In this document: in pieces, positions 1-64,000 of the stretch
How the letters are laid out: the number at the start of each line of letters is the position of its first letter
Numbering within the stretch: the stretch's first letter is position 1
Assembly (NCBI GenBank): GCA_031270825.1
Contig: JAISXH010000022.1
Coordinates: forward strand, 33,710 to 97,709
DNA: 64,000 nt
Origin: Bifidobacteriaceae bacterium
GTDB lineage: Bacteria; Actinomycetota; Actinomycetes; Actinomycetales; WQXJ01
Direction of reading: 5' to 3'
Position numbers and translations under genes: made by a program
Notes under the pieces: generated by a model
The model's input: the letters and a program-made list of their open reading frames with translations, nothing else
Told to the model about the DNA's origin: nothing
Databases searched by the model: none

Positions 1-1
1 C

Positions 2-451
2 CTGCTCCCGGCGGCAAGCTTGGGGCCAGGGGCAATGGCGACGATTCGCCTGTACACGACTGTCAACTTGGTAGTGGCGGCCGTCAACCTGGTGCCATTG
101 GTTCCGCTCGATGGCTACCTCGCTCTACGCTCGGCTCTGGGCGTCCCCAATTTGCGGACTTTGGCGCTCGCGGCGTGGCGAGAGGCGGTCGCCAACCTAT
201 TCCTGAGGACCCGGCGATCCGCTGCGCACCTCCACCGGGGCCAGCCCGCGTGGATGGTTGCTTTTGGTGGGGCCTGCGCGGCCGCACCGTTGTTGTTCCT
301 TGTCGTTTGGTCCAGTCGCTTGGCCGCGCTGTTGCACGATCAGGCCCCCGAGACGCGATCGGCAGTTGGAATCGTCGCAATAGCCGTGACGGTGGGCGCC
401 GCCGTCATCAGGATGCGAAAAGCGCGGCGAGAACGGGTCGCCTTGAGTTGA
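2..451 (+). CDS. M50-like (site-2-protease family) membrane metallopeptidase, C-terminal fragment; gene continues beyond left edge
   Basis: Frame is open back to nt 2 (the ORF-track start at 20 is only a TTG). 'NLVPLVPLDGYLALRSALG' fits the second M50 signature (NxxPxxxxDG) and is followed by hydrophobic helices. It resembles the C-terminal half of 11605..12735 ('NLGPFRYSDGTRL'). Confidence 0.55.
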   Translation: MLPAASLGPGAMATIRLYTTVNLVVAAVNLVPLVPLDGYLALRSALGVPNLRTLALAAWREAVANLFLRTRRSAAHLHRGQPAWMVAFGGACAAAPLLFLVVWSSRLAALLHDQAPETRSAVGIVAIAVTVGAAVIRMRKARRERVALS

Positions 452-572
452 CTTGCGGATCGGGGACATGCCCATCACTGGCCCGCTGTGCTACGCTCTC
501 GACTGCGCACTTCACAGAGATGCTCGCTGTGGTGCGCGGAGCTTTCGGTGGCCACGCTTTGAGGGGGCGTAT

Positions 573-1337
573 GTGGACCTGACCATTGCGAAACTCGCCC
601 GCATGGTCCAATTAACTCCGCGCACGCTGCGGTACTACGAGAGCATCGGATTGATGCCAGATCCGTACAGGACCTCCGGAAACTATCGCGTCTATTGCGA
701 GGAAGACGTCATTAGGCTGGTGCGGATCAAGCGGCTGACGGACCTGGGATTGAGTCTGAGCCAAGTCGCGCAGCTTCTTGACCGACCCGATGCAGATGCC
801 TCCGAGGACGTCTTGGCCGAACTCAGCGCCCGCCTTGAAGCCGAGGGCAGGCAGATTCGCGAACGCCAACAAACGATCACCCGTATCACCAAGGCCAGTG
901 CGTCCCTGGACACCGAGGCGGAGTTCGCCGAGCGGCTTGCCCGGCAGGCTGGGCCGGGGGTTTCCGATGCCGAAAGCGAACACGGGCACATGATCGTAGA
1001 CACGGTCGTCGCCCTGGGAACGCCGAACGACCGCATCCGAATGGAGTGGCTGTTCGAACACGCCGACGCCCTAACCGAAGTCCCGGAATTCCTCCGGCTG
1101 AATGCTCTGGACAAGGACCTGATGGATCTGCCCGAGGAAGCGACTGACCCCGAGATTCAGAAAATGGTGGAGGCGTATGTCGCGGCGCATGCCGAGGCCG
1201 ATACACTCTTCCCGCCGGGGGTGGCCCGCATGTGGTCGCTAGGGGTGGAGGAAGTGTTGGAAGCACTGCTCGAGAACCGTTTCCATGATGCGCAGGTCGA
1301 GGTTCGCAGACGTGTCCGTTCAATCCGGAGGGCTTAG
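573..1337 (+). CDS. MerR-family transcriptional regulator with ~170-aa C-terminal effector domain
   Basis: GTG at 573 lies 5 nt after GAGGGGG (561-567). 'IAKLARMVQLTPRTLRYYESIGLMPDPYRTSGNYRVYCEEDVIRLVRIKRLTDLGLSL' is a typical MerR winged HTH plus dimerisation helix. The ORF-track start at 453 adds a non-homologous extension. Confidence 0.8.
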   Translation: MDLTIAKLARMVQLTPRTLRYYESIGLMPDPYRTSGNYRVYCEEDVIRLVRIKRLTDLGLSLSQVAQLLDRPDADASEDVLAELSARLEAEGRQIRERQQTITRITKASASLDTEAEFAERLARQAGPGVSDAESEHGHMIVDTVVALGTPNDRIRMEWLFEHADALTEVPEFLRLNALDKDLMDLPEEATDPEIQKMVEAYVAAHAEADTLFPPGVARMWSLGVEEVLEALLENRFHDAQVEVRRRVRSIRRA

Positions 1338-1386
1338 GGCGGAACCACTTGAGGTTAACGCGGCGGCAGGGTGTCTTCTTGGTTGA

Positions 1387-2265
1387 ATGTCGACCGCGCA
1401 GCCTAACACCCGCCTTGCAGAACCGCGCCCGCTGAAGCGGACGCCCCTTGAGTTTGCGAGCAGCGAAGCGGCAGAGCTTACGGGTCTGACGGTGCGAGCC
1501 GTGCGCTATTACGGCGAGGTCGGGCTGTTGTCGAAGCCGAGACGCGAGTCAGGTGGCCAGCTTGTGTACACCAGAGAACACATCCTTCAGCTCCTGCGAA
1601 TCAAGCGTTTGACTGCGCTGGGTCTGTCCCTGGACGAGGTAGCAAGCGTGGTGGCCGGTCCACACACTCCTCGGTCCACTCGACTGTTGAAAGACCTGGA
1701 ACGGGCCCTAGCTGATCGGATTGCTGAACTCCAAGCCCAGCGGCGCGTGATCAGGGAGCTTATGAGCACCGGTTCGCCCATCGATACGCTGGCAGAATTC
1801 GCGCGCAGCGTCGCCGCTTTGCGCCGTGTCGGAGCTCTGACCAGGATCGACGACGCTCGTGGAGAGCTACTTCCAGCGCTGGCGGCCGCCGTAGGTGGCA
1901 TTGAGGAAGGCGAGCTGGATGGCTTTGTTGAAGGCTGGGCAGCCGAACTCGGGCTCCTGGAAGAAGCTTTGCTTGGCGTGGACAAGAACAGCAGCGAGGA
2001 CGACGTGACCGGCCTGGCACTGGACTATGGGCGAGTGCTGACGCAGATCTATCAGGACTACGCGATGGAGGGTGCTTCCCATCCTGCGCGTTGGCTGGTC
2101 AATTCAGGAATTGAAGAGATCGCCAGCGCGCTATCCGGCAGTGCGATGAACCCACGCCAGCGCGAGGTCCTGTCGCGAGCTGCAATCATTCTGGCCGCGA
2201 GTGTCAACATTCAAGGTACCGTGGCACCAGATCAAGATCCGGTGGCGGTCGGCGCTGTCGGCTAG
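1387..2265 (+). CDS. MerR-family transcriptional regulator (second, tandem paralogue)
   Basis: 'AAELTGLTVRAVRYYGEVGLLSKPRRESGGQLVYTREHILQLLRIKRLTALGLSLDEV' is a MerR HTH. The C-terminal domain loosely parallels that of 573..1337 ('AEFAERLA' vs 'LAEFARSVA'). Confidence 0.85.
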   Translation: MSTAQPNTRLAEPRPLKRTPLEFASSEAAELTGLTVRAVRYYGEVGLLSKPRRESGGQLVYTREHILQLLRIKRLTALGLSLDEVASVVAGPHTPRSTRLLKDLERALADRIAELQAQRRVIRELMSTGSPIDTLAEFARSVAALRRVGALTRIDDARGELLPALAAAVGGIEEGELDGFVEGWAAELGLLEEALLGVDKNSSEDDVTGLALDYGRVLTQIYQDYAMEGASHPARWLVNSGIEEIASALSGSAMNPRQREVLSRAAIILAASVNIQGTVAPDQDPVAVGAVG

Positions 2266-2283
2266 GCCCCACAAGTGATCACC

Positions 2284-4113
2284 TCACGGGAACGGGTGGG
2301 GCACGAGGTTCGGAATGAAGGACTCCGGGCAGGAGCCCGAATGCGCGCAGGCCGCTTGAACAAGCCGCTGCATGGACAGAGCCCGCTGAACCGACCAACC
2401 GAAGTCGATCGGCAGGAGTCCGGGGACCACGGCCTTGACGGCCCTGACACCAAGGCGACGCAGCGGCGAGGTGGTCTGATCAACGATGACTGCTTCAAAA
2501 CCCGCCTGTTCCACGATACGAGCAAGGCCTTTCAGCGTCAGCGGCGACTGGGCGGGGGGCGTGCGAAGGCTGTGTCCGATTCGGTCGACCGGCGTCACAC
2601 GAGTGTCCTGGCGATCCAGGAGGAACCCGGCCAGTGGCCTGGCGGCCGGGTTCTTATACAGGTCCGCATGGTCCTCCAGACCGACCACCAAGTCGAAATC
2701 CTCAAGCATGGCGGCAGTTTCAGTCAGTCGCGCCTCAGTCATGCGGTGGGTTGGGGGACAGGACGGATCGAACCCGAGTCCGAAATCGGAGCAGATTTCG
2801 GCGAGGGCACCACGTACGGCCTCCTCACCTGTCGGTCTGGCGGAAGCGCCGAAACACAAGGCGCCAGTGCTTAGGCTCTCGCCGACCGCCAGTACTGTTG
2901 GAACCGGTAGCCCAACCGTGCAGTCGAACAGCCAGACGCGCTGCCCGTATAGCCGCATACGGTCCAACATCGAGACCGCAGAAGGACTCGTGACTGTGGT
3001 CTGATCCAATTCCTCCAAGGCGAGTCCGCCATACCAGGCGATGAGGAAAGAGTCCCGTTCGATTGTTTCGAGAAGTCCGTAGAAGGCGGCCTCGGCCATG
3101 GTGCCGCCCACAGCGCAACCAGAGGAAGTCTCGAAAGCGAACAGCTCCGAAGGCGGCTGGGCGCCGTAGTAGACCAAAGACTCTGGCAGCGCGACCACAT
3201 CCCATCGCTTCAACGAGAACCCTGGTGTCCACGAGATGGTGCGCGGCACTGCGAACGGCCAATCAGCGCGCGCCAGTCCGAATTCATCCGGTCCGATAAC
3301 CGGAACTGGGATCCCAGAGCCGTCACCGCGCCACCGACGGGCATTGGGCGGCGGCCGGTAGCCGGCAATACGTTCGAGCGCCTCAAGAACTGCGATCGCT
3401 TCAGAGTCCCGGTAGGTTTCGGCATGCCCTCCCCAGTGCAGCGACCAATTCTCGTGGAGCGGCCCAAGACGCTTTTCGCCTGCGACTTTGGCGGGAATTT
3501 CAGACTCGAGATCCCAGAACCAACGAGTACCTGCGACTGCGGTGGCGGGATGGACAAGGTCTTCAGGGCGGATCGCCGCAGCCTCGAATCGGTCTCTTGC
3601 GCCAGACCTCGGCCCGATGGGGCCGTCGACTGACAAATCTGACCGGTACTCGACCGGAGGGGCGACCGCCAGTAGTTCGGGGTGACAGGTCGGGTCGCAC
3701 GGCTCCGCAGAGAGCATCCGGAAGCTCTCAACACGCAACGTGAATCGGCCGATGCCGACCAAGACGGGCGAAAGTTCGCAGTCGCCAGCGAGCAGGTCGA
3801 CGACGTTCGAGACCAACTGGTCTTCCCAGGGGTTGACATGTGGTCCCCGATCCGGGTTCGGCAGCGGTTGGCCACCCTCCAGCACACGGATCTCGCAGCC
3901 AACAGACGAATCATGCCCTACTGCGTCGAGGACGCAGGGCACGCACTGAGTTCGCCCGGGGTGTGAGACGAACACGTGCGTCGCAGAACGATATAGCACT
4001 GGGCCGGACCAGCTCACGGCCAGGTCTTCAACGTGGCTACCGCGCGAAGTCGGCTCTGTGACATCGATCAGGAGCCAACGGCGCGGGTCGCCGGACGATG
4101 CCGAGACGGTCAT
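2284..4113 (-). CDS. YcaO-domain cyclodehydratase (YcaO-1) with ~230-aa N-terminal extension
   Basis: 'FAFETSSGCAVGGTMAEAAFYGLLETIERDSFLIAWYGG' is the YcaO core, and 'AVVPGLLPIDFGW' is the typical YcaO C-terminus. The N-terminal part carries CxxC ('QCVPCV') and CxxxC ('PCDPTCHP') pairs. Confidence 0.9.
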   Translation of the reverse strand: MTVSASSGDPRRWLLIDVTEPTSRGSHVEDLAVSWSGPVLYRSATHVFVSHPGRTQCVPCVLDAVGHDSSVGCEIRVLEGGQPLPNPDRGPHVNPWEDQLVSNVVDLLAGDCELSPVLVGIGRFTLRVESFRMLSAEPCDPTCHPELLAVAPPVEYRSDLSVDGPIGPRSGARDRFEAAAIRPEDLVHPATAVAGTRWFWDLESEIPAKVAGEKRLGPLHENWSLHWGGHAETYRDSEAIAVLEALERIAGYRPPPNARRWRGDGSGIPVPVIGPDEFGLARADWPFAVPRTISWTPGFSLKRWDVVALPESLVYYGAQPPSELFAFETSSGCAVGGTMAEAAFYGLLETIERDSFLIAWYGGLALEELDQTTVTSPSAVSMLDRMRLYGQRVWLFDCTVGLPVPTVLAVGESLSTGALCFGASARPTGEEAVRGALAEICSDFGLGFDPSCPPTHRMTEARLTETAAMLEDFDLVVGLEDHADLYKNPAARPLAGFLLDRQDTRVTPVDRIGHSLRTPPAQSPLTLKGLARIVEQAGFEAVIVDQTTSPLRRLGVRAVKAVVPGLLPIDFGWSVQRALSMQRLVQAACAHSGSCPESFIPNLVPHPFP

Positions 4114-4212
4114 GAAAAGATGCCTTCCGAATTAAGGACGAGGCGGGATGCGATCTGCGCACCCGGCACGGTGAAACTAGCACACTGTTCACCACCTTGG
4201 TGGCCGGCGGAT

Positions 4213-4242
4213 TTGACCTTGACGTTACGTCAAGATCTTGAC
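4213..4242. promoter_or_regulatory. Operator-like cluster of four TTGAC half-sites forming two overlapping perfect palindromes in the divergent YcaO-1 / docking-protein intergenic region
   Basis: Sequence is aTTGACcTTGACgttacGTCAAgatcTTGACt. CTTGACGTtACGTCAAG (4218-4234) is a perfect 8-1-8 dyad. GTCAAGATCTTGAC (4229-4242) is a perfect 14-bp palindrome. It lies 9-38 bp upstream of the 4251 ATG and about 100-130 bp upstream of the 4113 start. Confidence 0.45.
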
Positions 4243-4250
4243 TGGCAGCC

Positions 4251-6281
4251 ATGAGTCAACTCGCATCATCGCCAGTCCTGCCGAGGGCCGCAGATCCGGG
4301 CCGGGACGGCTCTAAGTTCACCCTTCGCCTGCGCGCAGACACTATGTACAGTGCATCCAACACCGGCGTTCGATTCTCCAATGTCACGAGTTCTTTCGAA
4401 ATTGCTGGCGACCATGCCTATAAGGCGTTCAAGGCCATCGCTCCGCTGCTCGACGGTTCTTACACCCGCGAGGACTTGGCCCGCGTGCTCGGCGGACCCA
4501 TGTGGGCGAAAGTGGAGGCCTTCGTCGAGCCGTTAGTATCCCGAGGATTCGTCCGCGAGATGGATCCCTGCCCCGACGTCGAGGTCTCGGACGAGGAACA
4601 GTCCAGATTCGCCGAACAGCTTTCGTTCATCGCCCAGTTCGTTGACGATCCAAAACGCCGCTTCGCCCGGTTTCGCGACTCCGAGATCGCTGTGGTGGCA
4701 GGCGGCGCGTTCGGAGAATGGGTCGGTCATGTGCTGGCCCGCAACGGACACCGGCGCCTTGTGGTGGTTGACGACCCGTTGGTCGAGCTGACCAAGTCTG
4801 CCAGTCGGCCTGCCGTACTGGTTATTCCACCGACGCCCGCTGGGGTCAAGCTGCTGGCCGACGGTCGGCTTGGCGATCTGGCCCAGTTAGTGTTGGCGGC
4901 CTCCGCTGTGGGAGACGACATAGTCATCGGCCCCTTGTCGGCCGCCGGAACTTCTCCAGTGACGTGGGCAGATGCGATCTCAGCGATGGCAGAGCATGAT
5001 TCGGCACGCGACGTCGCCCACTACTGGGCATCAGCCTGGGCCGGAGTCCACACGGGCTCCCCGGCCACCACGCTTCCCGCAGTGCAAAGACTGGCTGGAA
5101 CCTTCGCGGCAATCGACATATTCCGGGCCCTCACCGGCATCGCGGAATCGGAGACCGCTGACTCGGTTCTGGTGGTTGATTCGGCCCACGGCGAAGCCCG
5201 GCGCCATCGGGTGGTCCCCCACCGCCAGCTACATCGATCTAGACCAACTCTGCCGCCTGCTGGTAGAGGGGTGGGGGCGCTCAGGAGGAGCGCTCCCACC
5301 ACAGCCAGAGTGTCTCCCGAATGGGGACGCGTCTGCTCAACAGTCGCCGATTCATTGACTTCTCCGATCGTGGGATTCGAAGACGGCGACCTAGAGCAAC
5401 TGCCGGTCAAGGTATCCATCGCTCGCCTGGCGCTGGGCACGGCCGGGAGCGTTGCCGTGGGAGCGGCTGACCTGTGGGATGTCGCGGGGGCACGCGCTCG
5501 AGCTACCCGTCAGGCGTTGGCGTTGCGATTGGAGACCTGGGCCCCGTGGGAGGAATCCGACGGCCTTTTCAGGGGCCCTGATGTGGTGAGCGAGCTGGAC
5601 GGGATGATTGAGTCGAACGCTCGGTCCGTCGGGCCGCTGGTCCAAGGACGCGATCTGATCACCGACGACCTGGTCTGGGCGCCAGCGGCGGCGTTGGCCA
5701 CCATGTCCCTCGCCAATGCATCGGGCGTGTTCGCCCGGTCGGCCCTCGGCATAGGCGTCGGCTTGGACTACGACGAGGCCTTGGAGCGGGCTATCTCTTC
5801 AGCGGCCTCGCGCCGGGCGGTGTCCACGTTGGAGAGGCCGAGCCTGCCTGTGATTGATCTGGCCGATGAATCGCCGGAAGGTGTCTTCCTTCGCGAAAGC
5901 GCGAAACATGCTGGCGTGGAGATCGAAGTCTTGCGTGCGGGACGGCATCTTCAGCGCGATGTGGTGGTCGCACGGTGCCGGAGCGGGAACACGGCTCTGT
6001 GGGAGCTGGGGACCGGGCCGAGTGAGCACGAGGCGTGGGCGTCGGCGGTTGTAGGGGTCCTCGGGGCGGTCCGCAGAGCTCAGGCGGGCAAGCCACATTC
6101 CACTTGGACCATGACGGCCCTGCCCGCCTTCGATGCCATGGCCCTGGTGGCGGGTGTCCCCCAGGACAATCCGGGCGACGAGGCGCGAGCGTTCGCCTTT
6201 GACATCACGACTGACGAGGTGTCGGCGCTGGGCGTAGTTGCAGTTAAGGTGCTGACCGCAGCTGGGGAGGCGGTCCGATGA
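4251..6281 (+). CDS. TOMM/thiopeptide-type leader-binding docking protein (RRE + ThiF/E1-like, 'ocin-ThiF-like')
   Basis: N-terminal PqqD-like pattern 'IAPLLDGSYTREDLARVLGG...FVEPLVSRGFV'. Rossmann-like 'IAVVAGGAFGEWVGHVLARNG'. About 676 aa, sited between a YcaO and a SagB-type gene, with its stop overlapping the next ATG (ATGA at 6278). Confidence 0.65.
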   Translation: MSQLASSPVLPRAADPGRDGSKFTLRLRADTMYSASNTGVRFSNVTSSFEIAGDHAYKAFKAIAPLLDGSYTREDLARVLGGPMWAKVEAFVEPLVSRGFVREMDPCPDVEVSDEEQSRFAEQLSFIAQFVDDPKRRFARFRDSEIAVVAGGAFGEWVGHVLARNGHRRLVVVDDPLVELTKSASRPAVLVIPPTPAGVKLLADGRLGDLAQLVLAASAVGDDIVIGPLSAAGTSPVTWADAISAMAEHDSARDVAHYWASAWAGVHTGSPATTLPAVQRLAGTFAAIDIFRALTGIAESETADSVLVVDSAHGEARRHRVVPHRQLHRSRPTLPPAGRGVGALRRSAPTTARVSPEWGRVCSTVADSLTSPIVGFEDGDLEQLPVKVSIARLALGTAGSVAVGAADLWDVAGARARATRQALALRLETWAPWEESDGLFRGPDVVSELDGMIESNARSVGPLVQGRDLITDDLVWAPAAALATMSLANASGVFARSALGIGVGLDYDEALERAISSAASRRAVSTLERPSLPVIDLADESPEGVFLRESAKHAGVEIEVLRAGRHLQRDVVVARCRSGNTALWELGTGPSEHEAWASAVVGVLGAVRRAQAGKPHSTWTMTALPAFDAMALVAGVPQDNPGDEARAFAFDITTDEVSALGVVAVKVLTAAGEAVR

Positions 6282-7924
6282 GAACCACCGCGGGCCACAT
6301 GCGGACCGCCGAGGAGCCGTTGGCTTACCCAGGCGCCCGGCCGGGAACGGCGCTGACCGAACTCGGCGAAGACTGGCTCTCGATTCCCCTAGGAAGTGCG
6401 GCGCGTTGCTACGCCGACCTGATTTTCGATCGCGCCGCCAGCGGCATGCCGATCAAGAAATGGCCTGTCGACTGGGACGACGCACCGTGGCCGCAGAAGT
6501 TCTACCCGGCGGCGCAATTCACCAGTTTGCCCGATGTCGCACAGCCTGGAGGGTTGGCGGACACGGGTCGGGTGGAACTGGGTCGAGCCTTGTGGGACCT
6601 GATGTTCTATGCCTATGGGGTGGTGGCGCGACGCAGTCGAGTCAACAACAACGAGTCCACGGGCATGCTCATCAACGCCGAAGAGATCCGCTGGGGCCGG
6701 GGGGCTTCTTCCGGTGGAGGACGATACTGCGCCGGGGTCTATGTCGTGATCGGTCAAGGCCTCTCGCTGAGTTCGGGAATTTATCACTATTCGCCCATTT
6801 ACCACGGCCTTGAACTGCTTGCCGGAGGCGACTGGACCGGCGCTGTGGCCCACGCTCAAGGTTATGGCGCCGCCCAGTCTTGCTACCTGGTGATCTCGCT
6901 CAAATACTGGCAGTCAGCCTTCAAGTACAACGATTTCGCCGCTCAAGCGACCTGCATGGACCTGGGCACGTTGATGGGGACGTGGCGCTATCTCCTGGGA
7001 CCGTCTGCTGACATGATTCAGCCGGACCTGTGGGTGAACGAACCAGCCCTAGCCGGCATCCTGGGCATTGATTCGCAGGCCGAAGCCGTCGCCGCAGTCC
7101 TTGGCCTCGGCGGCGTCACCGCTTCACCGGTCGCCGCCAGACCCGCCCCAGCCATGCCGCAGGCGGACGAACGTTCCCGAGAGGTCTACACATTTGTCAC
7201 CCAGCGGGCGTTGCAACGCGATGCCCTGGCCGAGCGCGGGGTGCCGGCCGATTTGTCTGCGGACTTCCCGGTCCCGCAATCCCTAGCCTGGTCGGTCGAG
7301 ATCGATGCTGATGCCGCCGGCAGGATCGCCTCCACCCTTCGGCGCGAGACATCATTCGGGCGGTTCGATGGGATTCCGCTTCCGCGCCGCGCCCTGCTAG
7401 AGGCCCTGATCGAAAGCGACACGGCCCAGAACGTGACCGCCGGGACGTTCTCTGGGGCAAAGGATGGGGCTGTCAGCCTGTTCGTGTTGGTGAAGGGGGT
7501 CGAGGGTCTCGCTCCGGGCTGTTATAGGTACGACAGACCAAGTCAAGACTTGGAGCGAATCGGGGGACAGGAAGCAATGGCAGTCATTCAGCGACGCTAC
7601 TTTCTCAACAACTACGACCTGGGCAGGGCAGCTGCGGCAGTGATTTTCGCCGGAGACGTCGTAGCGGTCGCGGAGCGGTACGGAGTGCGCGGATACAGGG
7701 CCCTCAACACCGCTGTGGGCGCCGTCTGCCAACACCTCCATCTTGAATGCGCCCGAAGAGGGATAGGAGCGGGCGCCGCGCTCGGGGTCGACGCGGCCGC
7801 CGCAGCGGATGCTCTGAAGTTGGGGCGCAAGAGGCCCCGGCCGCTGCTGACCATGTTCCTCGGCCATGACCGACCGAACTCGGGTGCCCTCGACGTCCCA
7901 CTCGCTCCCGAAGGAAGCAGGTGA
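6278..7924 (+). CDS. SagB/ThcOx-type FMN-dependent azoline dehydrogenase (nitroreductase fold, two lobes)
   Basis: 'WGRGASSGGGRYCAGVYVVI' and second-lobe 'IQRRYFLNNYDLGRAAAAVIFAGD...GYRALNTAVGAVCQHLHLEC' resemble SagB-family motifs. Its context between the docking protein and LanB supports the call. Confidence 0.75.
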   Translation: MRTTAGHMRTAEEPLAYPGARPGTALTELGEDWLSIPLGSAARCYADLIFDRAASGMPIKKWPVDWDDAPWPQKFYPAAQFTSLPDVAQPGGLADTGRVELGRALWDLMFYAYGVVARRSRVNNNESTGMLINAEEIRWGRGASSGGGRYCAGVYVVIGQGLSLSSGIYHYSPIYHGLELLAGGDWTGAVAHAQGYGAAQSCYLVISLKYWQSAFKYNDFAAQATCMDLGTLMGTWRYLLGPSADMIQPDLWVNEPALAGILGIDSQAEAVAAVLGLGGVTASPVAARPAPAMPQADERSREVYTFVTQRALQRDALAERGVPADLSADFPVPQSLAWSVEIDADAAGRIASTLRRETSFGRFDGIPLPRRALLEALIESDTAQNVTAGTFSGAKDGAVSLFVLVKGVEGLAPGCYRYDRPSQDLERIGGQEAMAVIQRRYFLNNYDLGRAAAAVIFAGDVVAVAERYGVRGYRALNTAVGAVCQHLHLECARRGIGAGAALGVDAAAAADALKLGRKRPRPLLTMFLGHDRPNSGALDVPLAPEGSR

Positions 7925-7928
7925 CCTA

Positions 7929-10547
7929 ATGGAAGTGCTAGTAGACGAATACGTTCAATCTCGCGTCGCGGGTCTACCGGCACCTGTCTTGGCGAACCTG
8001 CGCACTAGCGCGGCGCTGCGCTGGGTCGGCGACCTTGACCAGGCCGAAGCTGCGCTGGCCGAGGCGGTTGAGGTAGCTACCGACGGTCTGTATGAGCTGA
8101 TCGGGAAAACAGATCGCGGTGTTGGGCGCAAGCACCTGGTCGAATTGCGCCGTAACCTGCATAACGGTCGCTACGACCGGGCGCGAGACAACCTGGACCG
8201 CGCTCCGGTGAGAGTACAGGAAACCGCTGCGGCCCTCGCCGAACCCGTATTCGCCGCCGCCAAGCGGCTCAAGGGCCTAGCTGAAATTGGCGAAAAGGCC
8301 TACCAGAACTGGCTCTTGGAAGAGCGACGCGGGCTGGGGAATCTCCTTGAAGAAGATGACTTCGCCCGCGGAATCGCCGTGGCGGCCCCGGCGGCGGCGA
8401 AAGACTTTCTCCGCTACCAGAAGGCCAGCGTGACGGGAGACGCCCTGACCAAGAACCAGCGTAAGGCAGAACGCAGCCTGCTGCAATATGCACTGCGCAC
8501 GGCCGCGAAAACATCTCCTTTCTCGAGCCTGACCCGCGTGGCCTTAGTGCGATGCGCTGACGGGGCCGCCAGGGATGACAGCGCCGAGACGCAGACCGTC
8601 GACGTCTCCCGGCCTTCGGTATACCCGATCTGCATCGCGCTCGATGCCTTGGGCCGGGACGAAGACGCCATCCTCCCGATGCGCGTCATGATAGCTCCAA
8701 TTATCGCAGAGGAGATGGACAACATGATCGTTGTCTATCGCTCTGAGTACGATTTTTCTGAAGCGACCGGAGAGGCCGACCAGGCGTCGGTTGTTGAATC
8801 GCTGGTGCGGATCGAACAGGGTCAGTTGTGCCGCATTGTCAAGGATGCCTACGAAGCCGGACATCGAACGGTAGCCACGCTAGTGGGTGCCATGGTCGAA
8901 TTGGGAATCACTCGAAAGACGGCGCTGGGGGCTATCCTCGAGCTGATCCGTCTGGGTTTTCTGATAGTTCCTGACCTGCGTTTTCACCCGCACATCGGCA
9001 CGGAAGCGACTCTCAGTTCGGTGGTTCGAAGGATCGACTCGCTCAAGACTGGAGAAGTAGGCCAAGCAGTCGCCGAATATGTCGATATTGCAGAATCGTT
9101 CTCCCATGTGGCCGACCTTTCCGAGCGCACATCCAAGATCGACTCGATCCGTGGGGCGGTGGAGCGTCTATACCAGGTCTCTGGTTGCCCTGGCGCACCG
9201 GTTCCCCATTCTGTGGTTTATGAAGATTCCGGACTGCTTGGCATTCGCGAACTACCCCGGTCCACGTTTGAGTTTGGTGGCGTCGACCGTCTCTTCACAT
9301 TGGCCGACATCCTCGACGACAACCAAGTTCCACGAGCGCTCCTGCGCGGGTTCTTCCTGAAGCTTTATGGGCCCGAGGGGCGCTGTCCCAACGTGCCGGC
9401 GTTCCTCGACGCCTTCAAGTCGGAACTGTACAACTCGTATCTCGGGCGAGATGACTCGAGTATTCGACGTGAGGCCGTCGCTTGCGATCCTTGGCTGCGC
9501 TGGGGTGAAGCTTGGCGATGGGACTCTGCTCGCGCCAGGTTGCTGGACCTCGTCGCCGCGGCGCCTCCCGAGGGGGGGCAGGTGGACATAGAGGAGTTCA
9601 TGGCGCCGGGTGGGCCGGTCATGGAATTGATGCCGGATGTCGTCTTTCCCTTCCGGCACATCAACCTGTTCGCCCAGATTGCTGAGGGCGGCACCCTAGT
9701 GGTCAACAACAGCTTTGGGGGGCCTGGCTTCGGCTTGTCGCGCTTTGCGCACCTCTTCGGAGGCGACGGAGAGAAGTGTGTCCGCTCGGTCGAACAGTTG
9801 GCCCGTTCGGCCGGAGTCTCCCTTCACGAACTACTCGGCGGCGCGGCAGTCACGAACCTGAATTTGCATGGTCCGCTGTTGGACGCTGAGTTGCGAATGC
9901 CAGGTGATCCCGAGGGGTCGCGGGCACGGCGGAGGACCGACATTTTCGACCTAGACCTCATTTACCGGGGCAGCCAACAACGGCTGGCGTTGGTCCACCG
10001 GTTCAGCGGCGAAGAGGTGATGCCCACGTACATGGGCTACCTGGTTCCTTTCGCCACTCCCACTTCCCATCAGTTGATCAGTCTGCTGGCACCTCCAGTC
10101 ACACTGGGGCGGGGCCTTTGGCGGGAGGAACAACCCACGAACGATCTGGAACAGGTCAAGGCCCGTCCCCGCGTGGTGATAGGCAACCGAATAGTTGTCA
10201 GCCGCGCCGCGTGGGACGTTCCCGCAGGATCTATTCCGGCGGAGGATCCGACATCTCCAGCCGGCCTAGTCGAGTGGCACCGCCGGTGGCGGTCGTTGGG
10301 ACTGCCTGACCTCTCGTACGTAACTATCAAGGACTCGTCGTCCAAGCGGCCAAAGCCCCGGTTCTATGACACGAGTTCGCTTCTCGCCTCGGCAACGCTA
10401 GCTCACGAATGGCGCACACGAGGCGGGGTTCTTCGGGTCACGGAGGCCCTTCCGGTCCCACCGCTACTGGACGACACGAGCAAGGCCCGAGTCGAAGAAT
10501 TCATCGTAGGTTTCAGCGCAATCGAAAGAACGGAGGAAGTGATATGA
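7929..10547 (+). CDS. Lantibiotic-dehydratase N-terminal (glutamylation) protein, split-LanB type
   Basis: 872 aa. 'LQYALRTAAKTSPFSSLTRVALV' and 'HINLFAQIAEGGTLVVNNSFGGPGFGLSRFAHLF' look like Lant_dehydr_N. The ATG at 7929 follows GAAGGAAGCAGG. The ORF-track start at 7866 overlaps the SagB gene. Confidence 0.8.
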   Translation: MEVLVDEYVQSRVAGLPAPVLANLRTSAALRWVGDLDQAEAALAEAVEVATDGLYELIGKTDRGVGRKHLVELRRNLHNGRYDRARDNLDRAPVRVQETAAALAEPVFAAAKRLKGLAEIGEKAYQNWLLEERRGLGNLLEEDDFARGIAVAAPAAAKDFLRYQKASVTGDALTKNQRKAERSLLQYALRTAAKTSPFSSLTRVALVRCADGAARDDSAETQTVDVSRPSVYPICIALDALGRDEDAILPMRVMIAPIIAEEMDNMIVVYRSEYDFSEATGEADQASVVESLVRIEQGQLCRIVKDAYEAGHRTVATLVGAMVELGITRKTALGAILELIRLGFLIVPDLRFHPHIGTEATLSSVVRRIDSLKTGEVGQAVAEYVDIAESFSHVADLSERTSKIDSIRGAVERLYQVSGCPGAPVPHSVVYEDSGLLGIRELPRSTFEFGGVDRLFTLADILDDNQVPRALLRGFFLKLYGPEGRCPNVPAFLDAFKSELYNSYLGRDDSSIRREAVACDPWLRWGEAWRWDSARARLLDLVAAAPPEGGQVDIEEFMAPGGPVMELMPDVVFPFRHINLFAQIAEGGTLVVNNSFGGPGFGLSRFAHLFGGDGEKCVRSVEQLARSAGVSLHELLGGAAVTNLNLHGPLLDAELRMPGDPEGSRARRRTDIFDLDLIYRGSQQRLALVHRFSGEEVMPTYMGYLVPFATPTSHQLISLLAPPVTLGRGLWREEQPTNDLEQVKARPRVVIGNRIVVSRAAWDVPAGSIPAEDPTSPAGLVEWHRRWRSLGLPDLSYVTIKDSSSKRPKPRFYDTSSLLASATLAHEWRTRGGVLRVTEALPVPPLLDDTSKARVEEFIVGFSAIERTEEVI

Positions 10548-11608
10548 CTTCCCAATTGACACCCATCCGAGCATCCTTGATCGGCCGGCGGCCCGAGTGG
10601 CTATCGTTCCACATTTTCTATGGCTCCAACCCGCTTGGACTCCTCACCCGCTGTGTCCGCCCGCTCGTCCACCAGCTCAAGACTGAAGGCAAACTGGAGC
10701 GGTGGTTCTACATTAACTATTGGCTAGAGGGCAACCACATCCGCTTGCGCCTAGGCGTCCCGGACAAGGCGACCGCGACAGAAGTCGAAATGCGGGTCAC
10801 TGTAGCTGTGGAGGAATACTTGGCGCTCAACCCCTCTTTTCATCCGGCAGCCGAATTGGAGTCGACGGACTATTACGCTGAGCTGTTCGAGGCCGAGTTT
10901 TCCGCAGAAGAACGCGGGCAATACTTCAACGCCGACGGCACGCCAATACTGCAGCCGGACAACAGCGTTCGGATACGCCGTTACGAACCCGAGTGGGACC
11001 GCTACGGAGGCGCCAAGGGCGTTGAGATCGCAGAGGAGCACTTCGAGCTCTCAGCGGAGATCGCCTCCAAACTCATAGCTAAAGGGAACATGTCGGTGCG
11101 CAGCTTCCAGCTCGGTGTCGGCGCCGAGCTTATGGCTGTTCTTGTCGGCGTCCTGTTCCCGAATCCGGCCACCGGGCGGGCCTTCCTTGAGAATTATCAC
11201 GCCCGCTGGAGTGGCATGTTCGGCACGACGAAGAACTATGTTGAGCGCCACAATCAGGGACGGTTCACCGACAATCGCCGCGTCATGATGAACCATGTGG
11301 TCCCCGTGTGCCAGGCCGCACGGGCCGGTGGCCACGGCCTCACAGGTGTGCTCAAGGAATGGCACGACGCTGTGACTCACACGCGCAACCGTCTGGAGGA
11401 CGTAGGCCGGAACGAGGAGTTGCGCTTCGCTTGGGAAGGAGGCGAGGAGACCACCAGCGACATTGACCGCCTGTGCTGGCGGGAGGGCTTTTCGCTTCAG
11501 CACATGATGGACAATCGCCTCCTGCTGTCGGTCTCTGATGAGGCTTATCTGTCTTTCGAACTCCTCAAAGCGCTTGAGACGGCGGATGTGGATGAGGTGG
11601 CAGTATGA
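10544..11608 (+). CDS. SpaB_C / thiopeptide-type bacteriocin biosynthesis domain protein (glutamate-elimination enzyme or [4+2] pyridine synthase; not distinguishable by eye)
   Basis: 'WLSFHIFYGSNP...LERWFYINYWLEGNHIRLRL' is the characteristic N-terminal pattern of the Lant_dehydr_C family. ATGA overlap with the LanB stop at 10544-10547. Confidence 0.75.
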   Translation: MTSQLTPIRASLIGRRPEWLSFHIFYGSNPLGLLTRCVRPLVHQLKTEGKLERWFYINYWLEGNHIRLRLGVPDKATATEVEMRVTVAVEEYLALNPSFHPAAELESTDYYAELFEAEFSAEERGQYFNADGTPILQPDNSVRIRRYEPEWDRYGGAKGVEIAEEHFELSAEIASKLIAKGNMSVRSFQLGVGAELMAVLVGVLFPNPATGRAFLENYHARWSGMFGTTKNYVERHNQGRFTDNRRVMMNHVVPVCQAARAGGHGLTGVLKEWHDAVTHTRNRLEDVGRNEELRFAWEGGEETTSDIDRLCWREGFSLQHMMDNRLLLSVSDEAYLSFELLKALETADVDEVAV

Positions 11609-12735
11609 ACCGCACAGCTGACGCGCGAACTTGGAGCCCGAGCCTCTCGGACCGCCTATTGATTGGACCACCCACGTGGAACGGCGGGGCCATGACAGCT
11701 GAGATCGCCTTGGCGGGAGAAGCTCGAACTTGGAATGCTGGCCTGCTCGAACTCCTCGTTTTGGAGTCGATCGACGGCGAACGCGACATCCCCGCCATTG
11801 CGGCACACGTATCTGAACGGACCGGCCGTGCGGTCGAAACCGGGATGGTTGGTCAAGTCGTCGGACGGTTGGCGGTCAACGGCATCGTACAACGTGACTT
11901 GGGTGTGGAGACCGAATCGATGCGCCAGGCGGACGCTCGATCCGATGAAGCAGCGAAGGCGATGGACGGCGTCGAACGCATCGATCAGGGGCTCTTTGGA
12001 ACGCTATCTAGTGCCATGTGGAAGCTCGGACGGCGCCTTCCTACCGTCGGGATCGCTTCGGTGGCGGCCGGCGCGGCTCTTGCCGCCGTAGCACTTTTCG
12101 CCGTGAACGCTGATGTCTACCTGGCAGCGTTGCGAGCTGTGCGCCATGGGCGGGCGGCCGATGCCGTGATCGCGCTGGTGGCGTGCCTCGCCTGGCAGCT
12201 CCTAGTTATCGTGGCGCACGAATTCGCTCACGGACTGACCTTTAGTTCGATCAACATCCGCCGGCCAGTCCTTGCGCTAACCAAAGTCGGGCGCAGGACC
12301 CTGCCCAACACTCAGCTAGACGGACTGTGGCTGGTGCCTTCCACCGCTCGGCGGCTAGCTGTGGTGGCGGTCGGCCCGCTCATCTCAATCTCATCGGCGA
12401 TCGTGCCCGCTGCCGTGCTCGTGGTCACAGCGCCAAGCTCGCTCTTGGCTGACTGGGCGGTATTCGCCCTAAGCATGGAAATCCTAATGGCCGTCCTCAA
12501 CCTGGGCCCATTTCGCTATTCCGACGGCACACGGCTTATCGAATCCTGGGCGAGGTGTCGCAACCTGCCGGCCCTCGCTGTCGCAAGGGTCGTGGCTAAA
12601 CAGCCGCTCCGGGCCGGTGTCCCCAGGCGGGCCCGCCGCGCCATCGCCGCCTACCTGCCCGCGTCAGGTCTCAGCTCGCTCTTGCTGCTTGCAGCGGCCG
12701 CCCTGTGGGTCTTGACCGTACTGGGGGTCGTCTAA
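11605..12735 (+). CDS. Fusion of a PqqD-like (RRE-type) N-terminal domain to an M50-like polytopic metallopeptidase
   Basis: 'HEFAHGLTF' (HExxH) and 'NLGPFRYSDGTRL' (NxxPxxxxDG) with at least 5 hydrophobic helices. The N-terminal 'LLELLVLESIDGERDIPAIAAHVSERTGRAVETGMVGQVVGRLAVNGIVQ' follows the PqqD/RRE pattern. ATGA overlap with the preceding gene. Confidence 0.7.
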   Translation: MNRTADARTWSPSLSDRLLIGPPTWNGGAMTAEIALAGEARTWNAGLLELLVLESIDGERDIPAIAAHVSERTGRAVETGMVGQVVGRLAVNGIVQRDLGVETESMRQADARSDEAAKAMDGVERIDQGLFGTLSSAMWKLGRRLPTVGIASVAAGAALAAVALFAVNADVYLAALRAVRHGRAADAVIALVACLAWQLLVIVAHEFAHGLTFSSINIRRPVLALTKVGRRTLPNTQLDGLWLVPSTARRLAVVAVGPLISISSAIVPAAVLVVTAPSSLLADWAVFALSMEILMAVLNLGPFRYSDGTRLIESWARCRNLPALAVARVVAKQPLRAGVPRRARRAIAAYLPASGLSSLLLLAAAALWVLTVLGVV

Positions 12736-12768
12736 CGCCCCATTCCCCGCGAAAGCGGAACCCAAAGC

Positions 12769-12790
12769 TTCGAGGCCACCAGGCCTCGAG
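12769..12790 (+). other. Stem-loop between peptidase gene and precursor gene (plus GNRA hairpin CCGCgaaaGCGG at 12747-12758)
   Basis: tTCGAGGCC-acca-GGCCTCGAg forms an 8-9 bp stem with a 4-nt loop. No T-tract follows. Confidence 0.35.
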
Positions 12791-12868
12791 GGGGCAGCGG
12801 GCCAGCCGGTCCGCGCCAAAACCTGAATGATCCGGGCCAATTGGCCCCAGAACCACAAAGGAGCACCC

Positions 12869-13048
12869 ATGTCCAACACCGATATCGCGGGCCTTGCCGC
12901 CGAGCTTGACGCTCTGAACGCCGAGACGCTGGAAGTCAAGGATTACGTCGACTACTCCGACGCAGCCTTCGCCTCAAGTTCGTCCTGCAGTTCGACCACT
13001 TCCACGTGCTCGTCCTGCAGCTCGACATCGTCGTGCGCCGCGCTGTGA
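12869..13048 (+). CDS. RiPP precursor peptide (59 aa): acidic helical leader + Ser/Thr/Cys-only core
   Basis: The ATG at 12869 lies 7 nt after AAAGGAG. Sequence: MSNTDIAGLAAELDALNAETLEVKDYVDYSDAAFA-SSSSCSSTTSTCSSCSSTSSC-AAL. It sits inside the biosynthetic operon, directly upstream of the ABC exporter. Confidence 0.85.
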   Translation: MSNTDIAGLAAELDALNAETLEVKDYVDYSDAAFASSSSCSSTTSTCSSCSSTSSCAAL

Positions 13049-13058
13049 CCGGCCGGCA

Positions 13059-13130
13059 CCGACAGTAGGCCGCAATGGCGGCTGTCGGAGGGGTCCGGGC
13101 GCGGTCTAGGCCGTTCTAAACCCCTCCGAC
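13059..13130 (+). terminator. Two mutually exclusive stem-loops immediately after the precursor stop (possible partial terminator / mRNA-stabilising hairpin)
   Basis: CCGACAG(13059-13065)/CTGTCGG(13082-13088) competes with GTCGGAGGGGT(13084-13094)/ACCCCTCCGAC(13120-13130), which is an 11-bp stem. No clear U-tract. Confidence 0.4.
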
Positions 13131-13174
13131 ACCGCCTTGAACCGCAGTTCGATTCCTACAAGAGGAGGCACGCA

Positions 13175-14173
13175 GTGAGCACTTCCGGCCTAGCGCTATT
13201 CATGGGCAACAGTCGTGTGCGAGACCTTTCCGGCAGCCCGATCCAGGCGAAACCGCCGAAGGCCGACTCGCCCGCCATCGCAGCACGAGGCGTCAGCAAG
13301 ACCTACGGGACCGTGGCAGCCCTGACTGACGTGGATCTCGAGGTCGCCCCCGGCGAGTTCTACGGGCTAATCGGGCCTAACGGAGCCGGCAAGACCACTC
13401 TGATGGAGATTATCCAAGGGTTGCTTGCCGCAGATTCGGGAACCATTTCGATACTCGGCGGTAGACCCGCCGACCGTTCTCCGGCGCTCCTGCGCCGGGT
13501 TGGCATCCAGCCCCAGAACACCGCTTTCTTCACGCGGGCGACCGCCCGTGAACACCTAACAACACTGGCCGACATCTACAGGGTTGAGCGGCGCCGAGTC
13601 GACTCGACGCTCGAGGCTTTCGGATTGGTCAGCGCGGCAAAGACGCGCGTGGACAAACTCTCGGGCGGAGAACGCCAGAAGCTGGCCGTGGCTTCGGCGA
13701 TGCTCCACGACCCGGAAGTGCTGTTCCTGGATGAACCCACAGCCGCGATGGACACCGAGTCGCGGGCCGAATTGGTCCACATGCTTAAGGGCCTTCGCGC
13801 CGGAGCGACCACCGTTCTTTACACCACCCATCTGCTGCACGAAGCAGAACGTCTGTGCGACCGGATCGCCATTCTTGACCACGGACAGATCATAGCGAAT
13901 GACACACCCGCTCAGTTGCTGGCTGATTCAGGTTTGCCTAGCCGCATCATTCTGCCGCTGGAGGCCGGCCGACTGGACCGGATCAAGTCCCTTCCCGAAG
14001 TGTTGGAAATCGACCTGCGAGACGGGCAGGTCGAAATCGCCGTCATGGCGGCAGGACCGGCGCTGGCCGCCTTGGTTCGTGCCGGTCTGGACGTGTCCGA
14101 CGTCCGTGTCGAGGCGGCGACTTTGGAAGACGTCTTTCTACGGCTCTCTGGAAAGGAGCACCACGATGAATAG
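13175..14173 (+). CDS. ABC transporter ATP-binding protein
   Basis: Walker A 'GPNGAGKTT', signature 'LSGGERQK', Walker B 'VLFLDEPT'. The GTG at 13175 follows AGAGGAGG. Confidence 0.95.
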   Translation: MSTSGLALFMGNSRVRDLSGSPIQAKPPKADSPAIAARGVSKTYGTVAALTDVDLEVAPGEFYGLIGPNGAGKTTLMEIIQGLLAADSGTISILGGRPADRSPALLRRVGIQPQNTAFFTRATAREHLTTLADIYRVERRRVDSTLEAFGLVSAAKTRVDKLSGGERQKLAVASAMLHDPEVLFLDEPTAAMDTESRAELVHMLKGLRAGATTVLYTTHLLHEAERLCDRIAILDHGQIIANDTPAQLLADSGLPSRIILPLEAGRLDRIKSLPEVLEIDLRDGQVEIAVMAAGPALAALVRAGLDVSDVRVEAATLEDVFLRLSGKEHHDE

Positions 14174-14909
14174 CTTTGTGTCTCTGGCGAGGGCGCAAGG
14201 GCGAGCCAGCCTGCGCGATCCCGCGACGTTGTTCTTTACTTTCCTCTTCCCCGTCCTCCTGCTGGTGGTGTTCTCGCGGGCGTTCGGTCAGGCGGCGGGG
14301 CCTGATGGTGTTCTCGCGATGCAGGCGGTGGGCCCGAACGTGGTGGCTTTCGGCGCCGCCTATGTTGGGATGTTCACGGCTTCCCAGTCGCTGGTCGAGT
14401 GGCGCGCATCCGGAATGAGCCGGGTCCTTTTCGCCGCGCCGGTCCGAACCGGCGGAGTGCTGGCTGCGAATCTGGCGGTCGGTCTGGCTTTGGGGCTCGC
14501 CCAGGCCGGGATCCTGGTGGCGTTGTCCGTGTTGCCGGGCCTCAACATGTCGCTGTCCGCTAGCGCCTGGCTGGCCCTACCAGTCGTGACGCTGGGCATA
14601 GCGGCCTTCTTCAGCATTGGCATGGTGATAGGGGCGCTGTGTAAGACGGTGGCGTCAGCCGCAGGTGCGATCAACGCAGTCGTTTTACCCATGGCCTATG
14701 TCTCTGGCGCTATGCTCCCGGCGGAACTCTTGCCGGACTGGGCCACTGCGATCGGTCGCGCTCTGCCGATGCGCTATATGGTCGAAGCGATTGGCGGCAG
14801 CCTGACCGGAGTGGCGCCGTCGTCCACGATCGGTCTGGGAGCAATCGTCTTGGCTGGGGTCGCGGCATTATTCTTTGGTGGCGCCACGAAGATCGTAAAA
14901 TGGCTGTGA
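14166..14909 (+). CDS. ABC-2 type transporter permease
   Basis: The ATG at 14166 overlaps the ATPase stop. Six hydrophobic segments, and the size and position are typical of ABC-2 exporter permeases. The ORF-track start at 13899 lies inside the ATPase gene. Confidence 0.8.
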   Translation: MNSFVSLARAQGRASLRDPATLFFTFLFPVLLLVVFSRAFGQAAGPDGVLAMQAVGPNVVAFGAAYVGMFTASQSLVEWRASGMSRVLFAAPVRTGGVLAANLAVGLALGLAQAGILVALSVLPGLNMSLSASAWLALPVVTLGIAAFFSIGMVIGALCKTVASAAGAINAVVLPMAYVSGAMLPAELLPDWATAIGRALPMRYMVEAIGGSLTGVAPSSTIGLGAIVLAGVAALFFGGATKIVKWL

Positions 14910-14912
14910 CCA
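14763..14912 (+). repeat. Left copy of 150-bp direct repeat (3' end of permease gene + first codons of YcaO-2)
   Basis: Hand alignment to 18127..18276 shows 5 mismatches in 150 nt. Confidence 0.9.
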
Positions 14913-16600
14913 CGCCGGCTGAGACTGGCGCTAAATGGATCCGCCGCCTTGGATTCGACACCGTTCTAGTTCACCCGGCACCGGCCAAGGACGCTCTTGG
15001 CTTCGAGCAGGAGCTGCAGCGGCGATCAGCCGACCTCGCCGAGAAGTTTGTTTTCGCAGGCGGCTCCGATGCTGGTGGCCGTGAGCTGACAAACGGGCCA
15101 AGCCGTTTTCCTGGTGCCAGCGGGTTGGCCGACGCGGTCCAGGATTTCGCCAACGAGTGCGGACTGTGGCAAGGGTCCAATGACGAGGCTGTCCTATGGC
15201 CCGTGCTTGAGATCGACTCGCGGGCCTGCACCCTCAGGCGCTTCGGCATCCGAACGGCTCCGAGTGACGGGTTGCGGGCAGTCAGCCCCGACCCTGGCCG
15301 TCGCGGCGGGCTGTCGCGCGAATCCCCTCTGGAAGCACTCGATCTCCCTCCAGACGTGGCGGCCGGACAGGGTTTGGGTTACCTCGGTAACACCGGCGCA
15401 TGGGGCCTTGAGTGGACCACGGCCGCACCGGTTTCCGACAAGGTTTGGATCGATGTCGGTGGAAGACCCTTTGAATTGAACTGGTCAGGACACGAGAACA
15501 CTTACGAACTGTCGTTGCGGTCATGCGTGCTGGAAGGATTGGAGCGCACGGCTGGAGCGCTTGGCGGCGGAACGCAGGTCGTTGTCTCCCCTGCGGTTGA
15601 ACTCGACGCGAGGTTCATGTCCCCCGGCGCGTTCGGACGCTACCCGGACTCCGCGTACGAGCATGAGCTGGTCGCGTTCGATCCAGCAGAGAGCCATGAG
15701 TGGGTGGAAGCACAGAGTCTCACGAGTGGCGAACCCGTGTATGTGCCGGTGGAGCTGGTGCATTATGGACGTCACGTTGCGCGCCGTTGGGCCTTTGGCA
15801 CGTCCTCAGGTTGGGCGGTCGGTTCGACATCGGAAGAGGCGGCATTCTTCGGACTGGTCGAGCTTCTCGAGAGAGACGCGATTGTCTCCAGCTGGTACGG
15901 TGGGATCTCCCCGACGCCGGTCAACGCGTCAACCGTGGAAGAAGTTCAAGACATATTGTCCAGGGCCGCTCTCCTCGACTGTCAGTTTCATGTCAGCCAA
16001 GTCCCATCTCAAATCGGGATGCCCGTCATGGTCGCGGTTGCCAAATCGCCGGAGGCCGCCGTGTTCGGATCGGCTGCACATCCCGATCCGCGCCGGGCTT
16101 TGATCGGCGCGGTCAACGAGGCCTGGGCCTACTTGCCGGAGAGGGAACGCACGGCGCGGAGGTTGCGGTCTAGGGGCCTCCTGCCGAAGGCGGGGCCAGC
16201 TAACGTGGAAACCATTGACGACCACGCCTCGTTGGCATTCGAGCCAACCCTCCTGATCGGCCTGGACAGATTCACGCATGACGACAGCATCGCCGGGTTC
16301 CCCGTCGGCGACATAGGGCCTTGGCATCCAAACGCCCTGGCCGAACGCGGACCTCTGGGCGCAGCAGTCGATCAGTTGGCCGGACACGGTCTCGAGGCTC
16401 TAGTTGTCGCAGCGTCTTCTCCGACAGCCCAATCCATGGCTGTCCATGTGGTGGCATCTCTCGTGCCCGGTCTGGTTCCAATCGATTTCGGATATCGCCG
16501 CCAACGGGCGCCGCAGATGGACCGAATCCTCGAACTGGCTGAGCTGTTCACCGGGCAGCGCCCCGAAGCGCCGTGGCCCGAACTCCACCCCTTCAGCTGA
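14900..16600 (+). CDS. Second YcaO-domain protein (YcaO-2), stand-alone
   Basis: 'WAFGTSSGWAVGSTSEEAAFFGLVELLERDAIVSSWYGG' and C-terminal 'SLVPGLVPIDFGYRRQRAP'. The start overlaps the permease stop by 10 nt. Confidence 0.9.
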   Translation: MAVTTPAETGAKWIRRLGFDTVLVHPAPAKDALGFEQELQRRSADLAEKFVFAGGSDAGGRELTNGPSRFPGASGLADAVQDFANECGLWQGSNDEAVLWPVLEIDSRACTLRRFGIRTAPSDGLRAVSPDPGRRGGLSRESPLEALDLPPDVAAGQGLGYLGNTGAWGLEWTTAAPVSDKVWIDVGGRPFELNWSGHENTYELSLRSCVLEGLERTAGALGGGTQVVVSPAVELDARFMSPGAFGRYPDSAYEHELVAFDPAESHEWVEAQSLTSGEPVYVPVELVHYGRHVARRWAFGTSSGWAVGSTSEEAAFFGLVELLERDAIVSSWYGGISPTPVNASTVEEVQDILSRAALLDCQFHVSQVPSQIGMPVMVAVAKSPEAAVFGSAAHPDPRRALIGAVNEAWAYLPERERTARRLRSRGLLPKAGPANVETIDDHASLAFEPTLLIGLDRFTHDDSIAGFPVGDIGPWHPNALAERGPLGAAVDQLAGHGLEALVVAASSPTAQSMAVHVVASLVPGLVPIDFGYRRQRAPQMDRILELAELFTGQRPEAPWPELHPFS

Positions 16601-16648
16601 CGGTAGCCAACTTGGCTGAGCCGCCTGGAACCAACGAAAGACCGAAAC

Positions 16649-17275
16649 ATGCATGACACCGCAGCCTCGCAGGCATCCGTCGTAAGCGTGGACGCGCAGC
16701 CGTCCTTCCGGATCCCTAATCCCGCCGTGGTCTTACGATGGGCCACCCTCTACTACGCGATCGCGGCGGCCGTCGCCCGTCCGGTGATCGGCGGGTTGGC
16801 TGCCGCCGTCGCAGTAGGCCTGGCTTGGGCACCGCCGATCCCGGGCTTCGGGACAGCCCGACAAGGCCTTGAGGTCAGTCCTGTGGCTGCGCCGGAGTCC
16901 TCTCACCGTGTCCCACGGCGGCTTCGTCAAGCGGTGCTTGCCACCTCCTGGCTTGAAGCTGTGGTGTTCGGCGCGGGAGGACTGGTCTCTTGGGCCGTGG
17001 ATGAGTTGGCCGCTTGGCCCATCGCAGTCGCGGTGGCCGCCACCTGCCATATCACAACTGTCGGCCTGGTCGCACGGCGGATCATTGACGCGTTCGCCCT
17101 GCCGATCGCCTGGGCGTCCTGCGTGGCAGCACTGGCAGTCACCGTACAAGACGGCCACCCCTTGCGTGGTTGTGCGATCGCTGCTGCGACACTCGCCCTG
17201 GTCACCGCGAGTTATGCTCGCCACATCGGTATTCGGGAGACTTCTTCCAAGGCCGAGGACGGTGGCTTGCGATGA
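16649..17275 (+). CDS. Hypothetical integral membrane protein (about 4 TM helices)
   Basis: Ala/Val/Leu-rich hydrophobic segments. Its stop overlaps the next ATG (ATGA at 17272). I recognise no motif. Confidence 0.5.
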   Translation: MHDTAASQASVVSVDAQPSFRIPNPAVVLRWATLYYAIAAAVARPVIGGLAAAVAVGLAWAPPIPGFGTARQGLEVSPVAAPESSHRVPRRLRQAVLATSWLEAVVFGAGGLVSWAVDELAAWPIAVAVAATCHITTVGLVARRIIDAFALPIAWASCVAALAVTVQDGHPLRGCAIAAATLALVTASYARHIGIRETSSKAEDGGLR

Positions 17276-17760
17276 GCGGGCTGCCGATCCGCGTGGTGAC
17301 GTTTTCCCGACACGGTTCCACCGATGAGGTGGGCAGGTGGGTCGCGCGATCCTTGGCGGGGTTAGTTGATGCTTCGGTCTACCAAAATGATTCGACCGGC
17401 GATCCGGAGACAGGCCTTGGCGCGGCGAGCAGGGTTGTGGTCGGAATGCCTGTCTACGCCAACCATTGGCGTCCGGAGGCGCGGCGCTTCCTGAACCGCT
17501 GCGCGTCAACCTTAGGGCAACGGGAGGTCTGGCTCTTCACCTGTTCGCTCGGCGGTGGCTTGGACGACCTGGACCACCTCGAGCCAGAGCTTGTGCCAGT
17601 AGGTCTAGCCCATTTCGGAGGCAAACTGGACTGGGATCGTCTGGCCGTCCCCGAGCGCATGCTGATGCGGGCCCTCGGCCAAACGTCGTGCGATCGGCGC
17701 TCGCGCGCGGATGTCGAAGCCTGGGCCGCTTCGATTGTGCGAACTGCGGCGTTGACCTAG
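17272..17760 (+). CDS. Flavodoxin-like domain protein (HemG/flavodoxin_5-like)
   Basis: 'IRVVTFSRHGSTDEVGRWVA' resembles the flavodoxin phosphate-binding loop. About 162 aa, with 'VVVGMPVYANHW' and 'VWLFTCS' beta-strand patterns. Confidence 0.55.
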   Translation: MSGLPIRVVTFSRHGSTDEVGRWVARSLAGLVDASVYQNDSTGDPETGLGAASRVVVGMPVYANHWRPEARRFLNRCASTLGQREVWLFTCSLGGGLDDLDHLEPELVPVGLAHFGGKLDWDRLAVPERMLMRALGQTSCDRRSRADVEAWAASIVRTAALT

Positions 17761-18126
17761 AGGGCGGCTAGACCGATTTCGGCAGGCTTCGTGATCGCAT
17801 GGAGCACTGGCCGCCTGAAGGGAGTTTGGCACTCTGGGCCCCAATTCTCGCCGCTTGCCGGAGCGATTCAGCCGGTCGGGGTGGCCCTTGAACCGGAGTT
17901 CTGCCGCTTGATGGCGTGAGTCGTGCGTCGGGCTTGTGGCTTGGGGGTTCGGTGACGGTTTGGCGGGAATGTGTCACTTAGCCGGGTGGCGACCTCTGCG
18001 GGTGCGGGGTCCAGCGTGCGAGCAAGAAGGGCAAGCGCGGTGGGCTGGTTGGCCGGAACCGCAGGCCCGCGTCCCCTTGCGTACTGTGCCTTTGCGGAAT
18101 CAGCACAATCACCGTCCCCTTGCGTA

Positions 18127-18360
18127 CTGCCGATGCGCTATATGGTCGAAGCGATTGGCGGCAGCCTGACCGGGGTGGCGCCGTCGTCCGCGATCGGTCT
18201 GGGAGCAATCGTCTTGGCTGGGGTCGCGGCGTTGTTCTTTGGTGGCGCCACGAAGATCGTCAAATGGCTGTGACCAGCTCGAGAGGTTTGTTCGCGGAGG
18301 CTGCGCCGACGCTGGCGGCCGCCCGCCGCCAAACAGGCTAAACCGCTTCGCCAGCGCCAA
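18127..18360 (+). pseudogene. Remnant copy of the permease 3' end / YcaO-2 5' end junction (right copy of direct repeat plus decayed YcaO fragment)
   Basis: 18127-18276 matches 14763-14912 at 145/150 positions. 18281-18360 aligns more loosely (about 70% by eye) to 15041-15125, with about 128 bp (14913-15040) missing. A 16-bp direct repeat GTCCCCTTGCGTACTG (18071 and 18114) sits at the left junction. Confidence 0.8.
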
Positions 18361-18437
18361 GGGGGAGGCAATTAAACGGACGATGCCGCGCACCCACCTG
18401 AGGTGCACGGCATCGTCCCGGAAAAGCCGGGCAGCGC

Positions 18438-20285
18438 CTACAGCTCGGCGGCCTGCAAACGCTCGCGAAGCGCGACCAACTGGCCGGTCAAAGCGGCCGG
18501 GAGGCGCTCGCCGAACTGGGCGAAATACTCCTCGGTGAGATCGGCCTCGGCCAGCCAGGCGGCCGGATCGATCGCGAATAGCTGCTCCAGGGTGCCCTCA
18601 GGCAAGTCCAGACCCTCGACGTTGAATTCGCCCGGAAGCGGAATCTGGCCGATGGGGGTCTTTTGCGAGCCGGCGTCACCGAGGACGCGAGCCACGGCCC
18701 AGGCCAACACACGCGAGTTCTCGCCGAAGCCGGGCCACAGGAACTTGCCGTTGGCGTCCTTGCGGAACCAGTTGACCTGGAAGATCCGCGGCGCTTTGTC
18801 GGCCAGCAACTCGCCCATGTGCAGCCAGTGGCCCCAATAGTCGCCCATGTTGTAACCGCAGAACGGCAACATGGCGAAAGGATCACGGCGCAACGCGCCG
18901 ACCGCGCCTTCGGCCGCGGCCGTTTGTTCGGAGGAAACCGTGGCGCCAATGAACACGCCATGCTCCCAGTTCAGGGACTCATTGACGACGGGCACGTTGG
19001 TGGCGCGGCGCCCGCCGAACAAGATGATGTCGACCGGCACGCCCTTCGGGTCGTTGAACTCCGGGGCGATGATCGGGCACTGCGAGGCCGGCGCGGTGAA
19101 GCGCGAGTTCGGGTGCGAACTGGGAGTCTCTGAGGCGGGCGTCCAGTCGTTTCCGCGCCAGTCGATCAGATGGGCGGGCGGGGTGTCCGTCATCCCCTCC
19201 CACCAGACGTCGCCATCGTCGGTCAGGGCCACGTTGGTGAAGATGGTGTTCTCTGTCATCGACAGCATGGCGTTCTTGTTGGTCTTCATGGACGTGCCGG
19301 GGGCCACGCCGAAGAACCCGGACTCCGGGTTGATCGCGTACAGCCGGCCGTCCGGGCCGGGCCGCATCCAGGCGATGTCGTCGCCCACGGTCTCCACTTT
19401 CCAGCCGGGGATGGTCGGCACCAACATGGCCAGGTTGGTCTTGCCGCAGGCGGACGGGAAGGCCGCTGTCACCACGGAGGTCTTGCCCTGCGGGCTGGTC
19501 AGCTTCAGGATCAGCATGTGATCGGCCATCCAGTCCTCGTCATGGGCCATGACCGAGGCGATTCTGAGCGCGTAGCACTTCTTGCCGAGCAGGGCGTTGC
19601 CGCCGTAACCGGAGCCGTAAGACCAGATTTCGCGGGTCTCCGGGAAGTGCGTGATGTATTTCTCGTCGTTGCAGGGCCAGGCCACGTCAGGGCGTTCGTT
19701 GCCGTCTGCGTCAACCAGCGGATAGCCCACCGAGTGGACGGCGGGCACGAAGTCCACGTCTTCGGTGATCAGGTCGAGAGCCTGGCGACCCATCCGGGTC
19801 ATGATCTTCATGTTGATCACCACATACGGCGAGTCAGTGATTTCAATGCCCAGCTTAGAAATGTTGCCGCCCAGCGGGCCCATCGAGAACGGCACCACAT
19901 ACATGGTCCGGCCGCGCATGGAGCCCGTGAACACCTGATCTAGGATTTCCCGCATCTCGGCCGGGGCCTTCCAGTTATTGGTCGGGCCGGCGTCGATCTC
20001 CTTCTCGGAGCAAATGAACGTCCGCGACTCCACCCGGGCCACATCGCCGGGTTCCGAGCGGGCCAAGAAGGAGTTCGGCCGCTTGGCGGGGTTCAAGCGA
20101 ATGAGGGTACCGGAGGCAACCATCTCATCGGTCAAGCGCTTCCATTCCTCTTCCGAGCCATCAGCCCAGACGATCTCTTTCGGCTGTGTCTTGGCCGCGA
20201 CGTCGGCGACCCATTGGATGAGTTTGGCATTTTTGGTCGGCGCCGTCGCCGCGATGGCGGCAAACGAGGTGTCAGCAATGGTCAT
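18438..20285 (-). CDS. pckG: Phosphoenolpyruvate carboxykinase (GTP)
   Basis: '[19 protein letters not shown]', '[13 protein letters not shown]' and a length of 615 aa from the ATG at 20285 ('MTIADTS...'). The ORF-track extension to 20588 is a GC-driven run-on. Confidence 0.95.
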
Positions 20286-20581
20286 GTCCCACAAAACCTT
20301 CCATCGGTCAGTTGTAATCCCCGCAATGCACCAGACACTGGGGGAGGAGCGCGGTCGGGCTGGCCGGTCGCCCCGGCTGGCCACGCCCGCAGATCGCCAG
20401 CCCGCCAGCCCGCGCACAGGGCGCGCCGCAGCGGCGGGGTCGCGATCCACACCGGTCACTAGCCTATTCGCATTCCGCCCGGCGCCTGACGGAGGGTTCG
20501 GGCGCGCTCGGGTATTGGCCGTTGCCCGATGCCGCCCGGCCGCCTCCGCAATAGCCGCCGGGCCGCCGGGATGAGAGTTGG

Positions 20582-20641
20582 GCGGCAAGCAAGTGCGGCT
20601 TCGGGCCTGGGAATCCGTTTATTCACCGGATTCCCAGGCCG
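20582..20641 (+). repeat. 60-bp intergenic hairpin repeat, copy 1
   Basis: gcggcaagcaagtgcggcttcgggCCTGGGAATCCGtttattcaCCGGATTCCCAGGccg has a 12-bp perfect stem. It matches 38213-38272 at 53/60 positions. Confidence 0.8.
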
Positions 20642-20766
20642 CCAGCGTGGCTGGCGGCATCCGCCAACCGAACCATCACGCGACGCACAGTCGCGGCCAT
20701 GGCCGATGGGGCGACACAGCGGCGCCGGACTTGCCCTTGACCAGGCCTTGTCGCCTTGCTCGCGGG

Positions 20767-22053
20767 TCAGGGGATGAGGGCGTGGCGTTGGATGATCGCG
20801 TCGCGGGCGGCGCCCACGCCGATCACGGAGATGCGGGCGCCTGACAGTTCTTCGACCGCGGTGACGTAGGACTGCGCGTTGGGCGGCAATTGCTTGAAAG
20901 AGCGGGCGCGAGAAATGTCCTGGTCCCAGCCCGGGAGGTATTCGTAGAGCGGGCGGGCGTGGTGGATGTCGCTTTGCGAGACGGGCAGATCGCGGTGGAC
21001 CGAGCCGCCCACGTCGTAGGCGACACAGACCGGAATCCGGTCCCACCCGGTCAGGACGTCGAGCTTGGTGAGAACGAAGTCGGTGACGCCGTTGATCCGG
21101 GCCGCGTAACGCGCCACCGGCGCGTCATACCAGCCGCAACGGCGGGGACGACCGGTGGTCACCCCGTACTCGTTGCCGCTGGCGCGCAAACGTTCGCCGT
21201 CGACATCGTGCAATTCGGTGACAAACGGGCCCGCCCCCACCCGGGTGGCATAGGCCTTGATCACCGCGACCACCCGGTCGATCCGCTTGGGTCCCACGCC
21301 GCTGCCGGTGCAGGCGCCGCCGGCGGTGGCGTTCGAGCTGGTGACAAACGGGTAGGTGCCGTGGTCCACGTCCAACATGGTGGCCTGGCCGCCTTCGAAC
21401 AACACGGTGGCGCCGCGATCCAGGGCGTCGTTGAGCATCAGGGCCGTGTCCGCGACCAGGGGGCGGACGCGATCGGCGTAGGCCTCGAGTTCCTCCAGGA
21501 CCTCCTCGACCGAGATGGCGCGGCGGTTGTACACCTTGACCAAGAGGTGGTTCTTCTGCATCAAGGCGCCTTCGATTTTCTGGCGCAGAATCGAAGAGTC
21601 GAACAGGTCCTGGACGCGCAAGCCGACGCGCTGCATTTTGTCCGCGTAGGTGGGGCCGATGCCGCGCCCAGTGGTGCCGATCTGGCGTTTGCCGAGAAAA
21701 CGTTCGGTCACCCGGTCCATGGTGCGGTTGTAGCTGGGGATGAGATGGGCGTTGGAGGAGAGCACCAGCCGGGAGACGTCTATGCCCCTGGTCTCCAGCG
21801 CCTGGATCTCGTTGAACAGCACTTCCAGGTCCACCACCACGCCGTTGCCGATCACGGGTGTCACCCCCGGGGTCAAGATTCCAGAGGGCAGCAGATGCAG
21901 CGCGTAGGTCTGGCCGCCGATCACCACGGTGTGGCCGGCGTTGTTGCCGCCGTTGAACTTGACCACGTAGTCGACGTCTTGGCCGAGCAGGTCGGTGGCC
22001 TTGCCCTTGCCCTCGTCTCCCCATTGGGCGCCGACCAGCACAATTCCTGGCAT
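20767..22053 (-). CDS. purA: Adenylosuccinate synthase
   Basis: '[23 protein letters not shown]' N-terminus and '[14 protein letters not shown]'. 428 aa from the ATG at 22053. Confidence 0.95.
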
Positions 22054-22139
22054 GTCCACTCCCTCCTGCCTCGTTTGGTCCCGGAAAAGGCTACCGGACC
22101 GCCCGGTGGCGTCGGCGGTGGCGGTGGAACAATGCTGGG

Positions 22140-23723
22140 ATGACATCATCGGCCAAGCGATCCGACCATGGCGAAATCTGGGCCGTTCGAGGACCGGCCA
22201 TCCTCCCGATCGAAACGCGGTCACCCGACGAGGGGGATGAATGCGGGGATCGCGGCGCCGGCGCCGGCGCGGCTGCCGGCTGGACAGATGTGAGCCGGGA
22301 CGGCCGGGCCGACGAACTGGGGTCCGGCCTGGGCACCGCCGCAGGTCTGGGCGCTCCTGCGGGCGGGGCGCTGGTGGCGGCCCGGCGGGATTCCGAACGG
22401 GTGGCCACAGGCTTGGTGGCGGACGCTGGGATCGTGATTCGCGATGGTCAGATTGTCGACGCCGGCGACTTCGACGCCCTGATGGAACTGGCCAGGTCCG
22501 AGCGCCAGCGCGATCCCCAGTCGCTCGCACCCGACTGGGCGACCGCCCTGGAACACGCCCGGCGGTGGGACGGGATCATCCTGCCGGGGCTGGTCGACCT
22601 GCACTGCCACGGAGGCGGAGGGCAGTCATTCCCGGATGCCGCTAACGCCGATGACGCGATGGTCGCCGTGGGCGAGCACCGGCGGCACGGAACCACGTCG
22701 CTGGTGGCTTCGCTGGTCACCGATTCGCCAGAGCGGCTCATTGGCCAGACCGCGCTGCTGTCCCAACTGTATGTGGCTGGCGAATTGGCCGGCATCCATC
22801 TGGAGGGGCCGTTCTTGTCAACGGACCGGGCAGGCGCCCAAGACCCGGCCAAGATGCAGGCCCCGAACCCGAACCTGGTCCGCCAGATCGCCGAGGCGGC
22901 GCGGGGCGGATTCGCCGTCATGACCATAGCCCCGGAGTTGGCGGGGGTGCTGCCAGGTTCCTGGACTGGGGAAGGGGGCGGCGCCGAAGCTGGGCGCCTG
23001 TCTGGCCGCGCGGCTGGAGGCGGGCCCGGTGGCGGCGGGGCGGCATCGGGCGCGGCGGAAGAAAGCGTGATCGAAGCGTTGGCGGCCGTCGGAGCGGTTG
23101 CCTCGTTCGGGCACACCAACTGCACGGCCGAAGAGATGGGCGCGGCCGTGCTCGCCGCAGACAGGTTGATGGCCGGCGGGCACTTCCGGATAGGCCGGGT
23201 CGCGACCGCAACCCACCTGTTCAACGGGATGCCGCCGATTCACCACCGGCGTCCCGGCCCGGCGCTTGAATGCTTGGCGAGGGCGGCGCAAGCGGAGATG
23301 GTGGTGGAGCTGGTGGCCGATGGCGTGCATCTCGACCCGCGGACAGTCAAGGATGTGTTCGTCTTGGCGGGGCGGGCGAACGTGGCCCTGGTGACCGACG
23401 CGATGGCGGCGGCGGGGATGCCGGACGGGCAATACCAATTGGGGCCGGCGGCGGTCACGGTGGCCGCGGGCGTGGCCCGCCTGACCGGCGGCGATTCGAT
23501 CGCCGGGGGGACGGCGCACCTGATCGACGTGGTCCGGTCTGCCTGGCGGTCGAGCGGAGTGCCTTTGGCGCAGGCCGTCGGCGCGGCCTCGCTGGCGCCG
23601 GCGCGGGTGCTGGGGCAGGCGGCGCGTTTCGGCGCCTTGGCCCCCGGGCGCCAGGCCGACTTGATCTTGGCCGATGCCGATCTCCGGCCGATCGAGGTCT
23701 ACCGGCACGGCCGTCGCGTCTGA
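22140..23723 (+). CDS. nagA: N-acetylglucosamine-6-phosphate deacetylase (start uncertain)
   Basis: '[15 protein letters not shown]', '[10 protein letters not shown]' and 'ATHLFNGM' fit NagA-type amidohydrolase motifs. The N-terminal ~90 aa of the ORF are probably not translated. Contains a Gly/Ala-rich insertion. Confidence 0.8.
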
Positions 23724-23912
23724 TTCCTGGCCGGGTGCGGGCTGGTTCCGCGGCGGTGCTGGAATGCCTGTGGGCGGCATCGGGCAAGGGGCCGAAGACG
23801 GCCGATGGTCCGCTGGAACTGGCTTCTCCCGGCGGTGAGCGGCCGGCTCCTGGCGGTCGGTATGATGGTGGGCCGTTGGCCGGGTAGACTCGGCTGCCGG
23901 CTTATGTGGCCG

Positions 23913-23986
<74 letters not shown>

Positions 23987-23995
23987 CCATGTGGT

Positions 23996-24018
23996 GTCTC
24001 GGGACATAGGAAACCCGT
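23996..24018 (+). repeat. 23-bp tRNA-flank repeat unit (GTCTCGGGACATAGGAAACCCGT)
   Basis: Begins 10 nt after the tRNA-Pro discriminator base. 22/23 identical to unit 2 of the array at 61889-61980. Confidence 0.8.
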
Positions 24019-24054
24019 GAACACACGTTTCGCGGGTTCACGGGTTTGGTGTTT
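24013..24054 (+). terminator. Rho-independent-like terminator after tRNA-Pro
   Basis: ACCCGTGAAC (24013-24022) pairs with GTTCACGGGT (24036-24045) and is followed by TTGGTGTTTT. Confidence 0.55.
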
Positions 24055-24133
24055 TGCCTATGGGCTGGTAGGCCCTGGTGGGCCCGAGGACGAGTTGGCG
24101 GAGTGCTTCGGCGGTTTGCGTCCATTTGTCCGC

Positions 24134-24286
24134 CGAGTTCGACGTTCTGCATGCGCCCGGATTCCCGTTTAGCTCGTTGACCAGCGTAAACGCGAAGAAG
24201 GGCCGGTGCAAAGTGTCGAACTCGACCGGACTTAGCATGCACAGTGTCGAACTGGAGGCGATTTGGTATGCAAAGTGTCGAACTCG
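24134..24286. repeat. Array of four 18-bp sites (TGCAAAGTGTCGAACTCG type): one inverted + three direct with 31-bp phasing
   Basis: Direct copies at 24207-24224, 24238-24255 and 24269-24286. The first and third are identical, and the second has 2 mismatches. The inverted copy CGAGTTCGACGTTCTGCA lies at 24134-24151 (3 mismatches). Confidence 0.75.
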
Positions 24287-24368
24287 GCCGGATCGGGTGT
24301 ATTCCGTGACGGATGTGTTCCTTCAGGGGACACACCCGGTGGACATGCCGCCAGCGTGGAGTAGCCGG

Positions 24369-24400
24369 TCACCCGAGACATGGGTCTCCTATGTCCTCAA
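24369..24400 (-). repeat. Inverted 1.4-unit copy of the 23-bp tRNA-flank repeat
   Basis: The reverse complement reads GGTTGAGGACATAGGAGACCCAT-GTCTCGGGT. It forms an inverted pair with 23996-24018. Confidence 0.6.
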
Positions 24401-24719
24401 CCAGGACACTGCCTGCCCGACCCTGTCCCCTCGACGAAAGAGTGGCTCTGACTAGGGGAAACGCTGGCCAGAGCCACTGCCATGTCAGCCCAAGACGGCC
24501 CGGGTGTCCACTTACTGTCCACCTTGAACACGAAAACGGCGGCCACTTCCGACGGGGGGCTTTCAGCCGCGCGCAGGCTGATTGCTGATGGTTGGCTCCG
24601 CATGCGTGGTGGCGGGCGCGTCCGGGGATCTGCTGGGAGCGAAGACCGCTTTTCGGGGCGGACTGCGGCACTAGCCTTGACGGAGCTACTCAACGGGGAG
24701 AGAACTAAGGAGGGGCCTC

Positions 24720-25481
24720 ATGCAGGAAGACGCCACAACGCTCGCCTACCTCAACCTTCACGCGGTGCTGGGCGCGATCGAGAACCTCACCGCCCTGGTT
24801 CCGGCAGCGCGGCGGCTGGCCACCACCGCCAAACCCGTGTCCGTGGGGTTCGCGGTCCGCGGCGGCCCGGCGGGCACGCTGGCGTTTGACCAGGGGCTGG
24901 CGACGTTCCGTCCGGGCGCCCAAGGCTGCGACGTGAAACTGCCGTTCTCCTCGCCGGCCAAGCTCAACGCCATGGTCGACGGGAAAGGGACGGCCATCCC
25001 GTCCCGGGGCTTGACCAAGATCTCCTTCCTGACCAAACAGTTTGTGCCGCTCACCGGGCTGCTGGAGCAGTACCTGCGGCCCGCGCCGGAGGCGCTCGCG
25101 GACCCCGAGTTCTTCAAAGCCTCAACCGAGGTGATGTTCTACGTCATCGCCGCCGCGCTGTCCCAGGTCGCCAACCACGACCAGGTGGGCCGGTTTTCCG
25201 CGGACCACACGGTGGACGGCGACATCGACTTCGGCGTGGCAGGGGGGCCGCGCGCCACCATCCGGGTGCGGGGCCACCGCTTCGAGACCGTCAAGGAGCC
25301 CTGCGCCTCGCCCCGGGCCGTCATGGAGTTCGAGTCGCTGGGGTTGGCCCGCCAGTTGTTCGATGGCGAAGTGGTGGCGCTCGCCTGCATCGGCACCGGG
25401 CAGATCGCCATGCGCGGCATGATCTCGATGCTGGACAACCTGAACCGAATCCTCGACCGCGTCGCCGTCTACCTGGGGTGA
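24720..25481 (+). CDS. Conserved hypothetical protein (paralogue of 28744..29544)
   Basis: The ATG follows AAGGAGG. Same size and collinear pattern as 28744..29544 (mid 'F.S....NA...G', C-terminal 'EF.S...A...L'). I recognise no catalytic motif. Confidence 0.55.
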   Translation: MQEDATTLAYLNLHAVLGAIENLTALVPAARRLATTAKPVSVGFAVRGGPAGTLAFDQGLATFRPGAQGCDVKLPFSSPAKLNAMVDGKGTAIPSRGLTKISFLTKQFVPLTGLLEQYLRPAPEALADPEFFKASTEVMFYVIAAALSQVANHDQVGRFSADHTVDGDIDFGVAGGPRATIRVRGHRFETVKEPCASPRAVMEFESLGLARQLFDGEVVALACIGTGQIAMRGMISMLDNLNRILDRVAVYLG

Positions 25482-25484
25482 ATC

Positions 25485-26735
25485 ATGGGACTGAACACGT
25501 ACACCAAGAGTTCTGAGGCGTTCGCCCGGGCGCTGGGCGTCATCCCCGGAGGCATATACGGCCACCAAGGCCCGGCGGAGGGCTGCTATATACCGTCCGA
25601 GGCGTTCCCCCGTTTCTCGGCGCGCGCCGAGGGGACCTATTTCTGGGACTTGGACGGCAACCGTTTTGTCGACTACATGTGCGGTTACGGGCCCAACGTG
25701 CTGGGCTACGGGGACAAGGATGTGAACGCCGCAGCGCTGGACCAGCTGAAGATCGAGGACTGCGTCACCATCCCCTCAGTCAAGATGATCGAGTTCGCGG
25801 AATTGCTGGTGGACACAGTCGCCTGCGCCGATTGGGCGTTCTTCTGCAAGAACGGCGGCGACACCACCACGCTGGCCATCATGACGGCCCGCGCCCACAC
25901 CCGCCGCAAGAAGGTCGTGTTTGTCAACGGTTACTACCACGGCGTGGCCATGTGGGCCCAGAAGCTCGATTATCCGGGCGTCCTCCCGGAAGACGTCGCC
26001 AACAACCTCTACGTCGGCTGGAATGACATCCCCGGCCTGGAGCGCGTCCTCGCTCAGAACGATGGCGAGGTGGCCGCTTTCATCTCCACGCCGTACATGC
26101 ACGGCAATTTCGTGGACAACGAATTGCCGGCGCCCGGCTATTGGCACAAGGTCCGCGAGCTGTGCGACAAACACGGCGTTGTGCTGATAATCGATGACGT
26201 GCGGGCCGGGTTCCGGCTCGACCTGGCCGGCTCGGACCACCACTACGGGTTCAAAGCGGACCTGATCTGCTTCTGCAAGGCGATCGCCAACGGCTGGAAC
26301 GTCTCCGCGTTGTGCGGCCAAGAGCATCTCAAGTCGACCGTCGCCGGCCTGACCTACACCGGGTCGTATTGGATGAGCGCGGTGCCGTTCGCGGCCGGGA
26401 TCGCCTGCCTCGAGAAACTGAAGGCCATCGGCGGCCCCGAGGAATTCGCCGCCAAAGGATTGGCGGTCACCGGAAAGCTGCGCGAGGCGGCGGCAGACGC
26501 CGGCTTCAACCTGGTGGTCTCCGGGGAGCCGGCGCTGTTCTACCTGCGGCTCGCGGACGACGACTCGCTGATGCTCCACCAAGAATGGGTCGCCGAATGC
26601 GTCAAACGAGGCGTTTTCCTGACCAACCACCACAACCATTTCATCAACCACGCGCTCACCGACAAGGACATCGATTTCACCGCGGAGGTCGCCGCAGAGG
26701 CGTTCCAAGCGGTGCGTGAGCGCCACCCACTGTAA
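25485..26735 (+). CDS. Class-III (GSA-aminomutase-like) PLP-dependent aminotransferase
   Basis: 'GIYGHQGP', 'VLIIDDVRAGFRL' and 'DLICFCKAIANGWNVSA' (PLP-lysine context). About 416 aa. Confidence 0.8.
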   Translation: MGLNTYTKSSEAFARALGVIPGGIYGHQGPAEGCYIPSEAFPRFSARAEGTYFWDLDGNRFVDYMCGYGPNVLGYGDKDVNAAALDQLKIEDCVTIPSVKMIEFAELLVDTVACADWAFFCKNGGDTTTLAIMTARAHTRRKKVVFVNGYYHGVAMWAQKLDYPGVLPEDVANNLYVGWNDIPGLERVLAQNDGEVAAFISTPYMHGNFVDNELPAPGYWHKVRELCDKHGVVLIIDDVRAGFRLDLAGSDHHYGFKADLICFCKAIANGWNVSALCGQEHLKSTVAGLTYTGSYWMSAVPFAAGIACLEKLKAIGGPEEFAAKGLAVTGKLREAAADAGFNLVVSGEPALFYLRLADDDSLMLHQEWVAECVKRGVFLTNHHNHFINHALTDKDIDFTAEVAAEAFQAVRERHPL

Positions 26736-26754
26736 GAGACGCGAAGGAGTCGCA

Positions 26755-27732
26755 ATGCCACAAGACACAGGGCCGGCAACGGAGCCGGGAACGGAACCGG
26801 CAACGGAGCCGGGAACGCCCGCGGACGCGCCGAAGAGCGTGCCGGTGGGGACGGCATCGGGCACTGGGCTGGGCAAACGGGAGTGGCTGCGATTGGAGGC
26901 CAAAGCGGACCAGCTGCGGCGGCTGACCCTCGACACCACCTACTGGGCGGGCGCCGGGCACATTGGCGGCGGCATGAGCGTCCTCGACATCCTCACGGTG
27001 ATCTACCACAAGCACCTGAACTACAAGCTCGACGACCCGGTGTGGCCGGACCGCGATCGCGTGATCCTGAGCAAGGGCCATGCCGGGATCGCTTACGCGC
27101 CGCTGCTGTGCGACCTGGGCTGGAACGACCCGGCGCTGCTGAAAACGTTCAACCTGACCAACTCGCCCATGGGCATGCATCTCGACGCCGCCAAAGTCGT
27201 CGGCGTGGACGCGTCCACCGGCTCGTTGGGCCACGGATTGCCGATCGCGGCGGGCACCGCCCTGGCCGCCCGCGTTCAAGGCAAAGACTGGTGGGTTTAC
27301 TGCGTGACCGGCGACGGCGAGCTGAACGAGGGCTCCTGCTGGGAGGCGTTCATGGCGATCGCGCACTACCAGCTGGACCATGTGATCACAATCGTGGACC
27401 GGAACAAGTTCATGATCGACGGGGCGACCGAGGAGGTGATGGCGCTGGGGGCGCTGGCGGACAAGCTCCGCGCCTTCGGGTTGAACGTGATCGAGGCGCC
27501 GGGGCACTCCTTGCCCGACCTGTCGGCCGCCATCGACGCCGCGAAGTCCCACGCCGGGCAGCCCACGGCGATCATCGCTGACACGGTCAAAGGCGCCGGG
27601 ATCGACTTCATGGAGGGCGACTACGTGTGGCACTACGGGGCTTTGGACGAGGCGATGCACAAGCGCGCCCAGGCGTCCTTGGAACGGTATTACGGCGCGC
27701 GGCGAGCCCGCGCGGAAGCGGAGGGGGTGTGA
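26755..27732 (+). CDS. Transketolase, N-terminal (TPP-binding) subunit
   Basis: 'AGAGHIGGGMSVLDILTVIYHKHL', 'ILSKGHAGIAYAPLL', 'GSLGHGLPIAAG' and 'VTGDGELNEGSCWEA'. The ATG at 26755 follows GAAGGAG. Confidence 0.9.
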   Translation: MPQDTGPATEPGTEPATEPGTPADAPKSVPVGTASGTGLGKREWLRLEAKADQLRRLTLDTTYWAGAGHIGGGMSVLDILTVIYHKHLNYKLDDPVWPDRDRVILSKGHAGIAYAPLLCDLGWNDPALLKTFNLTNSPMGMHLDAAKVVGVDASTGSLGHGLPIAAGTALAARVQGKDWWVYCVTGDGELNEGSCWEAFMAIAHYQLDHVITIVDRNKFMIDGATEEVMALGALADKLRAFGLNVIEAPGHSLPDLSAAIDAAKSHAGQPTAIIADTVKGAGIDFMEGDYVWHYGALDEAMHKRAQASLERYYGARRARAEAEGV

Positions 27733-27733
27733 C

Positions 27734-28744
27734 ATGGCGGGCGGACTGGTCTACACGGCGGTCGACTCGACGGAGCTGAGCACCGCCGAGTATTACGGCA
27801 AAGCGCTGGTGGAATTAGGCGAACAGCACCCGGACGTGGTGGCTCTGACTGCCGATTTGGGGAAATCGACCAAGATCGGCGAATTCATGAAGCGCTTCCC
27901 GGAGCGGTTCTTCAACTTGGGCATCGCCGAGCAGGACATGTTCGGCGTCGCGGCGGGCATGGCGCGGGCCGGCCTAGTGCCGTTTGTCTCCACGTTTGCG
28001 CAGTTCGCGTCGCTGCGGGCGGGCGACCAGCTATCGACGGACATCTGCTACCAGAACGCCAACGTGAAGGTCATCGCGACGCACGCGGGCACCTCGTTCG
28101 GGCAGGCCGGGTCCACCCACCACGCGATCTCCGACCTGGGCGTGGCGCGGTCCCTTCCCAACCTGCGGGTGGTGGTGCCGGCCGACTCGTTCGAGACGGT
28201 CAACGCGATCCGCCTCGCCTACGATGCGCCCGGCCCGTTCTACATCCGTATCAACCGCGGGTTCGACCATCTGCTGTACCCCTCCAGCGACTACGGCTTC
28301 GAGCTGGGCCGGGCCGTCACCCTGCACGAGGGCACCGACATCACCGTCATCGCCTGCGGGTCATGCGCCTACCAGGCGTTGACGGCGGCGCAGTTCTTGA
28401 AGCAGGCGGATGGGCTGTCCGTCCGGGTGATCAACATGCACACCATCAAGCCTTTGGACGCCGATGCCGTCGCCCAGGCCGTGGGGGAGACCCGCCGGAT
28501 CGTGACGGTCGAGGACCACAACGTGATTGGGGGCCTGGGCTCGGCCGTCGCCGAGGCGGTCGCCGCCACGGGCAAGGGCTGCGCGTTCAAGCGGCTGGGC
28601 ATCGCGGACCACTTCGCGCCGATCGGGTTGCACGAGGACATTTTGAGCATCGAGGGGATCGACTCCAACGGCATCATCTCGGCGGTGCGCGAGGTCATGG
28701 GCGCCGATTTCGAGGAGGACGAGAACTGGGAGGACGAGGTCTGA
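27734..28744 (+). CDS. Transketolase, C-terminal (pyrimidine-binding) subunit
   Basis: 'FFNLGIAEQDMFGVAAGMA', 'THAGTSFGQAGSTHHA' and 'VTVEDHNVIGGLGSAVAE'. Confidence 0.9.
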   Translation: MAGGLVYTAVDSTELSTAEYYGKALVELGEQHPDVVALTADLGKSTKIGEFMKRFPERFFNLGIAEQDMFGVAAGMARAGLVPFVSTFAQFASLRAGDQLSTDICYQNANVKVIATHAGTSFGQAGSTHHAISDLGVARSLPNLRVVVPADSFETVNAIRLAYDAPGPFYIRINRGFDHLLYPSSDYGFELGRAVTLHEGTDITVIACGSCAYQALTAAQFLKQADGLSVRVINMHTIKPLDADAVAQAVGETRRIVTVEDHNVIGGLGSAVAEAVAATGKGCAFKRLGIADHFAPIGLHEDILSIEGIDSNGIISAVREVMGADFEEDENWEDEV

Positions 28745-29544
28745 TGGCCGCCTCGGAGGCGGACCGGCTGGCCAACAAGCTGTTCCTGAACTCGGTGCTG
28801 CCGCTGCTGAAGGTGATCGCTTGGGACGTCCCCTCTTTGCGGGCGAAGTTTGAGGGTGTCGACGCGGTGGTGCAGATCTCGGCGCGGGACGGCGCGGGGA
28901 AGGTCGCGACTCATTTTGTGATCGCGGACGGGGAGTGGACGGTCAAGAACGACCAGGTGGCCGAGCTGGCGGACGTGGAGTTGGAGTTCGGTTCCATCCC
29001 GGCCATGAACGCCTTCTTCAAGGGATCCATCAAACCGGGCACGTTGCCGCGCATGCGGGGCGTGTTCTCGCATTTCGGGTTGTTCGTCGCTTTCATGCGG
29101 GTGCTGCTGAAGATGAGTTCGCTGCTGACCGCGAAGGCGCCGCCGGCGGACCCGGCTATGCGCGCGCTAATGGTGAAGTGCTTCTTCTACCTGCTGACCT
29201 CGGGAATCAGTCAGCTCAACAAACTGGGGCAGGAGGACGTGCGCGCCTGGTCGGGCCCGTCGCCGGACCGGGTCTACGCGCTGGCGGTCCGGGACGAGCC
29301 GGACGTGGCCGCTTACATCCGGGTCAAGGCCGGCCAAAGCCGCGCGGGACGCGGCAAGTACACCCGCGCGCTGCCGTTCTTCACCCTGGAGTTCGCCTCC
29401 TTCGAGGCGGCCCTGGGCATCCTCCTGCAAACCGACGACCTGATCGAGGCCACCAAGTCGAAACGCTTGGTCATGGACGGCGCCCCAGAATTCGGCGCGG
29501 TTTTCGGTAGCCTCCTAATGGCGGTCGGCGGCTACGTGCAGTGA
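28744..29544 (+). CDS. Conserved hypothetical protein (paralogue of 24720..25481)
   Basis: The ATG at 28744 overlaps the transketolase stop (TGATG). The ORF-track start at 28363 lies inside the transketolase gene. Confidence 0.55.
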   Translation: MAASEADRLANKLFLNSVLPLLKVIAWDVPSLRAKFEGVDAVVQISARDGAGKVATHFVIADGEWTVKNDQVAELADVELEFGSIPAMNAFFKGSIKPGTLPRMRGVFSHFGLFVAFMRVLLKMSSLLTAKAPPADPAMRALMVKCFFYLLTSGISQLNKLGQEDVRAWSGPSPDRVYALAVRDEPDVAAYIRVKAGQSRAGRGKYTRALPFFTLEFASFEAALGILLQTDDLIEATKSKRLVMDGAPEFGAVFGSLLMAVGGYVQ

Positions 29545-29580
29545 CCCGGGGCTGGTCGCGGGGCGTGTCAAAGGGTCTTT

Positions 29581-30078
29581 GTGGACAGTCGACGAGCAGC
29601 GGAGGCGAAGAGCATGGCGAGTGACCAACCGGGACAGGCCCACGGGGCGCCGCCCCACGCCGGCGCCACGCGGCGTAAGCGGTTGTGGTGGTGGGTGGTC
29701 GGCATAGTGGTGGTGGTCGGGGCGGTGGCGGCGGCATCGGCCTGGCTGGGGAGCCGGAGCGAGGACAAGCTGACGGAGGTGCGGCCCACCGCCCAGGTCC
29801 CGACGGGCGGCGAGCTGGTGTGGATTTGCCAGGGCTGCCAAGGCACTGTCGGGGGCTTAAGAATGGGCGTGCTGTCGATCTGGGAGGAGGCTGGCGTCAC
29901 GAAGGCGCACGTCGGGGCGAACTGGTGCGGGCCCTCCGCCGATATGCCGGACCTGGTGTTGGGCGAGCGGATCGAGGTGGACGGCTGCGGAACCTTCGAG
30001 CTGGCCGGAATTCGGCGCCACAGCAGTTCCAGGTATGCCGCGGCGATCATCGTGGTCCCCGCCGAGGTGGATCCCTAA
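29581..30078 (+). CDS. Hypothetical membrane-anchored protein (single N-terminal TM, Cys-containing ectodomain)
   Basis: TM segment 'LWWWVVGIVVVVGAVAAASAWL'. No motif recognised, and the start is uncertain. Confidence 0.4.
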   Translation: MDSRRAAEAKSMASDQPGQAHGAPPHAGATRRKRLWWWVVGIVVVVGAVAAASAWLGSRSEDKLTEVRPTAQVPTGGELVWICQGCQGTVGGLRMGVLSIWEEAGVTKAHVGANWCGPSADMPDLVLGERIEVDGCGTFELAGIRRHSSSRYAAAIIVVPAEVDP

Positions 30079-30167
30079 ACACCCGGCCGTACGGATTGGC
30101 GCCTGGACCACGGCCCACGCCGTGCGTGTGCGGAGAAGTGGCGGAGGGTGGCGTTACGCTAACCCGC

Positions 30168-31313
30168 ATGGGACAAGTCACGGTGATCGATGCCGCCCGT
30201 CCCAAGGTTCTGGAGTTCTTCGCCGGTATCGGTCTGGCCCGGATGGGCCTGGAGGCGGCGGGTTTTCGGGTGGCCTGGGCAAACGATTACGAGCTGGACA
30301 AGAAAGCGATGTACAGCGCCCAGTTCCCGGCCTCGCCGGATCATGTCTTCGCGCTCGGCGATATCAGCGCGGTGAAGGCGGCCGATCTCCCGCGCGACGC
30401 CTCGCTGGCTTGGGCTTCGTCGCCATGCGCCGATCTTTCGTTGGCTGGGAGCCGTGCCGGTCTCGGGGGCGCGCAATCGGGCACGTTTTGGCACTTCATC
30501 AGGCTGCTAAGGGGGCTTGGCGGTGACCGTCCCGAGGTCGTGGCGCTGGAGAACGTCATCGGACTGGCGACCTCGCACGGGGGCGACGACCTGACGGCGG
30601 CGATCGGCGCCTTCAACGACCTCGGATACTCCGCAGACGTCCTCGCCATCGACGCGCGCCGGTTTGTGCCCCAGTCCCGCCCCCGCCTCTTTGTGGTCGG
30701 GGCGAGGAACCCGCCCGAAGACGCCCCCGAGCCGAATTGCGAACTGCGGCCCGACTGGCTGCGGTGGGTTCATGGAGACAACACCCTGCGCACGCACCGA
30801 GCCGCGCTGCCGGCCCCGCCGCCGCCCAAGCTAGCGGGCCTGGGCGACATCGTCGAAGACCTGTCGCCCAGTGACGACAGGTGGTGGAACCGCGACCGAA
30901 CCGAAGCCTTCGTGGGCTCGTTGTCACCGACACAGCGCGAGCGGGTGGACGCGCTGCGCCGGGCGCCGGGAGTTCGGCATCGGACGGCGTACCGCCGCAC
31001 GCGCGGCGGCGTGGCTACTTGGGAGGTGCGGGCGGACGACATCGCCGGTTGCCTGCGCACCGCGCGTGGCGGCTCGTCGAAGCAGGCCGTCGTGCGCCTC
31101 GGCGACAACCGGCTGCGGGCGCGTTGGATGACGCCCCGTGAGTGCGCGCGCCTGATGGGAGCCGGAGATTACGACCTCAGCGCCGCGCGGGACAACCAAG
31201 CGCTATTCGGGTTCGGCGATGCCGTGGCCGTGCCGGTTGTCGCGTGGTTGGCGGAGCATTACCTCATGCCGCTGGTCAAGGGCGGCACGGCGGCGGCGCG
31301 CACGCCGGCGTAG
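30168..31313 (+). CDS. DNA (cytosine-5)-methyltransferase
   Basis: Motif I 'FFAGIGL', motif IV 'SSPCADLS', motif VI 'ALENVIGL', motif VIII 'QSRPRLFVVG', motif X 'FGDAVAVPVV'. The ORF-track start at 29685 is a run-on. Confidence 0.9.
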   Translation: MGQVTVIDAARPKVLEFFAGIGLARMGLEAAGFRVAWANDYELDKKAMYSAQFPASPDHVFALGDISAVKAADLPRDASLAWASSPCADLSLAGSRAGLGGAQSGTFWHFIRLLRGLGGDRPEVVALENVIGLATSHGGDDLTAAIGAFNDLGYSADVLAIDARRFVPQSRPRLFVVGARNPPEDAPEPNCELRPDWLRWVHGDNTLRTHRAALPAPPPPKLAGLGDIVEDLSPSDDRWWNRDRTEAFVGSLSPTQRERVDALRRAPGVRHRTAYRRTRGGVATWEVRADDIAGCLRTARGGSSKQAVVRLGDNRLRARWMTPRECARLMGAGDYDLSAARDNQALFGFGDAVAVPVVAWLAEHYLMPLVKGGTAAARTPA

Positions 31314-31957
31314 CCCTTGTGCTGGAGTCCGCGCGGCGCCAAGTCGTCTGCCGCCTCGTCACCCCAGACCGTCCACCCCGGTTGTGGGTAGCGGGCGAAC
31401 ATTTCCAGATACGGACCGGGGGAACATAGTTCGATCAGCTCATACTGTTCGTCCGGCTTCCGCGAGTGTTCTCTCTTTCGGGCCTCGATCATGTTCACCT
31501 GGCCGCGCGCGGGAGCCAAGGTTCGCATGGAGCCGCGCACACCGAACAGAATCAGCTCGGTGACGTTACGGAAGTAGAACCCGACGCCGCGTCCGTCCGG
31601 CCCGCCGTCCTTGCGGCGCTTCGCCCAGACGAGGTTTGAGACATATCGGAATCCCCACGCATCCATCACTTTGAGGCCTTCAACAAGAAGGGCGTTGGGC
31701 GTCCAAAGATACAGATGCGCGTTGTCGGCTGTCACGCTCGCGACGTCGATGGCGCAGATCTGGTCCAGCGAGAGAGTGGAGTATCGATCTAGGCGGCGAT
31801 GCTCGGGAGCGACTTTCCCGGTGCGGTTCTGAAAACGCCATGGCGGGTCGGCCAGGATCGTCTTGAAACCGCCGTCCACCTGCGGAAGTGGTGGCGGCTC
31901 GATCACTAGTCTGAGCGGGGTCGCCGGCGCCGGTTTCACGAAGACCAGATTACGCAA
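31259..31957 (-). CDS. MT-A70 family (N6-adenine type) DNA methyltransferase
   Basis: 'ILADPPWRF' (DPPW catalytic motif) and 'HLYLWTPN'. 232 aa. Two 60-nt samples I counted (31441-31500 and 31621-31680) are 55% and 53% GC, against 68% in a sample of the neighbouring C5 gene. Confidence 0.85.
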   Translation of the reverse strand: MRNLVFVKPAPATPLRLVIEPPPLPQVDGGFKTILADPPWRFQNRTGKVAPEHRRLDRYSTLSLDQICAIDVASVTADNAHLYLWTPNALLVEGLKVMDAWGFRYVSNLVWAKRRKDGGPDGRGVGFYFRNVTELILFGVRGSMRTLAPARGQVNMIEARKREHSRKPDEQYELIELCSPGPYLEMFARYPQPGWTVWGDEAADDLAPRGLQHKGYAGVRAAAVPPLTSGMR

Positions 31958-32119
31958 AGAGATCTAGTCCAATAGAGGGGATCTTCAGCGGCGTGGTCTC
32001 GTTCCGTGCGCCAACCGGCCCAGACGCGGTGGCGGATCGACGCGACGAACGTGGGCGATCGCCTCAGCGGCGCCTGCGGAGCGGGTTTCGGGATGGCTGC
32101 CCCGGCGGGTAGGCGCGAC

Positions 32120-32184
32120 TTGACAGGGCGTTCGGCGGGCGAGCAAAATTGCCGATAGCGCTACTGATAATCGTTCCCAACGAT
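32120..32184 (+). promoter_or_regulatory. Candidate promoter (TTGACA-N18-CAAAAT) and dyad ATCGTTcccAACGAT upstream of / overlapping the metal-ABC substrate-binding gene start
   Basis: TTGACA at 32120-32125 and CAAAAT at 32144-32149. The dyad lies at 32170-32184 within ctGATAATCGTTcccAACGATg. Metallo-repressor operators are typically AT-rich dyads in this position. Confidence 0.35.
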
Positions 32185-33853
32185 GAGTCCGCGTCCTCCC
32201 GCCCGGGAGGCGACGTGGACTATGCCGGCGGACGCGACCACGGAAAGACCGAGATCATTGAGAACCCCTGCCGGCAAGACCATCTCGAAGCCACTGGCGG
32301 CGATCGGCATCGCGGCGGGATTGGCGCTGCTGGCCGGGTGCGGCGCGAAGCCGGTGCTGGCCGCGAATTCGGACCGGTTGCAGGTGATCACCACGACCGG
32401 GATTCTGCGCGACCTGGTGGCGCATGTCGGCGGCGACCAGGTGGAGGTCGTCTCATTGGTGCCGGACAGCGGCGACCCGCACACCTACGAGCCGACGCTG
32501 CGGGATGCGCGCAACGTGGTCTACGCGGATGTCGCGTTCAGCAACTACGCGATGTTGGAGGAGCAGAGCGTGATCAAGACCCTGGACGCGAACCTGCGCG
32601 GCGACGCGGTTAGCGTGTCGCTGGCGGAAGAAGCGGTCAAGTACGCCGCCGAGATCATTCCCTTGGTGGAGAACGCGAACCTGGACACCGTCTGGCTGGG
32701 GTTGCGCGTCCAGGGCGACGGCGCCGCTTATGGCGCGAGCCGAACTTCCCAGGTGCTGATCTCGGCAACCGCCGCGACCGGACCCGGAGACGTTTACGCC
32801 TATTTGACCGGCTCGTTCGGCCAGACGGAGGTCTATTTCGACTCCTCGGACGGCTTCGACGCCGCCAACGGCTACCGCGATGACACCATGTCGTTGCCCG
32901 CGGACGCGCACACCCACTTGTCCTGGGCCTTCACGGAGCCCGGCGTCTACACCCTGACGCTGCGAGCGGAACTGCGCGTCGACGACGCTTCCCGCCCGGT
33001 CGGCATCGGACAGGCGACCTACACCTTCGCTGTCGGCGTCAACCCCGCGAAGGCCGCCGAGGAGGCGGGGATCGCCGATCCGGTGTTCCTCGACCAGGGC
33101 CACGCCGACCTGACCGCGAATCTCGACACCAGGACGCTGGAGGCGCGCTACGACCCGGCCGGCGGGGGCGAACACACCCAACAGGCCCACGCGGCCGGCC
33201 GGGTGGTCATCGACGTGCCGGCCAAGGCGCTGGCCGAGATCCCGGTGGGTTCGCAGTACACCTTCCTCGGTCATGCCGGCGACCAGGTGCACCAACTGGC
33301 GCAGGCGGTGCTCGGCAAGCACGTCCACGGCGAGATCGACCCGCATCTGTGGCAGGACGTGCGCAACGCGATGGCTTACGCGCAGTTGATCCGCGACACC
33401 CTGATCGGCGCGGACCCCTCTCACGCCCGCGACTACACGACCAACGCGAGCGTCTATCTGGCCGAGTTGGAGGCGACCGACGCATATGTGCGCGGCGTGA
33501 TCGAGCAGATCCCGGAGCGGGGCCGCTACCTGGTGACGACTCACGACGCCTTCGGCTACCTCGCCAACGCCTACGACCTGACCGTGGCCGGGTTCGTGAC
33601 CCCGAACCCCTCGGCCGAGCCATCGCTGGCCGACCGGCGCAAACTGACCGAGACGATCCGTTCTCTCGGCGTGCCGGCGGTGTTCTTGGAGCCGAACCTC
33701 GCCGCCCGCTCCTCGACGCTGACCGAGGTGGCGGCCGAGCAGGGCATCGAGGTGTGCGAGATCTACGGCGACACCTTCTCCGACACCGTCACCAGCTACA
33801 CGCAGATGATGCGGTTCAACGCCGACTCCCTGCGCGATTGCCTCACCAATTGA
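32183..33853 (+). CDS. Anchored-repeat-type metal ABC transporter substrate-binding lipoprotein (ZnuA/TroA-like with inserted repeat domain)
   Basis: Lipobox 'LALLAGCG'. TroA-like 'DPHTYEP', 'HGEIDPHLWQD' and 'LVTTHDAFGYLA'. The inserted segment 'DAHTHLSWAFTEPGVYTLTL' matches the repeat in 33881..34999. The true start may be the Met at 32222. Confidence 0.8.
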   Translation: MSPRPPAREATWTMPADATTERPRSLRTPAGKTISKPLAAIGIAAGLALLAGCGAKPVLAANSDRLQVITTTGILRDLVAHVGGDQVEVVSLVPDSGDPHTYEPTLRDARNVVYADVAFSNYAMLEEQSVIKTLDANLRGDAVSVSLAEEAVKYAAEIIPLVENANLDTVWLGLRVQGDGAAYGASRTSQVLISATAATGPGDVYAYLTGSFGQTEVYFDSSDGFDAANGYRDDTMSLPADAHTHLSWAFTEPGVYTLTLRAELRVDDASRPVGIGQATYTFAVGVNPAKAAEEAGIADPVFLDQGHADLTANLDTRTLEARYDPAGGGEHTQQAHAAGRVVIDVPAKALAEIPVGSQYTFLGHAGDQVHQLAQAVLGKHVHGEIDPHLWQDVRNAMAYAQLIRDTLIGADPSHARDYTTNASVYLAELEATDAYVRGVIEQIPERGRYLVTTHDAFGYLANAYDLTVAGFVTPNPSAEPSLADRRKLTETIRSLGVPAVFLEPNLAARSSTLTEVAAEQGIEVCEIYGDTFSDTVTSYTQMMRFNADSLRDCLTN

Positions 33854-33880
33854 CCCGACGCAGGACAGGAAGAACCACTG

Positions 33881-34999
33881 ATGACCACTCCACCGGCGCC
33901 CGCCGCCGTGACCAGACGGGGACGGCGGCGCGCCTGGGCAAGCCTTGCCGCCGCCCTCGCCGCCGCGCTTGCTGGCGCGCTCCCGCTGACCTGGCTGGCC
34001 GCCCCCGTCGCGGCGCTCGCCGCGGACGCCGACGACCCGAACCTGGACCAAAGCCTCGGCCAGCTCGCGATCACGTCCGGCCAGCGGGTCCTCGAGCACG
34101 GGCACATCGATCTGGGGCCGAAGTACCAGGACGATGGCGCCTGGCGGCTCCTCATCCACGACGACGTCGCCAAAGCCGACGCCAGCGCCGTCAGCGTGTG
34201 GCGCCACCCGGCCGAAACCGTCTTCCACGTCCTCGACCAGGCCAAACTGACCGTTCCCGAGGACGACGCCTACGCCTTCATAGGCGCCGAGCCGGGCAGC
34301 GACGTGTGGGTGGTGCCGCAGACGCAGAACCCCGACGTGGTCTGGATCGGTTGGAACACCCAGGACCCCGAAGTGATGGCCACGATCGACCGCGGCGTCA
34401 CCCTGTCCCTGACCGGGGTGCGGGGGCCGGGGATCATGACGACCTATCTGCAGTCCGGCAGCTTTGGCGAACCGCAACTGCTGTGGGACTCGAGAACTGC
34501 TGAAGCGCAGCCGATCTGGGTTGATGTCAACACCCACACCCATGCCAACTGGGTGTTCACCGAACCCGGCGTCTACCTGGTCGAGCTGGTCGCCGAAGCC
34601 GACCTGATCGATCGATCCCACGTCTCCGACACCCAGATGATCCGGTTCGCGGTCGGCTCCGCGACCTCCCCGGAAGCGGCGTTCGCGGCCGAGGGCGGCG
34701 CCGCCACGCCGTCGGCCGAACAGCCGTCCGCCGGGGGGCAGTCGACCGACGGAAAATCGGCCGTCGGTCAATCGGACGGGGTCGGCAGCGGCGCCGCAGG
34801 TCCTGTCACCGCTGGCCCGGAGCCGGCTGGCGTCCCCTGGACGCCTATCCTCATCGGCGCGATCACGCTGGTGGCCGCCGGGCTGATCGCCGCGGTCACG
34901 GTCGTCATCGTACGTGGCAACCGGGCCAAGCGGCGGGTCCTCGCCACCCGCCTGAACCACGCCGCCAGCCCCGAGGATCAGGGCGGAGACCGGCCATGA
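33881..34999 (+). CDS. ABC-transporter-associated surface repeat protein (actinobacterial 'anchored repeat'/choice-of-anchor domain), C-terminal TM anchor
   Basis: Signal peptide with 'RRGRRRAW', 'EHGHIDLGP', 'NTHTHANWVFTEPGVYLVEL', and C-terminal 'ILIGAITLVAAGLIAAVTVVIV' followed by RGNRAKRR. Confidence 0.7.
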   Translation: MTTPPAPAAVTRRGRRRAWASLAAALAAALAGALPLTWLAAPVAALAADADDPNLDQSLGQLAITSGQRVLEHGHIDLGPKYQDDGAWRLLIHDDVAKADASAVSVWRHPAETVFHVLDQAKLTVPEDDAYAFIGAEPGSDVWVVPQTQNPDVVWIGWNTQDPEVMATIDRGVTLSLTGVRGPGIMTTYLQSGSFGEPQLLWDSRTAEAQPIWVDVNTHTHANWVFTEPGVYLVELVAEADLIDRSHVSDTQMIRFAVGSATSPEAAFAAEGGAATPSAEQPSAGGQSTDGKSAVGQSDGVGSGAAGPVTAGPEPAGVPWTPILIGAITLVAAGLIAAVTVVIVRGNRAKRRVLATRLNHAASPEDQGGDRP

Positions 35000-35748
35000 C
35001 CAGCGCGCTCAAGGTCCGCAACCTCGCCGTCGACCTGGGCGGACGGCGAGTGCTGCACGATGTCGACCTGACCGTAGACAGCGGCGAGCTGGTCGCGCTG
35101 ATCGGGCCGAACGGCGCCGGCAAGACGACCTTGTTGCGCACCGTCCTTGGTCTGCAGCGGCCCGCCGCCGGGCGCGTCCTGGTCGAGGGGCGGGTCGCCA
35201 AACCCGGCCGGGCGGACATCGGCTACGTGCCGCAGCGCCATGACTTCGCCTGGGACTTCCCGATCTCGGTGGCAGGCGCGGTCGCCACCGGGCTTTCCGG
35301 CAAGCTCGGCCTGCTCCGCCGCCCGGCCGCCGCGCAGTGGGAGGCCGTCGTCGACGCCCTCGACCGGGTGCGCATGACCGGTTTCGCAGACCGCCCGGTT
35401 GGACAGCTCTCCGGCGGTGAGCGACAGCGCGTCCTGGTCGCCCGCGCCCTGGCGCTGCGGCCTGCGGTGCTGGCCCTGGACGAGCCGCTGACCGGCCTTG
35501 ACATGCCCACTCAGGAGCTGCTCGGCAACTTGTTCGCCGACCTCTCCCACGAAGGCCGAGCCGTCCTGATGACCACGCACGACCTGCTCGGCGCGATCGG
35601 CGGGGCTGATCGGATCGCGCTGCTGAACCGCACCATCGTGGACGCCGGCCCCCCGGCGCGACTGGTCGCCGATCCGGACCTGTGGACGGCGACCTTCGGC
35701 GTCAGCCGGGACTCGGCGCTGCTGCGCATGCTGAGGGCGGCGGCATGA
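34996..35748 (+). CDS. Metal ABC transporter ATP-binding protein
   Basis: Walker A 'GPNGAGKTT', signature 'LSGGERQR', Walker B 'VLALDEP'. ATGA overlap with the upstream gene. Confidence 0.9.
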   Translation: MTSALKVRNLAVDLGGRRVLHDVDLTVDSGELVALIGPNGAGKTTLLRTVLGLQRPAAGRVLVEGRVAKPGRADIGYVPQRHDFAWDFPISVAGAVATGLSGKLGLLRRPAAAQWEAVVDALDRVRMTGFADRPVGQLSGGERQRVLVARALALRPAVLALDEPLTGLDMPTQELLGNLFADLSHEGRAVLMTTHDLLGAIGGADRIALLNRTIVDAGPPARLVADPDLWTATFGVSRDSALLRMLRAAA

Positions 35749-36710
35749 GCCCGATCGACTTCTTCATCGACCTGGCCAACCCGGATCTGGCCTTCCTGCC
35801 CAAAGCCCTGGCGGTGGCGGTGATGTCCTCGATCATTTGCGGTGTGGTCGGATGTTACGTGGTGCTGCGTGGCTTGGCGTTCATCGGCGACGCCGTCGCC
35901 CACGCCGTCTTCCCGGGTCTGGCGGTGGCGTTCGTGGTCTCCGGCAACCTGGTGCTCGGCGGCGCCGTCGCTGGTGTCCTGACCGCGGTGCTGGTCGCCG
36001 TCTTCTCGCAAAACCGCCGGCTGAAAGAGGATTCGATCATCGGGATCCTCTTCGTCGCCGCCTTCGCGCTCGGTATTGTCGTCATCTCCCAGGCCCCCGG
36101 CTACGCCGGCTCCCTGCAGCAGTTCCTGTTCGGGTCCATCACCGGCATTCCCGACAGCGACCTCTACGTTGTCGGCGCGGCCGCCGCTGCCGTGCTCCTG
36201 GCGGCGTTCGGATTGCATCAGCAATTCGTCGCCGTCTCGCTTGATCGCGAGTCGGCCCGGGCTCTCGGGCTGCGCGTGTTCTGGCTCGACCTGGCCCTCT
36301 ACGTGCTGGTCACCCTGGCCGTCGTCATCAGCGTGCAGACCATCGGCAACGTTCTGGTCTTGGCGTTGTTGATCACCCCGGCCGCGACCGCGCGGCTGCT
36401 GACCGACCGGCTGGCCGTGATGATGCTGCTGGCCCCGATCGTGGGCGCCCTGTCCGCCCTTGTCGGGCTGTACATCTCCTGGTCCTGGGACCTGCCCACC
36501 GGCGGCACGATCGTCCTGGTCCTGACCGCCGTGTTCCTGATGTCGTGGTTGTTCTCGCCCCGTCAGGGGGTCCTGGCGCGCCTGATCGCCCGTCGGCGCG
36601 CCGTTCCCGTTTCCGTTTCCACCCGGCCGACTGCCGCGACGCCGGTGACGCGCACGATGCCGACCGCGACGTCGCCGTCCGACCTTGTGTTGGAGGACGC
36701 CCACCTCTGA
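35745..36710 (+). CDS. Metal ABC transporter permease (ZnuB/TroC-like)
   Basis: 'FIGDAVAHAVFPGLAVAF' and 8-9 hydrophobic helices. The ATG at 35745 overlaps the ATPase stop. Confidence 0.85.
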   Translation: MSPIDFFIDLANPDLAFLPKALAVAVMSSIICGVVGCYVVLRGLAFIGDAVAHAVFPGLAVAFVVSGNLVLGGAVAGVLTAVLVAVFSQNRRLKEDSIIGILFVAAFALGIVVISQAPGYAGSLQQFLFGSITGIPDSDLYVVGAAAAAVLLAAFGLHQQFVAVSLDRESARALGLRVFWLDLALYVLVTLAVVISVQTIGNVLVLALLITPAATARLLTDRLAVMMLLAPIVGALSALVGLYISWSWDLPTGGTIVLVLTAVFLMSWLFSPRQGVLARLIARRRAVPVSVSTRPTAATPVTRTMPTATSPSDLVLEDAHL

Positions 36711-36945
36711 CCGGTTCAGTCGCCCCCGGGCTCGCCATTGGGAGCGGGTCGTCGCGGCCTGGGTTCGGGGTCTCACCGAGCTCGGGCTTCTCGCCGGGCG
36801 ACCCACTGCGAACCAACCCGAATGGCATACTTGAGCGACAACAGGCCTGGTCGGGAGGTGCGATGAAGCTGTCAGAGGCGCCGGGTTCGGGCCGGGCCGC
36901 AAGCGTGGTGTTCACCATGCTCGCATCGACAAGAGCGGCTCCGCG

Positions 36946-38133
36946 ATGACGAAACCCGACGCCGACATCCCGCCCCGGCCCGGTTCGGAACGCCGCTGCC
37001 GGGTGGTGATCGCGCCCGATTCGCTCAAGGGAAGTCTGGGAGCGGTGGCCGCCAGCGCAGCGCTGCGTTGCGGGTGGTTGGCGGAGCGCCCGTTTGATGA
37101 TGTCATCTGCCTGCCTCAAGCCGACGGTGGCGAAGGCACGGCCGAAGTCCTGGCCAGTGTGTTCCCAGGGGCCAGCTGGCGCGAGGTTGGCCTGGTGGCG
37201 GGACCGGTCCAAGCGGCCGGCTGGTCTGACACGGACGCCTGGCCACCGGCTGTTGGCGCCGGTGTGCCCGGCCGCTACGTGGCCCTTCCTGACGGCACGG
37301 CGGTGGTCGATCTGGCCACCAGTTCGGGGATCGGCTTGGCGGCCCGGCTTGATCCGCTGGGCGCCCACACCTACGGCCTAGGCCAGGTCTTGCGCGCGGC
37401 TATCGAAGACGGCGCGCAGGGCTTGGTAATCGGATTGGGCGGTTCGGCTTCGACAGACGGCGGATCGGGCGCGCTGGCAGCACTGGGCGCGGGGGTCTGC
37501 GATCGCCGCGGCGCCAACCTGCCTTTGGGCGGAGGCGCCCTGAGGCAGTTGGGCCGGATCGACCGGGCCGGTCTTGTGCCGCCGCCGCCTGGAGGTGTCG
37601 ACCTGCTGGTGGACGTCAACTCGCCGTTGCTGGGGCCGAGGGGGGCGGCGGCCGTGTTCGGGCCCCAAAAGGGGGCTTCGCCGGGCCAGATCGCTCAGCT
37701 CGAGGCCGGATTGGAACGTTTGGCGCGAATGCTGGGCGGCCGGCCGGACCAAGCGGGCGCCGGCGCGGCCGGCGGCACCGGGTTTGGTCTGGCTGCCGCT
37801 TGGGGAGCGCGGATCATTCCCGGGGCTCGGCGGGTGGCCGAACTGACAGGATTGGCGCCAGCGGTCGCTTCGGCGGATGTGCTAATTCTGGCCGAGGGCC
37901 GGCTTGATGCCACGTCTCTGGTCGGCAAGGTGGTTGGCGAAGCGCTGGCGCTGGCCGGCCCGGCGGTCCGCCATGTGGTGGCCGGCCAGGTGGCGTTGCC
38001 TGGCGAGGCGTTGCCCGGTGTGGGCTTGACAGACCTCTGCCAGCTCGCTGGGTCGCGCGAAAGGGCGCTGGCGGCGCCGGCCGTCGTCTTGAAACAAGCC
38101 GCCGCCGCGATCGCCGCCGGTCTGTCCGTCTAG
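36946..38133 (+). CDS. glxK: Glycerate kinase
   Basis: 'VVIAPDSLKGSLGAVAASAAL', 'QADGGEGT', 'GLGGSASTDGGSGALAALG' and 'GEGRLD..S..GK' patterns. Confidence 0.85.
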   Translation: MTKPDADIPPRPGSERRCRVVIAPDSLKGSLGAVAASAALRCGWLAERPFDDVICLPQADGGEGTAEVLASVFPGASWREVGLVAGPVQAAGWSDTDAWPPAVGAGVPGRYVALPDGTAVVDLATSSGIGLAARLDPLGAHTYGLGQVLRAAIEDGAQGLVIGLGGSASTDGGSGALAALGAGVCDRRGANLPLGGGALRQLGRIDRAGLVPPPPGGVDLLVDVNSPLLGPRGAAAVFGPQKGASPGQIAQLEAGLERLARMLGGRPDQAGAGAAGGTGFGLAAAWGARIIPGARRVAELTGLAPAVASADVLILAEGRLDATSLVGKVVGEALALAGPAVRHVVAGQVALPGEALPGVGLTDLCQLAGSRERALAAPAVVLKQAAAAIAAGLSV

Positions 38134-38157
38134 GAGCGTGGTGAACAACCACGCTCC
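38133..38157 (+). terminator. Stem-loop at glycerate kinase stop
   Basis: GGAGCGTGGT-gaaca-ACCACGCTCC forms a 10-bp stem. No T-tract follows. Confidence 0.4.
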
Positions 38158-38212
38158 GACCGTGTTGACGCGGTCGGCGAAGCTGACCCAAGGAAATGTG
38201 ACCGAAGGAAAC

Positions 38213-38272
38213 GCGGCAAGCAAGCTCGGTTTCGGGCCTAGGAATCCGTTTGTTCACCGGATTCCGGGGCCG
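38213..38272 (+). repeat. 60-bp intergenic hairpin repeat, copy 2
   Basis: gcggcaagcaagctcggtttcgggcctaGGAATCCGtttgttcaCCGGATTCCggggccg. It is in the same orientation as copy 1, at 53/60 identity. Confidence 0.8.
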
Positions 38273-38315
38273 AGCATGGTGCTGGAAGCGGCGCGGGCGG
38301 CATCGGACACCGCTG

Positions 38316-39575
38316 CTAACTGGTGGCGACCGCTTCCGGGCTGTTCGGGGTCTTCCGTTTCCAGCCGAGCAGGGCGGCGGCCTGGCGGGCCATGGCCAGC
38401 GGTTCGCGCTGTTGGACCACCAGGACGGCTATGCCGGAGCGGGGCGTGGAGATGATGCGCGAGCGGATCGGCCCCAGGGTCTTGGCGTTGACGCCCCGGT
38501 CGATTTCGACGCCGAGACAGGCCAGACGGTCGCAGACGGCTTTGCGGATGCGCACGTCCTGTTCGCCCACCGTGCCGGTGAAGGAGATCGCTTGGGCGCC
38601 GCCCAGCACGCCGTGGAACGCGGAGATGTAGGAGACGATCCGGTGCACCAGGACCTCGACGGCCAGGGCGGCGCGCTCGTCGCCGTGATCGGCGGCGGTC
38701 CAAACTTGGCGCTGATCGGTCATGCCGGTCAGGCCGAGCAGGCCCGAGTCCTCGCGCAGGATGCGGTCGAACTCGACGATGTCCATGCCGGTGCGTTCGA
38801 TCACATAGCGGTGGATGCCGGGATCGATTGTGCCGCTGCGCGCCCGCGTGGGCAGGCCCTCGATCATGGTGAAGCCGGTCGACACGTCGATCGGCCGGCC
38901 GGCGTCCACCGCCGAGATAGATGAGCCGTTGCCCAGGTAGCAGACGATTTGGCGGAGGTCGTGACGGCCCAGCAGCAGTGAGGCGCGCTCGGAGACATAG
39001 CGGTGCGTCAAGCCGTGGAAGCCGTACCGGCGGATGCGCAGTCGTTCGGTCAACTCGGCCGGCAGCGCGTAGGCGGCGGCGGCGGCCGGCAGATCGGCGA
39101 AGAAGGATGTGTCGAAGACGGCGACGTGAGGGATGTCAGGAAGGAGGCGCTGAGCGGCCAAGATACCGATCAGCGCTTTCGGGTTGTGCTCCGGGGCGAG
39201 CGGGGACAGGTCCTTGATGGCCTCCAAGACCGCAGGGGTGATGACGGTCGGCGCGGCGAATAGGTCGGCGCCATGCACAACCCGGTGCGCCACGGCGGCG
39301 AGTTGGCCGACAGGCTGGCCGTATTCGTCGATTAGGCGCAGGATGGCGCCAAGGGCGCTGAGGTGGTCGGGGAGCCGCTGCTCCAGGAGATGCGTTTGGT
39401 CGTCCCGAGTCAGCGTGACTTCCCCCGGGGCCGTCTGCCCGATCCCGCTGGCCTTCCCGCGAACCAGCGGTTCCTTCTGGTCGACGTCGATCACGTAGTA
39501 CTTGATGGCGCCGAAGGCGGCGTTCACAACAAGAATCGGTTCAGACACATTCGCTCCCGGTCCATGGTCCAGCAC
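38316..39575 (-). CDS. Acetate/propionate kinase family protein with degenerate signature motifs
   Basis: 'RIRRYGFHGLTHRYVSERA', 'GNGSSISAVDAG' and 'GFTMIEGLPTRARSGTIDP' place it in the family. However, the N-terminal 'ILVVNAAFGAIKY' replaces the N-x-G-S-S-S-x-K loop, and 'IVCYLGNG' has Tyr where the second signature has His. The start is GTG (39575 or 39548). Confidence 0.7.
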   Translation of the reverse strand: MLDHGPGANVSEPILVVNAAFGAIKYYVIDVDQKEPLVRGKASGIGQTAPGEVTLTRDDQTHLLEQRLPDHLSALGAILRLIDEYGQPVGQLAAVAHRVVHGADLFAAPTVITPAVLEAIKDLSPLAPEHNPKALIGILAAQRLLPDIPHVAVFDTSFFADLPAAAAAYALPAELTERLRIRRYGFHGLTHRYVSERASLLLGRHDLRQIVCYLGNGSSISAVDAGRPIDVSTGFTMIEGLPTRARSGTIDPGIHRYVIERTGMDIVEFDRILREDSGLLGLTGMTDQRQVWTAADHGDERAALAVEVLVHRIVSYISAFHGVLGGAQAISFTGTVGEQDVRIRKAVCDRLACLGVEIDRGVNAKTLGPIRSRIISTPRSGIAVLVVQQREPLAMARQAAALLGWKRKTPNSPEAVATS

Positions 39576-39970
39576 CGGTCTGCGGCACCCGGCCGGGCCT
39601 CGTGCTGAGGGAGTTCCAGCGTAACAAACGGCGACCAGGATCGAGCGGCCTCTCTGGCCCGGTCAGGCGCTGCGGCGCCGGACGCGACACGAGCCGCCCG
39701 GGCCTGCCCCGACCAGGTTCACGATGCCGTCGGGACAGTTGCGCCACACAGTTCAGCGCCAGCGTGTTCGAGGTCGCCGTGGCGTCCGCTTTGGCGGTTG
39801 GCGATGCCCCCCGGGCCGCCGGGGGACTCAAACGCACCTGCGTCTTACCAGGAGAGACGGAGGTGGTTGGCCTTCGAGTTCACCGGCGGAACAGCGGCCC
39901 TCAAGGACCGCAATGTCCACCGGGCGGCATGGTCCTCCGGGTCCGCTTTGCGACGCATCGACCAGCAGCC

Positions 39971-40198
39971 TCATGCGGCCAGGAGCGGCAGCTCGCGTTC
40001 TCGCGCGGCGGCCGCCGCGAAGGCGAGGGCCGCGCGGATGTCATCCTCGACGAGGTACGGATAGTCCGCCATGATCTCGCCATGGCTCCGTCCCGCGGCT
40101 AGCTGCTCCAAGACGGCGCTGACGGTGACTCCGGTGTCGCCAATGCACGGCAAGCCGCCCATACGCCTCGGATCAGCCGAAATCCGCTCAAACGCCAT
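39971..40198 (-). CDS. DUF433-domain protein (antitoxin-like)
   Basis: 'ISADPRRMGGLPCIGDTGVTVSAVLEQLAAGRSHGEIMADYPYLVEDDIRAALAFA' follows the DUF433 pattern. 75 aa from the ATG at 40198. Confidence 0.7.
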   Translation of the reverse strand: MAFERISADPRRMGGLPCIGDTGVTVSAVLEQLAAGRSHGEIMADYPYLVEDDIRAALAFAAAAARERELPLLAA

Positions 40199-40344
40199 GA
40201 GGGAATCCGGCTGATCGCCTCGTCCAGTGCGTCCCTTCGCAATTGGCGGTCGACGGCCCTGGCCACGTAGGCGGAGAACCCGCGCGGTCCGACTCGCGCG
40301 CGCACCGCCGGAAGAGTCTCCGCCGGCATCGTCCAGCGTCTCAC

Positions 40345-40756
40345 TTGGGCCGGTCGGAAGGCAGGTTCCGGGGAGTTCCCGGGCTGTCAGGACCAGGTGG
40401 CTCGGGGGCGAGCCGGGGGTTGACTCAGTGTGCGTGGCGGGAGCGGGCGCGGTGCCGCCGCTGTCGGCCGCGTCGGGGACGATCACGCCGCCGCCGTCCC
40501 AATATCCCGTGCCGCGCACTTCGCCGAGACTTGCTTGGCCGGGTCGGCGGTGGCGGTCTGATGCCGCTTCGACTGCGAGGGACCAGCGGGGCCAGAACCT
40601 CGCGCCGCGCGTCGTCGAAGAGATCAGGATCAGCGTCCGGGTCATCGGGGCCGCCAGGACGTCGGCGTCGAGGAAGACCAGATGGCGCCCGGTCGGCGGC
40701 GGGATGCCCACGCCGCCCTCCGGGTGTCCGATGCCGTGGCCCGGGTCAGAAGTCAT
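40345..40756 (-). pseudogene. PIN-like domain gene, apparently frameshifted / lacking its own stop
   Basis: The ATG at 40756 overlaps the upstream HTH gene stop by 11 nt. 'HLVFLDADVLAAPMTRTLIL...WSLAVEAASDRH' resembles PIN-like toxins paired with excisionase-type HTH antitoxins. The frame runs on without a stop into the DUF433 gene. A plausible C-terminal continuation ('LPAVRARVGPRGFSAYVARAVD') is in another frame (40099..40344). Confidence 0.4.
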
Positions 40757-40949
40757 CGGCCAGCAGCGCCGCCAGGTCGTGGGTGATCTTCCGGCGGAAC
40801 CGCTCGACCTCGGCTTCGCCAACCCTGTGGCGGTTGCCGCGGCGGGTCGTCTTGACCGCTCCGGCCTGGATCGCGCGTTGGACGCTGGACCGCGACACCC
40901 CGACCAGGTGCCCTGCACCCCGGACCCACAACAACACATCGGCGGCCAC
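40746..40949 (-). CDS. Excisionase/MerR-superfamily helix-turn-helix DNA-binding protein (antitoxin-like)
   Basis: 'DVLLWVRGAGHLVGVSRSSVQRAIQAGAVKTTRRGNRHRVGEAEVERF'. Putative GTG start at 40949. This is the C-terminal part of a much longer GC-driven ORF. Confidence 0.55.
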   Translation of the reverse strand: MAADVLLWVRGAGHLVGVSRSSVQRAIQAGAVKTTRRGNRHRVGEAEVERFRRKITHDLAALLADDF

Positions 40950-41161
40950 GGCAGGCCATCCCCGGCGCTCGGCGCCGGGGGCCTGCCAGGAGATATGCTG
41001 CTCGCGAGCAATCGAACAGGCTGGTGCTTTTGGGTCCGCCCGGCCCGTTGGGCGGCATCGTCGAGCGGCTCCGCTCTGCGATGCGCCGGCCAACGCCGAC
41101 GGGATGATTGGCTGGGCCAAGCGACGCAGGTCGTGGCCGCCGGCCGGGCGCGCGACGCCGG

Positions 41162-42481
41162 TCACGTCGCCACGAAGTACCGCAGCCACACGTACAGCCA
41201 GGCGATTCCCACAGTGAGCAGGGTGAAAGGAATGCCGTACTTGGTGAACTGCCAGAAGGTGATCGGTTTGCCGGAACGGGCGGCCAGGCCGAGCACCACC
41301 ACGTTGGCGCCGGCGGCGACGCCGGTCATGTTGCCGCCCAAGTCGGCGCCGAACACGAACGCCCACCACAGCGGGCTGGCGGCGCCGGCGGAGCCGGTGG
41401 CGGCGACCATGTCCGAGACGATGGGCGCCATCGCCGTGGTGTAGGGGATGTTGTCGACCACGGCGCCCAGGACCGCCGAACCGAACAGCAGACCGGTGAC
41501 GCCGGCCATTTCGCGGCCGGCTACTTGTTCGGCCGCGATCTGCCCCAGCTGCCCTATCACGCCGACCTCCACCAAAGCCCCGACCAGCACGAACAGCGCC
41601 ATGAAGAAGGACAGGGTGACCCATTCGACTTCGGCCAAGAACTGCTTCGCCTTGGTGCCGGAGACAATCACCATGAGCCCGGCGCCGAGCATCGCCACAA
41701 TTGACGGGTCTAGCGGCACCACCGAATGCAACGAGAACACCACCATGATGAGCGCCAGCACGATCAGGCAGCGCAGCAACAGGGCTTTGCTCGGGATCGC
41801 GTCGGAGGGGTTGACATCCCCCAACGCCTCCTCCACATCGATGGTCGCCCGCATCTGCCGGCGGAAGACGACCGCCACCGTGCCGACCAGAACCACCAGC
41901 AGGATGATGGTCAGCGGCAGCGCGTGGACGAGGAAGTCCGCGAAAGTCAATCCGGCCCGCGAGCCGATGATCAGGTTGGGCGGATCGCCGATCAAAGTCG
42001 AGGTCCCGCCTATGTTGGCGGCGAAGATCAGTGAGATCAGGTAGGGCGCCGGCGCCAGCTTCAGGCGGGTGCAGACCGACAGTGTGACCGGGGTGACCAG
42101 CAGCACCACGGTGACGTTGTCGAGAATCGGGGAGAAGAACGCGGTCACCAGCGTCAGGACCAGGAGCAGACGAATCGGCCGCCCTTTGGAGGCCTGCGCC
42201 GCCCACAGCGCGATGAACTCGAACAACCCGGTGTGTCGCAGCACCGAGACCACGATCATCATTCCGAACAGCAAGAAGACCACGTTCCAGTCGATCCCGG
42301 TGTGTTCGGTGAAAAACGCCGAGTCGGCGCTGACCAACGGGCCCTCAGAGCGGAACAGCCCCAGGAGCGTCATCCCGGCCACTCCGGCCAACGCCGCCGT
42401 GACGCGGTGAACTTTTTCTGTCGCTATGAGGGCGTAGGCGACCACGAAAACCGTTACGGCGGCAATCGTAATGACGTCCAT
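41162..42481 (-). CDS. ArsB/NhaD (CitMHS-like) family anion permease
   Basis: 'GIDWNVVFLLFGMMIVV', 'FFSPILDNVTVVLL' and 'ANIGGTSTLIGDPPNLII'. About 12 TM helices. ATG at 42481. Confidence 0.8.
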   Translation of the reverse strand: MDVITIAAVTVFVVAYALIATEKVHRVTAALAGVAGMTLLGLFRSEGPLVSADSAFFTEHTGIDWNVVFLLFGMMIVVSVLRHTGLFEFIALWAAQASKGRPIRLLLVLTLVTAFFSPILDNVTVVLLVTPVTLSVCTRLKLAPAPYLISLIFAANIGGTSTLIGDPPNLIIGSRAGLTFADFLVHALPLTIILLVVLVGTVAVVFRRQMRATIDVEEALGDVNPSDAIPSKALLLRCLIVLALIMVVFSLHSVVPLDPSIVAMLGAGLMVIVSGTKAKQFLAEVEWVTLSFFMALFVLVGALVEVGVIGQLGQIAAEQVAGREMAGVTGLLFGSAVLGAVVDNIPYTTAMAPIVSDMVAATGSAGAASPLWWAFVFGADLGGNMTGVAAGANVVVLGLAARSGKPITFWQFTKYGIPFTLLTVGIAWLYVWLRYFVAT

Positions 42482-42736
42482 GGTCACGACCTTTCGGGAG
42501 GGAGGGCGGCTAACTCGGCGGAAGTGCGGTCGCCACCTCTCGAACACGTCGCGCCGGCAGCGTTAAAGCATGACGACGGACGAACTTGGGGGTGTTTGCC
42601 CAGTTTACAGGATCGCGGCCGAGGATATGTGGGTCGCGCGACCCGGTCCGAGGTTCCCCGCCGCCAGGGCCAGACGTGGTCAGAAGCCGTGTTCGCGGCG
42701 ATGGCGTGCGCTGGGGCGACCTCCTAGGCTGGTGGC

Positions 42737-43870
42737 GTGGCCACCGATTCCGCCGGGCGTTTGAGGGACATGGCGTCCCGCGCGGGACGCGCGATGTTCC
42801 GGGGTGTGGTGGGGGCTCCGGAGGGGCGCGGACCGGCCTGGGCCACCTGGCCCGCCACCGGTAAGGGCAGGGTCATCGCGGTCGTCTGCTGGACGGTGGT
42901 CTTGGCCGGCGCGTTCACGTTGGCGCTGGTTTCGCTGTGGTCGTTCTTCCGGCTCGGCCAGGGGGAGGCGGCCAACACCCACGTCTTCGACGCGGTCTTC
43001 TCCTCGTTGCTGCTGTCGGTGCCTTTGCTGGCAGTGGGACGCTCGCCGCTGTTCACGGTGCGGGTCATGGCGATCGGGCTGGCCTGGATCGTGTTCTGTT
43101 CGGGCGAGCGCCCGTCCTGGCCGTGGCCGCCGTCCGCCCTGGTGCTCTACGCGGTCGTGTTGGTGCTGGCGGCGCGCGCGGCGCCGGCCTCGGGGTTGCC
43201 GAGCCTGTGGGTTTGGACTGTCGCAGCGCTGTGGATTTCCGGCCGGGGCGCGTCCACGGCGGCGTTTGTCTCCTTGGCGGCGGCCGCTGTGTTGCTGCTG
43301 GCTCTGGGCGCGGCGATGAGAGATCGCACCGAAGCGCGCCAGGAGTTGGCGGCCGCCAGCGCCGCCCGTGACGCGGAGGCGGAAGAGCTGGCGGTGTTGG
43401 CCGAAAGAGCCCGAATTGCGCGCGAGCTGCATGATGCCGTCGCCCACCACATGGCCATGATTTCCATCCAGGCCCAAGCCGCGCCGATGCGAACTCCCGA
43501 CCTGCCCCCGCCGGCCCTGGAAGCATTCGCGCTGATCGAGCGCGCGGCCAGGGAGGCCCTTTCGGAGACTCGTGGGATAGTCGGCCTGCTGCGGGGCGAC
43601 CCGGTGGAACGCGAACCGGCCCCGGGCCTGGCCGGTATCCGCGATCTGGTCGATGCCGCCCAGGCCAACGGCGTTCCAGTCACGCTGAGCATGGAACCGG
43701 CGCCGCAGCCGGTCCCGGCGTCGACCGCGCTCGCGGCCTACCGCATGGTCCAGGAGGGCCTGGCCAACGCGGTCCGCCACGCGCCAGGGGCGCTGATCAA
43801 TGTCGAGGTCGCCCGCCAGGGCGGCGACCTTCGCATCGAGATCACCAACGGGCCGGCGGCCGCCGGATGA
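42737..43870 (+). CDS. NarL-type (HisKA_3) sensor histidine kinase, truncated after the G1-like box
   Basis: Six N-terminal TM helices. DHp 'ERARIARELHDAVAHHMAMISIQAQAA'. N-box 'QEGLANAVRHA'. It ends '...LRIEITNGPAAAG*' with TGA inside ATGA at 43867-43870. Confidence 0.75.
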   Translation: MATDSAGRLRDMASRAGRAMFRGVVGAPEGRGPAWATWPATGKGRVIAVVCWTVVLAGAFTLALVSLWSFFRLGQGEAANTHVFDAVFSSLLLSVPLLAVGRSPLFTVRVMAIGLAWIVFCSGERPSWPWPPSALVLYAVVLVLAARAAPASGLPSLWVWTVAALWISGRGASTAAFVSLAAAAVLLLALGAAMRDRTEARQELAAASAARDAEAEELAVLAERARIARELHDAVAHHMAMISIQAQAAPMRTPDLPPPALEAFALIERAAREALSETRGIVGLLRGDPVEREPAPGLAGIRDLVDAAQANGVPVTLSMEPAPQPVPASTALAAYRMVQEGLANAVRHAPGALINVEVARQGGDLRIEITNGPAAAG

Positions 43871-44847
43871 CCAAGCGCCGCCCAGCCCGGCCACCCCAGC
43901 CACCGGCGAACGGAGGCTCTGGCGGGGGCGACGGACACGGCATCGGGCAAATGGCGGTCAAACAACCGAAACGTAAGCGACACTGGCTTGTCCGCGGGTG
44001 GCGGGCGCTGTGGCGGTCGTGGTTGTTCGTCATCGCGCAGGCGTTTATGGGCACGCTGGCCATCGCCTATTTTGTGGCCTGCCTGGTGGCGCTGGTGGTG
44101 ATGCTGTTCGCGGCCGGGCGTTACGTCGGTCTGGTCGTCTTCCCGCTGGGGCGCACGATGGCGCGTGGCGGCTTGGCCTCGGCGGTTTGGCGCCGGGAGC
44201 GGCCCTCCCCGGCGCCGTTCCCGCCGCGGCCCAAAGGGGCGACCGCGGCGGAGACGCTGGCGGCGGTGGTCGGATCGCGAACGACCTGGCGGTCGTATGG
44301 CTGGCTGGTCTTGGCGATCCTGGTCCTGCCGGTCAACCTGACCTGCGTTGTGGCATTCTTCGTGGCGCCGCTGTGGGCGCGGGCATGGGCGGCGTTGACG
44401 GTTCGGTTGTTGGGGCGGCCCGATGCGCCGACCAGGCGGCGGGCGGCGGCCCTGGCGGCGGCGGCGAACCGGGGGGGAGCCTCATTCGCGAGCGGGGAGG
44501 GCCCCTCGGAGCGGACATGGGCAGATGGGCCGACTGGCGGCGCGGGCGGCGGCCCAGGGCGGCCAGCTGGCCCGGGACGGCGCGGGTATGGGCTGGTGGG
44601 CATGCGCGAACGAGTCGCGGCGGTGGGCGGGACCCTGGTGGCGGGTCCGACCGAGGACGGCGGTTTTGCGCTGCGGGCGCGGTTGCCCCTGGGCGGGGAG
44701 GCCGGCCGCGGCCGGCCGGAGACGGCCCTGAACGTCAGTGCTCAAAGCAAGCCCGGCCCGGCGGCCGGGGAGACCGACCAGGATGAGACCGCGCCGGAGG
44801 CGGCGTTCTACGCTGATGGTGACCAATCGAACGGGGGCTGTGAATGA
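43867..44847 (+). CDS. ORF carrying G2-like box, a 4-TM 'putative sensor'-like segment, and the C-terminal end of an HATPase domain
   Basis: 'GGGDGHGIGQM' (43933-43953), then TM helices ('WLFVIAQAFMGTLAIAYFVACLVALVVMLF', 'WLVLAILVLPVNLTCVVAFFVAPLW'), then 'GYGLVGMRERVAAVGGTLVAGPTEDGGFALRARLPL' (from 44584). Confidence 0.5.
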   Translation: MTKRRPARPPQPPANGGSGGGDGHGIGQMAVKQPKRKRHWLVRGWRALWRSWLFVIAQAFMGTLAIAYFVACLVALVVMLFAAGRYVGLVVFPLGRTMARGGLASAVWRRERPSPAPFPPRPKGATAAETLAAVVGSRTTWRSYGWLVLAILVLPVNLTCVVAFFVAPLWARAWAALTVRLLGRPDAPTRRRAAALAAAANRGGASFASGEGPSERTWADGPTGGAGGGPGRPAGPGRRGYGLVGMRERVAAVGGTLVAGPTEDGGFALRARLPLGGEAGRGRPETALNVSAQSKPGPAAGETDQDETAPEAAFYADGDQSNGGCE

Positions 44848-45512
44848 CCAGGCCGATCCGCGCTTTGCTGGTGGACGATCAAGAGATGATCCGCGACGGC
44901 TTGGGCGTGCTGCTGGAGTCCTCGGGCGAGATCGAGATGGTCGGTTTCGCCGCTGACGGCAGGGAGGCCATCGATCTGGCGGCGGAGTTGGAACCCGATG
45001 TGATCGTCATGGACATCCGCATGCCGAAGCTGGACGGCCTGCAGGCCACTGCCCAGATCACGGCCTCCAAGCAGGCCGAAGACAGTCCTCCCCGCATCCT
45101 CATATTGACCACCTTCGACCACGACGACTACGTCTATGAGGCGTTGGCGGCCGGGGCCAGCGGTTTCATGCTCAAGGACGCCTCGGCGCGGGAGTTGATC
45201 GAAGCGGTCAGGGTTGTCCACGCCGGCAATGGCCTGTTGGCGCCGTCGGTGACCAAGCGGCTGATTGTGGAGTTCGCCAGCCGGCGCCGCGCCGGCCGGG
45301 GCGCCAAACCTGAGGCCCTGGAGGATCTGACTCCGCGAGAACTCGATGTGCTGCGGGAGATGGCGGGCGGTTTCTCCAACGCCGAGATCGCCGAGCGGCT
45401 GTTCTTGTCCGAGCAGACAGTCAAGACCCATGTAGGCCATGTGCTGATGAAGTTGAGCGTCCGCGACCGCACCCAAGCGGTCGTCTTCGCCTACGAGAAC
45501 GGCGTGGTCTAG
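44844..45512 (+). CDS. NarL/LuxR-family response regulator
   Basis: Receiver 'IRALLVDDQEMIRDGL...DVIVMDIRMPKLDG'. LuxR HTH 'LTPRELDVLREMAGGFSNAEIAERLFLSEQTVKTHVGHVLMKL'. Confidence 0.95.
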   Translation: MTRPIRALLVDDQEMIRDGLGVLLESSGEIEMVGFAADGREAIDLAAELEPDVIVMDIRMPKLDGLQATAQITASKQAEDSPPRILILTTFDHDDYVYEALAAGASGFMLKDASARELIEAVRVVHAGNGLLAPSVTKRLIVEFASRRRAGRGAKPEALEDLTPRELDVLREMAGGFSNAEIAERLFLSEQTVKTHVGHVLMKLSVRDRTQAVVFAYENGVV

Positions 45513-45746
45513 CCCCACGCCGAAACGTTGCCGCAGGTCAAGCGCTCGCATTTGGCGCTGGCCGGCCAAGGTGGTCCGCCGGACCACCGCCACCAGCGAA
45601 AACGTGTCCGGACATCAGGTCAGAGGCGGCCACCAGGCCAAGGGGTTGGCTCACCCGCGCGGGCTAGGGACTAACTCCGCAGACCCAAACTCATTTGGCT
45701 CTACCTGGCGATGTGCCGCAGGCGGGCAATTTCTTAGAGTTGGGTC

Positions 45747-46598
45747 ATGTTGCACAAGCGTCACGTCGGACGTTGGGCGTGTACTGCCACCGTGGTCGCC
45801 TCTTTGACCGCCGGGCCTCTGGCCAGTTTGGCCGCCACCCGCGCCGAGGCGGTCTTGGCCGGACCGGCCGCCGCGCCCACCGTTGTCTATGACTTTGACG
45901 CTCCCGGTGGCGACCTCTTGGCCCCCGGCTCAGATGCTGATCTGAGGGTCTTGGTCTTGGGCGATCTGGCCGCAGCCGATCGTGTCGCCGTGATAGTGCC
46001 CGGCGTTGGCCACAACGCCGACGAATTCAATGACCCCGAGCCCGAACCGGATTCAATGATCGGGCGAGCGCAGGCGCTGTTCGCCGCCGGCGCCGAGGCC
46101 GGAGCGGGCTCCCGTCTGGCCGTGATCGCCTTCTTGGGCTACTCGCCGCCGAAGAGCGTGGACGCGCTGGCCGCAGCTGGCATCCGGGAAGGGGCGGCCA
46201 ATCTGGCCGCACTCCAGCGCGGGCTGGCCAGGGCCTTTCCTGAGACCCAGGTGACTTGGGCCTGCCATTCGTTCGGCTCGCTGATTTGCGCCTCCGGCCT
46301 GGTGGACGTCAGTCCGGACGCCCTGGTGTTCCTGGGCAGCCCAGGGGTGATGGTGGACAGCGCCGCCAGTCTTCCCACCACCGCGCCGGTGTTCGCCGCC
46401 CGGGGCCCGGCCGACCTGATCGTGTTGACCGGCCTGCTGGGCGGCCTGGGCGGCGGCTATGGCCCCGACCCGGCCTCCGATGCCTTCGGGGCGACAGTCC
46501 TACCGGCCGATCCGGGCGCAGGCCACAGCGACTACTTCGCCCCCGGCTCCACCCAGCTGACCGCGCTAGTCAACGTGGTCATGGCCGATTACCGCTAA
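45747..46598 (+). CDS. Secreted alpha/beta hydrolase (DUF1023-like)
   Basis: Signal peptide 'VVASLTAGPLASLAATRAEA'. Nucleophile elbow 'CHSFGS'. 'VIVPGVG' pattern. Confidence 0.6.
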   Translation: MLHKRHVGRWACTATVVASLTAGPLASLAATRAEAVLAGPAAAPTVVYDFDAPGGDLLAPGSDADLRVLVLGDLAAADRVAVIVPGVGHNADEFNDPEPEPDSMIGRAQALFAAGAEAGAGSRLAVIAFLGYSPPKSVDALAAAGIREGAANLAALQRGLARAFPETQVTWACHSFGSLICASGLVDVSPDALVFLGSPGVMVDSAASLPTTAPVFAARGPADLIVLTGLLGGLGGGYGPDPASDAFGATVLPADPGAGHSDYFAPGSTQLTALVNVVMADYR

Positions 46599-46720
46599 CC
46601 CCACCGGCGTCAACGCCGCCGCTGTCACCGGCGAAGTCTTACCCGAGCTCGTCCTCGGTCCCACCAGGGCCTACCACCCACCGGGAAAACGCCACCCCGA
46701 TGAGCCGACGGCGCGGGTCC

Positions 46721-46743
46721 GCCAGTTTCCTATGTCCTGAGAC
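46721..46743 (-). repeat. 23-bp tRNA-flank repeat unit (minus strand GTCTCAGGACATAGGAAACTGGC)
   Basis: Starts 11 nt downstream of the tRNA-Ser(GGA) 3' end, in the same orientation relative to the tRNA as at tRNA-Pro. Confidence 0.75.
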
Positions 46744-46753
46744 ACCACAGCGG

Positions 46754-46838
46754 CGGAGGTGGGGGGATTCGAACCCCCGAGGGCTTGCACCCAACACGCT
46801 TTCCAAGCGTGCGCCATAGGCCACTAGGCGACACCTCC
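46754..46838 (-). tRNA. tRNA-Ser (anticodon GGA)
   Basis: Reverse complement GGAGGTGTCGCCTAGTGGCC...CACGC-TTGGAAA-GCGTG...long variable arm...GGGGGTTCGAATCCCCCCACCTCCG. 85 nt. Confidence 0.9.
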
Positions 46839-47079
46839 AAACACAGCGCCCGGCCGGCAGTGTTGCGGCCGCCTGGAGGGCGTTGGCTCGCCATACATTA
46901 CCCGATGCCGTCCGCATCCCCACGCCCGGCGGTTCGGCGACCAGGCGCTTAGGCGAGCATTGGGACCGATGCCGTTCTCCCATTCCCTAGTTCGTGATCG
47001 CCGGCGCGCCAGCGCTGACCGTGGCGATCCAGGGGGCTAGAAGTGGATGGCGATCCGGCGGCTAGAAGCGGATCAAGGC

Positions 47080-48183
47080 TTACGGCGTCTCGAACTCCAG
47101 TGCCGTCACGCCCGAGACATCGACCCGCTGGCCGTCCTCCAGGGTCACGCGCACGGGCGATTCGGAGGTTTCGGGCAGCAGTATCCGGTTGACCACGGGC
47201 ACCCCATCTGACGTGTAGATGCGCAGGTTGCCATCCCAGTCCCCGACCACCGCGACGACATAGTCGCCAGCCGGCACATCCAGCCCGACAACGTAGTTGC
47301 CCGGCGCCAGCCGCGTCGCCAGCTTGGTTTCCGCCGGCGTCAGCGTGATCGGCGACACCCCTTCCCACAGGAGCGTGTCGCCGCCGGCCAGGTCGGTGAC
47401 GTACTTGGCGGCGCCGAGCTTGAATTCGTCTTCGCCCAGGAGTTCGTTGGCTTTGAGCGGTTCGTCGGTCCCGTCGATGCGTAGCTGGCCGATGTCCTCC
47501 GAATCAGTGGTGATGGCGTAATGGCCGGGCTGGATTTCGGTTCCCACCGTGTATGTCCCCGGCGCCAGCGTGACCTGGCGCGCCATCGAATTGTCGCGTG
47601 TTCCCGGCGCCGGCCCCGCGCCCCCGGGGGCGGGTTCGCCGTTCACCGACGCGCCCGGCTCCCCCTGCGATAGCGTGGACGATGCCGCCTCGCCGACTTC
47701 CCCGGCCGTCCCGGCTTCGGTCGGGTTGGCGTTGTCAGCCCATTCGATCACCGCCCGCACGCCGAACACATAGGCCGCGAGCGCAACCAACCCGATGGCC
47801 CAGAACAACCAGCGCCAGGCTGGCGACCGGGCGGCGCCCCCGCCAGTCTGTTGCGGGGGCGATTCCTGAGGATCGTTCGGTCTGGGGGGCTCCTGGAGCG
47901 AATGCTCGCTCGCATCCTCTCCCGCGTACAGCGCCAGCCCGTCTACTTGGGTGGCGCCGGCGAGCGGTTGACCAGCAGGTGGAGGCGGAATCAGGCCGAC
48001 CCGCGCCGCCGGCGGGGCGGGAGCGAATTCACCGCCGCGTGGGACCGGGGCGAATGCGGTCTGGGGATGGGGGCTCGGCCCTCGCGCCGGCGGGGGCGCC
48101 GGCAAGGCGCGCGGGTCGGTCTCAAGCGGCGGACGTGGCCTCCTCGGATCGGGGCCAGCCGTTGGCGGAGGGGTGATGGTCAT
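47080..48183 (-). CDS. Pro-rich single-pass membrane protein with C-terminal beta-rich ectodomain (hypothetical)
   Basis: 'MTITPPPTAGPDP...' from the ATG at 48183. TM segment 'WRWLFWAIGLVALAAYVFGV'. No motif recognised. Confidence 0.5.
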   Translation of the reverse strand: MTITPPPTAGPDPRRPRPPLETDPRALPAPPPARGPSPHPQTAFAPVPRGGEFAPAPPAARVGLIPPPPAGQPLAGATQVDGLALYAGEDASEHSLQEPPRPNDPQESPPQQTGGGAARSPAWRWLFWAIGLVALAAYVFGVRAVIEWADNANPTEAGTAGEVGEAASSTLSQGEPGASVNGEPAPGGAGPAPGTRDNSMARQVTLAPGTYTVGTEIQPGHYAITTDSEDIGQLRIDGTDEPLKANELLGEDEFKLGAAKYVTDLAGGDTLLWEGVSPITLTPAETKLATRLAPGNYVVGLDVPAGDYVVAVVGDWDGNLRIYTSDGVPVVNRILLPETSESPVRVTLEDGQRVDVSGVTALEFETP

Positions 48184-48342
48184 GACTCTGCGGCTTTCGA
48201 GTTGTCGGCTGGGAAGGGGACCCCCAGTCGTTGACATCCAACCTAGCCCACCGCAGTCGCTACCCGCTGCTTCCGCGCCCAAGGCCGCGGCGCCGGGCGC
48301 TAGGCGGCGCGAGGCGCTTCGACCTGCGCGAACGCTTCGCGG

Positions 48343-50828
<2,486 letters not shown>

Positions 50829-50832
<4 letters not shown>

Positions 50833-52829
50833 ACGCCAAACCCGACTCAACCGCTCCCGAACAGAAAGGCGCCTCCGTGGCATCTGAGATCGACCAGCTT
50901 CGGGTAATCGGCAGACCGCTGGACGGCAAGGTGCCGGAAGTCGATCCGCGCGACGCCTGGACCGACCGCAAGCTGCACTACAACCTGGTCAACCCGAACA
51001 ACCGGCGTAAGTTCAAGATCATCGTGGTGGGGACCGGTCTGTCCGGCGCGGGCGCCGCCGCCGCGCTCGGCGAACTGGGCTATGACGTGGAAGTCTTCTC
51101 CTTCCACGACATGCCGCGCCGCGCCCACTCGATCGCCGCCCAAGGCGGCATCAACTCGCCCAGGGCCCGCAAAGTCGACAACGACTCGATCGACCGCTTC
51201 GTCAAGGACACGGTCAAAGGCGGCGACTTCCGCGGCCGCGAAGAGGACGCCTATCGGCTGGGCGAAGAGGGCATCCGAGTGATCAACCACATGCAGGCGA
51301 TCGGCGCGGCCTTCGCCCGCGACTACGGCGGCCAGTTGGCCACCCGATCATTCGGCGGCGTGCAGGTCTCCCGGACCTACTACACGCGCGGCCAGACCGG
51401 CCAGCAGTTGGAGTTGGCGGCCGCCCACGCGCTGTCGCGCCAAGTCGCCGCCGGCACCTGCAAGCTGCACTCGCGCCAAGAGATGCTGGATCTGATCGTC
51501 AAGGACGGCCGCGCCCAAGGGATCGTCGTCCGGGACCTGGTGACCGGCAAAGTCAGGGCGCTCACGGCCCATGCCGTGGTCCTGTGCACCGGCGGCTACG
51601 GCAACGTCTACTACAAGGCGACCCTGGCCAAGAACTCGAACGCCACCGCCATCTGGCGAGCCTACAAACGGGGCGCCTATTTCGCCAATCCGTGCTTTGT
51701 GCAGATCCACCCGACAGCCTTGCCGTTGATGTCGAAATGGCAGTCGAAGAAGACGCTGATGTCGGAATCGCTGCGCAACGACGGTCGCATCTGGGCTCCA
51801 CGCAAGAAGAAGGACGACCGCGACCCCAACACCATCCCCGAAGCGGAGCGCTTCTACTTCTTGGAGGAGCGCTACCCGGCCTTCGGCAACCTGGTGCCGC
51901 GGGACGTGGCTTCGCGCAACATCCGCGAGCGGATCGACGCCGGCTATGGGGTGGGTCCCCTCCACAACGCGGTCTACCTGGACTTCAGGACCGGCATCGA
52001 GCGCCTGGGCGTCAAGCTGATCCGCGAACGCTACTCGAACCTGTTCAACATGTATGAGGAGCTGACCGGCGAAGATCCCTACAAGACCCCCATGCGGATC
52101 ACCCCTTCGGTCCACTTCACCATGGGCGGCCTGTGGACCGATTACGACCAGATGACCTCGATCCCGGGTTTGTTCATAGGCGGCGAAGCCAGCTGGGCCT
52201 ACCACGGCGCCAACCGTCTGGGCGCCAACTCGCTCTTGTCCTGTTGTGTCGACGGCTGGTTCACGCTGCCGTACGCGGTGCCGAACTACCTGGCCGGGCT
52301 GTTGGGCCAAGAGCCGTTGGCCCTCGACGACCAGGCCGTTCAAGACACCCTCAAAGGGGTTCAGGACGGGATCGACCACCTGCTCAACATTGGCGGCAGC
52401 CACGGGGCCGACCACTTCTACGAGAAGCTGGGCGCGATCATGGACCGCTACGCTTCGGTGTCCCGCGATCCGGAGGGCTTGGCCACCGCCATCGGTCTGA
52501 TTCGCGAGTTGCGCCAAGAATTCTGGCGAGACCTCAAGGTGGTCGGCTCGGCCGACCGGCTGAACCAGGAACTCGAGACCGCCGGCCGTGTGGCCGACTA
52601 CCTCGAGCTGGCCGAGTTGTTATGCATCGACGCCCTCGACCGGGACGAATCGGCCGGCGCCCACTTCCGCACCGACCATGAGATCGGCGGCGAGGCCAAG
52701 CGCAACGACGAGGACTGGTGCTTCTGCTCCGCCTGGGAGTATCCCGGCGCCGTCAGCGCGAAGCCCATCCGCAACTTCGAACCTCTGACATTTAGGGCCG
52801 TGCCCCTCCAGCAAAGGAACTACAAGTGA
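50829..52829 (+). CDS. sdhA: Succinate dehydrogenase / fumarate reductase flavoprotein subunit
   Basis: 'IIVVGTGLSGAGAAAAL', 'RAHSIAAQGGIN', 'HPTAL' and 'HFTMGGLW'. Confidence 0.95.
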
Positions 52830-53578
52830 GACTGATCCTTGAAGTGTGGCGTCAGGACGGCCCTGATGCCGAAGGAAGCTTCGAAACCCATGAGATCACC
52901 GACGCGACGCCGGAAATGTCGCTTCTGGAGTTGCTCGACCGCTTGAATCACCAACTGGTCGAAAACGACCTGGACCCGGTGGCTTTCGAATCCGACTGCC
53001 GTGAGGGCATCTGCGGCACCTGCGGCTTGGACGTCAACGGGAACCCGCATGGTCCGGAGGACAACGTGCCGGCCTGCGGCCAGCATGTGCGTTCATTCTC
53101 AGACGGACAGACGGTGCGTTTCACGCCGTTCCGGGCCAAGTCCTTCCCGGTGCTGCGCGACCTGATCGTGGACCGCACGGGCCTGGACCGAATCATTCAA
53201 GCCGGTGGCACGATCTCCGTGGACGCGGGCACCGCCCCGGACGCGGACACCCTGCTGGTCACCCACGATGACGCCGAGCGCGCGCTCGACTTCGCCGCCT
53301 GCATCGGCTGCGGGGCTTGTGTCTCGGCCTGCCCGAATGGCGCGGCCTACCTGTTCACCGGCGCGAAGCTGGCCCACTTGGCTTTGATTCCGCACGGCAA
53401 GGAGGAGCGCGCCCGCCGTGCCCGCTCGGTGATCGCGCAGATGCAGAGCGAATTCGGCCCCTGCTCGCAGATCGGCGAATGCGCTCTGGCCTGTCCGGCC
53501 GAGATTCCGCTGGTAGCTATCGCGGTGGTCAACCGCGAGCGTCTGCGGGCCGGCTTCAAGAAGGGCAAGCCGAACTAG
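52826..53578 (+). CDS. sdhB: Succinate dehydrogenase / fumarate reductase iron-sulfur subunit
   Basis: 'CREGICGTCG', 'CIGCGACVSACPN' and 'CSQIGECALACP' cluster ligands. Confidence 0.95.
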   Translation: MRLILEVWRQDGPDAEGSFETHEITDATPEMSLLELLDRLNHQLVENDLDPVAFESDCREGICGTCGLDVNGNPHGPEDNVPACGQHVRSFSDGQTVRFTPFRAKSFPVLRDLIVDRTGLDRIIQAGGTISVDAGTAPDADTLLVTHDDAERALDFAACIGCGACVSACPNGAAYLFTGAKLAHLALIPHGKEERARRARSVIAQMQSEFGPCSQIGECALACPAEIPLVAIAVVNRERLRAGFKKGKPN

Positions 53579-53688
53579 AAATCAGGCCGCCCGATGCCGT
53601 CTGGTCGCGGTCGCGAGTAGGGCTCCGTCGCCGACCGGACGGCATCGGAGGCCGCCTTTAGGGCGGAGAAGCGTCGCCTTGCGTTGCT

Positions 53689-56106
53689 GTGGGCGCGAAC
53701 GGCGCCGGGCCAGCGGGCAAAGCTCACACCGCAGGCGTATGCGTGCGGGGGCCCGGCTCCCGTACCCTGTATGGCGTGGTTAAGCGAGGATTGCGCGTTG
53801 GCGGCAAGTGGGCGGTCGGCCTGGCTGGATTCTTGGTTGTTTCGCTAGCCTGCGGAATCCTGGCCTCGGCGTTGTTCTTGCCGGTGGTGGCGATAGCGAA
53901 GGTGGCGACCGACACCGGCACCAAGGTGCTCGCGGCGGTGCCCGCCGACCTGCAACTGCCGGAGCTGTCGCAGCGGTCCTATATGTACGCCTCCGATGGC
54001 ACGCTGTTGGCCACGTTCTACGCCCAGAACCGGGTGGTGGTGAGCCTGGACGACATCTCCCAGGCGATGCAAGACGCCGTCGTCGCCCTAGAGGATCGGC
54101 GCTTCTACGAGCATTCGGGGGTCGACGTCCAGGGCATGGCCAGGGCCTTCATCAACAACTCGGCCAACCCGGATGAAGTTCAGGGCGCCTCGTCGCTGAC
54201 CCAGCAATTCGTCAAGAACTCGTTGATCCAGCAGGCGGCCTTGGAAGAGGACGAAGAAGCCGCCGATGCCGCCATAGAGATGAGCTACGGACGCAAGCTC
54301 CGCGAAGCCAAGATGGCAGTCGAGCTGGAGAAAAAGCACGGCAAGAAGAAGATCCTCGAGGGCTATCTGAACATCGCCCAGTTCGGACCTTCCATATACG
54401 GGGTGGAGGCGGCCGCCCAGTACTACTTCTCCGTCTCAGCCAAGGAGTTGACGCCAGTCCAGGCGGCCACGATCGCCGCCATCACGCAGCTGCCGAACGG
54501 CCTTGACCCGGAGCAATTCCCAGACGCCAACAAGGATCGCCGCAACGACGCGTTGAAGGCCATGCTGCGGGACAAGTACATCACCCAGGCGGAATACGAC
54601 GAGGCCATCGCCGTTGACGTGGCAGAATCCCTGGCGATCACCAAGACCCCGTCTAGCTGCGACGCCGCTGACTCCCGCAACGCCGGGTTCTTCTGCGACT
54701 ACGTGGTGGCGGAGATGCTGAGGTCGGAAGCTTTCGGCAAGGACGCGGCCGCCCGCACGGCCATGCTCCAACGCGGCGGCCTGCACATCACCACCACTCT
54801 TGACCTGAAGATGCAAGGCGACGCTCTGGCAGCGATCGAGACCCGGGTGCCGATGGGTGACGCATCTGGTGTCGCCCAGGCCCTGACCGCAGTCGAGCCG
54901 GGCACCGGCAAGATCAAGGCGATGGCGCAGAACCGCCACTACAAGGGCGGCGACACCGACGACGTGACCACCACGGCGATCAACTACAACGTCGACCTGA
55001 AGTACGGCGGCTCATCTGGTTTCCAGCCCGGGTCGACCTTCAAACCCTTCATTTTGACGCAATGGCTGATCTCCGGGCACTCTCTGCGCGAGACCTTCGA
55101 CGGCTCGAGAACCCAGTACAGCTCCTCCGATCCGTGGTCGGCGAAATGCGTCGATGGCGGGGACGTGCGGCCACCGGACGGCTGGCGGGTCAGCGGCGGC
55201 GCCCGCAAGAACAACACCGCCCTGGCCGCCACCATCGGTTCGATGAACGCCTCCTATGCGGCCATGCTGAAGAAACTGGATCTGTGCGACGTTCGCGACT
55301 TGGTCGCCTCGATGGGAATCACCAGGGCCGACGGCAACGAATGGGAAACCATTCCGTCAATGGTGCTGGGCGTCAACGAGGTCTCCCCGCTGGCCATGGC
55401 CGGCGGTTACGCCACCTTCGCCGCCGGCGGCATCTACTGTCCCCCGACCGCGATCGAGTCGGTGACCGATTCGGCCGGAAACGCCATCGCCTTGCCGGAA
55501 CGGGAATGCCGGCGGGTTTTCGACGAGGGCGTGGCGAACGCGGTCAGCTATGCGTTGCGGCAAGCGGTCGCGGGCGGCACCGGCACAGCGGCGCGGATCA
55601 AGGACGGCCGCCAGACGGCGGGCAAGACCGGCACCACCGACGATTCGAAAGCGGCTTGGTTCTGCGGCTACACCCCGCAGTTGGCGACGGCGATCTGGGC
55701 TGGCTATCCGGGCGAGCAGAAGGTCCTTAGCGGCACAATCGGCGGCGTGTACTACTCCGGCGCGTTCGGCGGCCAGCTATCGGCGCCGGTCTTTAGGGAG
55801 TTCATGTCCGACGCCTTGGCGGGCACCGAGAAGCTGACCTTCGGCGATGTGCCCCGGAAACTGGACGTCGGCAACCAGGTTCGGGTGCCCTCCGTGGTGG
55901 GGATGGAAGGAAGCGCGGCCAAGAAGAAGCTGGAATACGAAGGCTTCTCGGTCGCGATTTCGTCCACTCGGGTGGCCTCAGACAAGTACGCGGCCGGGAC
56001 GGTGGTCGAACAGAGCCCGAGCCGGTGGGCCTATCCCGGCAACACGATCACCTTGAAGCTCTCGTCTGGTCCGGCGGCCAAGCCGCCGACTGACCCGGGC
56101 GGCTGA
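53689..56106 (+). CDS. Class A penicillin-binding protein (GT51 transglycosylase + transpeptidase) with C-terminal PASTA domain; start uncertain
   Basis: 'ALEDRRFYEHSGVD', 'QGASSLTQQ', 'RKLREAK', 'GSTFKP', 'KTGTT' and PASTA-like 'VPSVVGMEGSAAKKKLEYEGFSVA'. Confidence 0.9.
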   Translation: MGANGAGPAGKAHTAGVCVRGPGSRTLYGVVKRGLRVGGKWAVGLAGFLVVSLACGILASALFLPVVAIAKVATDTGTKVLAAVPADLQLPELSQRSYMYASDGTLLATFYAQNRVVVSLDDISQAMQDAVVALEDRRFYEHSGVDVQGMARAFINNSANPDEVQGASSLTQQFVKNSLIQQAALEEDEEAADAAIEMSYGRKLREAKMAVELEKKHGKKKILEGYLNIAQFGPSIYGVEAAAQYYFSVSAKELTPVQAATIAAITQLPNGLDPEQFPDANKDRRNDALKAMLRDKYITQAEYDEAIAVDVAESLAITKTPSSCDAADSRNAGFFCDYVVAEMLRSEAFGKDAAARTAMLQRGGLHITTTLDLKMQGDALAAIETRVPMGDASGVAQALTAVEPGTGKIKAMAQNRHYKGGDTDDVTTTAINYNVDLKYGGSSGFQPGSTFKPFILTQWLISGHSLRETFDGSRTQYSSSDPWSAKCVDGGDVRPPDGWRVSGGARKNNTALAATIGSMNASYAAMLKKLDLCDVRDLVASMGITRADGNEWETIPSMVLGVNEVSPLAMAGGYATFAAGGIYCPPTAIESVTDSAGNAIALPERECRRVFDEGVANAVSYALRQAVAGGTGTAARIKDGRQTAGKTGTTDDSKAAWFCGYTPQLATAIWAGYPGEQKVLSGTIGGVYYSGAFGGQLSAPVFREFMSDALAGTEKLTFGDVPRKLDVGNQVRVPSVVGMEGSAAKKKLEYEGFSVAISSTRVASDKYAAGTVVEQSPSRWAYPGNTITLKLSSGPAAKPPTDPGG

Positions 56107-56119
56107 GTCAGCGGCGAAG

Positions 56120-57202
56120 TCAGTTCCCGGCCGGCGGGGCCGCCCCCGGGCGTGGAAGTTGTTCCGTCGCCCGGGTCAATAGTCCGATGCCGTCCGCCAA
56201 GGCCGCGTCGTCAATGTCGCGGTGGGTGACCAGGCGAACAGCCGGGCCCATGGTCAAACAGCCGACGCCGGCATCTTGCCAAGCGCGGGCGAGTTCGGCG
56301 GCGGTGAAACCCGTGTCGGGACCGGGTTGAGCCAGCACTATGTTGGTGGGCGGATCCTCGGCCACCAGGCCCAAATCCCTCAGGGCGGCGGCCAGCGCCG
56401 CCGCCCGGCGCCGGTCCTCGTCAATGCGAGGCAGTTCTTCATCCAACGCCACCAACGCGGCGCCGGCCAGCACCCCGGATTGGCGCAACCCGCCGCCAAA
56501 GGCTTTGCGCCAGCGCCGGGCCCGTTCAATGAACGCCTGCGAAGAGCACAGCATTGAGCCGACCGGCGCGCCCAGTCCCTTCGAGAAGCAGACCGTCACA
56601 GAGTCGGCGTTGCCGGCCGCCTGGGCTGGGCTGACACACTGAGCGGCGGCCGCGTGCCAAAGCCTGGCGCCGTCCAAGTGAACGGCCCAACCGGCTGCGC
56701 GGGCGGCATCGTACAACTGGCCGGCCAACCGCCACGGGACAAAATGGCCGCCAGCGTGGTTGTGGGTGTTCTCGAGGCAGACCAAGCGGGTGATCAGCTC
56801 GTAGTAGGCGGGCCGGGCGGACTCCTCGGCGGCGACGGCCTCGATGTCAGTCGGGGCGGGAACGCCGGGCGCGTAGGACCACGGCAACTCCAAGGGGATG
56901 CCGCCGGCGATCCAGGCGGCGGTGCCCAGTTCGTGCGACAAGACGTGGGCGTGGCGCGGGGCCAAGAAGCGCTCTCCCCGGCCCAGATGGGTCGCCAAGG
57001 CGACCAGGTTGGACATCGACCCGGATGGCATGAACAACCCGGCTTCCTGATCCAAGAGCGCGGCTGTGCGGGCTTCAAGCTCTGCGACCGTGGGGTCGCG
57101 GTCAATCACGTCATCTCCGGTTGGCGCCTCCGCCATAGCCCGTCGCATCGATTGGGAGGGCTGGGTGACTGTGTCGGACCGAAAATCGACCTTGATAGTC
57201 AT
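56120..57202 (-). CDS. ltaE: Low-specificity L-threonine aldolase
   Basis: 'DFRSDTVTQPSQSMRRAM', 'GDDV' and 'FSKGLGAPVGS' (PLP lysine context). Confidence 0.85.
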   Translation of the reverse strand: MTIKVDFRSDTVTQPSQSMRRAMAEAPTGDDVIDRDPTVAELEARTAALLDQEAGLFMPSGSMSNLVALATHLGRGERFLAPRHAHVLSHELGTAAWIAGGIPLELPWSYAPGVPAPTDIEAVAAEESARPAYYELITRLVCLENTHNHAGGHFVPWRLAGQLYDAARAAGWAVHLDGARLWHAAAAQCVSPAQAAGNADSVTVCFSKGLGAPVGSMLCSSQAFIERARRWRKAFGGGLRQSGVLAGAALVALDEELPRIDEDRRRAAALAAALRDLGLVAEDPPTNIVLAQPGPDTGFTAAELARAWQDAGVGCLTMGPAVRLVTHRDIDDAALADGIGLLTRATEQLPRPGAAPPAGN

Positions 57203-57267
57203 GCAATAAGTTATATCGCTCCAATGGAGGATCTCGGGCGGGCCTTGGTTCCGTAGACTTACCGATT

Positions 57268-57609
57268 GTGATTTTCCGCGCCATCGCCGATTCCAGGCCG
57301 TACCCCGACCACGGCTTCGTCTCGTCGCGGCAGTGGTCGAAGGTTCCTCCCCGCCAGGTCCGGTTGGCCGAACTGACCACCACCAAGTCGACCTTGGACT
57401 TGGCCAGTCTCCTATCTGAGGATTCGACCTTCTACGGGGACCTGTTCGCGCACGTGGTCTACTGGCAGGGCGCCTATTACCTAGAGGACGGACTGCACCG
57501 GGCGGTGCGGGCGGCCTTGCGCGGCCGGGGAACGCTGCACGCGCGGGTGCTCAACCTGGACGAGTTGGAGCCTGGCCTGTCAGACGGGACCGGAAGCGAT
57601 GGCTCCTAG
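57268..57609 (+). CDS. Conserved hypothetical protein
   Basis: Clean 113-aa ORF upstream of, and overlapping by 11 nt with, the LytR_C gene. No motif recognised with confidence. Confidence 0.4.
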   Translation: MIFRAIADSRPYPDHGFVSSRQWSKVPPRQVRLAELTTTKSTLDLASLLSEDSTFYGDLFAHVVYWQGAYYLEDGLHRAVRAALRGRGTLHARVLNLDELEPGLSDGTGSDGS

Positions 57610-58222
57610 CACACCCGAATCGCGCCGCCAGCGCTTGCGTTGGCGCCAAGTCACCATCTACGGCCTGCTGATCGGCGGTTTGATCGTGATCGCGGCCTGG
57701 GCGATCGGCATGTGGACGGGACGGCTGGAACCGCTGTTCAACGAGGATTTCAAGTACCAACCGAGTGAGAGCGCCGTGGCGCAGCTAACTCCCTGCCCGG
57801 TCGGCGAGGCGGCCACTTATCCGGCGGTGACGGCCGTGACCGTCCGAGTGCTGAACGGCTCCCAGCGCGACGGCTTGGCGGGCGAGACGGCCGATGCCCT
57901 CGCGGCGCAGGGCTTTCCGGCGCCGGCGGCGGACAACACCGCGCCTTATGATGGCGTCGCCAAGCTGGTGGCCGGTCGGGAAGGGGTCAACCAGGCGTAC
58001 ACGCTGGCGCGTTTCTTCCCCGAGGGGACCGTCATCACGATCGACCGGCGGGAAGGACAGACTGTGGATGCGGTTCTGGGGCCCGAATTCGAAACGTTGC
58101 GGGCGGCTGATGAGGTCGGGTTCGACCCGTCTGAGGCGATCAAGCCCATGGCTTCGTGCCGCCAGGTCGATGAGATTCTGGGTGGCCAGAGCGCCGACGC
58201 GAAGGCCGGCGCCCGCAAGTAG
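57599..58222 (+). CDS. LytR cell-envelope-related C-terminal (LytR_C) domain membrane protein
   Basis: TM segment 'IYGLLIGGLIVIAAWAI'. 'VTVRVLNGSQRDGLAGETADALAAQGF' is typical of LytR_C. Confidence 0.7.
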   Translation: MAPSTPESRRQRLRWRQVTIYGLLIGGLIVIAAWAIGMWTGRLEPLFNEDFKYQPSESAVAQLTPCPVGEAATYPAVTAVTVRVLNGSQRDGLAGETADALAAQGFPAPAADNTAPYDGVAKLVAGREGVNQAYTLARFFPEGTVITIDRREGQTVDAVLGPEFETLRAADEVGFDPSEAIKPMASCRQVDEILGGQSADAKAGARK

Positions 58223-58350
58223 GGCCAGGCCAAGGGCGAGCCGAAGGATTCCTCCGCCCAGGCCTGAAGGCGGTTTACGGTCCGCTGGCCGGCCGGTGGG
58301 CTCGGGTCGGTTTTGTGGTCCGGGGCCGCCCATGAGCTAAGGTCAACTGC

Positions 58351-60537
58351 GTGTCTGATGTGCCAAGCGATGCTCCTATCACACGCAAAGCTTTGCGTGA
58401 GGCGGCCGGCCGGGACGTCAACCAGGGCGCCCAGAAGCACCCCGCCGACACCTCGACGCCCGCCGACCCGCGGTCGGGCGCCGCGCCCGCTCCGGCGCCG
58501 CCAGCGCCGACCTCCGATGCCGTGTGGACTGCCCCGGCGCCTTTCTCCGCCGACGGTTCGGCCACCAGGGCGCAGTTGCGCCGCCAGCGCGGCGCAGGGC
58601 TGTTCTCCTCCCCCCCGGCCGCGCCGGTCCAGGCCGAGCAGGCGGAGCCTGTGCCTCAACGCAGCCGCCCGGTCACCCGTGCCTCCGGCAACTGGCGGGC
58701 GTTACGACCGGCCACGCCTGGATCGGCTTTCCCGCCCGCGCCGTCGGCGACATCTGGGCCAGCTTCCCCGCCCGCGCCGCCGGGCACACTTGGGCCAACC
58801 TCCCCGCCCGCGTCCGAGTTGGCTTCGCCGCCTGCGCCATCGGGCACACCTGGGGCAACCTCCCCGCCCGCGCCGTCGCCTGCGCCGGTTATGGAGAGCC
58901 CGCGCTATCCGTCCAGCTCGCCTGCGAGCATCCGGTCGTTTGCCGACGTCAAGCCGTTGACGGTCGAGCCGCGACCGCTGGCCCGGGCGCAGCAGCCAAG
59001 CAAACTGCCGCCGCTTCCGGCTGGTCCGCGCGCGCCCGAACAGTGGGTGCCGGACCTGCCTGCTCGCCGACCGCGGCCAGAGGCGGTCGATCCAACCGAT
59101 TCCGCCGAATTCTCCCTGGTCCGCGAACCACTCGAGCCGACTGTCGGGCCGATCGAGCCGCTCGTCCGGCCTGACTGGCCGGACCGGGGCGACGGCCTGG
59201 AGCAAGTGGCCCGCACAGACTCACCTGATCGGTCGGCATGGTCGCCACGATCCGGCGAGCCAGCGCCAACGTCCCCGCCGCCATCTGGGCCGGGACAGCC
59301 CGGAGTCGCCGGGCGAAGTGACCCGCTGGTCGCGCCATCCCTCAGCACCGCCACGCCCTGGTCGGCGCCGCCAGGGCCGTCCTGGGAGGATCTGGCCGCG
59401 GCGGCGCCCGACGAGGCCGCCTGGCAGGCGCCGGAAACCTCCTACCAGCCCATCGCCTATCGGCCGGCCGAGACGGCCGGGCCTGTTTCACCCGCCACGG
59501 CAGCGCCGCCGTCCTGGGAGGAGCCGGCACCCGCCTGGGGGGATTCGGCGGCCACAGCTCGCGAAGATTCAGCCTGGGCTGAGACCGCGGCCAGCGTCTA
59601 CCCGCCGGCGCCGGCCTCCCCGGCGGAGCAGTGGCCGGCAGCCACCCCGCCGCAGGTCGACCCGGCGGCCGTCCCCCAGCATTCGCCTTTGGTTCCGACA
59701 GTGCGTTACCGAGGGCGCCAGCTGATGAGCGGAGCCGGGCCCGAAGGCGAACCCCCGGCGGAGCCAGCCGCAGACCTCGGGGCGGAGCCGGGACCAACGC
59801 CACCTGAGCCAGGTGAGGGACAGGCGCAGGGCGACCGGACGGCATCGGACACGGCGGGGGAACCCGCTGGGGCTGGAACGGACGCAGACGCCAGGCCGGA
59901 GGAGCAGTGGCACCACAAAGCCTCGACGGCGCTGGGCTTCCACCAGTCCAGGCACCACCTGACCAAGCGCGAGACCGTCGGCGTGATAGTGCTGGCGGCG
60001 CTGGTCCTGGTCGGGATCGCGGTGGTGTTGCTGGCGCTGACAGGTAACTTATCCCGCAGTAAGACCGAGCCGACGCCGTCGGTTTCACTCAGCCAGACGC
60101 CCAGCCCCAACCAGCCCGCTCCGGGCGAATCTGGCGCGACGCAGTGGTCGCTGGGCCAGAGCTTCAGGGCCGGGGACTTCGTGCTGGTGTTGGACTCCTA
60201 TGAGGCCGGACTGGCCGAACTGGCTGATCCGGGCAGCGAAGTCTCGGAGAACGGCCAATGGGTTCTGCTGGGCGTCACGATCAAGAACGCGGGCACGCAA
60301 GATGGCACGTTCTTGCCCGACCAGCAGACTCTTGTGACCGACCAAGGCAAGACCTACCCGAATGAGCCGCTTTCGGCGCTGAAGCACCAAGAGTTCATCT
60401 TGGGTGTCAGCCCGATCAAACCCGGCGGCTCGCAGACCGGATTCCTGGCCTTTGACATTCCTCTTGACGACCGGCCAGTGGCGCTCGAGTTCACCGGGCG
60501 GATCGGCGAACCGGCCACCACGGTGCCGCTGGGATGA
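58351..60537 (+). CDS. Pro/Ala-rich membrane protein with C-terminal DUF4352-like domain
   Basis: N-terminal 'ITRKALREAAG'. About 520 aa of low-complexity P/A/S. TM segment 'VIVLAALVLVGIAVVLLAL'. C-terminal 'GDFVLVLDSYE...QWVLLGVTIKNAGTQDGTF...GFLAFDIP'. Confidence 0.65.
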   Translation: MSDVPSDAPITRKALREAAGRDVNQGAQKHPADTSTPADPRSGAAPAPAPPAPTSDAVWTAPAPFSADGSATRAQLRRQRGAGLFSSPPAAPVQAEQAEPVPQRSRPVTRASGNWRALRPATPGSAFPPAPSATSGPASPPAPPGTLGPTSPPASELASPPAPSGTPGATSPPAPSPAPVMESPRYPSSSPASIRSFADVKPLTVEPRPLARAQQPSKLPPLPAGPRAPEQWVPDLPARRPRPEAVDPTDSAEFSLVREPLEPTVGPIEPLVRPDWPDRGDGLEQVARTDSPDRSAWSPRSGEPAPTSPPPSGPGQPGVAGRSDPLVAPSLSTATPWSAPPGPSWEDLAAAAPDEAAWQAPETSYQPIAYRPAETAGPVSPATAAPPSWEEPAPAWGDSAATAREDSAWAETAASVYPPAPASPAEQWPAATPPQVDPAAVPQHSPLVPTVRYRGRQLMSGAGPEGEPPAEPAADLGAEPGPTPPEPGEGQAQGDRTASDTAGEPAGAGTDADARPEEQWHHKASTALGFHQSRHHLTKRETVGVIVLAALVLVGIAVVLLALTGNLSRSKTEPTPSVSLSQTPSPNQPAPGESGATQWSLGQSFRAGDFVLVLDSYEAGLAELADPGSEVSENGQWVLLGVTIKNAGTQDGTFLPDQQTLVTDQGKTYPNEPLSALKHQEFILGVSPIKPGGSQTGFLAFDIPLDDRPVALEFTGRIGEPATTVPLG
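58728..58885 (+). repeat. In-frame imperfect ~36-bp tandem repeats (PPAPSxTxGPxS units) within 58351..60537
   Basis: Peptide: PPAPSATSGPAS-PPAPPGTLGPTS-PPASELAS-PPAPSGTPGATS-PPAPSPAP. The repeated DNA core is tccccgcccgcgcc. Confidence 0.7.
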
Positions 60538-61925
60538 ACACCGCCGGCGGTGCCGAGGCGCGCGGGAACTGGTGGCTGGGCGTCTGGCTGGCCGGCGCCT
60601 ACCTGGTCACCCACGGGGTGCTGATCTACCAATCGCTGGGCCCGGGCACCTCCGGCGCCAACGACGTCAGGCTGTATGCCTGGTGGGTGCAGGAAAGCGA
60701 CCGATCAGGCCTTTGGCTCGGGATCGACTCGCCCTGGGTGTATCCGGTCGGAGCTCTGGCGCCCATCCTGCTGGCTTCGATTCTGGGCACCGGCACGGCC
60801 TACCTGCCGACCTGGTGCGCCATGGTCGCCCTGATCAACTTGGCCACAGCCGTGGTGGTGGTGCGTCGTTTCGGTGTGACGCGGGCGGCCGCGCCCCTAG
60901 TCGGCTGGTTCGTTTTCCTGATGCTGTTGGGGCCGTGCGGGATAGGCCGGCTGGACGCGATCATGATGCCGTTGGTGCTGATCGCCTTGGTGGTGGCATC
61001 TGCCCGCCCGGCCCTGGCCAGCATCTTGTTGACCTTTGGCGCCTGGATCAAGGTCTCGGCCGGGGCGGCGCTCATTCCCCTGCTCGCGGTGGTGGGCGCG
61101 TGGCGGTCGCGGCTGCGCCAGGTGCTGATCCCGGCCGCTTCGACCTGTGTCGCGGTGGTTCTGTTGCAATTCGCGGCCGGAGGACAGTGGCGCTTCTTGA
61201 CCAGCTTTGTTGGCGCCGAGACTGATCGCGGCCTGCAGATTGAGGCGGTGCTGGCGACTCCGGTGGTATTGGCCCACGCCGCCAAGGGCGAGGCCTTGGC
61301 AGTCTGGAATTCGACTCTGTCAACGAACGAGACCTGGGGCGCCGGCGCCGATGTGGCGGTGCGGGTCAGCGACATCGCCATGCCTTTGGCGGTGCTCGCG
61401 GTGGGAGCGCTGGTGTGGCGGGCGCGGCGGCAGACAACCGCGGCCTTGCTGACTGGCACACTGGCCATGATGAGTGGATTGATCGTGACTCACAAAGTCG
61501 GATCGCCACAGTTCGTGGCCTGGTTGGCGCCGGCGGTGGTGGTCGGGTTGTGCGTGGGACGGCGGCTCAAGTTCTGGCTTCCAGTGGGAATCGCCTCGCT
61601 GGTCATGGCTGCGTTGACAGGCTGGCTTTATCCCTGGGGCTACGTCCCCTTCATATCCGGCGACCGCTTGATGCTGGCGGTCTGGGTGGTCCGCAACGCG
61701 CTGCTGGTGGCGGTGTTCGCGTTCGCGGTAGTCGAATTGGTGCGCTTAGGCCGACCAGGTCTGTCAGCCGCAGGCGATCTCCATGCTGGTTCCGCGCAGG
61801 CCGATCCCGACGGCGCTGCTGGTGGCACCCATGACGGCGATGGCCTTGGCCCCAGCCCGGCGTCTGACGCCCCCGGGCCCGCTGTCCTGGTTCGGGACAC
61901 AGGAAACGGGTGTCTCGGGACATAG
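60534..61925 (+). CDS. Polytopic membrane protein, GT-C/DUF2029-like glycosyltransferase candidate
   Basis: About 11 hydrophobic helices. The N-terminal loop 'YQSLGPG...DVRLYAWW' and general architecture resemble GT87/DUF2029 proteins. The last ~12 codons are encoded by the 23-bp repeat array. Confidence 0.45.
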   Translation: MNTAGGAEARGNWWLGVWLAGAYLVTHGVLIYQSLGPGTSGANDVRLYAWWVQESDRSGLWLGIDSPWVYPVGALAPILLASILGTGTAYLPTWCAMVALINLATAVVVVRRFGVTRAAAPLVGWFVFLMLLGPCGIGRLDAIMMPLVLIALVVASARPALASILLTFGAWIKVSAGAALIPLLAVVGAWRSRLRQVLIPAASTCVAVVLLQFAAGGQWRFLTSFVGAETDRGLQIEAVLATPVVLAHAAKGEALAVWNSTLSTNETWGAGADVAVRVSDIAMPLAVLAVGALVWRARRQTTAALLTGTLAMMSGLIVTHKVGSPQFVAWLAPAVVVGLCVGRRLKFWLPVGIASLVMAALTGWLYPWGYVPFISGDRLMLAVWVVRNALLVAVFAFAVVELVRLGRPGLSAAGDLHAGSAQADPDGAAGGTHDGDGLGPSPASDAPGPAVLVRDTGNGCLGT

Positions 61926-61980
61926 GAAACCCATGTCTCGGGACTTAGGAAACCGGTGTCTCAGGACATGGGAAACGCGG
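61889..61980 (+). repeat. Four tandem 23-bp units (GTCTCGGGACATAGGAAACCCAT type) abutting the tRNA-Ser(GCT) 3' end
   Basis: Units at 61889, 61912, 61935 and 61958. The last unit overlaps the tRNA 3' terminus by 3 nt. Orientation relative to the tRNA is opposite to that at the other two tRNAs. Confidence 0.85.
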
Positions 61981-62067
61981 AGGCGGGGGGATTCGAACCC
62001 CCGAGGGGGATCAACACCCCCAACCCGCTTAGCAGGCGGGCGCCATAGGCCTCTAGGCGACGCCTCC
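61978..62067 (-). tRNA. tRNA-Ser (anticodon GCT)
   Basis: Reverse complement GGAGGCGTCGCCTAGAGGCC...CCCGC-CTGCTAA-GCGGG...long variable arm...GGGGGTTCGAATCCCCCCGCCTCCG. 90 nt. Confidence 0.9.
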
Positions 62068-62239
62068 GGACAGCTTGACCAGGGTACCCGGCCGAGCCCG
62101 GCCGGGCCAAATGCCGGCATGCTTCATGATTATGGCCCGTGTGGAGGGGGTCCGTGCCTCACGGTTTCTTGCCCGCGTGGCTGTGGTCCGCGCTGGCGGT
62201 CCGGGACAGCAGATGACACCGGAGGAGCATGATAGGTAG

Positions 62240-63304
62240 ATGGAAAACACCGCTTCGGCCGACACCTGGGTAGCCGACGTCCTGGACGGTTTCGAGCAGC
62301 GCCGACTGTCCCTTCCCAACGGCGAGTCGGCGACTCTGGTTCGCCGTTTGACCCCGGGGGTCGGTCCGTCCTCCCGTTCACGAAGTGCCGTCGATGCCGT
62401 GTCTGCGGATTCCGCCCAACGGGCGGCCGATGGTGTGGCCCCCGGCCCGGGCTCGGAGCAGCGCAGACCTGCGATCCTGTATCTCCATGGCTTTGTGGAC
62501 TACTTCTTTCAAGCCCATATGGCTGCGGCCTTTGAGGCGCGAGGCTACCGCTTTTATGCGATTGACCTGCGCGGTTACGGCCGATCGATGGAATTGTCGC
62601 TGGACCCGGAACATCCGAACTTCGCTCCCGAGATCGCGGTCTACGGCGAGGACCTCGACGCCGCGGCGCAGGTGATCGCCCAAGAAGAAGGACATGCCGA
62701 CCTGATCGGGATCGGCCATTCGACTGGCGGCCTGATCATGCCGTTTTGGGCTGCCAAACGGCCGGGACGGTTGCGGGCGCTGGTGCTGAACTCGCCTTGG
62801 CTGGACTTCAACGCGAACTGGTTCATGCGTGTGCCGTTCACACAGTTGATGCGCCTGGTCGCCAAGGCGGCGCCGATGCTGGCGATTTCCGGCCTGAAAG
62901 TCCATTACGGGCGAGCCCTGCATTGCGACACCGGCGGCGAATGGGATTACGACCTCAGGTGGAAACCGCATGACGGCTTCCCCACTTATCCGGTCTGGTT
63001 CTCTTCGATCCGGCGCTGGCAGTCCCGCTTGGCCAAGGGGATCGACGTCAGCTGTCCTGTGCTGGTGATGACATCCCTCAGACGCGGCGACCCGGTCCAC
63101 CATCATGCCGAGCTAGTGACCACCGACTCGGTCCTGGATCCCGCTCAGATGTGGCGCTTGGCGCCCAAATTGGGCGCGGATGTGGAGGTCAGAGCCCTGG
63201 AAGGGGGCGCGCATGACCTGTCGCTGAGCCCCGAGCCGGTCCGCTCCCGGTTCCTGTCCGAATCCATCGACTGGCTGGACCGCGTCACCAATACCAGCGC
63301 CTGA
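62240..63304 (+). CDS. Alpha/beta hydrolase (lysophospholipase/monoglyceride-lipase-like)
   Basis: 'ILYLHGFVDYFF' and nucleophile elbow 'GIGHSTGG'. C-terminal 'GGAHDL' provides the catalytic His context. Confidence 0.7.
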   Translation: MENTASADTWVADVLDGFEQRRLSLPNGESATLVRRLTPGVGPSSRSRSAVDAVSADSAQRAADGVAPGPGSEQRRPAILYLHGFVDYFFQAHMAAAFEARGYRFYAIDLRGYGRSMELSLDPEHPNFAPEIAVYGEDLDAAAQVIAQEEGHADLIGIGHSTGGLIMPFWAAKRPGRLRALVLNSPWLDFNANWFMRVPFTQLMRLVAKAAPMLAISGLKVHYGRALHCDTGGEWDYDLRWKPHDGFPTYPVWFSSIRRWQSRLAKGIDVSCPVLVMTSLRRGDPVHHHAELVTTDSVLDPAQMWRLAPKLGADVEVRALEGGAHDLSLSPEPVRSRFLSESIDWLDRVTNTSA

Positions 63305-63469
63305 CGCAGCCGCCGGCTAGGAGCTGGCTAAGACGCCAGCGCACCGCGGAGTCAAGCCCGTGAGCGGGGGGTGCCGGGGCCGGGCGGAGGCGCCCATCGC
63401 CCCGGCAAACATCCCGGTCCCAGTGTTCGGCCCGGCCGATGCCGGGCCGCTCATCAACCGCAATCACAG

Positions 63470-64000
63470 TCAGTCCCAGACCAAGAGGATCTTGCCGACC
63501 ACCGAGCCGGACTTCATCAGGGCGTGGGCGTCCTGGGCCTGCGACATCGGCAAACGGGCGCCCACCGCCGGCGCCGAGCGTCCCGACGTGACCAACTCCC
63601 ACACGTCGCGCCTGACCGCACGGCAGATGGCGGCCTTGTCCGGGCGCGTCCGTCCGCGCAGATTGGTGGCCATCACGCGGTGTCGGTGGCTGAGCATCCG
63701 GCCTAGATCGATCTGGGCGGCGCTGCCGCCCATCAGCCCGATGATCGCCAGGGTCCCGCCCACGGCCAGCGCTTTGAGATTGCGTTCCAAATAGGGGCCG
63801 CCGACGATGTCGATGATGTAGTCCACGCCCCGAAACCCCGTGCCCTCCAGCACCACTTGGGGGAAATCTTCGCTGGTGTGGTCAATGCCCCGGGCGGCGC
63901 CCAGTTGTTCGCAGGCCCGCGCGCGCTCATCCCCGCCAGCGGTGGCGAAAACCAGTGAGCCGAGCGCCGCGCCAAGGGTGATGGCCATGCTGCCGATCCC
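63470..64000 (-). CDS. NADPH:quinone oxidoreductase / zeta-crystallin-type MDR, C-terminal part (gene continues beyond right edge)
   Basis: 'GVDYIIDIVGGPYLERNLKALAVGGTLAIIG' and terminal 'GKILLVWD'. The frame is open to nt 64000. Confidence 0.7.
   Translation of the reverse strand, partial: GIGSMAITLGAALGSLVFATAGGDERARACEQLGAARGIDHTSEDFPQVVLEGTGFRGVDYIIDIVGGPYLERNLKALAVGGTLAIIGLMGGSAAQIDLGRMLSHRHRVMATNLRGRTRPDKAAICRAVRRDVWELVTSGRSAPAVGARLPMSQAQDAHALMKSGSVVGKILLVWD

Follow-up and report, generated by a model that had tools for sequence, protein, structure and literature searches.

Genes and features of the locus

The window, a stretch of 64,000 nucleotides from a Bifidobacteriaceae metagenome-assembled genome (MAG), contains an intact RiPP biosynthetic gene cluster for azoles and dehydro-amino acids, extending from position 2284 to about 17760. 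The features of the cluster and its neighbours are as follows.

2..451, plus strand: partial gene for a daptide-type HExxH/M50 intramembrane metalloprotease, of which about 150 C-terminal aa are present (NCBIfam NF041824, daptide_HExxH, E=4e-23)
453..1337, plus: MerR-family regulator 1, 294 aa, lineage-specific (Pfam MerR_1, 65 bits)
1387..2265, plus: MerR-family regulator 2, 292 aa, lineage-specific (Pfam MerR_1, 63 bits)
2284..4113, minus: YcaO-1, TOMM-type cyclodehydratase, 609 aa (Pfam YcaO, 198 bits; TIGR03604, 208 bits)
4218..4234, no strand: 17-bp perfect palindrome CTTGACGTTACGTCAAG between the divergent YcaO-1 and F genes, in their promoter region
4251..6281, plus: F protein, 676 aa, a divergent docking protein of ocin-ThiF-like type that carries a leader-binding domain (RRE) at its N-terminus
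6278..7924, plus: SagB-type FMN dehydrogenase for azoline-to-azole oxidation, 548 aa (TIGR03605, 105 bits, cut-off 78; Pfam Nitroreductase)
7929..10547, plus: split LanB glutamylation protein, TbtB-like, 872 aa (Pfam Lant_dehydr_N, 70 bits)
10544..11608, plus: SpaB_C-type protein, sole copy, predicted glutamate-elimination enzyme, 354 aa (Pfam Lant_dehydr_C, 124 bits)
11605..12735, plus: membrane HExxH metalloprotease, 376 aa, predicted leader peptidase, whose N-terminal domain (about 140 aa) is soluble
12869..13048, plus: precursor peptide, 59 aa, leader MSNTDIAGLAAELDALNAETLEVKDYVDYSDAAFA, predicted core SSSSCSSTTSTCSSCSSTSSCAAL
13077..13136, plus: strong stem-loop between the precursor and ABC genes (131-nt intergenic stretch, -61.4 kcal/mol, z=-3.2)
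13175..14173, plus: ABC transporter ATPase, DrrA-like, conserved in the family (Pfam ABC_tran, 114 bits; TIGR01188, 213 bits)
14166..14909, plus: ABC-2 permease, start overlapping the ABC stop (Pfam ABC2_membrane, 84 bits)
14900..16600, plus: YcaO-2, second TOMM-type YcaO, 566 aa (Pfam YcaO, 187 bits; TIGR03604, TOMM_cyclo_SagD, 178 bits)
16649..17275, plus: hydrophobic protein with 4-5 membrane segments predicted from hydropathy, 208 aa
17272..17760, plus: Flavodoxin_5 (HemG-like) protein, 162 aa (Pfam Flavodoxin_5, 53 bits)
18438-20588, minus: pckG, the right neighbour of the cluster

All genes, protein families and junction overlaps of the preliminary description are reproduced, the families with Pfam and NCBIfam profiles and weakly so for the docking protein, the 376-aa protease and its RRE. 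Profiles recover YcaO, SagB, Lant_dehydr_N, Lant_dehydr_C and the thiazolyl precursor, while ocin_ThiF_like is recovered weakly and M50 is not recovered for the 376-aa protein. The start/stop overlaps at 6278, 10544, 11605, 14166, 14900 and 17272 are each present; the SagB start overlaps the F stop (ATGA), and the flavodoxin gene, which is lineage-specific, is translationally coupled to the membrane-protein gene by another ATGA overlap. The cluster had been thought to be cut by the left edge of the window, but its conserved core lies wholly inside. Related loci, compared by their flanks, have no counterparts of the two MerR genes, of the M50 fragment on the left or of the flavodoxin gene. The left fragment spans positions 251-370 of the 379 in the daptide_HExxH profile, scores 19.7 bits with Pfam Peptidase_M50, under the cut-off, and has no BLAST similarity to the protease of the cluster. 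It is a neighbour outside the conserved core and may be part of another RiPP locus to the left of the window.

The palindrome CTTGACGTTACGTCAAG is a candidate MerR operator. It is unique in the window, but since 18 of 100 shuffles contain at least one match with three or fewer mismatches, the case for an operator rests on its position and not on statistics. The stem-loop behind the precursor gene is not followed by a T-run and is possibly an attenuator or an mRNA-stability element. The 208-aa membrane protein has no Pfam or NCBIfam match. Related loci have a gene at the same position, and of the ORFs in the window an HMM built from these genes matches this one alone (E=1.3e-6; compositional bias is high). 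The protein is a candidate immunity or membrane-complex component.

A conserved gene order in Actinomycetota

Seven complete genome loci share one order of the same 11 genes: F, YcaO1, SagB, LanB_N, one SpaB_C, the HExxH protease, the precursor or precursors, the ABC ATPase, the permease, YcaO2 and the membrane protein. Four partial loci agree over the available sequence. These loci come from Actinomyces, Corynebacterium, Gleimia, Ancrocorticia, Arthrobacter, Microbacterium and Rothia, and the SpaB_C proteins of the family form about 35 protein clusters, spread over at least 12 genera.

Homologous precursors are present in the relatives, with cores of 24-28 residues. In the window precursor the leader/core boundary, placed from the family alignment, would leave a core, SSSSCSSTTSTCSSCSSTSSCAAL, in which Ser, Thr and Cys account for 21 of 24 residues. 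The peptide scores 39.7 bits with thiazolyl_B NF033400 (cut-off 30) and 35.7 bits with TIGR03892 (cut-off 25).

This gene logic was predicted in silico in 2015 for 'coryneazolisin', which has two YcaO proteins, a split LanB and no [4+2] enzyme, and whose product was predicted to be non-macrocyclic (Cox et al., PMC4603692). Compared through its leader and the published description, coryneazolisin matches the window in both gene logic and precursor leader. The two leaders are identical at 11 of 19 positions, a score reached by none of 5000 shuffles, and the motif LEV(K/N)DYVD..D.AF is common to both. The window cluster therefore appears to be a divergent member of a conserved actinobacterial family without a characterised product, the same as or sister to coryneazolisin; taken jointly with a linear product, this reading is fairly probable. 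The preliminary description knew of no characterised layout of this kind. This holds for the product, since no report of one from the family or from coryneazolisin was found in the searchable literature, but the layout itself recurs, and the conserved family together with the coryneazolisin logic refutes the idea that it is unprecedented. The cluster is nevertheless a good discovery target.

The cluster has a lower GC content (61-64%) than the remaining window (65-70%), and YcaO-1 is inverted, while its counterparts in the relatives share the strand of F and SagB and sit between them. Both features would suit a horizontally acquired island that is silent or decaying and yields no product in the source organism. 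Decayed copies of the cluster exist elsewhere (L014), and Cox et al. reported inactivated coryneazolisin clusters (PMC4603692). However, none of the 11 core ORFs is truncated, their catalytic motifs are conserved and the junctions coupled, the precursor ATG is preceded by a good ribosome-binding site (AAAGGAG), and the closest relative, another Bifidobacteriaceae MAG (L005), keeps 58-69% identity across the three genes covered. Such an island is highly improbable.

Modifying enzymes and protease

The F gene is the conserved first gene of the family loci. Its product matches ocin_ThiF_like TIGR03693 at E=1.9e-12 with 46 bits, far under the cut-off of 562, and TIGR03882 at E=0.003, while residues 25-103 match the PbtF RRE (PDB 8T19) at E=0.0016. 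The TIGR03693 and PbtF matches agree with the RRE/ThiF-like docking protein proposed earlier, although both are weak.

As described before, the azole-forming set consists of two YcaOs and one SagB dehydrogenase. YcaO-1, whose orthology to the family YcaO1 is established by comparison with related loci, has LynD, TruD and MusD as its best PDB matches, ahead of thioamide-type YcaOs, and, like all its orthologues, keeps the ExxER and ExxERD motifs and a C-terminal PHPFP. YcaO-2 has conserved ATP-site motifs (ExxER, ExxERD), and it scores higher with TruD and LynD (52 and 50 bits) than with thioamide-type archaeal YcaOs (40 and 29 bits). Because of these motifs and matches, both YcaOs look like catalytic, azoline-forming cyclodehydratases. 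In bottromycin biosynthesis, paired YcaOs have split chemistry, and YcaO-2 might likewise install another backbone modification (an amidine, a thioamide or other) in an azole/Dha peptide. It is just 29% identical to YcaO-1, in every family member its gene sits apart from those of the other enzymes, behind the transporter genes, its C-terminus is PHPFS family-wide (LHPFS in the window) instead of the canonical PxPxP type of YcaO-1, and there is one dehydrogenase only. Even so, a division of this kind is unlikely: profile searches find no TfuA or sulfur-delivery gene in the cluster, the TruD/LynD preference and the TIGR03604 score point to azolines, and a core with 21 cyclisable residues would readily account for a pair of cyclodehydratases.

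LanB_N has its conserved start at 7929 (M22 of the ORF) and not at the first ATG, 7866; the NCBI call is also 872 aa. Since its alignment with TbtB (PDB 6EC7, E=6e-18) reaches the C-terminal end of both proteins, it has no fused elimination domain. Elimination would fall to the single SpaB_C protein, whose uniqueness had been noted earlier and holds throughout: one copy is present in the 64-kb window and one in each of ten related loci, with no second copy within about 10 kb on either side in these relatives. Its structure model (pLDDT 90) is closest in fold to TbtD/PbtD (Foldseek E=1e-10, TM-score 0.69-0.79), followed by LanB elimination domains (NisB, 0.50); to our knowledge no stand-alone elimination protein has a solved structure, which makes this comparison asymmetrical. 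In NisB, the mutations R786A, R826A and H961A stop glutamate elimination (PMC4979651). These residues align to R69, R153 and H320 of the SpaB_C protein, invariant or near-invariant in 31-36 homologues. TbtD differs in having HLRIY where the SpaB_C family has HxRLR and in lacking RYGG, so that at least two elimination residues are absent, as judged from weak HMMER alignments. Since all three NisB residues are kept, the SpaB_C protein looks like a glutamate eliminator rather than a pyridine synthase.

A true macrocyclic thiopeptide would require this protein to be bifunctional, catalysing both elimination and [4+2] aza-cycloaddition, or a pyridine synthase elsewhere in the genome. Several parts are of thiopeptide type: the F RRE resembles PbtF, LanB_N resembles TbtB, the SpaB_C protein has TbtD_PbtD_pyrid as its best specific HMM match and among solved structures is closest to TbtD and PbtD, and the precursor passes the NCBI thiazolylpeptide models. 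The SpaB_C and precursor matches also speak against a linear product. Nevertheless, the pyridine-synthase score is 79 bits, far under the cut-off of 325, the elimination triad is complete where TbtD appears to lack it, and the family cores have no obvious conserved Ser pair to frame a macrocycle. A partner encoded in trans would need to be unlinked from the cluster both here and in all ten relatives, and we know of no bifunctional eliminator/cyclase. Cox et al. also class a related family as being without a [4+2] enzyme (PMC4603692). A macrocyclic thiopeptide is, on this evidence, distinctly improbable.

Searched directly, the 376-aa protein gives no significant match in Pfam or NCBIfam (M50, 13 bits, E=0.057). 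Its H205-E-x-x-H209, N235-T236 and D307 are invariant in the family, and hydropathy indicates about 5-6 hydrophobic segments. Its orthologues match daptide_HExxH at about 1e-7, and it aligns with the protease of locus L015 at an hhalign probability of 98%, the latter matching daptide_HExxH at 1.9e-26. The invariant HExxH and D motifs and this transitive homology identify it as a probable protease related to the daptide-type HExxH enzymes. Of the 'RRE-M50 peptidase' described earlier, the HExxH membrane protease thus stands, without a significant M50 match; its presumed novelty does not, because daptide-type RiPP proteases are already modelled in NCBIfam. Three confident helices, weak matches to winged-helix proteins and the PaaA RRE region, and a motif alignment with the F RRE weakly suggest that the N-terminal domain is RRE-like.

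Proposed pathway and product

The first three of four proposed steps follow the established enzymology of the families; the fourth, the details, the leader cleavage site and the functions given to the membrane and flavodoxin proteins are what we infer. In the first step, the ThiF-like F protein would use its RRE to bind the 59-aa precursor at the LEVKDYVD..AF leader. The two ATP-dependent YcaOs, which probably differ in residue or site preference, would then form azolines from Cys and part of the Ser/Thr in the 24-residue core, to be oxidised to azoles by the single SagB dehydrogenase. In the third step, the TbtB-like protein would glutamylate the remaining Ser/Thr with Glu-tRNA(Glu), and the SpaB_C protein would eliminate glutamate to give Dha/Dhb. 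With no [4+2] enzyme, no pyridine macrocycle would form; the membrane HExxH protease may remove the leader and the ABC-2 transporter export the product, while self-protection may come from the transporter and the small membrane protein.

Since a pyridine synthase is absent from the window and its relatives and the SpaB_C protein keeps the eliminator residues, the product predicted jointly with family membership is a linear polyazole/polydehydro-amino-acid peptide, probably without the thiopeptide pyridine ring. As the preliminary description held, the layout is neither that of a canonical thiopeptide cluster nor that of goadsporin. The predicted product logic is goadsporin-like and uses thiopeptide-type parts, and the new scaffold suggested earlier for the product is plausible.

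Gene content and family distribution

ORF listing and HMM scans reproduce almost exactly the gene map of the preliminary description, and all six of the overlapping junctions claimed there are real. The cluster proteins have NCBI accessions MDR1634080-MDR1634091, and the genes are arranged as follows:

2-451, M50/daptide-type HExxH protease, C-terminal part only, truncated at the left edge
453-1337 and 1387-2265, two MerR regulators
2284-4113, minus strand, YcaO-1 (Pfam YcaO, 198 bits)
4251-6281, plus strand, F protein, ThiF-like
6278-7924, plus strand, SagB dehydrogenase
7929 (conserved start) to 10547, plus strand, LanB glutamylation protein
10544-11608, plus strand, single SpaB_C protein
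11605-12735, plus strand, membrane HExxH protein of 376 aa
12869-13048, plus strand, precursor of 59 aa
13175-14173, plus strand, ABC ATPase
14166-14909, plus strand, ABC-2 permease
14900-16600, plus strand, YcaO-2
16649-17275, plus strand, hydrophobic protein
17272-17760, plus strand, Flavodoxin_5 protein
18438-20588, minus strand, pckG

Domain and profile scans of the cluster ORFs identify a SagB-F-YcaO azole machinery, in which the F protein has a leader-binding recognition element (RRE), together with a split LanB. The F protein had been described as a ThiF-like docking protein. It scores 46 bits against an ocin_ThiF_like cut-off of 562, which is weaker support than the label suggests; its residues 25-103 do match the solved RRE of PbtF (E=0.0016).

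The cluster belongs to a widespread family, within which it is divergent, and is made wholly of known enzyme types. The gene order of the family, drawn from the loci of precursor homologues and from a genome-wide scan with the profile of LanB_N (the split LanB glutamylation protein), is F, YcaO1, SagB, LanB_N, SpaB_C, HExxH protein, precursor(s), ABC, permease, YcaO2 and membrane protein. Complete copies are found in Corynebacterium sp. MSK297, Gleimia europaea, Ancrocorticia populi, Arthrobacter sp., two Microbacterium and a Rothia MAG. Partial loci, in which the order matches as far as the sequence goes, are found in Actinomyces gerencseriae, a second Bifidobacteriaceae MAG, one metagenome contig and locus L015. 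The second Bifidobacteriaceae MAG is the closest relative, with 58-69% identity. A search with the SpaB_C profile gives 35 protein clusters, whose named sources include Trueperella, Clavibacter capsici, Brevibacterium and Curtobacterium. The family is conserved in bacteria of several actinobacterial orders, among them the host-associated genera Actinomyces, Rothia, Corynebacterium, Gleimia, Trueperella and Clavibacter.

Upstream of F the related loci share no gene across genera, and downstream of YcaO2 they share the small membrane protein alone. The conserved core is therefore complete within the window, and this core is not, as had been supposed of the cluster, cut by the left window edge. 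The two MerR genes, the M50 fragment at the left edge and the flavodoxin gene are confined to this lineage or are simply neighbours of the core. YcaO-1 in the window is inverted and has moved upstream of F, whereas in all other loci (L006-L013) it is found between these two genes, F and SagB, and shares their strand.

Two further loci depart from the common pattern. L014 (GCA_015471965.1, BNJU01002619.1) appears to be a family copy that is broken up or decayed: its SpaB_C-like ORF is short and lacks the C-terminal motif, its YcaO is a fragment of 172 aa, and small ORFs are numerous. L015 (JGI 3300072016, a 7.9-kb contig) is a more distant variant that covers SpaB_C through YcaO. Its module consists of SpaB_C, an HExxH protease (425 aa), ABC, permease and a YcaO of 635 aa. 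An M20-type amidohydrolase comes next, and the sequenced part has no precursor that can be recognised. In the window itself, the GC content of the cluster region (1-20000) is 61-64%, against mostly 65-70% elsewhere (20001-64000), a modest dip that is consistent with horizontal acquisition.

The single SpaB_C protein

Whether the product is a macrocyclic thiopeptide or a linear peptide depends on what the single SpaB_C protein, of PF14028 type, is. The [4+2] enzyme of thiopeptides, their pyridine synthase, is a second PF14028-type protein without the elimination residues. A six-frame search with the family HMM finds one PF14028-type ORF in the 64-kb window, as the preliminary description held, and no second SpaB_C or [4+2] gene; each related locus likewise has one SpaB_C. 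Two places where an elimination domain could have been fused to another protein are ruled out. LanB_N aligns end-to-end with TbtB (6EC7), as far as the extreme C-terminus of the latter, so that no such domain is hidden in it. In SagB, a fusion like that of LazF is excluded by an N-terminus that is too short and has no PF14028 match.

With the family profile aligned by HMMER to NisB (4WD9), the three residues of the elimination triad have equivalents in the window protein:

NisB R786, motif HIRLR, window R69
NisB R826, motif ERYGG, window R153
NisB H961, motif IIHVHNNR, window H320

The NisB mutants R786A, R826A and H961A carry out glutamylation without elimination (PMC4979651, PMC4341554). The equivalents of R69, R153 and H320 are kept in 35 homologues, with Lys in place of R153 in two of them. 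The exception is the homologue P0044, a degraded copy with RYRG and without the third motif. In low-confidence alignments TbtD has HLRIY at the first motif, and RYGG is absent.

The most specific HMM match of SpaB_C is to the TbtD_PbtD model, at 79 bits against a cut-off of 325, and this counts against an eliminator. The AF2 model (pLDDT 90) is nearest to TbtD/PbtD, with TM-scores of 0.69-0.79, followed by the elimination domains of MadB, MibB and NisB. Because no structure of a stand-alone eliminator has been solved, this ranking cannot separate an eliminator from a cyclase; the fold was dropped as a criterion and the catalytic residues were used in its place. Judged by these residues, the single SpaB_C is concluded to be the putative glutamate-elimination partner of LanB_N, and the cluster, within the 64-kb window, to be without a [4+2] enzyme.

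The window has three tRNA genes, Pro-CGG (23913-23989), Ser-GGA (46752-46838) and Ser-GCT (61977-62067). Since none of them is a tRNA-Glu near the cluster, a LanB-type dehydratase would have to use the tRNA-Glu of the host.

Azole-forming enzymes, precursor and related systems

YcaO-1 and YcaO-2 are 29% identical, and across the family each has its own group of orthologues. Both retain the ATP/Mg motifs ExxER and ExxERD, and the best matches of both are the azoline-forming LynD, TruD and MusD. Against TIGR03604 they score 208 and 178 bits, respectively, both under the cut-off of 219. Each has an N-terminal extension of about 200 aa that is uncharacterised, and the cluster has no TfuA-like gene. 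The two groups have distinctive C-terminal ends, as seen in the window and in loci L004, L006-L013 and L015. Every YcaO-1 orthologue ends in PHPFP (2284-2298 in the window), while every YcaO-2 orthologue ends in PHPFS, with LHPFS in the window (16586-16600). The final Pro of PxPxP is thus systematically replaced in YcaO-2, where this feature is only partly present. Even though a role of YcaO-2 outside azoline formation is conceivable, the simplest reading of the sequences is that two cyclodehydratases would share one F protein and one dehydrogenase on a Ser/Thr/Cys-rich core.

The window precursor is MSNTDIAGLAAELDALNAETLEVKDYVDYSDAAFASSSSCSSTTSTCSSCSSTSSCAAL, with a predicted cleavage site after AFA. 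Its core has 24 residues, of which 21 are Ser, Thr or Cys; it has no Ile and ends in CAAL. Unmodified, this core has a monoisotopic mass of 2220.81 Da. In the precursor homologues the leader has the form ..ETxEVKDYVDYxxMAFG and the core the form STCSSSSSSSCSSTCxSCCxSTSSCATA, with family cores of 24-28 residues. The cores of Ancrocorticia, Corynebacterium, Gleimia, Rothia, Arthrobacter and Microbacterium (L001/L009, L007, L008, L010-L013) are near-identical, and several of these loci have two precursor copies, a pattern suggesting that the product is under strong selection or that horizontal transfer was recent. In Gleimia europaea (L008, 14759-15139) a masked stretch of N in the genome record interrupts the precursor gene and hides its core sequence. 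The window precursor passes the thiazolylpeptide models NF033400 (39.7 bits, cut-off 30) and TIGR03892 (35.7 bits, cut-off 25), which mainly read the leader and the Ser/Cys-rich core and do not prove macrocyclisation.

Paired YcaOs are also carried by berninamycin-type clusters. The family resembles the thiopeptide clusters of thiomuracin (tbt) and GE2270 (pbt) in its TbtB-like enzyme (6EC7), PbtF-like RRE, SagB and precursor of the thiazolylpeptide models. It differs from them in that their class-defining [4+2] pyridine synthase is absent in the window and its relatives, whose single SpaB_C has the elimination residues, and in that thiopeptide cores are shorter than 24-28 residues.

In addition to its modification enzymes, the goadsporin cluster has the N-acetyltransferase GodH and the Ffh-type immunity gene GodI; neither an acetyltransferase nor an SRP54-type domain occurs in any ORF of the cluster studied here. 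The window cluster has the enzyme set of a goadsporin-type cluster: a YcaO cyclodehydratase, a dehydrogenase and both parts of a split LanB, for glutamylation and for elimination, but no [4+2] enzyme. Goadsporin and the spongiicolazolicins likewise have azoles formed by YcaO and an FMN dehydrogenase, Dha formed by split LanB, no pyridine synthase and a linear product (PMC10676384, PMC4603692), and the 28-29 residues of the spongiicolazolicins are near the core lengths of the family. Goadsporin, however, is made with one fused cyclodehydratase (PMC4603692), whereas the window has two separate YcaOs and a separate F. The family also differs in its thiopeptide-type F and leader, its membrane HExxH protease and its ABC-2 transporter. 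As of 2023, thiopeptides and the goadsporin/spongiicolazolicin group were the only characterised classes that combine azoles and dehydro-amino acids with split LanB (PMC10676384). The family is a third arrangement of YcaO azoles and split-LanB dehydro-amino acids, with thiopeptide-type parts and no ring-forming enzyme. Dehydrazoles (carnazolamide; Pei, Zhu and Nair 2023, PMC10676384) are similar in being linear, azole/Dha-rich peptides with a Ser/Thr/Cys-rich core, but are ruled out as the matching class by a LanM-type DUF4135 dehydratase, a long nitrile-hydratase-like leader and an S8-type protease (PMC10676384), a machinery unrelated to that of the window cluster.

The closest published counterpart is coryneazolisin, a family with no known product that Cox, Doroghazi and Mitchell (2015) defined in silico from C. 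diphtheriae, C. ulcerans and C. pseudotuberculosis (PMC4603692). UniProt D8KPA5 and H2GNP8 are examples of its D proteins. These clusters of diphtheria-group corynebacteria, related to the one in the window, have two D proteins (YcaOs), lanthipeptide-like split dehydratases and no [4+2] protein, for which reason the product was predicted to be non-macrocyclic (PMC4603692). Two YcaOs, split LanB and the absence of a [4+2] enzyme are thus common to both. The coryneazolisin precursor is MEVEGLEVNDYVDADDTAFFSMCSSTTSSSSCISTSSS, of the published type with a leader ...GLEVNDYVDADDTAFF and a core of 10 Cys/Ser/Thr, then Ile, then 5-7 Cys/Ser/Thr (PMC4603692). The leaders are homologous (LEVNDYVDADDTAF versus LEVKDYVDYSDAAF), the window leader being identical to the coryneazolisin precursor at 11 of 19 positions, a score reached by none of 5000 shuffles, and in both an almost all-Ser/Thr/Cys core follows. 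The cores differ (SMCSSTTSSSSCISTSSS(SS) versus SSSSCSSTTSTCSSCSSTSSCAAL), as do the hosts, and the window core, with 24 residues and a CAAL end, does not have the Ile-containing pattern. In coryneazolisin one D protein is discrete and one is fused to C (Cox et al., PMC4603692), whereas the window has a separate F and YcaOs with N-terminal extensions. The term was not found outside PMC4603692 in the literature searched, and the searches, which covered papers other than subscription-only ones, found no characterised family member.

The layout is thus outside the characterised thiopeptide and goadsporin layouts, as first described, but it is not unprecedented, since the family is widespread and had been flagged computationally before. 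Nothing is overturned by it, all its enzyme families being known, and the cluster is a solid lead for natural-product discovery and not a surprise. Its product is probably a new compound. If one product were solved, at least 35 protein clusters would gain a chemistry, and it would become clear how a nearly all-Ser/Thr/Cys substrate is divided between two YcaOs and a dehydratase; a new antibiotic or signalling scaffold might also come to light.

Membrane protease, proposed pathway and neighbouring elements

The in-cluster protease and its orthologues have an invariant H205-E-x-x-H209, N235-T236 and D307 within hydrophobic segments; ahead of these, the N-terminal part forms a soluble domain that is also conserved. 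The 376-aa protein, described at first as an RRE-M50 peptidase, has no direct significant match to any library model, NF041824 (cut-off 300 bits) included. Its orthologues match this daptide_HExxH model with 31-33 bits (about 1e-7), and the L015 homologue at the same gene position does so over nearly its full length (93 bits, 1.9e-26). By hhalign, the protease family profile aligns to the L015 protein with 98% probability over 322 columns, N-terminal domain included. These matches place the protease in the known superfamily of RiPP intramembrane metalloproteases. By the same alignments it appears to be a related member of that superfamily, not an NF041824 equivalog, and not a new architecture. 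NF041824 proteins and the M50-like EpeP/YydH and TglG likewise have HExxH and a downstream Asp in hydrophobic segments and a soluble N-terminal domain, and M50-type proteases act in the maturation of epipeptides and pearlins (PMC10885120). The setting is different, since the daptide-type protease sits in a daptide cluster and the window protein in an azole/Dha cluster.

The RRE label for the N-terminal domain is suggestive only. The fold expected of an RRE is a winged helix of three strands and three helices. A single-sequence AF2 model of the protease, poor as a whole (pLDDT 45), has three helices at 45-91 (pLDDT 68-86). The top PDB matches of the domain profile are the RRE region of PaaA and Fur-type winged helices, both weak (E=0.11), and hhalign to the RRE of the F protein aligns the 'DG..t..EI' motif with a probability of only 7.7%.

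In the proposed pathway, the RRE of the F protein would bind the leader, the two YcaOs would form azolines and SagB would oxidise them. LanB_N would glutamylate the core with Glu-tRNA and SpaB_C would eliminate the glutamate. The membrane protease would then remove the leader, and the ABC-2 system and the small membrane protein would provide export and self-protection. The chemistry of each enzyme family in this scheme is well established. How the YcaOs divide the work, that the leader is cut after AFA, that the product is linear and what the membrane and flavodoxin proteins do are inferences. The order of steps follows the thiomuracin and goadsporin work cited in PMC10676384. A bolder and rather improbable proposal is that the family, Actinomyces, Rothia, Corynebacterium, Gleimia, Trueperella and Clavibacter members included, makes a chemically undescribed RiPP class. 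Its 24-28-residue product would have nearly every residue as an azole or dehydro-amino acid, the family-specific YcaO-2 (PHPFS) would install a modification or regiochemistry unseen in goadsporin or thiopeptides, and the protease with its RRE-like domain would couple leader removal to membrane export.

The left-edge ORF (2-451) scores 82 bits against the daptide-type HExxH model and is much closer to it than the in-cluster protease. It is ruled out as a paralogue of the latter, BLAST similarity being absent, and may be a sign of another RiPP locus, of a different kind, immediately beyond the window. At the other end, the Flavodoxin_5/HemG-like gene (17272-17760) overlaps the stop of the membrane-protein gene (ATGA); none of the related loci has a corresponding gene.

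The 137-bp divergent region between YcaO-1 and F, which adjoins the two MerR-family genes, contains a 17-bp perfect palindrome, CTTGACGTTACGTCAAG (4218-4234), that is unique in the window and lies 17 nt upstream of the F start. It may be an operator of the MerR pair, in whose two proteins no TipAS-type ligand domain was detected. Between the precursor stop and the ABC start, a stem-loop at 13077-13136 (-61 kcal/mol for the 131-nt spacer, z=-3.2, no T-run) resembles the hairpins, attenuators or stabilisers, that are frequent 3' of RiPP precursor genes.

Follow-up and report, generated by a model that had tools for sequence, protein, structure and literature searches.

Introduction

In a 64-kb stretch of DNA from a Bifidobacteriaceae bacterium (64,000 nucleotides, hereafter the window), a gene at 11605..12735 on the + strand lies among genes for the biosynthesis of a ribosomal peptide. 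Its open reading frame, the translation and an AF2 model describe a protein of 376 amino acids in which a RiPP recognition element (RRE) is fused to a membrane core of the M50, or site-2-protease (S2P), type. The locus raises the question of what such a fusion does for the peptide encoded beside it. We consider it probable, at roughly 0.7, that the protein is the dedicated leader peptidase of that peptide, presumably an extensively modified compound resembling an antibiotic, and that it is guided by its RRE and acts within the membrane. A leader-guided intramembrane peptidase had been proposed in the preliminary description of this DNA, and the RRE fold, the M50 core and the strict linkage to a RiPP cluster make this the best reading of its function.

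The gene and its immediate surroundings

In the sequence ATGA, the ATG at 11605 forms an overlap with the TGA that closes the Lant_dehydr_C gene upstream, and GAGGTG lies just 5′ of it, a layout that bears out the earlier view that the two genes are translationally coupled. The NCBI call (P0001) begins at M30 and lacks the 29 N-terminal amino acids, which are kept in P0003 and in distant relatives. The public call thus begins 29 codons late, so that it cuts into the recognition domain. Downstream, a gap of 134 nt leads to the precursor gene (12869-13048), the neighbor that had been named for it. The N-terminal sequence quoted earlier is found in the translation, as are HEFAHG (residues 205-210), NLGPFRYSDG (299-308) and the multiple hydrophobic helices, seen as five hydrophobic segments.

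The predicted recognition domain

The PqqD-like RRE takes up residues ~9-96 (11629..11892, + strand). In the AF2 model (pLDDT 88.6, pTM 0.85) three β-strands at 18-25, 30-36 and 42-46 form a sheet that is followed by three helices at 47-55, 62-73 and 79-91, the order typical of RREs; pLDDT in this block is 88-96. Support for this model is modest, as it was built on a 17-sequence alignment, an earlier run with 4 sequences having given a pLDDT of 48.8. The first ~100 residues had been read as an RRE from a sequence pattern, with structure prediction suggested as the check, and the β3α3 winged helix predicted here agrees with that reading.

The best matches of the N-terminus among solved structures in Foldseek were RREs: TbiB1 (5v1u/5v1v; target-normalised TM 0.67-0.71, rmsd 3.4-4.2 Å), PqqD (5sxy; target-normalised TM 0.55), TigE (prob 1.00) and SuiB. 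The E-values were weak, 0.3-1.6, because the search was run with the complete two-domain model. A profile of the N-terminal region compared with the PDB matched PaaA (E 0.002) and PqqD (E 0.3), and also generic winged helices such as FurB. TbiB1, PqqD, PaaA, TigE and SuiB, which represent RREs of lasso peptide and other RiPP pathways, some free-standing and some fused, have the β3α3 winged-helix topology in common with this domain; superposition on solved RREs gives target-normalised TM values of 0.55-0.71, at an identity of 8-15%. Those RREs go with a cysteine protease, radical-SAM or E1-like enzymes, whereas this one is tethered to a membrane protease by a variable linker of ~30 residues (residues ~97-128; 11893..11988, + strand; pLDDT 54-58), which differs in length among relatives and has a mean pairwise identity of 19.6%.

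Pfam PqqD (PF05402) weakly matches 5 of 25 relatives (best E 0.018), and a few relatives match the ApyI and lasso-PqqD models. The target alone had no PqqD match in a single-sequence Pfam scan, and reached no curated Pfam or NCBIfam threshold in scans of the whole protein and both halves. The domain calls accordingly come from profile comparison and structure rather than from family scans of the single sequence. Among the relatives G46 and E49 are invariant or nearly so, and mean pairwise identity is 32.7% in the RRE vs. 31.2% in the protease domain.

The membrane core

Residues ~129-376 (11989..12735, + strand) form the M50/S2P-type core, with five predicted transmembrane helices and a β-hairpin at 222-237 by hydropathy and AF2. 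The hydrophobic segments in the hydropathy profile lie at about 147-170, 186-209, 249-275, 283-300 and 352-376. The HEFAH motif (H205, E206, H209; 12217..12231, + strand) is placed inside the segment 186-209 and the AF2 helix 184-216, as the HExxH of M50 proteases is within a transmembrane helix. NLGPFRYSDG (12499..12528, + strand), in which D307 is the predicted third zinc ligand, comes after the AF2 helix 280-300, has the M50 form NxxPxxxxDG, and is aligned by hhalign with NLLPFxxLDG of a daptide-type group of relatives. H205, E206, H209 and D307 do not vary across 28 divergent relatives, which argues for retained catalysis. Arginine and lysine are concentrated in the loops 217-246 and 307-345, a pattern in keeping with an N-in topology that puts the active site close to the cytoplasm.

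Pfam Peptidase_M50 matches 14 of the 28 relatives (best E 2.4e-14), with the target itself below the gathering threshold of PF02163 (13.2-14.6 bits vs. a cutoff of 27.2). In hhalign, the profile of the target subfamily matched that of relatives which all fall to the NCBIfam family “daptide biosynthesis intramembrane metalloprotease” with a probability of 99.8% (E 3e-29) over 342 columns that span both domains; the target is about 20-25% identical to this group. Foldseek with the target model recovered no solved S2P structure. The M50/S2P assignment of the C-terminal part, made earlier from motifs and hydrophobicity, is upheld by the invariant residues, the M50 matches of relatives and the profile alignment. 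Predicted fold and motifs thus point to a zinc-dependent protease embedded in the membrane.

Related loci

An exhaustive HMMER search found ~16 full-length relatives. The word-indexed homologue search returned 3 proteins with the target alone and 5 with a 17-sequence profile, and a sequence and profile search of the PDB with a 4-sequence alignment of the target gave no matches. Related loci came in part from a genome scan with a narrowed alignment of the target subfamily; a metagenome scan for the DNA upstream of the window found distant relatives only, and look-ups of the exact MerR2, YcaO1 and P0001 products had no match.

In all 15 related loci that were read, the start of the target homologue overlaps the stop codon of the LanB_C gene, and in 13 of the 15 the precursor lies directly downstream. 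The order F-like protein, YcaO, SagB, LanB_N, LanB_C, target is kept in the 12 loci whose sequence reaches far enough upstream to include these genes, and the order of the ABC-2 transporter genes is likewise conserved. Carriers are MAGs of Bifidobacteriaceae and Actinomycetaceae, and Rothia, Corynebacterium, Brevibacterium, Arthrobacter and Microbacterium. The expectation that the RRE-M50 fusion would occur together with a YcaO/LanB cluster and a small-peptide neighbor is borne out by these counts, and the target is a constant component of a so far uncharacterised gene cluster that occurs across Actinobacteria.

The same does not hold for a second M50-type gene, of which a C-terminal fragment of 149 amino acids, cut by the window edge, stands at 2..451 (+ strand). 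It is real, ends at 451 and carries NLVPLVPLDG, as had been noticed. It scores 82 bits with NF041824 (daptide_HExxH; model positions 249-370 of 379) and E 4e-4 with Pfam Peptidase_M50. Its N-terminal part falls beyond the window, so that no RRE is visible on it. The fragment has no detectable similarity to the target (BLASTP E 9), two MerR genes stand between it and the cluster, and no second M50 gene was found in the upstream flanks of five related loci (L003, L004, L005, L007 and L028), so that the protease cannot be said to be present twice in the cluster. A word-indexed search with the fragment retrieved no homologue. On sequence grounds, it appears to belong to a different subfamily and to be no conserved member of the cluster.

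The biosynthetic cluster

The first of two YcaO cyclodehydratase genes (2284..4113, - strand; Pfam YcaO E 3e-58; TIGR03604) is followed on the + strand by a gene for an ocin-ThiF-like protein, the putative leader-binding partner (4251..6281; TIGR03693 E 2e-12; TIGR03882 E 0.003). This protein is another RRE candidate and may read the same leader. Next are a SagB-type azoline dehydrogenase (6278..7924, + strand; TIGR03605 105 bits; Pfam Nitroreductase) and a split LanB dehydratase. The N-terminal, glutamylating part is TbtB-type (7866..10547, + strand; Pfam Lant_dehydr_N); it matches TbtB (PDB 6ec7) at E 6e-18 as far as the TbtB C-terminus, and no internal elimination domain was found in it. 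The C-terminal, glutamate-eliminating protein (10544..11608, + strand; Pfam Lant_dehydr_C E 1e-35) is translationally coupled on both sides, its start overlapping the end of the LanB_N gene in the ATGA at 10544-10547. Beyond the target and the precursor lie a drrA-like ABC ATPase gene (13175..14173, + strand; Pfam ABC_tran), an ABC-2 permease gene (Pfam ABC2_membrane) whose longest ORF is 13899..14909 on the + strand with the true start probably near 14170, and the second YcaO gene (14900..16600, + strand; Pfam YcaO E 8e-55; TIGR03604).

The precursor (12869..13048, + strand, with GGAG 5′ of the ATG) has 59 amino acids, consisting of the leader MSNTDIAGLAAELDALNAETLEVKDYVDYSDAAFA and the core SSSSCSSTTSTCSSCSSTSSCAAL. 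It scores above the NCBIfam cutoffs for thiazolylpeptides (NF033400, 40.3 vs. 30; TIGR03892, 36.6 vs. 25). Across the related loci the leaders follow a conserved acidic pattern, …LAAELDxxxAETxEVKDYVDYSDxAF, and are closed by AF(A/G). The cores are nearly pure Ser/Thr/Cys, 24-31 residues long, and all precursors end in C-A-(T/A/V)-(A/L), with tails such as AAL, ATA and AVA that are not modifiable. Literature searches with precursor sequence strings found nothing relevant.

The precursor and the LanB genes suggest the label thiopeptide, and the thiazolylpeptide-type precursor, the YcaO proteins with a dehydrogenase and the split LanB dehydratase are indeed thiopeptide-type traits. A second, non-eliminating SpaB_C-like protein is missing from the cluster: the 64-kb window has a single SpaB_C-type ORF, as does each of 9 related loci. 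This sole LanB_C protein keeps the equivalents of NisB R786, R826 and H961 as R114, R198 and H365 (numbering of the 10409-11608 ORF), while TbtD has Tyr in place of NisB R786 and fails to align over the two remaining motifs. The 399-amino-acid form was rejected as a pyridine synthase on these elimination residues and on its score of 78.7 bits with TbtD_PbtD, the cutoff being 325. No [4+2] pyridine/dehydropiperidine synthase was detected in the cluster, so the label would be wrong for want of the ring-forming enzyme.

In their published description, the coryneazolisin clusters contain two YcaO proteins and split lanthipeptide-like dehydratases but lack a [4+2] enzyme; the predicted products are linear azole/dehydro peptides whose cores are rich in Cys, Ser and Thr (Cox et al., 2015, PMC4603692). 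Likened by gene content and published description, the coryneazolisin/goadsporin clusters have the same make-up as the one here, in which YcaO proteins, a split LanB and a Cys/Ser/Thr-rich core are found and a [4+2] enzyme is not. The published coryneazolisin core is 10 C/S/T, Ile and 5-7 C/S/T (PMC4603692), in comparison with the 24-31 residues seen here. The “dehydrazole” class, which was also considered, was set aside since it uses a DUF4135 dehydratase, an NHLP leader and an S8 peptidase. By its gene content, the cluster appears to be a goadsporin- or “coryneazolisin”-like linear azole peptide cluster rather than a true thiopeptide cluster. Since it has no leader-ejecting pyridine synthase it needs a leader protease, and no protease besides the target was found in the conserved cluster.

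Relation to known systems

The preliminary description knew of no characterised thiopeptide or LAP pathway with an RRE-M50 fusion, but the architecture as such has a precedent. A protein with an N-terminal RRE joined to an intramembrane site-2 protease, MpaP, was a defining feature of the daptide class (Ren et al., 2023, PMC10036551), and relatives of the target match curated NCBIfam families of RiPP HExxH proteases. Leader removal was assigned to MpaP in that work; in the available part of its text this is an assignment, without biochemical demonstration. MpaP/DapP (NF041824) resembles the target in its two domains, a length of about 370-420 amino acids, the HExxH and NxxPxxxxDG motifs, and presumed RRE-guided leader removal at the membrane. 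Unlike MpaP/DapP, the target has no match to NF041824 even at E ≤ 10, and for its relatives the highest score in the example given is about 134 bits, against the equivalog cutoff of 300 bits. Daptide clusters contain an aminotransferase, an alcohol dehydrogenase, a methyltransferase and precursors ending in Thr, whereas the cluster here has YcaO, SagB, split LanB and ABC-2 genes and none of the daptide enzymes, with A or L as the last residue of its precursors.

Proteases of the M50 family act on epipeptides and pearlins as well (PMC10885120). EpeP/YydH (NF058609, the YydH/LiaK family), TglG and TmoG are, like the target, membrane M50 metalloproteases of RiPP clusters (PMC10885120), but those clusters are radical-SAM epimerase or PEARL systems in place of YcaO/LanB, and the cuts made by TglG and TmoG are C-terminal. 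The target has no match to NF058609; 13 of the 28 relatives match it weakly and over the protease core only, for example P0023 at residues 186-309. Searches of the literature on thiopeptides with M50, and on RRE-Finder with M50, found nothing relevant. The target would then be a further RRE-fused intramembrane RiPP leader peptidase, of an architecture already known from daptides.

Proposed function and alternatives

In the mechanism that we favor, the cytoplasmic RRE (~9-96) would bind the conserved acidic leader and tether the modified precursor to the five-helix M50/S2P core, whose zinc site (H205, E206, H209, D307) would be placed in the membrane near its cytoplasmic face. The two YcaO proteins, the dehydrogenase and the split LanB would turn the Ser/Thr/Cys core into a hydrophobic chain of polyazoles and dehydro-amino acids. 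The protease would remove the leader, probably right after its terminal AF(A/G), and the DrrAB-like ABC-2 transporter next door would export the product.

The protein may instead be a leader-guided tailoring protease that cuts elsewhere, either releasing the C-terminal tail after the last Cys or degrading the free leader after another enzyme has acted. The conserved, unmodifiable C-A-(T/A/V)-(A/L) ends would suit tail cutting, as would the precedent of TglG and TmoG, M50 enzymes that release C-terminal residues. We regard this as unlikely, in that the nearest homologues form the daptide-type RRE-peptidase group, to which leader removal is assigned, and the conserved cluster offers no other candidate for a leader peptidase. 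A role in immunity or in assisting export, with proteolysis secondary, had been held out earlier as an alternative and is less likely still. The protein is polytopic and encoded beside an ABC-2 transporter, and EpeP is thought to aid export besides its cleavage activity (PMC10885120). Against such a role stand the zinc ligands and catalytic Glu kept throughout the 28 divergent relatives, and the RRE-like domain, predicted to be cytoplasmic, which would read a leader that is absent from the mature extracellular product. The ABC-2 pair and a conserved hydrophobic ORF of 208 amino acids are more conventional immunity candidates.

Most characterised M50 proteases, such as RseP and SpoIVFB, are regulatory, and the target could by analogy cleave a membrane regulator or an anti-sigma factor that governs the cluster, its N-terminus then being a generic winged helix of the kind that FurB and other profile matches represent. 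This is very improbable. A three-stranded sheet placed before the helices is how RREs are built, and RREs are also the top structural matches; overlapping start and stop codons tie the gene to the dehydratase in 15 of 15 loci; and the conserved part of the cluster includes neither a sigma factor nor a regulator anchored in the membrane. The MerR genes encode soluble proteins and are seen only in the Bifidobacteriaceae loci.

With leader removal as the preferred function, the membrane-embedded active site might in addition serve as a checkpoint of modification, at which the leader is cut only from the finished peptide. We offer this as a speculation that is more doubtful than not by a good measure. 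An unmodified, hydrophilic Ser/Thr/Cys core could not enter the bilayer, while near-complete azole/dehydro conversion would make the core hydrophobic enough to get to the intramembrane zinc site, with its leader kept on the cytoplasmic side by the RRE. The physicochemical state of the product would in this way decide when the leader is cut, and the product would be passed straight to the ABC-2 exporter.

Significance

For widespread, uncharacterised clusters of linear azole/dehydro peptides a candidate leader peptidase can now be named; the sole published description found, that of the coryneazolisins in 2015, names no protease (PMC4603692). The identity of the leader peptidase is usually limiting for obtaining a mature product by heterologous expression. 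The RRE-site-2-protease design appears to extend beyond the daptide class. If the checkpoint proposal is true, the fusion would be a portable, class-independent module that cuts only when the peptide is finished and then exports it. One such module would serve both daptides and the linear polyazole peptides of Actinobacteria, including those of Corynebacterium and Rothia, two genera that are known to live on human skin and in the mouth.

Identity and extent of the fusion protein

The gene at 11605-12735 on the forward strand encodes a protein of 376 residues, as translated from its ORF. Its ATG shares an ATGA with the TGA of the upstream LanB_C gene, and a GAGGTG lies a few bases 5' of this ATG. 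The identical protein is called publicly from Met30 (P0001, 'MAG: hypothetical protein LBS27_04020, Bifidobacteriaceae bacterium', 347 aa). Among the 29 residues thereby omitted (window 11605-11691), W10, P12, G21, P22 and W25 recur in distant relatives and in a homologue of 51% identity, and in an AlphaFold model the Met30 start deprives the recognition domain of its first two β-strands. Because of this conservation, the modeled strands and the ATGA overlap, the longer ORF is the real gene, and the public start is too late.

The hallmarks of M50/S2P intramembrane zinc proteases noted in the preliminary description are present: HEFAHG at residues 205-210, NLGPFRYSDG at 299-308, and five hydrophobic segments in a hydropathy scan (~147-170, 186-209, 249-275, 283-300 and 352-376). 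Single-sequence scans gave no Pfam or NCBIfam match at E ≤ 0.01, and Pfam Peptidase_M50 reached no more than 13-15 bits where the cutoff is 27.2. A word-indexed search of 5.8 billion proteins returned only three relatives; an exhaustive HMMER search of 1.84 billion representatives returned 66 proteins at E ≤ 1e-3, of which 16 were full-length (350-380 aa, E 1e-27 to 1e-42), besides fragments. Residues E49, H205, E206, H209, G257 and D307 are invariant in a 28-sequence alignment, with G46 nearly so. Among these 28 relatives, 14 match Pfam Peptidase_M50 (best E 2.4e-14), 19 match NF041824 (NCBIfam 'daptide biosynthesis intramembrane metalloprotease') and 13 match NF058609 (NCBIfam 'YydH/LiaK family epipeptide maturation metalloprotease'). 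By hhalign, the close-subfamily alignment was related to ten NF041824-positive relatives with a probability of 99.8% (E 3e-29) over 342 columns, which span residues 9-367 and hence both domains.

The AlphaFold model, built on a 17-sequence alignment (pLDDT 88.6, pTM 0.85), has a membrane core of long helices with a β-hairpin at 222-237, a low-confidence linker at residues ~97-128, and an N-terminal domain of three strands (18-25, 30-36, 42-46) followed by three helices (47-55, 62-73, 79-91). This layout agrees with the RiPP recognition element (RRE) fold suggested earlier, and the top high-probability Foldseek matches in the PDB were recognition elements: TigE (probability 1.00), TbiB1 with bound leader (5v1u, 5v1v; target-normalised TM 0.67-0.71, rmsd 3.4-4.2 Å), PqqD (5sxy, TM 0.55) and SuiB. 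The E-values were weak (0.3-1.6) because the whole two-domain model served as query. Profile evidence points, weakly, in the same direction as the structure: Pfam and NCBIfam scans of the protein alone gave no PqqD match, a PDB search with the N-terminal-domain profile alone found PaaA (E 0.002) and PqqD (E 0.3), and 5 of 25 relatives weakly matched Pfam PqqD. Within the subfamily, sequences are on average 32.7% identical pairwise in the RRE, 31.2% in the protease domain and 19.6% in the linker; the N-terminal domain is conserved to the same degree as the protease domain. The RRE-M50 fusion is real.

A second copy of the M50 protein had also been proposed. An M50-type C-terminus (NLVPLVPLDG) does end at 451: at 2-451 (+) the window edge truncates a different M50-type protein to its last 149 aa, which match NF041824 with 82 bits (model positions 249-370 of 379) and Pfam M50 with E 4e-4. 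This fragment has no significant BLASTP similarity to the fusion protein (E 9), and no counterpart was found upstream of the cluster in five related loci (L003, L004, L005, L007 and L028), nor any full-length homologue. Two MerR genes (453-1337 and 1387-2265, both +) separate it from the cluster, and it may mark a neighboring, different RiPP system off the window.

Gene cluster and its conservation

The two MerR genes are followed by a YcaO gene on the reverse strand (2284-4113) and then, on the forward strand, by genes for an ocin-ThiF-like partner (4251-6281), a SagB dehydrogenase (6278-7924), the glutamylation dehydratase LanB_N (7866-10547), the SpaB_C-type elimination-domain protein LanB_C (10544-11608; longest ORF from 10409), the RRE-M50 protein, the precursor (12869-13048), an ABC ATPase and ABC-2 permease (13175-14909), a second YcaO (14900-16600), a hydrophobic 208-aa ORF (16649-17275) and a flavodoxin-like gene (about 17170-17760). 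Housekeeping genes follow on the reverse strand (18438-20588 and 20767-22530). LanB_N and LanB_C are likewise coupled by an ATGA overlap at 10544-10547. At residues ~457-587, in the C-terminal half, the ocin-ThiF-like protein also has faint YcaO-type similarity, and it may correspond to the 'D fused to C' protein of coryneazolisin clusters. The 208-aa ORF matched no family; its product could be a membrane partner or confer immunity. In L001, L003 and L006, too, the second YcaO is followed by a comparably sized ORF (178-192 aa); sequence similarity was found to that of L001 only. The G+C content is 0.605-0.651 in the cluster region (1-18000) vs. 0.65-0.73 in most of 22000-50000, which would fit horizontal acquisition. 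In L003 and L004 the homologous cluster is flanked by transposase genes.

Fifteen related loci were read, from a second Bifidobacteriaceae MAG, metagenomes, Brevibacterium, Rothia, Corynebacterium sp. MSK297, an Actinomycetaceae MAG, Arthrobacter sp. G119Y2 and two Microbacterium genomes. The reported coupling to the SpaB_C gene recurs throughout, the homologue overlapping the LanB_C stop codon in 15/15. The order ocin-ThiF-like, YcaO, SagB, LanB_N, LanB_C, RRE-M50 was found in all 12 loci with enough upstream sequence, and precursor(s), ABC, ABC-2 and the second YcaO come next in those reaching far enough downstream. The position directly upstream of the precursor, described for the window, is shared by 13 of the 15; in L007 the precursor lies upstream on the opposite strand, and none was found at the L028 locus. 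Across these 15 loci, the scenario that would count against the preliminary reading, fusions common away from RiPP clusters and lacking a small-peptide neighbor, clearly does not hold for this subfamily.

The precursors share a very strongly conserved leader, …LAAELDxFxxETxEVKDYVDYS(D/E)xAF(A/G), and have cores of 24-31 residues, almost only Ser, Thr and Cys, ending in CA(T/A/V)(A/L), for example STCSSSSSSSCSSTCTSCCSSTSSCATA. Between two MAGs (window 12869-13048; L003 11123-11314) the precursor is 97% identical and the protease only 51%. L021, L024, L026 and L027 carry two precursor copies each. GC-rich inverted repeats lie before the window precursor (~12768-12790, +; TCGAGGCC-ACCA-GGCCTCGA) and after it (~13086-13130, +; TCGGAGGGGT…ACCCCTCCGA); no T-tract terminator was called at either. 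They may fold into stem-loops and thereby set the ratio of precursor to enzyme transcripts.

Cluster type and a candidate for leader removal

The window precursor scores above the NCBIfam thiazolylpeptide-precursor cutoffs, and the cluster resembles that of a thiopeptide. That assignment was rejected on the single SpaB_C-type gene, its retained elimination residues and the missing pyridine synthase. Searched at E ≤ 10 with an HMM of the SpaB_C-type family, neither the 64-kb window nor any of nine related loci yielded a second copy. LanB_N matches the glutamylation-only TbtB (6ec7, E 6e-18) up to its C-terminus and has no elimination domain (hhalign probability 0.4%). Alignment of the LanB_C family to NisB and MibB, numbered on the longest ORF (10409-11608), showed three motifs kept: hVRLRL (R114; NisB R786), RYGG (R198; NisB R826) and IHMTNNR (H365; NisB H961). 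In NisB these residues are required for glutamate elimination, according to structural work on the enzyme. In TbtD the R786 position is occupied by Tyr, and the other two motifs have no aligned counterpart. Since LanB_C keeps the NisB residues and is the sole SpaB_C-type gene, and LanB_N lacks an elimination domain, the single SpaB_C protein is the predicted eliminase; no pyridine synthase is recognizable by sequence, so the product is probably linear.

In true thiopeptides the ring-forming enzyme expels the leader (PMC10885120). As no such enzyme is recognizable here, a protease is needed, for which the conserved gene set offers the RRE-M50 protein as its only candidate. In make-up, the window cluster matches the description of the coryneazolisin clusters (Cox et al. 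2015; PMC4603692): both combine two YcaO proteins with lanthipeptide-like dehydratases and a core rich in Cys, Ser and Thr, and both lack a [4+2] enzyme. It is also akin to goadsporin (PMC4603692). No protease is mentioned for coryneazolisin clusters (PMC4603692).

Proposed mechanism and relation to known systems

The inside-facing loops 217-246 and 307-345 are Arg/Lys-rich and K140, R143 and R144 precede TM1, a pattern that fits an N-in topology like that of other S2P enzymes. The architecture, its conservation, its linkage and the lack of an alternative route were observed computationally; leader binding, catalysis, the cut site and coupling to export we infer, as a proposal of mechanism. 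The RRE would be cytoplasmic, with the zinc site close to the cytoplasmic side of the membrane, and would bind the conserved leader. Azole formation and dehydration would turn the core hydrophobic, letting it reach into the membrane-embedded protease site, where cleavage would follow, probably after AF(A/G); the DrrAB-like ABC-2 transporter would then take up the released product. The precursor also has a conserved C-terminal tail, and trimming of this tail by the enzyme, instead of or besides the leader, seems unlikely.

The preliminary description knew of no characterized thiopeptide or LAP pathway with an RRE-M50 fusion. The design itself is not new: an RRE N-terminal to an intramembrane site-2 protease was the marker used to discover daptides, where leader removal is ascribed to MpaP, described as an RRE-dependent intramembrane peptidase (PMC10036551). 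Epipeptides and pearlins are also reported to have M50 proteases (EpeP, and TglG and TmoG, respectively; PMC10885120). For the present chemistry, a literature search turned up no paper that assigns it an M50 enzyme. The RRE-M50 protein belongs to a distinct and rare subfamily (about 16-20 clusters when grouped at 50% identity), scores below every curated model, and is tied to a RiPP chemistry unlike that of the daptides.

Follow-up and report, generated by a model that had tools for sequence, protein, structure and literature searches.

The window (the whole stretch of 64,000 nt of DNA that was analysed) carries a gene cluster with two YcaO genes, YcaO-1 and YcaO-2, the second of which is followed by a membrane protein gene and a flavodoxin-like gene. 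The genes, with their strands and family matches, were as follows.

2284-4113, minus strand: YcaO-1, 609 aa (PF02624 at 3.4e-58)
4251-6281, plus strand: ocin-ThiF-like (F) protein (TIGR03693 at 1.9e-12, N-terminal part)
6278-7924, plus strand: SagB-type FMN dehydrogenase, single copy in the cluster (TIGR03605 at 2.3e-30)
7866-10547, plus strand: LanB-type dehydratase N-terminal protein (PF04738 at 1.9e-19)
10541-11608, plus strand: Lant_dehydr_C protein, single copy (PF14028 at 8.6e-36)
11605-12735, plus strand: HEFAHG-motif membrane protein, without a Pfam match of its own
12827-13048, plus strand: precursor peptide, core SSSSCSSTTSTCSSCSSTSSCAAL (NF033400 at 3.5e-10; TIGR03892 at 7.8e-9)
13175-14173, plus strand: ABC transporter ATPase (PF00005 at 1.3e-32)
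14166-14909, plus strand: ABC-2 permease (PF01061 at 6.9e-24), its stop codon overlapping the YcaO-2 start
14900-16600, plus strand: YcaO-2, ORF of 566 aa
16649-17275, plus strand: orphan polytopic membrane protein, ORF of 208 aa
17272-17760, plus strand: Flavodoxin_5 (HemG-like) protein, ORF of 162 aa, ATGA-joined to the membrane protein gene

The ATG of YcaO-2 (14900) lies 10 nt inside the 3' end of the permease gene, which stops at 14907-14909. A gap of 48 nt separates YcaO-2 from the membrane protein gene, and the latter overlaps the flavodoxin gene in an ATGA (17272-17275). The ORF coordinates and the junction sequence bear out the placement and overlaps given for these three genes in a preliminary description of this DNA. 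The trio would form the 3' end (14900-17760) of one long operon, 4251-17760; this call is part of the main reading set out below and shares its probability. In the window, the membrane protein and flavodoxin genes stand at the edge of the cluster, beside a housekeeping PEPCK gene.

The precursor probably starts at the Met codon at 12869, and comparison with the precursors of other loci placed its core peptide in the Ser/Thr/Cys-rich type found elsewhere in the cluster family. The N-domain of YcaO-1 retains two CxxC pairs, CVPC and CDPTC aligning with the Cys4 motif of the family. The ocin-ThiF-like protein gave further weak matches to TIGR03882 and ThiF and, by its family matches, is the sole E1-like, leader-binding candidate of the cluster. 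The preliminary description had reported neither an E1/ThiF-like partner nor TfuA; there is indeed no second E1-like protein, but the cluster does have one, at 4251-6281, and scans of ten cluster proteins brought up no TfuA family. The Lant_dehydr_C protein matched the TbtD/PbtD pyridine-synthase model weakly (79 bits, cutoff 325), and a [4+2] enzyme is likely absent from the window's cluster. The Streptomyces positional counterpart of the 11605-12735 protein carries a faint Peptidase_M50 record.

The second YcaO protein

YcaO-2 matched PF02624 at 8e-55 over residues 196-525 (Pfam scan; 186.9 bits, cutoff 25.7) and is 29% identical to YcaO-1. Its ATP/Mg-binding motifs (SxxxxxLEGLER and EEAxxxGLxELLERD) were intact in an alignment with relatives, and the segments corresponding to Sx5-LExxER and ExxERD, SLRSCVLEGLER and EEAAFFGLVELLERD, were invariant in the YcaO alignment. 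The best-matching family was the azoline-forming SagD type (TIGR03604), at 2.8e-52, the thioamidation type reaching 1e-16; the score of 177.9 bits lies below the TIGR03604 cutoff of 219.25, and the Streptomyces counterparts, at 310-328 bits, lie above it. The methan_mark_1 model reached just 61 bits (cutoff 365). Among solved structures, the best matches were the azoline-forming TruD, LynD and MusD. The C-terminus reads LHPFS in YcaO-2, PHPFS or PHPLS in its relatives from metagenome-assembled genomes (MAGs) and PHPFP in other family members, including YcaO-1. This tail is degenerate and lacks the proline-rich PxPxP form, and was earlier described too generously as PxPxP-like. The conserved NGC motif is changed to SGW.

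The N-terminal part of YcaO-2, of about 195 aa, was not recognisable as any known domain. Residues 1-195 gave no HMM match to TIGR03882 (cyclo_dehyd_2) at E up to 1, the CxxC...CxxC cysteines were absent from the aligned positions, and hhalign against the cyclo_dehyd_2 N-domain returned a probability of just 0.2%; residues 1-181 of the structure model had a pLDDT below 50. The Streptomyces counterparts match TIGR03882 at 84-105 bits and carry CxxC...CxxC. In this lineage, the Cys4 'cyclo_dehyd_2' docking domain carried by relatives of YcaO-2 has thus been lost, and the enzyme therefore probably relies for leader binding on the single ocin-ThiF-like protein of the cluster. An assignment as a fused C-D cyclodehydratase was rejected (no TIGR03882 match, no Cys4), as was one as a TfuA-dependent thioamide-forming YcaO (no TfuA family reported in the cluster ORFs scanned).

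Because the score is below the SagD cutoff and the C-terminal tail is changed, an altered chemistry of YcaO-2 is conceivable. A full change to amidine, thioamide or other backbone activation, with the membrane and flavodoxin-like proteins as new partners, would fit the TIGR03604 shortfall (178 against 219 bits), the LHPFS tail in place of PHPFP, the NGC to SGW change and the replacement of the Cys4 N-domain by unassignable sequence. Its probability is nevertheless very slim: the family match (2.8e-52 against 1e-16) and the solved structures both point to azoline formation, no TfuA family was reported among the cluster proteins scanned, and the core peptide, like those elsewhere in the family, is rich in Ser, Thr and Cys.

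The membrane and flavodoxin-like proteins

The membrane protein had no Pfam or NCBIfam match, and an exhaustive phmmer search of 1.84 billion representative proteins returned just two matches. Hydropathy analysis gave about six hydrophobic segments (two within 26-67, then 96-117, 119-143, 144-167 and 171-190) rather than the four transmembrane segments proposed earlier. The invariant residues include H134, R143, R144, D147 and W155; no cofactor or quinone site was recognisable.

The 162-aa protein matched PF12724 (Flavodoxin_5) at 2.8e-14 (54.1 bits, cutoff 27). Its structure model had a pLDDT of 90 and retrieved flavodoxins and WrbA in Foldseek (probability 1.0, TM-score up to 0.63). Its sequence retains each of the eight residues that are invariant in the family, and with them the SRHGST phosphate loop; the protein is putatively FMN-binding. 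No NCBIfam family was matched at E up to 0.01; the name HemG protoporphyrinogen dehydrogenase was not adopted, as no curated equivalog model matched. The protein is 25-33% identical to a generic actinobacterial family and has a shorter loop. In three contigs read around distant flavodoxin relatives, the neighbours were universal-stress genes in two and other redox genes in the third, and a YcaO was never nearby. These neighbourhoods indicate that the flavodoxin was recruited from a general redox family, of which it is now a diverged member.

Distribution of YcaO-2 and of the pair

An ABC transporter followed by a YcaO was found in 67 of 78 actinobacterial genome loci, and in 60 of those 67 an M20 peptidase lay within 2.5 kb downstream of the YcaO. 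In 56 of 70 loci, the permease match stops immediately ahead of the YcaO, and in gene calls of Streptomyces and Virgisporangium the two genes overlap by 4 nt. YcaO-2 is an ordinary conserved core gene of this widespread actinobacterial peptide-antibiotic cluster family, and the positional counterpart of the second YcaO in coryneazolisin/goadsporin-type clusters. In a neighbour-joining tree, the second YcaO of the C. belfantii locus (L011) clustered with YcaO-2; the MAG YcaOs sit on long branches, so the orthology of YcaO-2 is supported chiefly by where the gene lies.

The membrane and flavodoxin genes were found in five loci only (the window, L001, L002, L006 and L007), belonging to three deep lineages of uncultured Bifidobacteriaceae and always directly after YcaO-2. 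Neither gene was found in the other YcaO-anchored loci (profile scan of six-frame ORFs, E up to 1), nor were the pair genes ever found without YcaO-2. The pair is a lineage-restricted add-on, occupying the slot of the M20 peptidase in most relatives. The neighbourhood check proposed in the preliminary description accordingly linked both downstream genes to YcaO-2 in all five loci that have them. The trio had been described there as fixed and self-contained; the pair does always adjoin YcaO-2, but counterparts of YcaO-2 occur without the pair.

YcaO-2 is about 55% identical between the three lineages, with synonymous sites saturated, and the membrane protein is 35-40% identical across the five loci. 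Both genes are under purifying selection, with dN/dS at 0.2-0.4 in the flavodoxin gene and at 0.34-0.68 in the membrane protein gene. In the window, in L001 and in L007 the two share 4 nt, and in L002 and L006 they are separated by 21-45 nt, as called; YcaO-2 is set apart from the membrane protein gene by 48-154 nt, as called, in four of the five loci. In L002, the pair has YcaO-2 on one side and YcaO-1 on the other, and the downstream flank differs in each pair-bearing locus where readable. With five loci and three lineages in one small clade, the conserved order could partly reflect shared ancestry.

That the two genes merely ride along and contribute nothing to the peptide pathway is suggested by their being missing from nearly all related clusters and by the cluster-edge position beside the PEPCK gene in the window. 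This has only a slim chance of being right, as the pair never occurs without YcaO-2, is embedded between two cluster genes in L002 and has persisted through divergence that saturated the synonymous sites, with downstream flanks that are not alike. A function in producer self-protection, or one associated with export, rather than tailoring is also unlikely. The pair does follow directly on the ABC transporter block at the operon end, a frequent site of immunity genes, and the membrane protein is an orphan of this cluster only and fast-evolving (dN/dS up to 0.68); a flavodoxin has no obvious immunity role, however, and this one is clearly under purifying selection with its FMN phosphate-loop residues kept.

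The gene maps of related clusters showed a single SagB-matching region and no flavodoxin. This bears on the model of the preliminary description, by which YcaO-2 makes a subset of azolines (for example, on Ser/Thr), the flavodoxin oxidises exactly those and thereby compensates for the single SagB, and the trio is self-contained. In its favour, the trio is contiguous in every one of the five loci, the remodelled YcaO-2 N-domain coincides in distribution with the pair, and the 155-nt direct repeats on either side (see below) allow the trio to be moved or lost as a whole. The model is improbable all the same: in more than 60 clusters, counterparts of YcaO-2 occur with one SagB and without a flavodoxin, Ser/Thr specificity had no signature at the level of residues, and overlapping frames within the trio are limited to the membrane and flavodoxin genes. 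The proposed compensation for SagB in particular is weakened, because relatives with one SagB match need no flavodoxin.

Comparison with known systems

The coryneazolisin class, defined from sequence only, combines a pair of D proteins with LanB-like dehydratases and lacks a [4+2] enzyme, and its described precursor is that of the C. belfantii locus (Cox, Doroghazi and Mitchell 2015, PMC4603692). These TOMM (thiazole/oxazole-modified peptide) clusters and the window have in common two YcaO (D) proteins, LanB-like dehydratases, one Lant_dehydr_C protein, a Cys/Ser/Thr-rich core and no clear [4+2] enzyme; L011 also shares the gene order, and both kinds of cluster are known from genes alone. The window differs in the added membrane protein and flavodoxin, in the inverted YcaO-1 and in a YcaO-2 without a recognisable fused C-type domain.

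Clusters of Streptomyces, Micromonospora and Kitasatospora run in the order F, YcaO, SagB, LanB-N, LanB-C, M50-like, ABC, ABC-2, YcaO, M20. The window matches them from SagB to the second YcaO and in the permease/YcaO overlap, and the precursors resemble each other in the leader, ETFE(I/V)xDY, and in the core. After the second YcaO, these clusters have an M20 amidohydrolase and sometimes a luciferase-like oxidoreductase where the window has the membrane/flavodoxin pair; their second YcaO has the TIGR03882 Cys4 domain and scores above the SagD cutoff, whereas YcaO-2 of the window does neither.

Goadsporin is made from a linear peptide by a cyclodehydratase, an FMN dehydrogenase and a LanB dehydratase in split form. 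Its cluster resembles the window in combining azole formation and LanB-type dehydration with no clear pyridine synthase; it has one fused cyclodehydratase, and is not known to include a flavodoxin or an orphan membrane protein. The berninamycin and TP-1161 thiopeptide clusters likewise have more than one YcaO-type gene, and the window precursor matches thiopeptide precursor models. Clusters of that type have a dedicated pyridine synthase and paired dehydrogenases, whereas the window has one SagB and one Lant_dehydr_C protein. Stand-alone YcaOs form the amidine of bottromycin, and TfuA-YcaO pairs carry out thioamidation. YcaO-2 resembles the stand-alone proteins in having a YcaO domain and no recognisable fused E1-like domain; unlike the bottromycin and TfuA-YcaO systems, its cluster holds an ocin-ThiF-like partner and SagB, and its best match is of the azoline type. 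No account of a YcaO together with a flavodoxin came up in a literature search, in agreement with the earlier statement that such a pairing is not known to be characterised.

HemG is a menaquinone-dependent, oxygen-independent protoporphyrinogen dehydrogenase. Like the 162-aa protein, it is a small FMN-type protein of flavodoxin fold in Pfam Flavodoxin_5, and this shared family is the basis for an analogy with oxygen-independent dehydrogenation feeding the membrane. The 162-aa protein differs in having no curated HemG-type name (no NCBIfam match).

Proposed role of the trio

The reading preferred here, with a probability of roughly 0.5 that also covers the operon call, is that of a core YcaO-2 accompanied by a lineage-specific, membrane-anchored flavin redox accessory pair. 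The operon would encode a coryneazolisin/goadsporin-like pathway to a linear peptide with azoles and dehydroalanine. YcaO-2 would most likely act as a second ATP-dependent YcaO cyclodehydratase, sharing with YcaO-1 the formation of azolines in the Ser/Thr/Cys-rich core. The membrane protein and the flavodoxin may form a membrane-anchored FMN redox unit analogous to HemG, which would support oxidative steps of the pathway as a whole and not be a private partner of YcaO-2. It could, for example, be an oxygen-independent electron outlet for azoline-to-azole dehydrogenation in a host that we take, from its taxonomy, to be anaerobic; a link of the flavodoxin to azolines or SagB is putative. As an observation against a redox accessory, more than 60 relatives, each with one SagB match in the gene maps, manage without the pair.

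The direct repeat around the trio

A repeat search found that the trio is bracketed by a 155-nt direct repeat (95% identity, spacing 3364 nt), the right copy of which is followed by a remnant of YcaO-2.

14758-14912: left copy, the final 150 nt of the permease gene and 3 nt more
18122-18276: right copy, a relic of the last 48 aa of the permease (47/48 residues identical)
18277-18360: decayed YcaO-2 5' relic (gene nt 133-230, about 73% identity, blastn 1.9e-7)

About 124 nt of the YcaO-2 relic are deleted at a GACC microhomology.

Gene organization of the cluster

In the window, which is from an uncultured Bifidobacteriaceae bacterium, a peptide-modification gene cluster spans 4251-17760 on the + strand. 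YcaO-1 lies upstream of it, and a convergent PEPCK gene lies 3' of it.

Genes of the cluster and of its upstream flank (window positions)
453-1337 and 1387-2265, two tandem MerR-family regulator genes directly upstream of the cluster, beside YcaO-1 (PF13411, ~1e-17 each)
2284-4113, - strand, YcaO-1, upstream of the cluster, adjoining the two MerR-type regulators
4251-6281, + strand, ocin-ThiF-like protein
6278-7924, + strand, SagB-type dehydrogenase
7866-10547, + strand, LanB-type dehydratase, N-terminal protein
10541-11608, + strand, Lant_dehydr_C protein, single
11605-12735, + strand, membrane protein with an HEFAHG motif
12827-13048, + strand, precursor peptide, core SSSSCSSTTSTCSSCSSTSSCAAL
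13175-14173, + strand, ABC transporter ATPase
14166-14909, + strand, ABC-2 permease
14900-16600, + strand, YcaO-2
16649-17275, + strand, membrane protein, 208 aa
17272-17760, + strand, Flavodoxin_5 protein, 162 aa

The last three genes are referred to as the trio, and the last two as the pair. Their positions and junctions were as in the preliminary description, with small corrections. Both overlaps were exact: YcaO-2 starts inside the end of the permease gene (the ATG is 10 nt within it), and the membrane-protein and flavodoxin genes share an ATGA. No + strand intrinsic terminator was predicted between 12.7 and 18.6 kb and no + strand promoter inside the block, and the surroundings of the trio gave no Rfam match to a riboswitch or any other RNA element. 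The absence of a TfuA partner held as well, no TfuA family being reported for any cluster protein scanned.

For the Lant_dehydr_C gene, a start at 10541 is more plausible than the longest-ORF start at 10409, which falls inside the upstream gene. The precursor ORF as listed encodes 73 aa; homologous loci begin at an internal Met (MSN(A/T)DIAGL...), which gives 59 aa from 12869. L006 has the identical core peptide, and L001 has one with a single-residue difference (both loci of uncultured Bifidobacteriaceae), although the enzymes are only ~55% identical. The Lant_dehydr_C protein is the sole such protein in the cluster, and its top curated match, the thiopeptide pyridine synthase, scored 79 bits against a cutoff of 325. 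For these two reasons the product is more likely to be linear, like goadsporin, than a macrocyclic thiopeptide, despite a precursor that matches thiopeptide precursor models.

The second YcaO in the wider cluster family

Scanning a single genome for each species yielded 79 loci, 78 of them outside the clade of metagenome-assembled genomes (MAGs) to which the window belongs; the remaining one was L001. The cluster is strongly conserved in Streptomyces, Micromonospora, Kitasatospora, Cellulosimicrobium, Catenulispora, Actinomadura and Corynebacterium belfantii, with the usual gene order (F protein), YcaO, SagB, LanB-N, LanB-C, (M50-like), ABC ATPase, ABC-2 permease, YcaO. A YcaO stands behind the ABC ATPase in 67/78 loci, and in 60 of those 67 an M20 amidohydrolase follows within 2.5 kb downstream. 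The permease and YcaO genes likewise overlap, by 4 nt, in public gene calls of relatives. Neither gene of the pair turned up at E up to 1 when all six-frame ORFs of the wider-family loci were searched with profile HMMs built for the two proteins. Because the order of ABC genes and then YcaO is widespread while the pair is absent there, the second YcaO is, judged by gene order, a core gene of the cluster family, and the pair is a lineage-specific occupant of the slot usually held by the M20 peptidase. For genome mining, the second YcaO of this very common actinobacterial family should be treated as a core enzyme and not as a stand-alone tailoring enzyme.

The preliminary description had regarded the trio as fixed and as suggestive of a self-contained tailoring module, and this interpretation was partly supported. 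Within the small MAG clade the arrangement is indeed fixed, the pair always lying behind YcaO-2 in five loci; outside the clade, the second YcaO stands without the pair, which is absent from the wider-family loci.

A published description of the cluster family, based solely on sequence, calls it 'coryneazolisin' (PMC4603692). It lists a Cys/Ser/Thr-rich core and LanB-like dehydratases together with two D proteins, a [4+2] enzyme being absent. Locus L011, from C. belfantii, fits this description. In the literature searched, only that 2015 survey uses the name. No paper reporting a product of the family was found, a literature search with the Streptomyces core sequence gave no matches, and neither did one for M20 together with thiopeptides. 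The family, present in dozens of Streptomyces genomes, is untapped in this sense and noteworthy by itself. The known part is a common cluster family described from sequence; the new part is the orphan membrane protein and the flavodoxin-like protein beside a remodelled second YcaO.

In the wider-family loci (L010-L087), from dozens of Streptomyces and other actinomycete genomes, the two YcaOs and SagB are accompanied by a split LanB, an ABC transporter, an M50-like protein and an M20 peptidase. Their precursors resemble ...ETFEISDYSDASEVVLAGSTSTSSTSTCSSTTSTTSCSA.

Distribution and conservation of the trio

The trio was found in five loci (the window and the MAG-clade loci L001, L002, L006 and L007) that represent three deep lineages. 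L001, L006 and L007 are mutually ~93% identical; between lineages YcaO-2 identity is 52-55% and synonymous sites are saturated. For all proteins >44% identical to the flavodoxin, wherever the contig was read, the order was YcaO-2, small membrane protein, flavodoxin. The reading frames of the membrane protein and flavodoxin overlap by 4 nt in 3/5 loci. A metagenome scan with the YcaO-2 alignment gave a single distant relative (27% identity), and one with the flavodoxin alignment gave no relatives.

Purifying selection acts on all three genes (dN/dS 0.16-0.21 in YcaO-2, 0.2-0.4 in the flavodoxin gene, 0.34-0.68 in the membrane-protein gene). It is possible that the pair are passenger genes. The 3' flank varies at every readable locus: in the window it consists of relic sequence and then PEPCK, in L007 of an unrelated ORF, and in L002 of a frameshifted YcaO-1 on the same strand, so that the pair is enclosed by two cluster genes. 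This embedding in L002, like the co-inheritance of the pair with YcaO-2, was observed directly. The L002 YcaO-1 homologue (3061-4865) directly follows the flavodoxin gene, and the frameshift divides it into two overlapping ORFs (3061-3882 and 3825-4865). Since YcaO-1 lies at opposite cluster ends and on opposite strands in the window and in L002, its position is fluid in the clade.

Remodelling of YcaO-2

At the N-terminus, the Streptomyces and Virgisporangium counterparts of YcaO-2 match TIGR03882, a 'leader peptide-binding' domain, at 84-105 bits and contain two CxxC pairs there; they also exceed the SagD-family cutoff (310-328 bits). In YcaO-2 and its four MAG relatives, the cysteines are missing at the aligned positions and residues 1-195 had no HMM match. 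YcaO-2 scored 178 bits as SagD, under the cutoff of 219, and the C-terminus in the clade reads (L/P)HP(F/L)S, as against PHPFP in the counterparts. The AlphaFold2 model of the N-terminus had pLDDT <50 over residues 1-181, too low for a meaningful fold search. Assignment of the MAG N-domain to cyclo_dehyd_2 was rejected (hhalign against the Streptomyces domain, probability 0.2%). The window YcaO-1 keeps both CxxC pairs and the PHPFP tail, though its N-domain is recognised by no HMM.

The ATP/Mg motifs of YcaO-2 are intact, and its top family and solved-structure matches are azoline-forming (SagD family, TruD, LynD and MusD). These features suggest that YcaO-2 is still a backbone-activating cyclodehydratase, now dependent on the cluster's one ocin-ThiF-like protein. 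Altered YcaO-2 chemistry is a possible alternative. When the C-terminal domains of the YcaOs were placed in a neighbour-joining tree, long branches led to the MAG and Corynebacterium sequences; this tree was not used as the sole basis for orthology. By tblastn, Streptomyces second YcaOs scored better against the window YcaO-1 than against YcaO-2.

The membrane protein and the flavodoxin

A HMMER search over 1.84 billion representative proteins matched only the membrane protein's own fragment and the L001-type homologue, and no Pfam or NCBIfam model matched; by these searches the 208-aa protein is an orphan. With E up to 10, Pfam gave one weak Peptidase_M50B match, in 1/5 members, and nothing else. 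Kinship with M50B was rejected (hhalign against the cluster's M50-like protein, probability 0.3%).

The 162-aa protein scored above the Pfam cutoff for Flavodoxin_5. No NCBIfam model matched, and it therefore does not count as a curated HemG. A broad actinobacterial family of ~165-185 aa proteins includes it; all eight invariant residues of that family are kept, among them the SRHGST phosphate loop, and one loop is shortened. The predicted structure (pLDDT 90) has a flavodoxin fold and matched flavodoxins, WrbA and the flavodoxin domains of flavodiiron proteins. The closest relatives outside the clade are 25-33% identical. The contexts of three were read: universal-stress genes surround two of them and other redox genes the third, with no YcaO or membrane-protein homologue nearby. 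On these grounds the flavodoxin appears to have been recruited from a general family of redox proteins.

Flavodoxin relatives ~26-27% identical were seen among universal-stress protein genes in L008 (6001-6558) and L089-L091, neighbourhoods outside the clade. A GAF-sensor kinase and a response regulator are added in L008 and an HSP20 gene in L089-L091, reminiscent of hypoxia/dormancy regulons.

Possible role of the pair

Azole-forming peptide pathways normally use an oxygen-recycled FMN dehydrogenase. HemG is an oxygen-independent dehydrogenase within the same Pfam family as the 162-aa protein. On the most likely reading, the pair would be a membrane-anchored FMN redox unit for the oxidative chemistry of the pathway. 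The analogy to HemG makes it most economical to suppose that the unit would give electrons from azoline to azole oxidation an oxygen-independent route, an advantage if the host is anaerobic, as is presumed. The preliminary description had suggested that the flavodoxin could be a private oxidase for YcaO-2 products, offsetting the single SagB; this is considered less likely, because >60 related clusters run two YcaOs and one SagB with no flavodoxin. An immunity function of the pair is also possible.

With a probability of roughly one in five, the orphan membrane protein and the HemG-like flavodoxin would make up a hitherto undescribed module that transfers electrons without oxygen during the maturation of ribosomal peptides (as an azoline oxidase coupled to the membrane, or by taking up electrons from SagB), or a new partner system for a remodelled YcaO without a docking domain, evolved in anaerobic gut Bifidobacteriaceae. 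No relevant paper was found on a YcaO with a flavodoxin, in agreement with the view that the arrangement is uncharacterised, and a literature search for HemG together with RiPP gave no matches. Should the pair prove to be a redox accessory, it would illustrate how an azole-forming peptide pathway adapts to an anaerobic host, and both the orphan membrane protein and one branch of the small, poorly understood Flavodoxin_5 proteins would gain a first function.

A direct repeat around the trio

Two copies of a 155-nt direct repeat (14758-14912 and 18122-18276, 95% identity) bracket the trio. The repeated sequence is that of the permease gene's 3' end, and 47 of the last 48 permease residues are still encoded in the downstream copy. 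Behind this copy, 18277-18360 is a decayed piece of the YcaO-2 5' region (~73% identity) from which ~124 nt were deleted at a GACC microhomology. Repeat and decayed piece together look like the relic of a second permease/YcaO-2 junction, the source of which could be a duplication, or an allele exchange with the permease end as homology arm; the bracket may also be a mis-assembly. The repeat-forming event is recent relative to the age of the trio and therefore does not account for how the trio arose. If the two copies recombined, precisely the YcaO-2, membrane-protein and flavodoxin genes would be lost, and the permease would stay intact. The repeats suggest that natural variants with and without the trio may exist.

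Follow-up and report, generated by a model that had tools for sequence, protein, structure and literature searches.

The right edge of a thiopeptide gene cluster in a metagenome-assembled genome (MAG) of the Bifidobacteriaceae carries a short stretch of DNA (18122-18369) that is best explained as the dead relic of an earlier permease-to-YcaO junction, left there by past recombination. The relic is made up of an orphan permease tail, almost identical to the 3' end of the functional permease gene 3,364 bp upstream, and of a YcaO stub that is about ten-fold more diverged from the second YcaO gene of the cluster (YcaO-2). We favour, at about even confidence, a history in which YcaO-2, the gene for a 208-residue hydrophobic protein (X208), a flavodoxin-like gene and the spacer behind them were re-inserted between the resident functional permease and a YcaO stub that was already dead. 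All evidence comes from one contig of this MAG in a single assembly, and the counts on which the comparisons are based are small. Positions refer to the window, i.e. the whole 64-kb stretch of DNA that was analysed, and the three genes YcaO-2, X208 and flavodoxin-like are referred to below as the cassette.

The thiopeptide gene cluster spans positions ~450 to ~18370 of the window. It starts with two MerR regulators, YcaO-1 on the minus strand, an ocin-ThiF-like protein, a SagB-type dehydrogenase and a split LanB dehydratase, and ends with a 376-residue protein, a thiazolylpeptide precursor, an ABC ATPase, the permease, YcaO-2, X208 and the Flavodoxin_5-like protein (Table 1). Assignment to the thiopeptides is based on a match of the precursor to NF033400 above its cut-off (E = 3.5e-10), on the presence of both Lant_dehydr_N and Lant_dehydr_C, and on the two YcaO proteins, the ocin_ThiF_like protein and the SagB-type dehydrogenase; a pyridine synthase was not identified by sequence, and the 376-residue ORF is without a match. 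The permease is 100% identical to P0022, an entry from a Bifidobacteriaceae MAG with the annotation ABC transporter permease; P0001 and P0029 are likewise 100% matches, and the contig to which the window belongs is 107,557 bp long. YcaO-2 matches the SagD-type model TIGR03604 with E = 2.8e-52, below the curated cut-off, and shares 55% identity with P0002 and P0003 along its entire length. Searches of Pfam, NCBIfam and PDB gave no match for X208; the protein shares 33-36% identity with the ORFs located after YcaO in the related loci L002 and L081, and weakly matches the 192-residue ORF after the second YcaO gene of Actinomyces oris; the idea of a TfuA-like partner, which would suggest thioamidation, was dropped on the strength of the same empty searches. 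The flavodoxin-like protein is 55% identical to its orthologue in L002 and 41% identical to that in L081. All other genes of the cluster are intact ORFs. GC3 is 0.66-0.78 in the cluster genes (0.69-0.71 in those of the cassette) against 0.86-0.87 in the adjacent backbone gene for PEPCK and in purA beside it. We regard the thiopeptide cluster island as horizontally acquired.

Table 1. Features around the duplicated permease/YcaO junction, with positions in the window.
Feature	Position	Strand	Remarks
ABC-2 permease gene, 247 residues	14166-14909	+	Pfam ABC2_membrane, E = 1.8e-23; ATG overlaps the stop codon of the ATPase gene
Direct repeat, copy 1	14763-14912	+	Functional permease 3' end, stop codon and 3 further nt; holds the first 13 nt of YcaO-2
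YcaO-2, 566 residues, second YcaO of the cluster	14900-16600	+	Pfam YcaO, E = 8e-55; 10-nt overlap with the permease gene
X208, 208-residue hydrophobic protein	16649-17275	+	Conserved after YcaO-2 in relatives
Flavodoxin_5-like protein	17170-17760	+	Pfam Flavodoxin_5, E = 5.4e-14; ORF as listed, true start probably near 17270
Non-coding spacer, end of the inserted segment	17761-18112		Stops in all six frames; no Pfam match
17-bp junction repeat, first copy (CGTCCCCTTGCGTACTG)	18070-18086	+	Within the spacer; read as the template copy
17-bp junction repeat, second copy	18113-18129	+	Perfect; adjoins the tail; final CTG shared with the start of direct repeat copy 2
Direct repeat, copy 2	18127-18276	+	Orphan permease tail, stop codon and the first 13 nt of a YcaO gene
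Decayed YcaO remnant, codons 47-77	18280-18369	+	71% identical to 15040-15129, after a net 124-bp frameshifting deletion
PEPCK terminator hairpin	18378-18418	-	Terminator-like, 18 pairs; first conserved backbone sequence, right boundary of the island
GTP-dependent PEPCK, backbone gene	18438-20285	-	Pfam PEPCK_GTP and PEPCK_N; 100% identical to P0029 (615 residues)

A computed self-alignment of the window reproduced the direct repeat that the first-pass annotation had counted by hand: the two copies align without gaps and are identical at 145 of 150 positions, with the five mismatches as reported. A repeat search extends the match to 14758-14912 and 18122-18276 (155 nt, 95%), which is the longest dispersed direct repeat in the window, the runner-up being a 60-nt hairpin element at 88%. 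The copies are arranged head to tail with a period of 3,364 bp, and the 150-bp repeats flank 3.2 kb. Copy 1 does consist, as had been described, of the 3'-terminal 147 nt of the ABC-2 permease gene through its stop codon (TGA, 14907-14909) plus 3 nt, and overlaps YcaO-2 by 13 nt. Four of the five differences are synonymous third-position changes and the fifth is a non-synonymous Thr/Ala exchange, which gives a pS of 0.10 (4/40 synonymous sites) and a dN/dS of ~0.09 from only five differences counted. An A in copy 1 stands against a G or C in copy 2 at each of these sites, a weak polarity (two-sided p = 0.06); the two tails share their longest exact block over the first 47 nt, and with L002 as the outgroup three of the five changes are assigned to copy 2. 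The orphan tail peptide (...CVLPMRYMVEAIGGSLTGVAPSSAIGLGAIVLAGVAALFFGGATKIVKWL*) was recovered as previously given, together with the 26-codon stub peptide (MAVTSSRGLFAEAAPTLAAARRQTG*) at 18264-18341.

Past the tail, 127 nt of copy 1 (14913-15039) are exchanged for 3 nt in copy 2, so that the net loss is 124 bp and not the ~128 bp estimated by eye. The looser match said to follow at about 70% stands: positions 15040-15129 and 18280-18369 align ungapped at 64 of 90 positions (71%), with a local alignment score of 38 against 10.9 ± 1.4 (maximum 16) in 300 shuffles and a blastn E value of 1e-11. The differences from YcaO-2 are spread 9/9/9 over the three codon positions, AT-to-GC substitutions outnumber the opposite class by 15 to 6, the GC content is 0.72 against 0.62 in YcaO-2, and the longest exact run is 7 nt. 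A pseudogene in a host rich in GC would be expected to decay in this way. The stub is nearest to the YcaO-2 of the window itself, not to the YcaO of L002 or L081; neither of these matches better than YcaO-2, and an origin as an older allele of either lineage was rejected. The nearest permease in the comparison (L001) is 84% identical and its contig ends 70 nt after the gene; these 70 nt fall within the stretch that is deleted from the stub and so carry no information on its origin.

The two parts of the relic thus belong to two classes of divergence. The tail differs at 5/150 positions (3.3%) and the stub at 26/90 (28.9%), a gap of about ten-fold (Fisher p = 1.9e-8), and the stub is still the more diverged part when the count for the tail is restricted to synonymous sites (4/40 against 26/90, p = 0.023). 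The differences in the tail look like divergence between two functional genes, those in the stub like a pseudogene's, and the high identity ends 3 nt past the permease stop codon, the point past which selection on a functional permease would no longer act. A simple recent tandem duplication that decayed with no further recombination would explain the head-to-tail geometry and the novel microhomology junction at 18126/18127, but uniform divergence would be expected of its remnant, and neither the ten-fold gap within one copy nor the differing substitution patterns agree with that. Because the two halves differ in divergence, we exclude this history, the least probable of all those weighed here, in agreement with what the first-pass annotation had argued from the approximate identities. 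The unequal divergence further requires a recombination breakpoint between the tail and the stub, i.e. at the permease/YcaO junction.

The left end of the tail is a joint with an anatomy of its own. Described earlier as marked by a 16-bp direct repeat, it does carry an exact repeat, which is 17 bp long, is found at 18070 and 18113, and follows the order spacer, 17-mer, 26 nt, 17-mer, tail. Further copies of the 17-mer were absent from the window at up to 3 mismatches and from the 89 fetched loci. All 17 positions would still be identical with a probability of 0.003 had the repeat aged as long as the stub, and of 0.57 had it aged only as long as the tail, and on this ground the left joint was assigned to the young class; the perfect repeat argues that the joint is young. 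The second 17-mer is read as a templated insertion followed by CTG microhomology, the anatomy of an illegitimate joint. To the left of 18122-18127 there is no permease homology beyond chance (122 of 500 shuffles score as high). An older decayed permease copy was looked for in the spacer (17761-18112) and in the first 17-mer with its flank, and was rejected in both, as 122/500 and 134/500 shuffles, respectively, score equally; an apparent 10/14 match spotted by eye is likewise chance. The spacer has no match to the cassette beyond chance, and none in the window, the relatives or plasmids.

The same joint bears on whether the MAG contig might chain two strain haplotypes, one with and one without the cassette. 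The metagenome-assembled source and a tail identity of 97%, which lies in the between-strain range, would be compatible with such an artefact, as is the result of a contig-index look-up with YcaO-2, the permease and P0001/P0022, in which no second assembly of the locus was found. Serial joining of haplotypes, however, needs real sequence across the joint between spacer and tail, where only the 17-mer is shared, and de Bruijn assemblers normally work with k-mers longer than 17 nt. Between the tails no exact block exceeds 47 nt, and the joint has the biological anatomy of an illegitimate event, a templated insertion and then 3 nt of microhomology. We consider an assembly artefact very unlikely.

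A stronger competitor starts from an old partial tandem duplication of the 3,364-bp unit by an illegitimate exchange, after which most of the second copy was deleted while its 150-bp tail was overwritten again and again from the functional copy by RecA-dependent gene conversion; we see this as possible, though well short of the favoured history. The piece past the 124-bp deletion would have been out of reach of conversion and hence decayed, a step that we hold to the same tentative degree. In bacteria, genes and their pseudogene copies may undergo gene conversion, or concerted evolution, and the present case resembles it in having a near-identical patch in a diverged duplicate, bounded by an indel that blocks extension of the tract. 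The head-to-tail arrangement with its 3,364-bp period fits, as does a high-identity patch beside a decayed part whose longest exact run, 7 nt, would stop conversion; the three tail changes assigned to copy 2 fit a neutral copy drifting to GC. Being ancestral and matched in composition (see below), the cassette would need no import, and this history has neither a clock problem nor the need for a donor. It is set back by the left flank of the patch, a perfect and young-looking illegitimate junction of a kind that conversion cannot create. In a joint as old as the stub the 17-bp repeat should have diverged, and conversion templated by copy 1 could neither maintain nor restore it because that copy lacks the 17-mer. 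Conversion predicts old, diverged homology on both sides of the patch; it is found on the right (the 71% stub after the indel) and not on the left. Two coincidences would also be needed, namely that the 124-bp deletion starts 3 nt past the stop codon and that the large deletion ends within ~5 bp of the island boundary. The 4:1 excess of synonymous changes is unexpected in a neutral copy, although with a hand-estimated probability of ~0.14 this is a weak point. Taken together, the young illegitimate left joint, the synonymous-biased tail and the collapse of identity fit insertion better than an old duplication.

The position of the boundary was taken from the closest relative, L085, whose PEPCK is 97% identical and whose nucleotide homology to the window starts at 18374-18376, ~5 bp past the end of the stub at 18369. 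Because the stub ends ~5 bp before this homology sets in at the PEPCK terminator, the remnant is the outermost sequence of the cluster island, which sits in a variable spot beside PEPCK. Five relatives with a PEPCK that is 94-97% identical have neither cluster nor relic, and each carries different genes downstream of PEPCK. Erosion of the island from its edge, as far as an indispensable terminator, would be expected to leave the stub abutting the backbone in just this way.

Related clusters bear on a further proposal of the first-pass annotation, that the 3.36-kb segment was gained, or replaced an older YcaO allele, by recombination at the permease/YcaO junction. In L082, on the contig that also carries L002, precursor, ATPase, permease, YcaO, 192-residue protein and flavodoxin follow one another, with identities to the window of 97, 66, 70, 55, 36 and 55%, respectively, and L081 has the order permease tail, YcaO, small protein and flavodoxin. 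The 10-nt overlap between permease and YcaO seen in the window recurs in L082, L081 and L084; in the last of these the permease is 45% identical, the overlap is kept, and no X208 or flavodoxin gene lies downstream. Two YcaO cyclodehydratases are also known from thiopeptide clusters of the berninamycin type. In the homologous cluster of A. oris (NZ_CP116225.1) the second YcaO, followed by a 192-residue protein, comes directly after four precursor genes. This cluster and other two-YcaO thiopeptide clusters are like the present one in their thiazolyl_B-type precursor, split LanB, SagB-type dehydrogenase and ocin-ThiF-like protein, and in having two YcaO genes of which the second precedes a protein of ~190-210 residues; unlike them, the termite-associated Bifidobacteriaceae place the ABC pair between the precursor and the second YcaO and a flavodoxin-like gene after it.

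Since the relatives share the gene order and the 10-nt overlap, and A. oris has a second YcaO, the cassette is not a new addition. It is, judged by these comparisons, an ancestral part of the cluster family, and its arrival here would be at most a re-acquisition or an allele replacement. The divergence of the cassette from L002 is in line with that of the neighbouring genes, and a foreign composition was rejected, its GC3 being no different from that of the other cluster genes. GC3 is ~0.6-0.8 in the clusters of the relatives too and therefore says nothing on residence time. The proposal of a gain or replacement keeps its breakpoint, which is required, along with the young illegitimate joint, the synonymous-biased tail and the collapse of identity; its reading as a new gain does not survive the order in L082 and L081, the second YcaO of A. 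oris and the equal GC3. The remnant, by contrast with the cassette, is specific to this genome: no copy of the tail follows the flavodoxin gene in 3.2 kb of L081 or in the 241 bp available of L002. Among the relatives searched, none lacked the cassette and none bore the remnant, strain-level variants were absent from the collections searched, and a degenerate 29-mer from the tail had 0 matches in a metagenome collection that evidently lacks termite-associated samples.

From these observations we infer the following history, donor and recombination pathway included. The locus would earlier have ended in the functional permease, the YcaO stub and the PEPCK terminator, a YcaO gene having been lost by deletion inward from the island edge and its leftover 5' piece being in decay. 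A 3.36-kb piece comprising permease tail, YcaO-2, X208, flavodoxin-like gene and 0.36-kb spacer would then have been inserted from a close relative with an intact cluster. On one side it would have paired by homology within the permease 3' end, where the polarity of the differences puts any crossover in the first 47 identical bases; on the other side an illegitimate joint would have formed, with a 17-bp templated copy of the nearby spacer and then CTG microhomology with the tail. The geometry could have been that of a circularised fragment entering by a single crossover (Campbell type) or that of homology-facilitated illegitimate recombination (HFIR), with the illegitimate end placed 147 nt before the end of the resident permease. 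The outcome would be an intact operon followed by the orphan tail and the stub.

In favour of re-insertion, the tail and the stub are contiguous and in their ancestral order and orientation, and yet the stub is about ten times as diverged as the tail. Repeats of the pairing segment flank the insert and one end of the homology is illegitimate (there is no further homology at the left end of copy 2), as an insertion of the Campbell or HFIR kind would leave them; the polarity of the tail differences is also of the expected form, five of five pointing the same way, at p = 0.06 a weak sign. The uniform polarity and the 47-nt identical block weakly fit copy 1 as the donor sequence and copy 2 as the resident one. 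A functional permease retained beside a dead YcaO is plausible because L083 has an ATPase-permease pair without biosynthetic genes. Against re-insertion stands the divergence clock, which is off for a single split (pS of 0.10 against 0.29), and the mismatch needs an extra assumption: either the permease was homogenised by recombination in the population, or the N-terminus of YcaO evolves fast. It is also awkward that the other cluster genes are intact if the cassette was long missing, which would require either a useful cluster without the cassette or re-import of the whole cluster. Nor do GC3 and divergence give any independent sign that the cassette has a separate origin. A long-lived presence/absence polymorphism of the tailoring cassette, with two chemotypes in one recombining population that shares a freely recombining permease, is improbable in our estimation; if it were true, the 3.36-kb segment could, by way of the 150-bp repeats, leave as a circle and re-enter by homologous recombination, as a cassette that needs no recombinase.

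More improbable again, and slightly more so than an assembly artefact, is a functional arrangement in which the repeats serve programmed or reversible excision of the tailoring cassette, or in which a small membrane protein is made from the orphan tail. The 150-bp repeats do flank three intact tailoring genes at 97% identity, recombination between them would leave the permease intact, and an ORF (17971-18273) reads through the tail. Neither the spacer nor the flanks hold a recombinase, a transposase or an att-like feature, however, and no promoter-like site was found in 17600-18600; the arrangement is absent from L081 and L002 over the stretches given above, and the stub is frameshifted and decaying. 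Mobile elements were considered separately. A gene cassette or mobile element (IS, transposon, integron or islet) was rejected, with no Pfam match in the spacer ORFs and no plasmid homology, and so was a relic of such an element in the spacer, where stops occur in all frames and neither Pfam nor plasmids give a match. The repeats were also rejected as a target-site duplication: they are 150 bp of gene sequence, and what they enclose is a YcaO gene, X208 and a flavodoxin-like gene.

The re-insertion can be set beside two described routes. In experiments with E. coli, single crossovers with circular molecules leave duplications of the homologous segment of 109-950 bp (PMC3240628). Here too direct repeats of the pairing segment flank the insert, their 150 bp lie within that range, and the repeats can later remove the insert. 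Unlike those integrations, which it resembles in outcome, the present one is reconstructed from one genome with a circle that is hypothetical, would have carried 3.36 kb of cluster DNA and no vector or replicon, and would have been closed by the 17-bp templated junction. HFIR, which combines one homologous anchor with one microhomology joint, is described from naturally transformable bacteria and from conjugation (PMC3240628). The likeness lies in a homologous permease side, a CTG microhomology joint with filler, and foreign or allelic DNA added beside the anchor; the difference is that classical events usually delete recipient DNA between anchor and joint, whereas here the joint lies inside the anchor and 150 bp are duplicated. 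The scar is thus a known kind of event, be it an insertion of the Campbell or HFIR type or a gene-converted pseudogene, and involves no new mechanism or element.

For annotation, the finding cautions against taking the orphan ORFs 17971-18273 and 18264-18341 for genes: both are pseudogene fragments. As an annotated case of an ordinary kind it is a modest example, although one resolved to the base pair, of how a RiPP cluster may be remodelled at a translationally coupled junction, with the homology anchor in the transporter gene and an illegitimate joint at the other end. For the organism itself, the pair of 150-bp direct repeats could credibly serve RecA in removing the 3,364-bp segment. YcaO-2, X208 and the flavodoxin-like gene could in this way be lost in one step while the resistance transporter is kept, and such a loss would change the product of the cluster.

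The thiopeptide precursor of the window and its counterpart in L002, a relative's locus with a homologous cluster, share 97% identity as proteins and 85% as DNA; for the modifying enzymes flanking the precursor, identity between the same two loci is only 36–70%. The precursor is under unusually strong constraint over its full length, leader included.

A homologous thiopeptide cluster is also found in Actinomyces oris, on a 415-kb record typed as plasmid (NZ_CP116225.1), where four tandem precursor genes have the second YcaO directly 3′ of them and no transporter in between. In L081, a further relative's locus with a homologous cluster, the flavodoxin gene is followed by a homologue of YcaO-1 (the first, minus-strand YcaO of the window) on the same strand, and then by a fragmentary ABC ATPase. 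This homologue is split across two frames and its tblastn pieces overlap; the arrangement could be a part of the cluster that is frameshifted or decaying, or else an assembly error. A lone ATPase–permease pair in another relative (L083) is 53–55% identical to the cluster transporter, which in the window lies between precursor and YcaO-2. The pair is preceded by two short ORFs, of 129 and 55 aa, has neither YcaO nor LanB genes near it, and may represent an orphan resistance locus.

Other repeats in the window were of several kinds. A 54-nt repeat proved to be merely two tRNA-Ser genes. An imperfect tandem array (spacing 36 and 60 nt, identity 60–76%) falls within a 728-aa ORF and, as read from the DNA, probably codes for a proline/alanine-rich repeat protein. 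A 60-nt intergenic element occurs in two copies with 88% identity; the first sits some 300 nt upstream from where PEPCK begins and forms a highly stable hairpin (−37 kcal/mol, z = −4.6). The element matched no Rfam family at the gathering threshold.

Coordinates of the features in the window and in related loci
Feature	Locus	Coordinates	Anticodon
Thiopeptide precursor	Window	12869–13048	
Thiopeptide precursor	L002	1017–1193	
YcaO-1 homologue and ATPase fragment	L081	3166–4862 and 5207–5739	
ATPase–permease pair	L083	3461–5166	
Actinomyces oris cluster	L090	151492–176886	
60-nt element	Window	20582–20641 and 38213–38272	
tRNA-Pro gene	Window	23913–23989	
tRNA-Ser genes (54-nt repeat)	Window	46752–46838 and 61977–62067	GGA and GCT
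Tandem array	Window	58708–58914	
ORF containing the array	Window	58351–60537	

The region downstream of PEPCK, equivalent to the window below 18374, varies from one to the next among five close relatives (L085–L089), holding PIN, Mem_trans and MerR genes in one, SbcCD in two and an AAA_14/DUF4143 gene in one, with the contig ending there in the remaining one. The purA–PEPCK spacing is also variable among relatives, via inserted RND transporter genes. The PEPCK neighbourhood is a gene-turnover hot spot.
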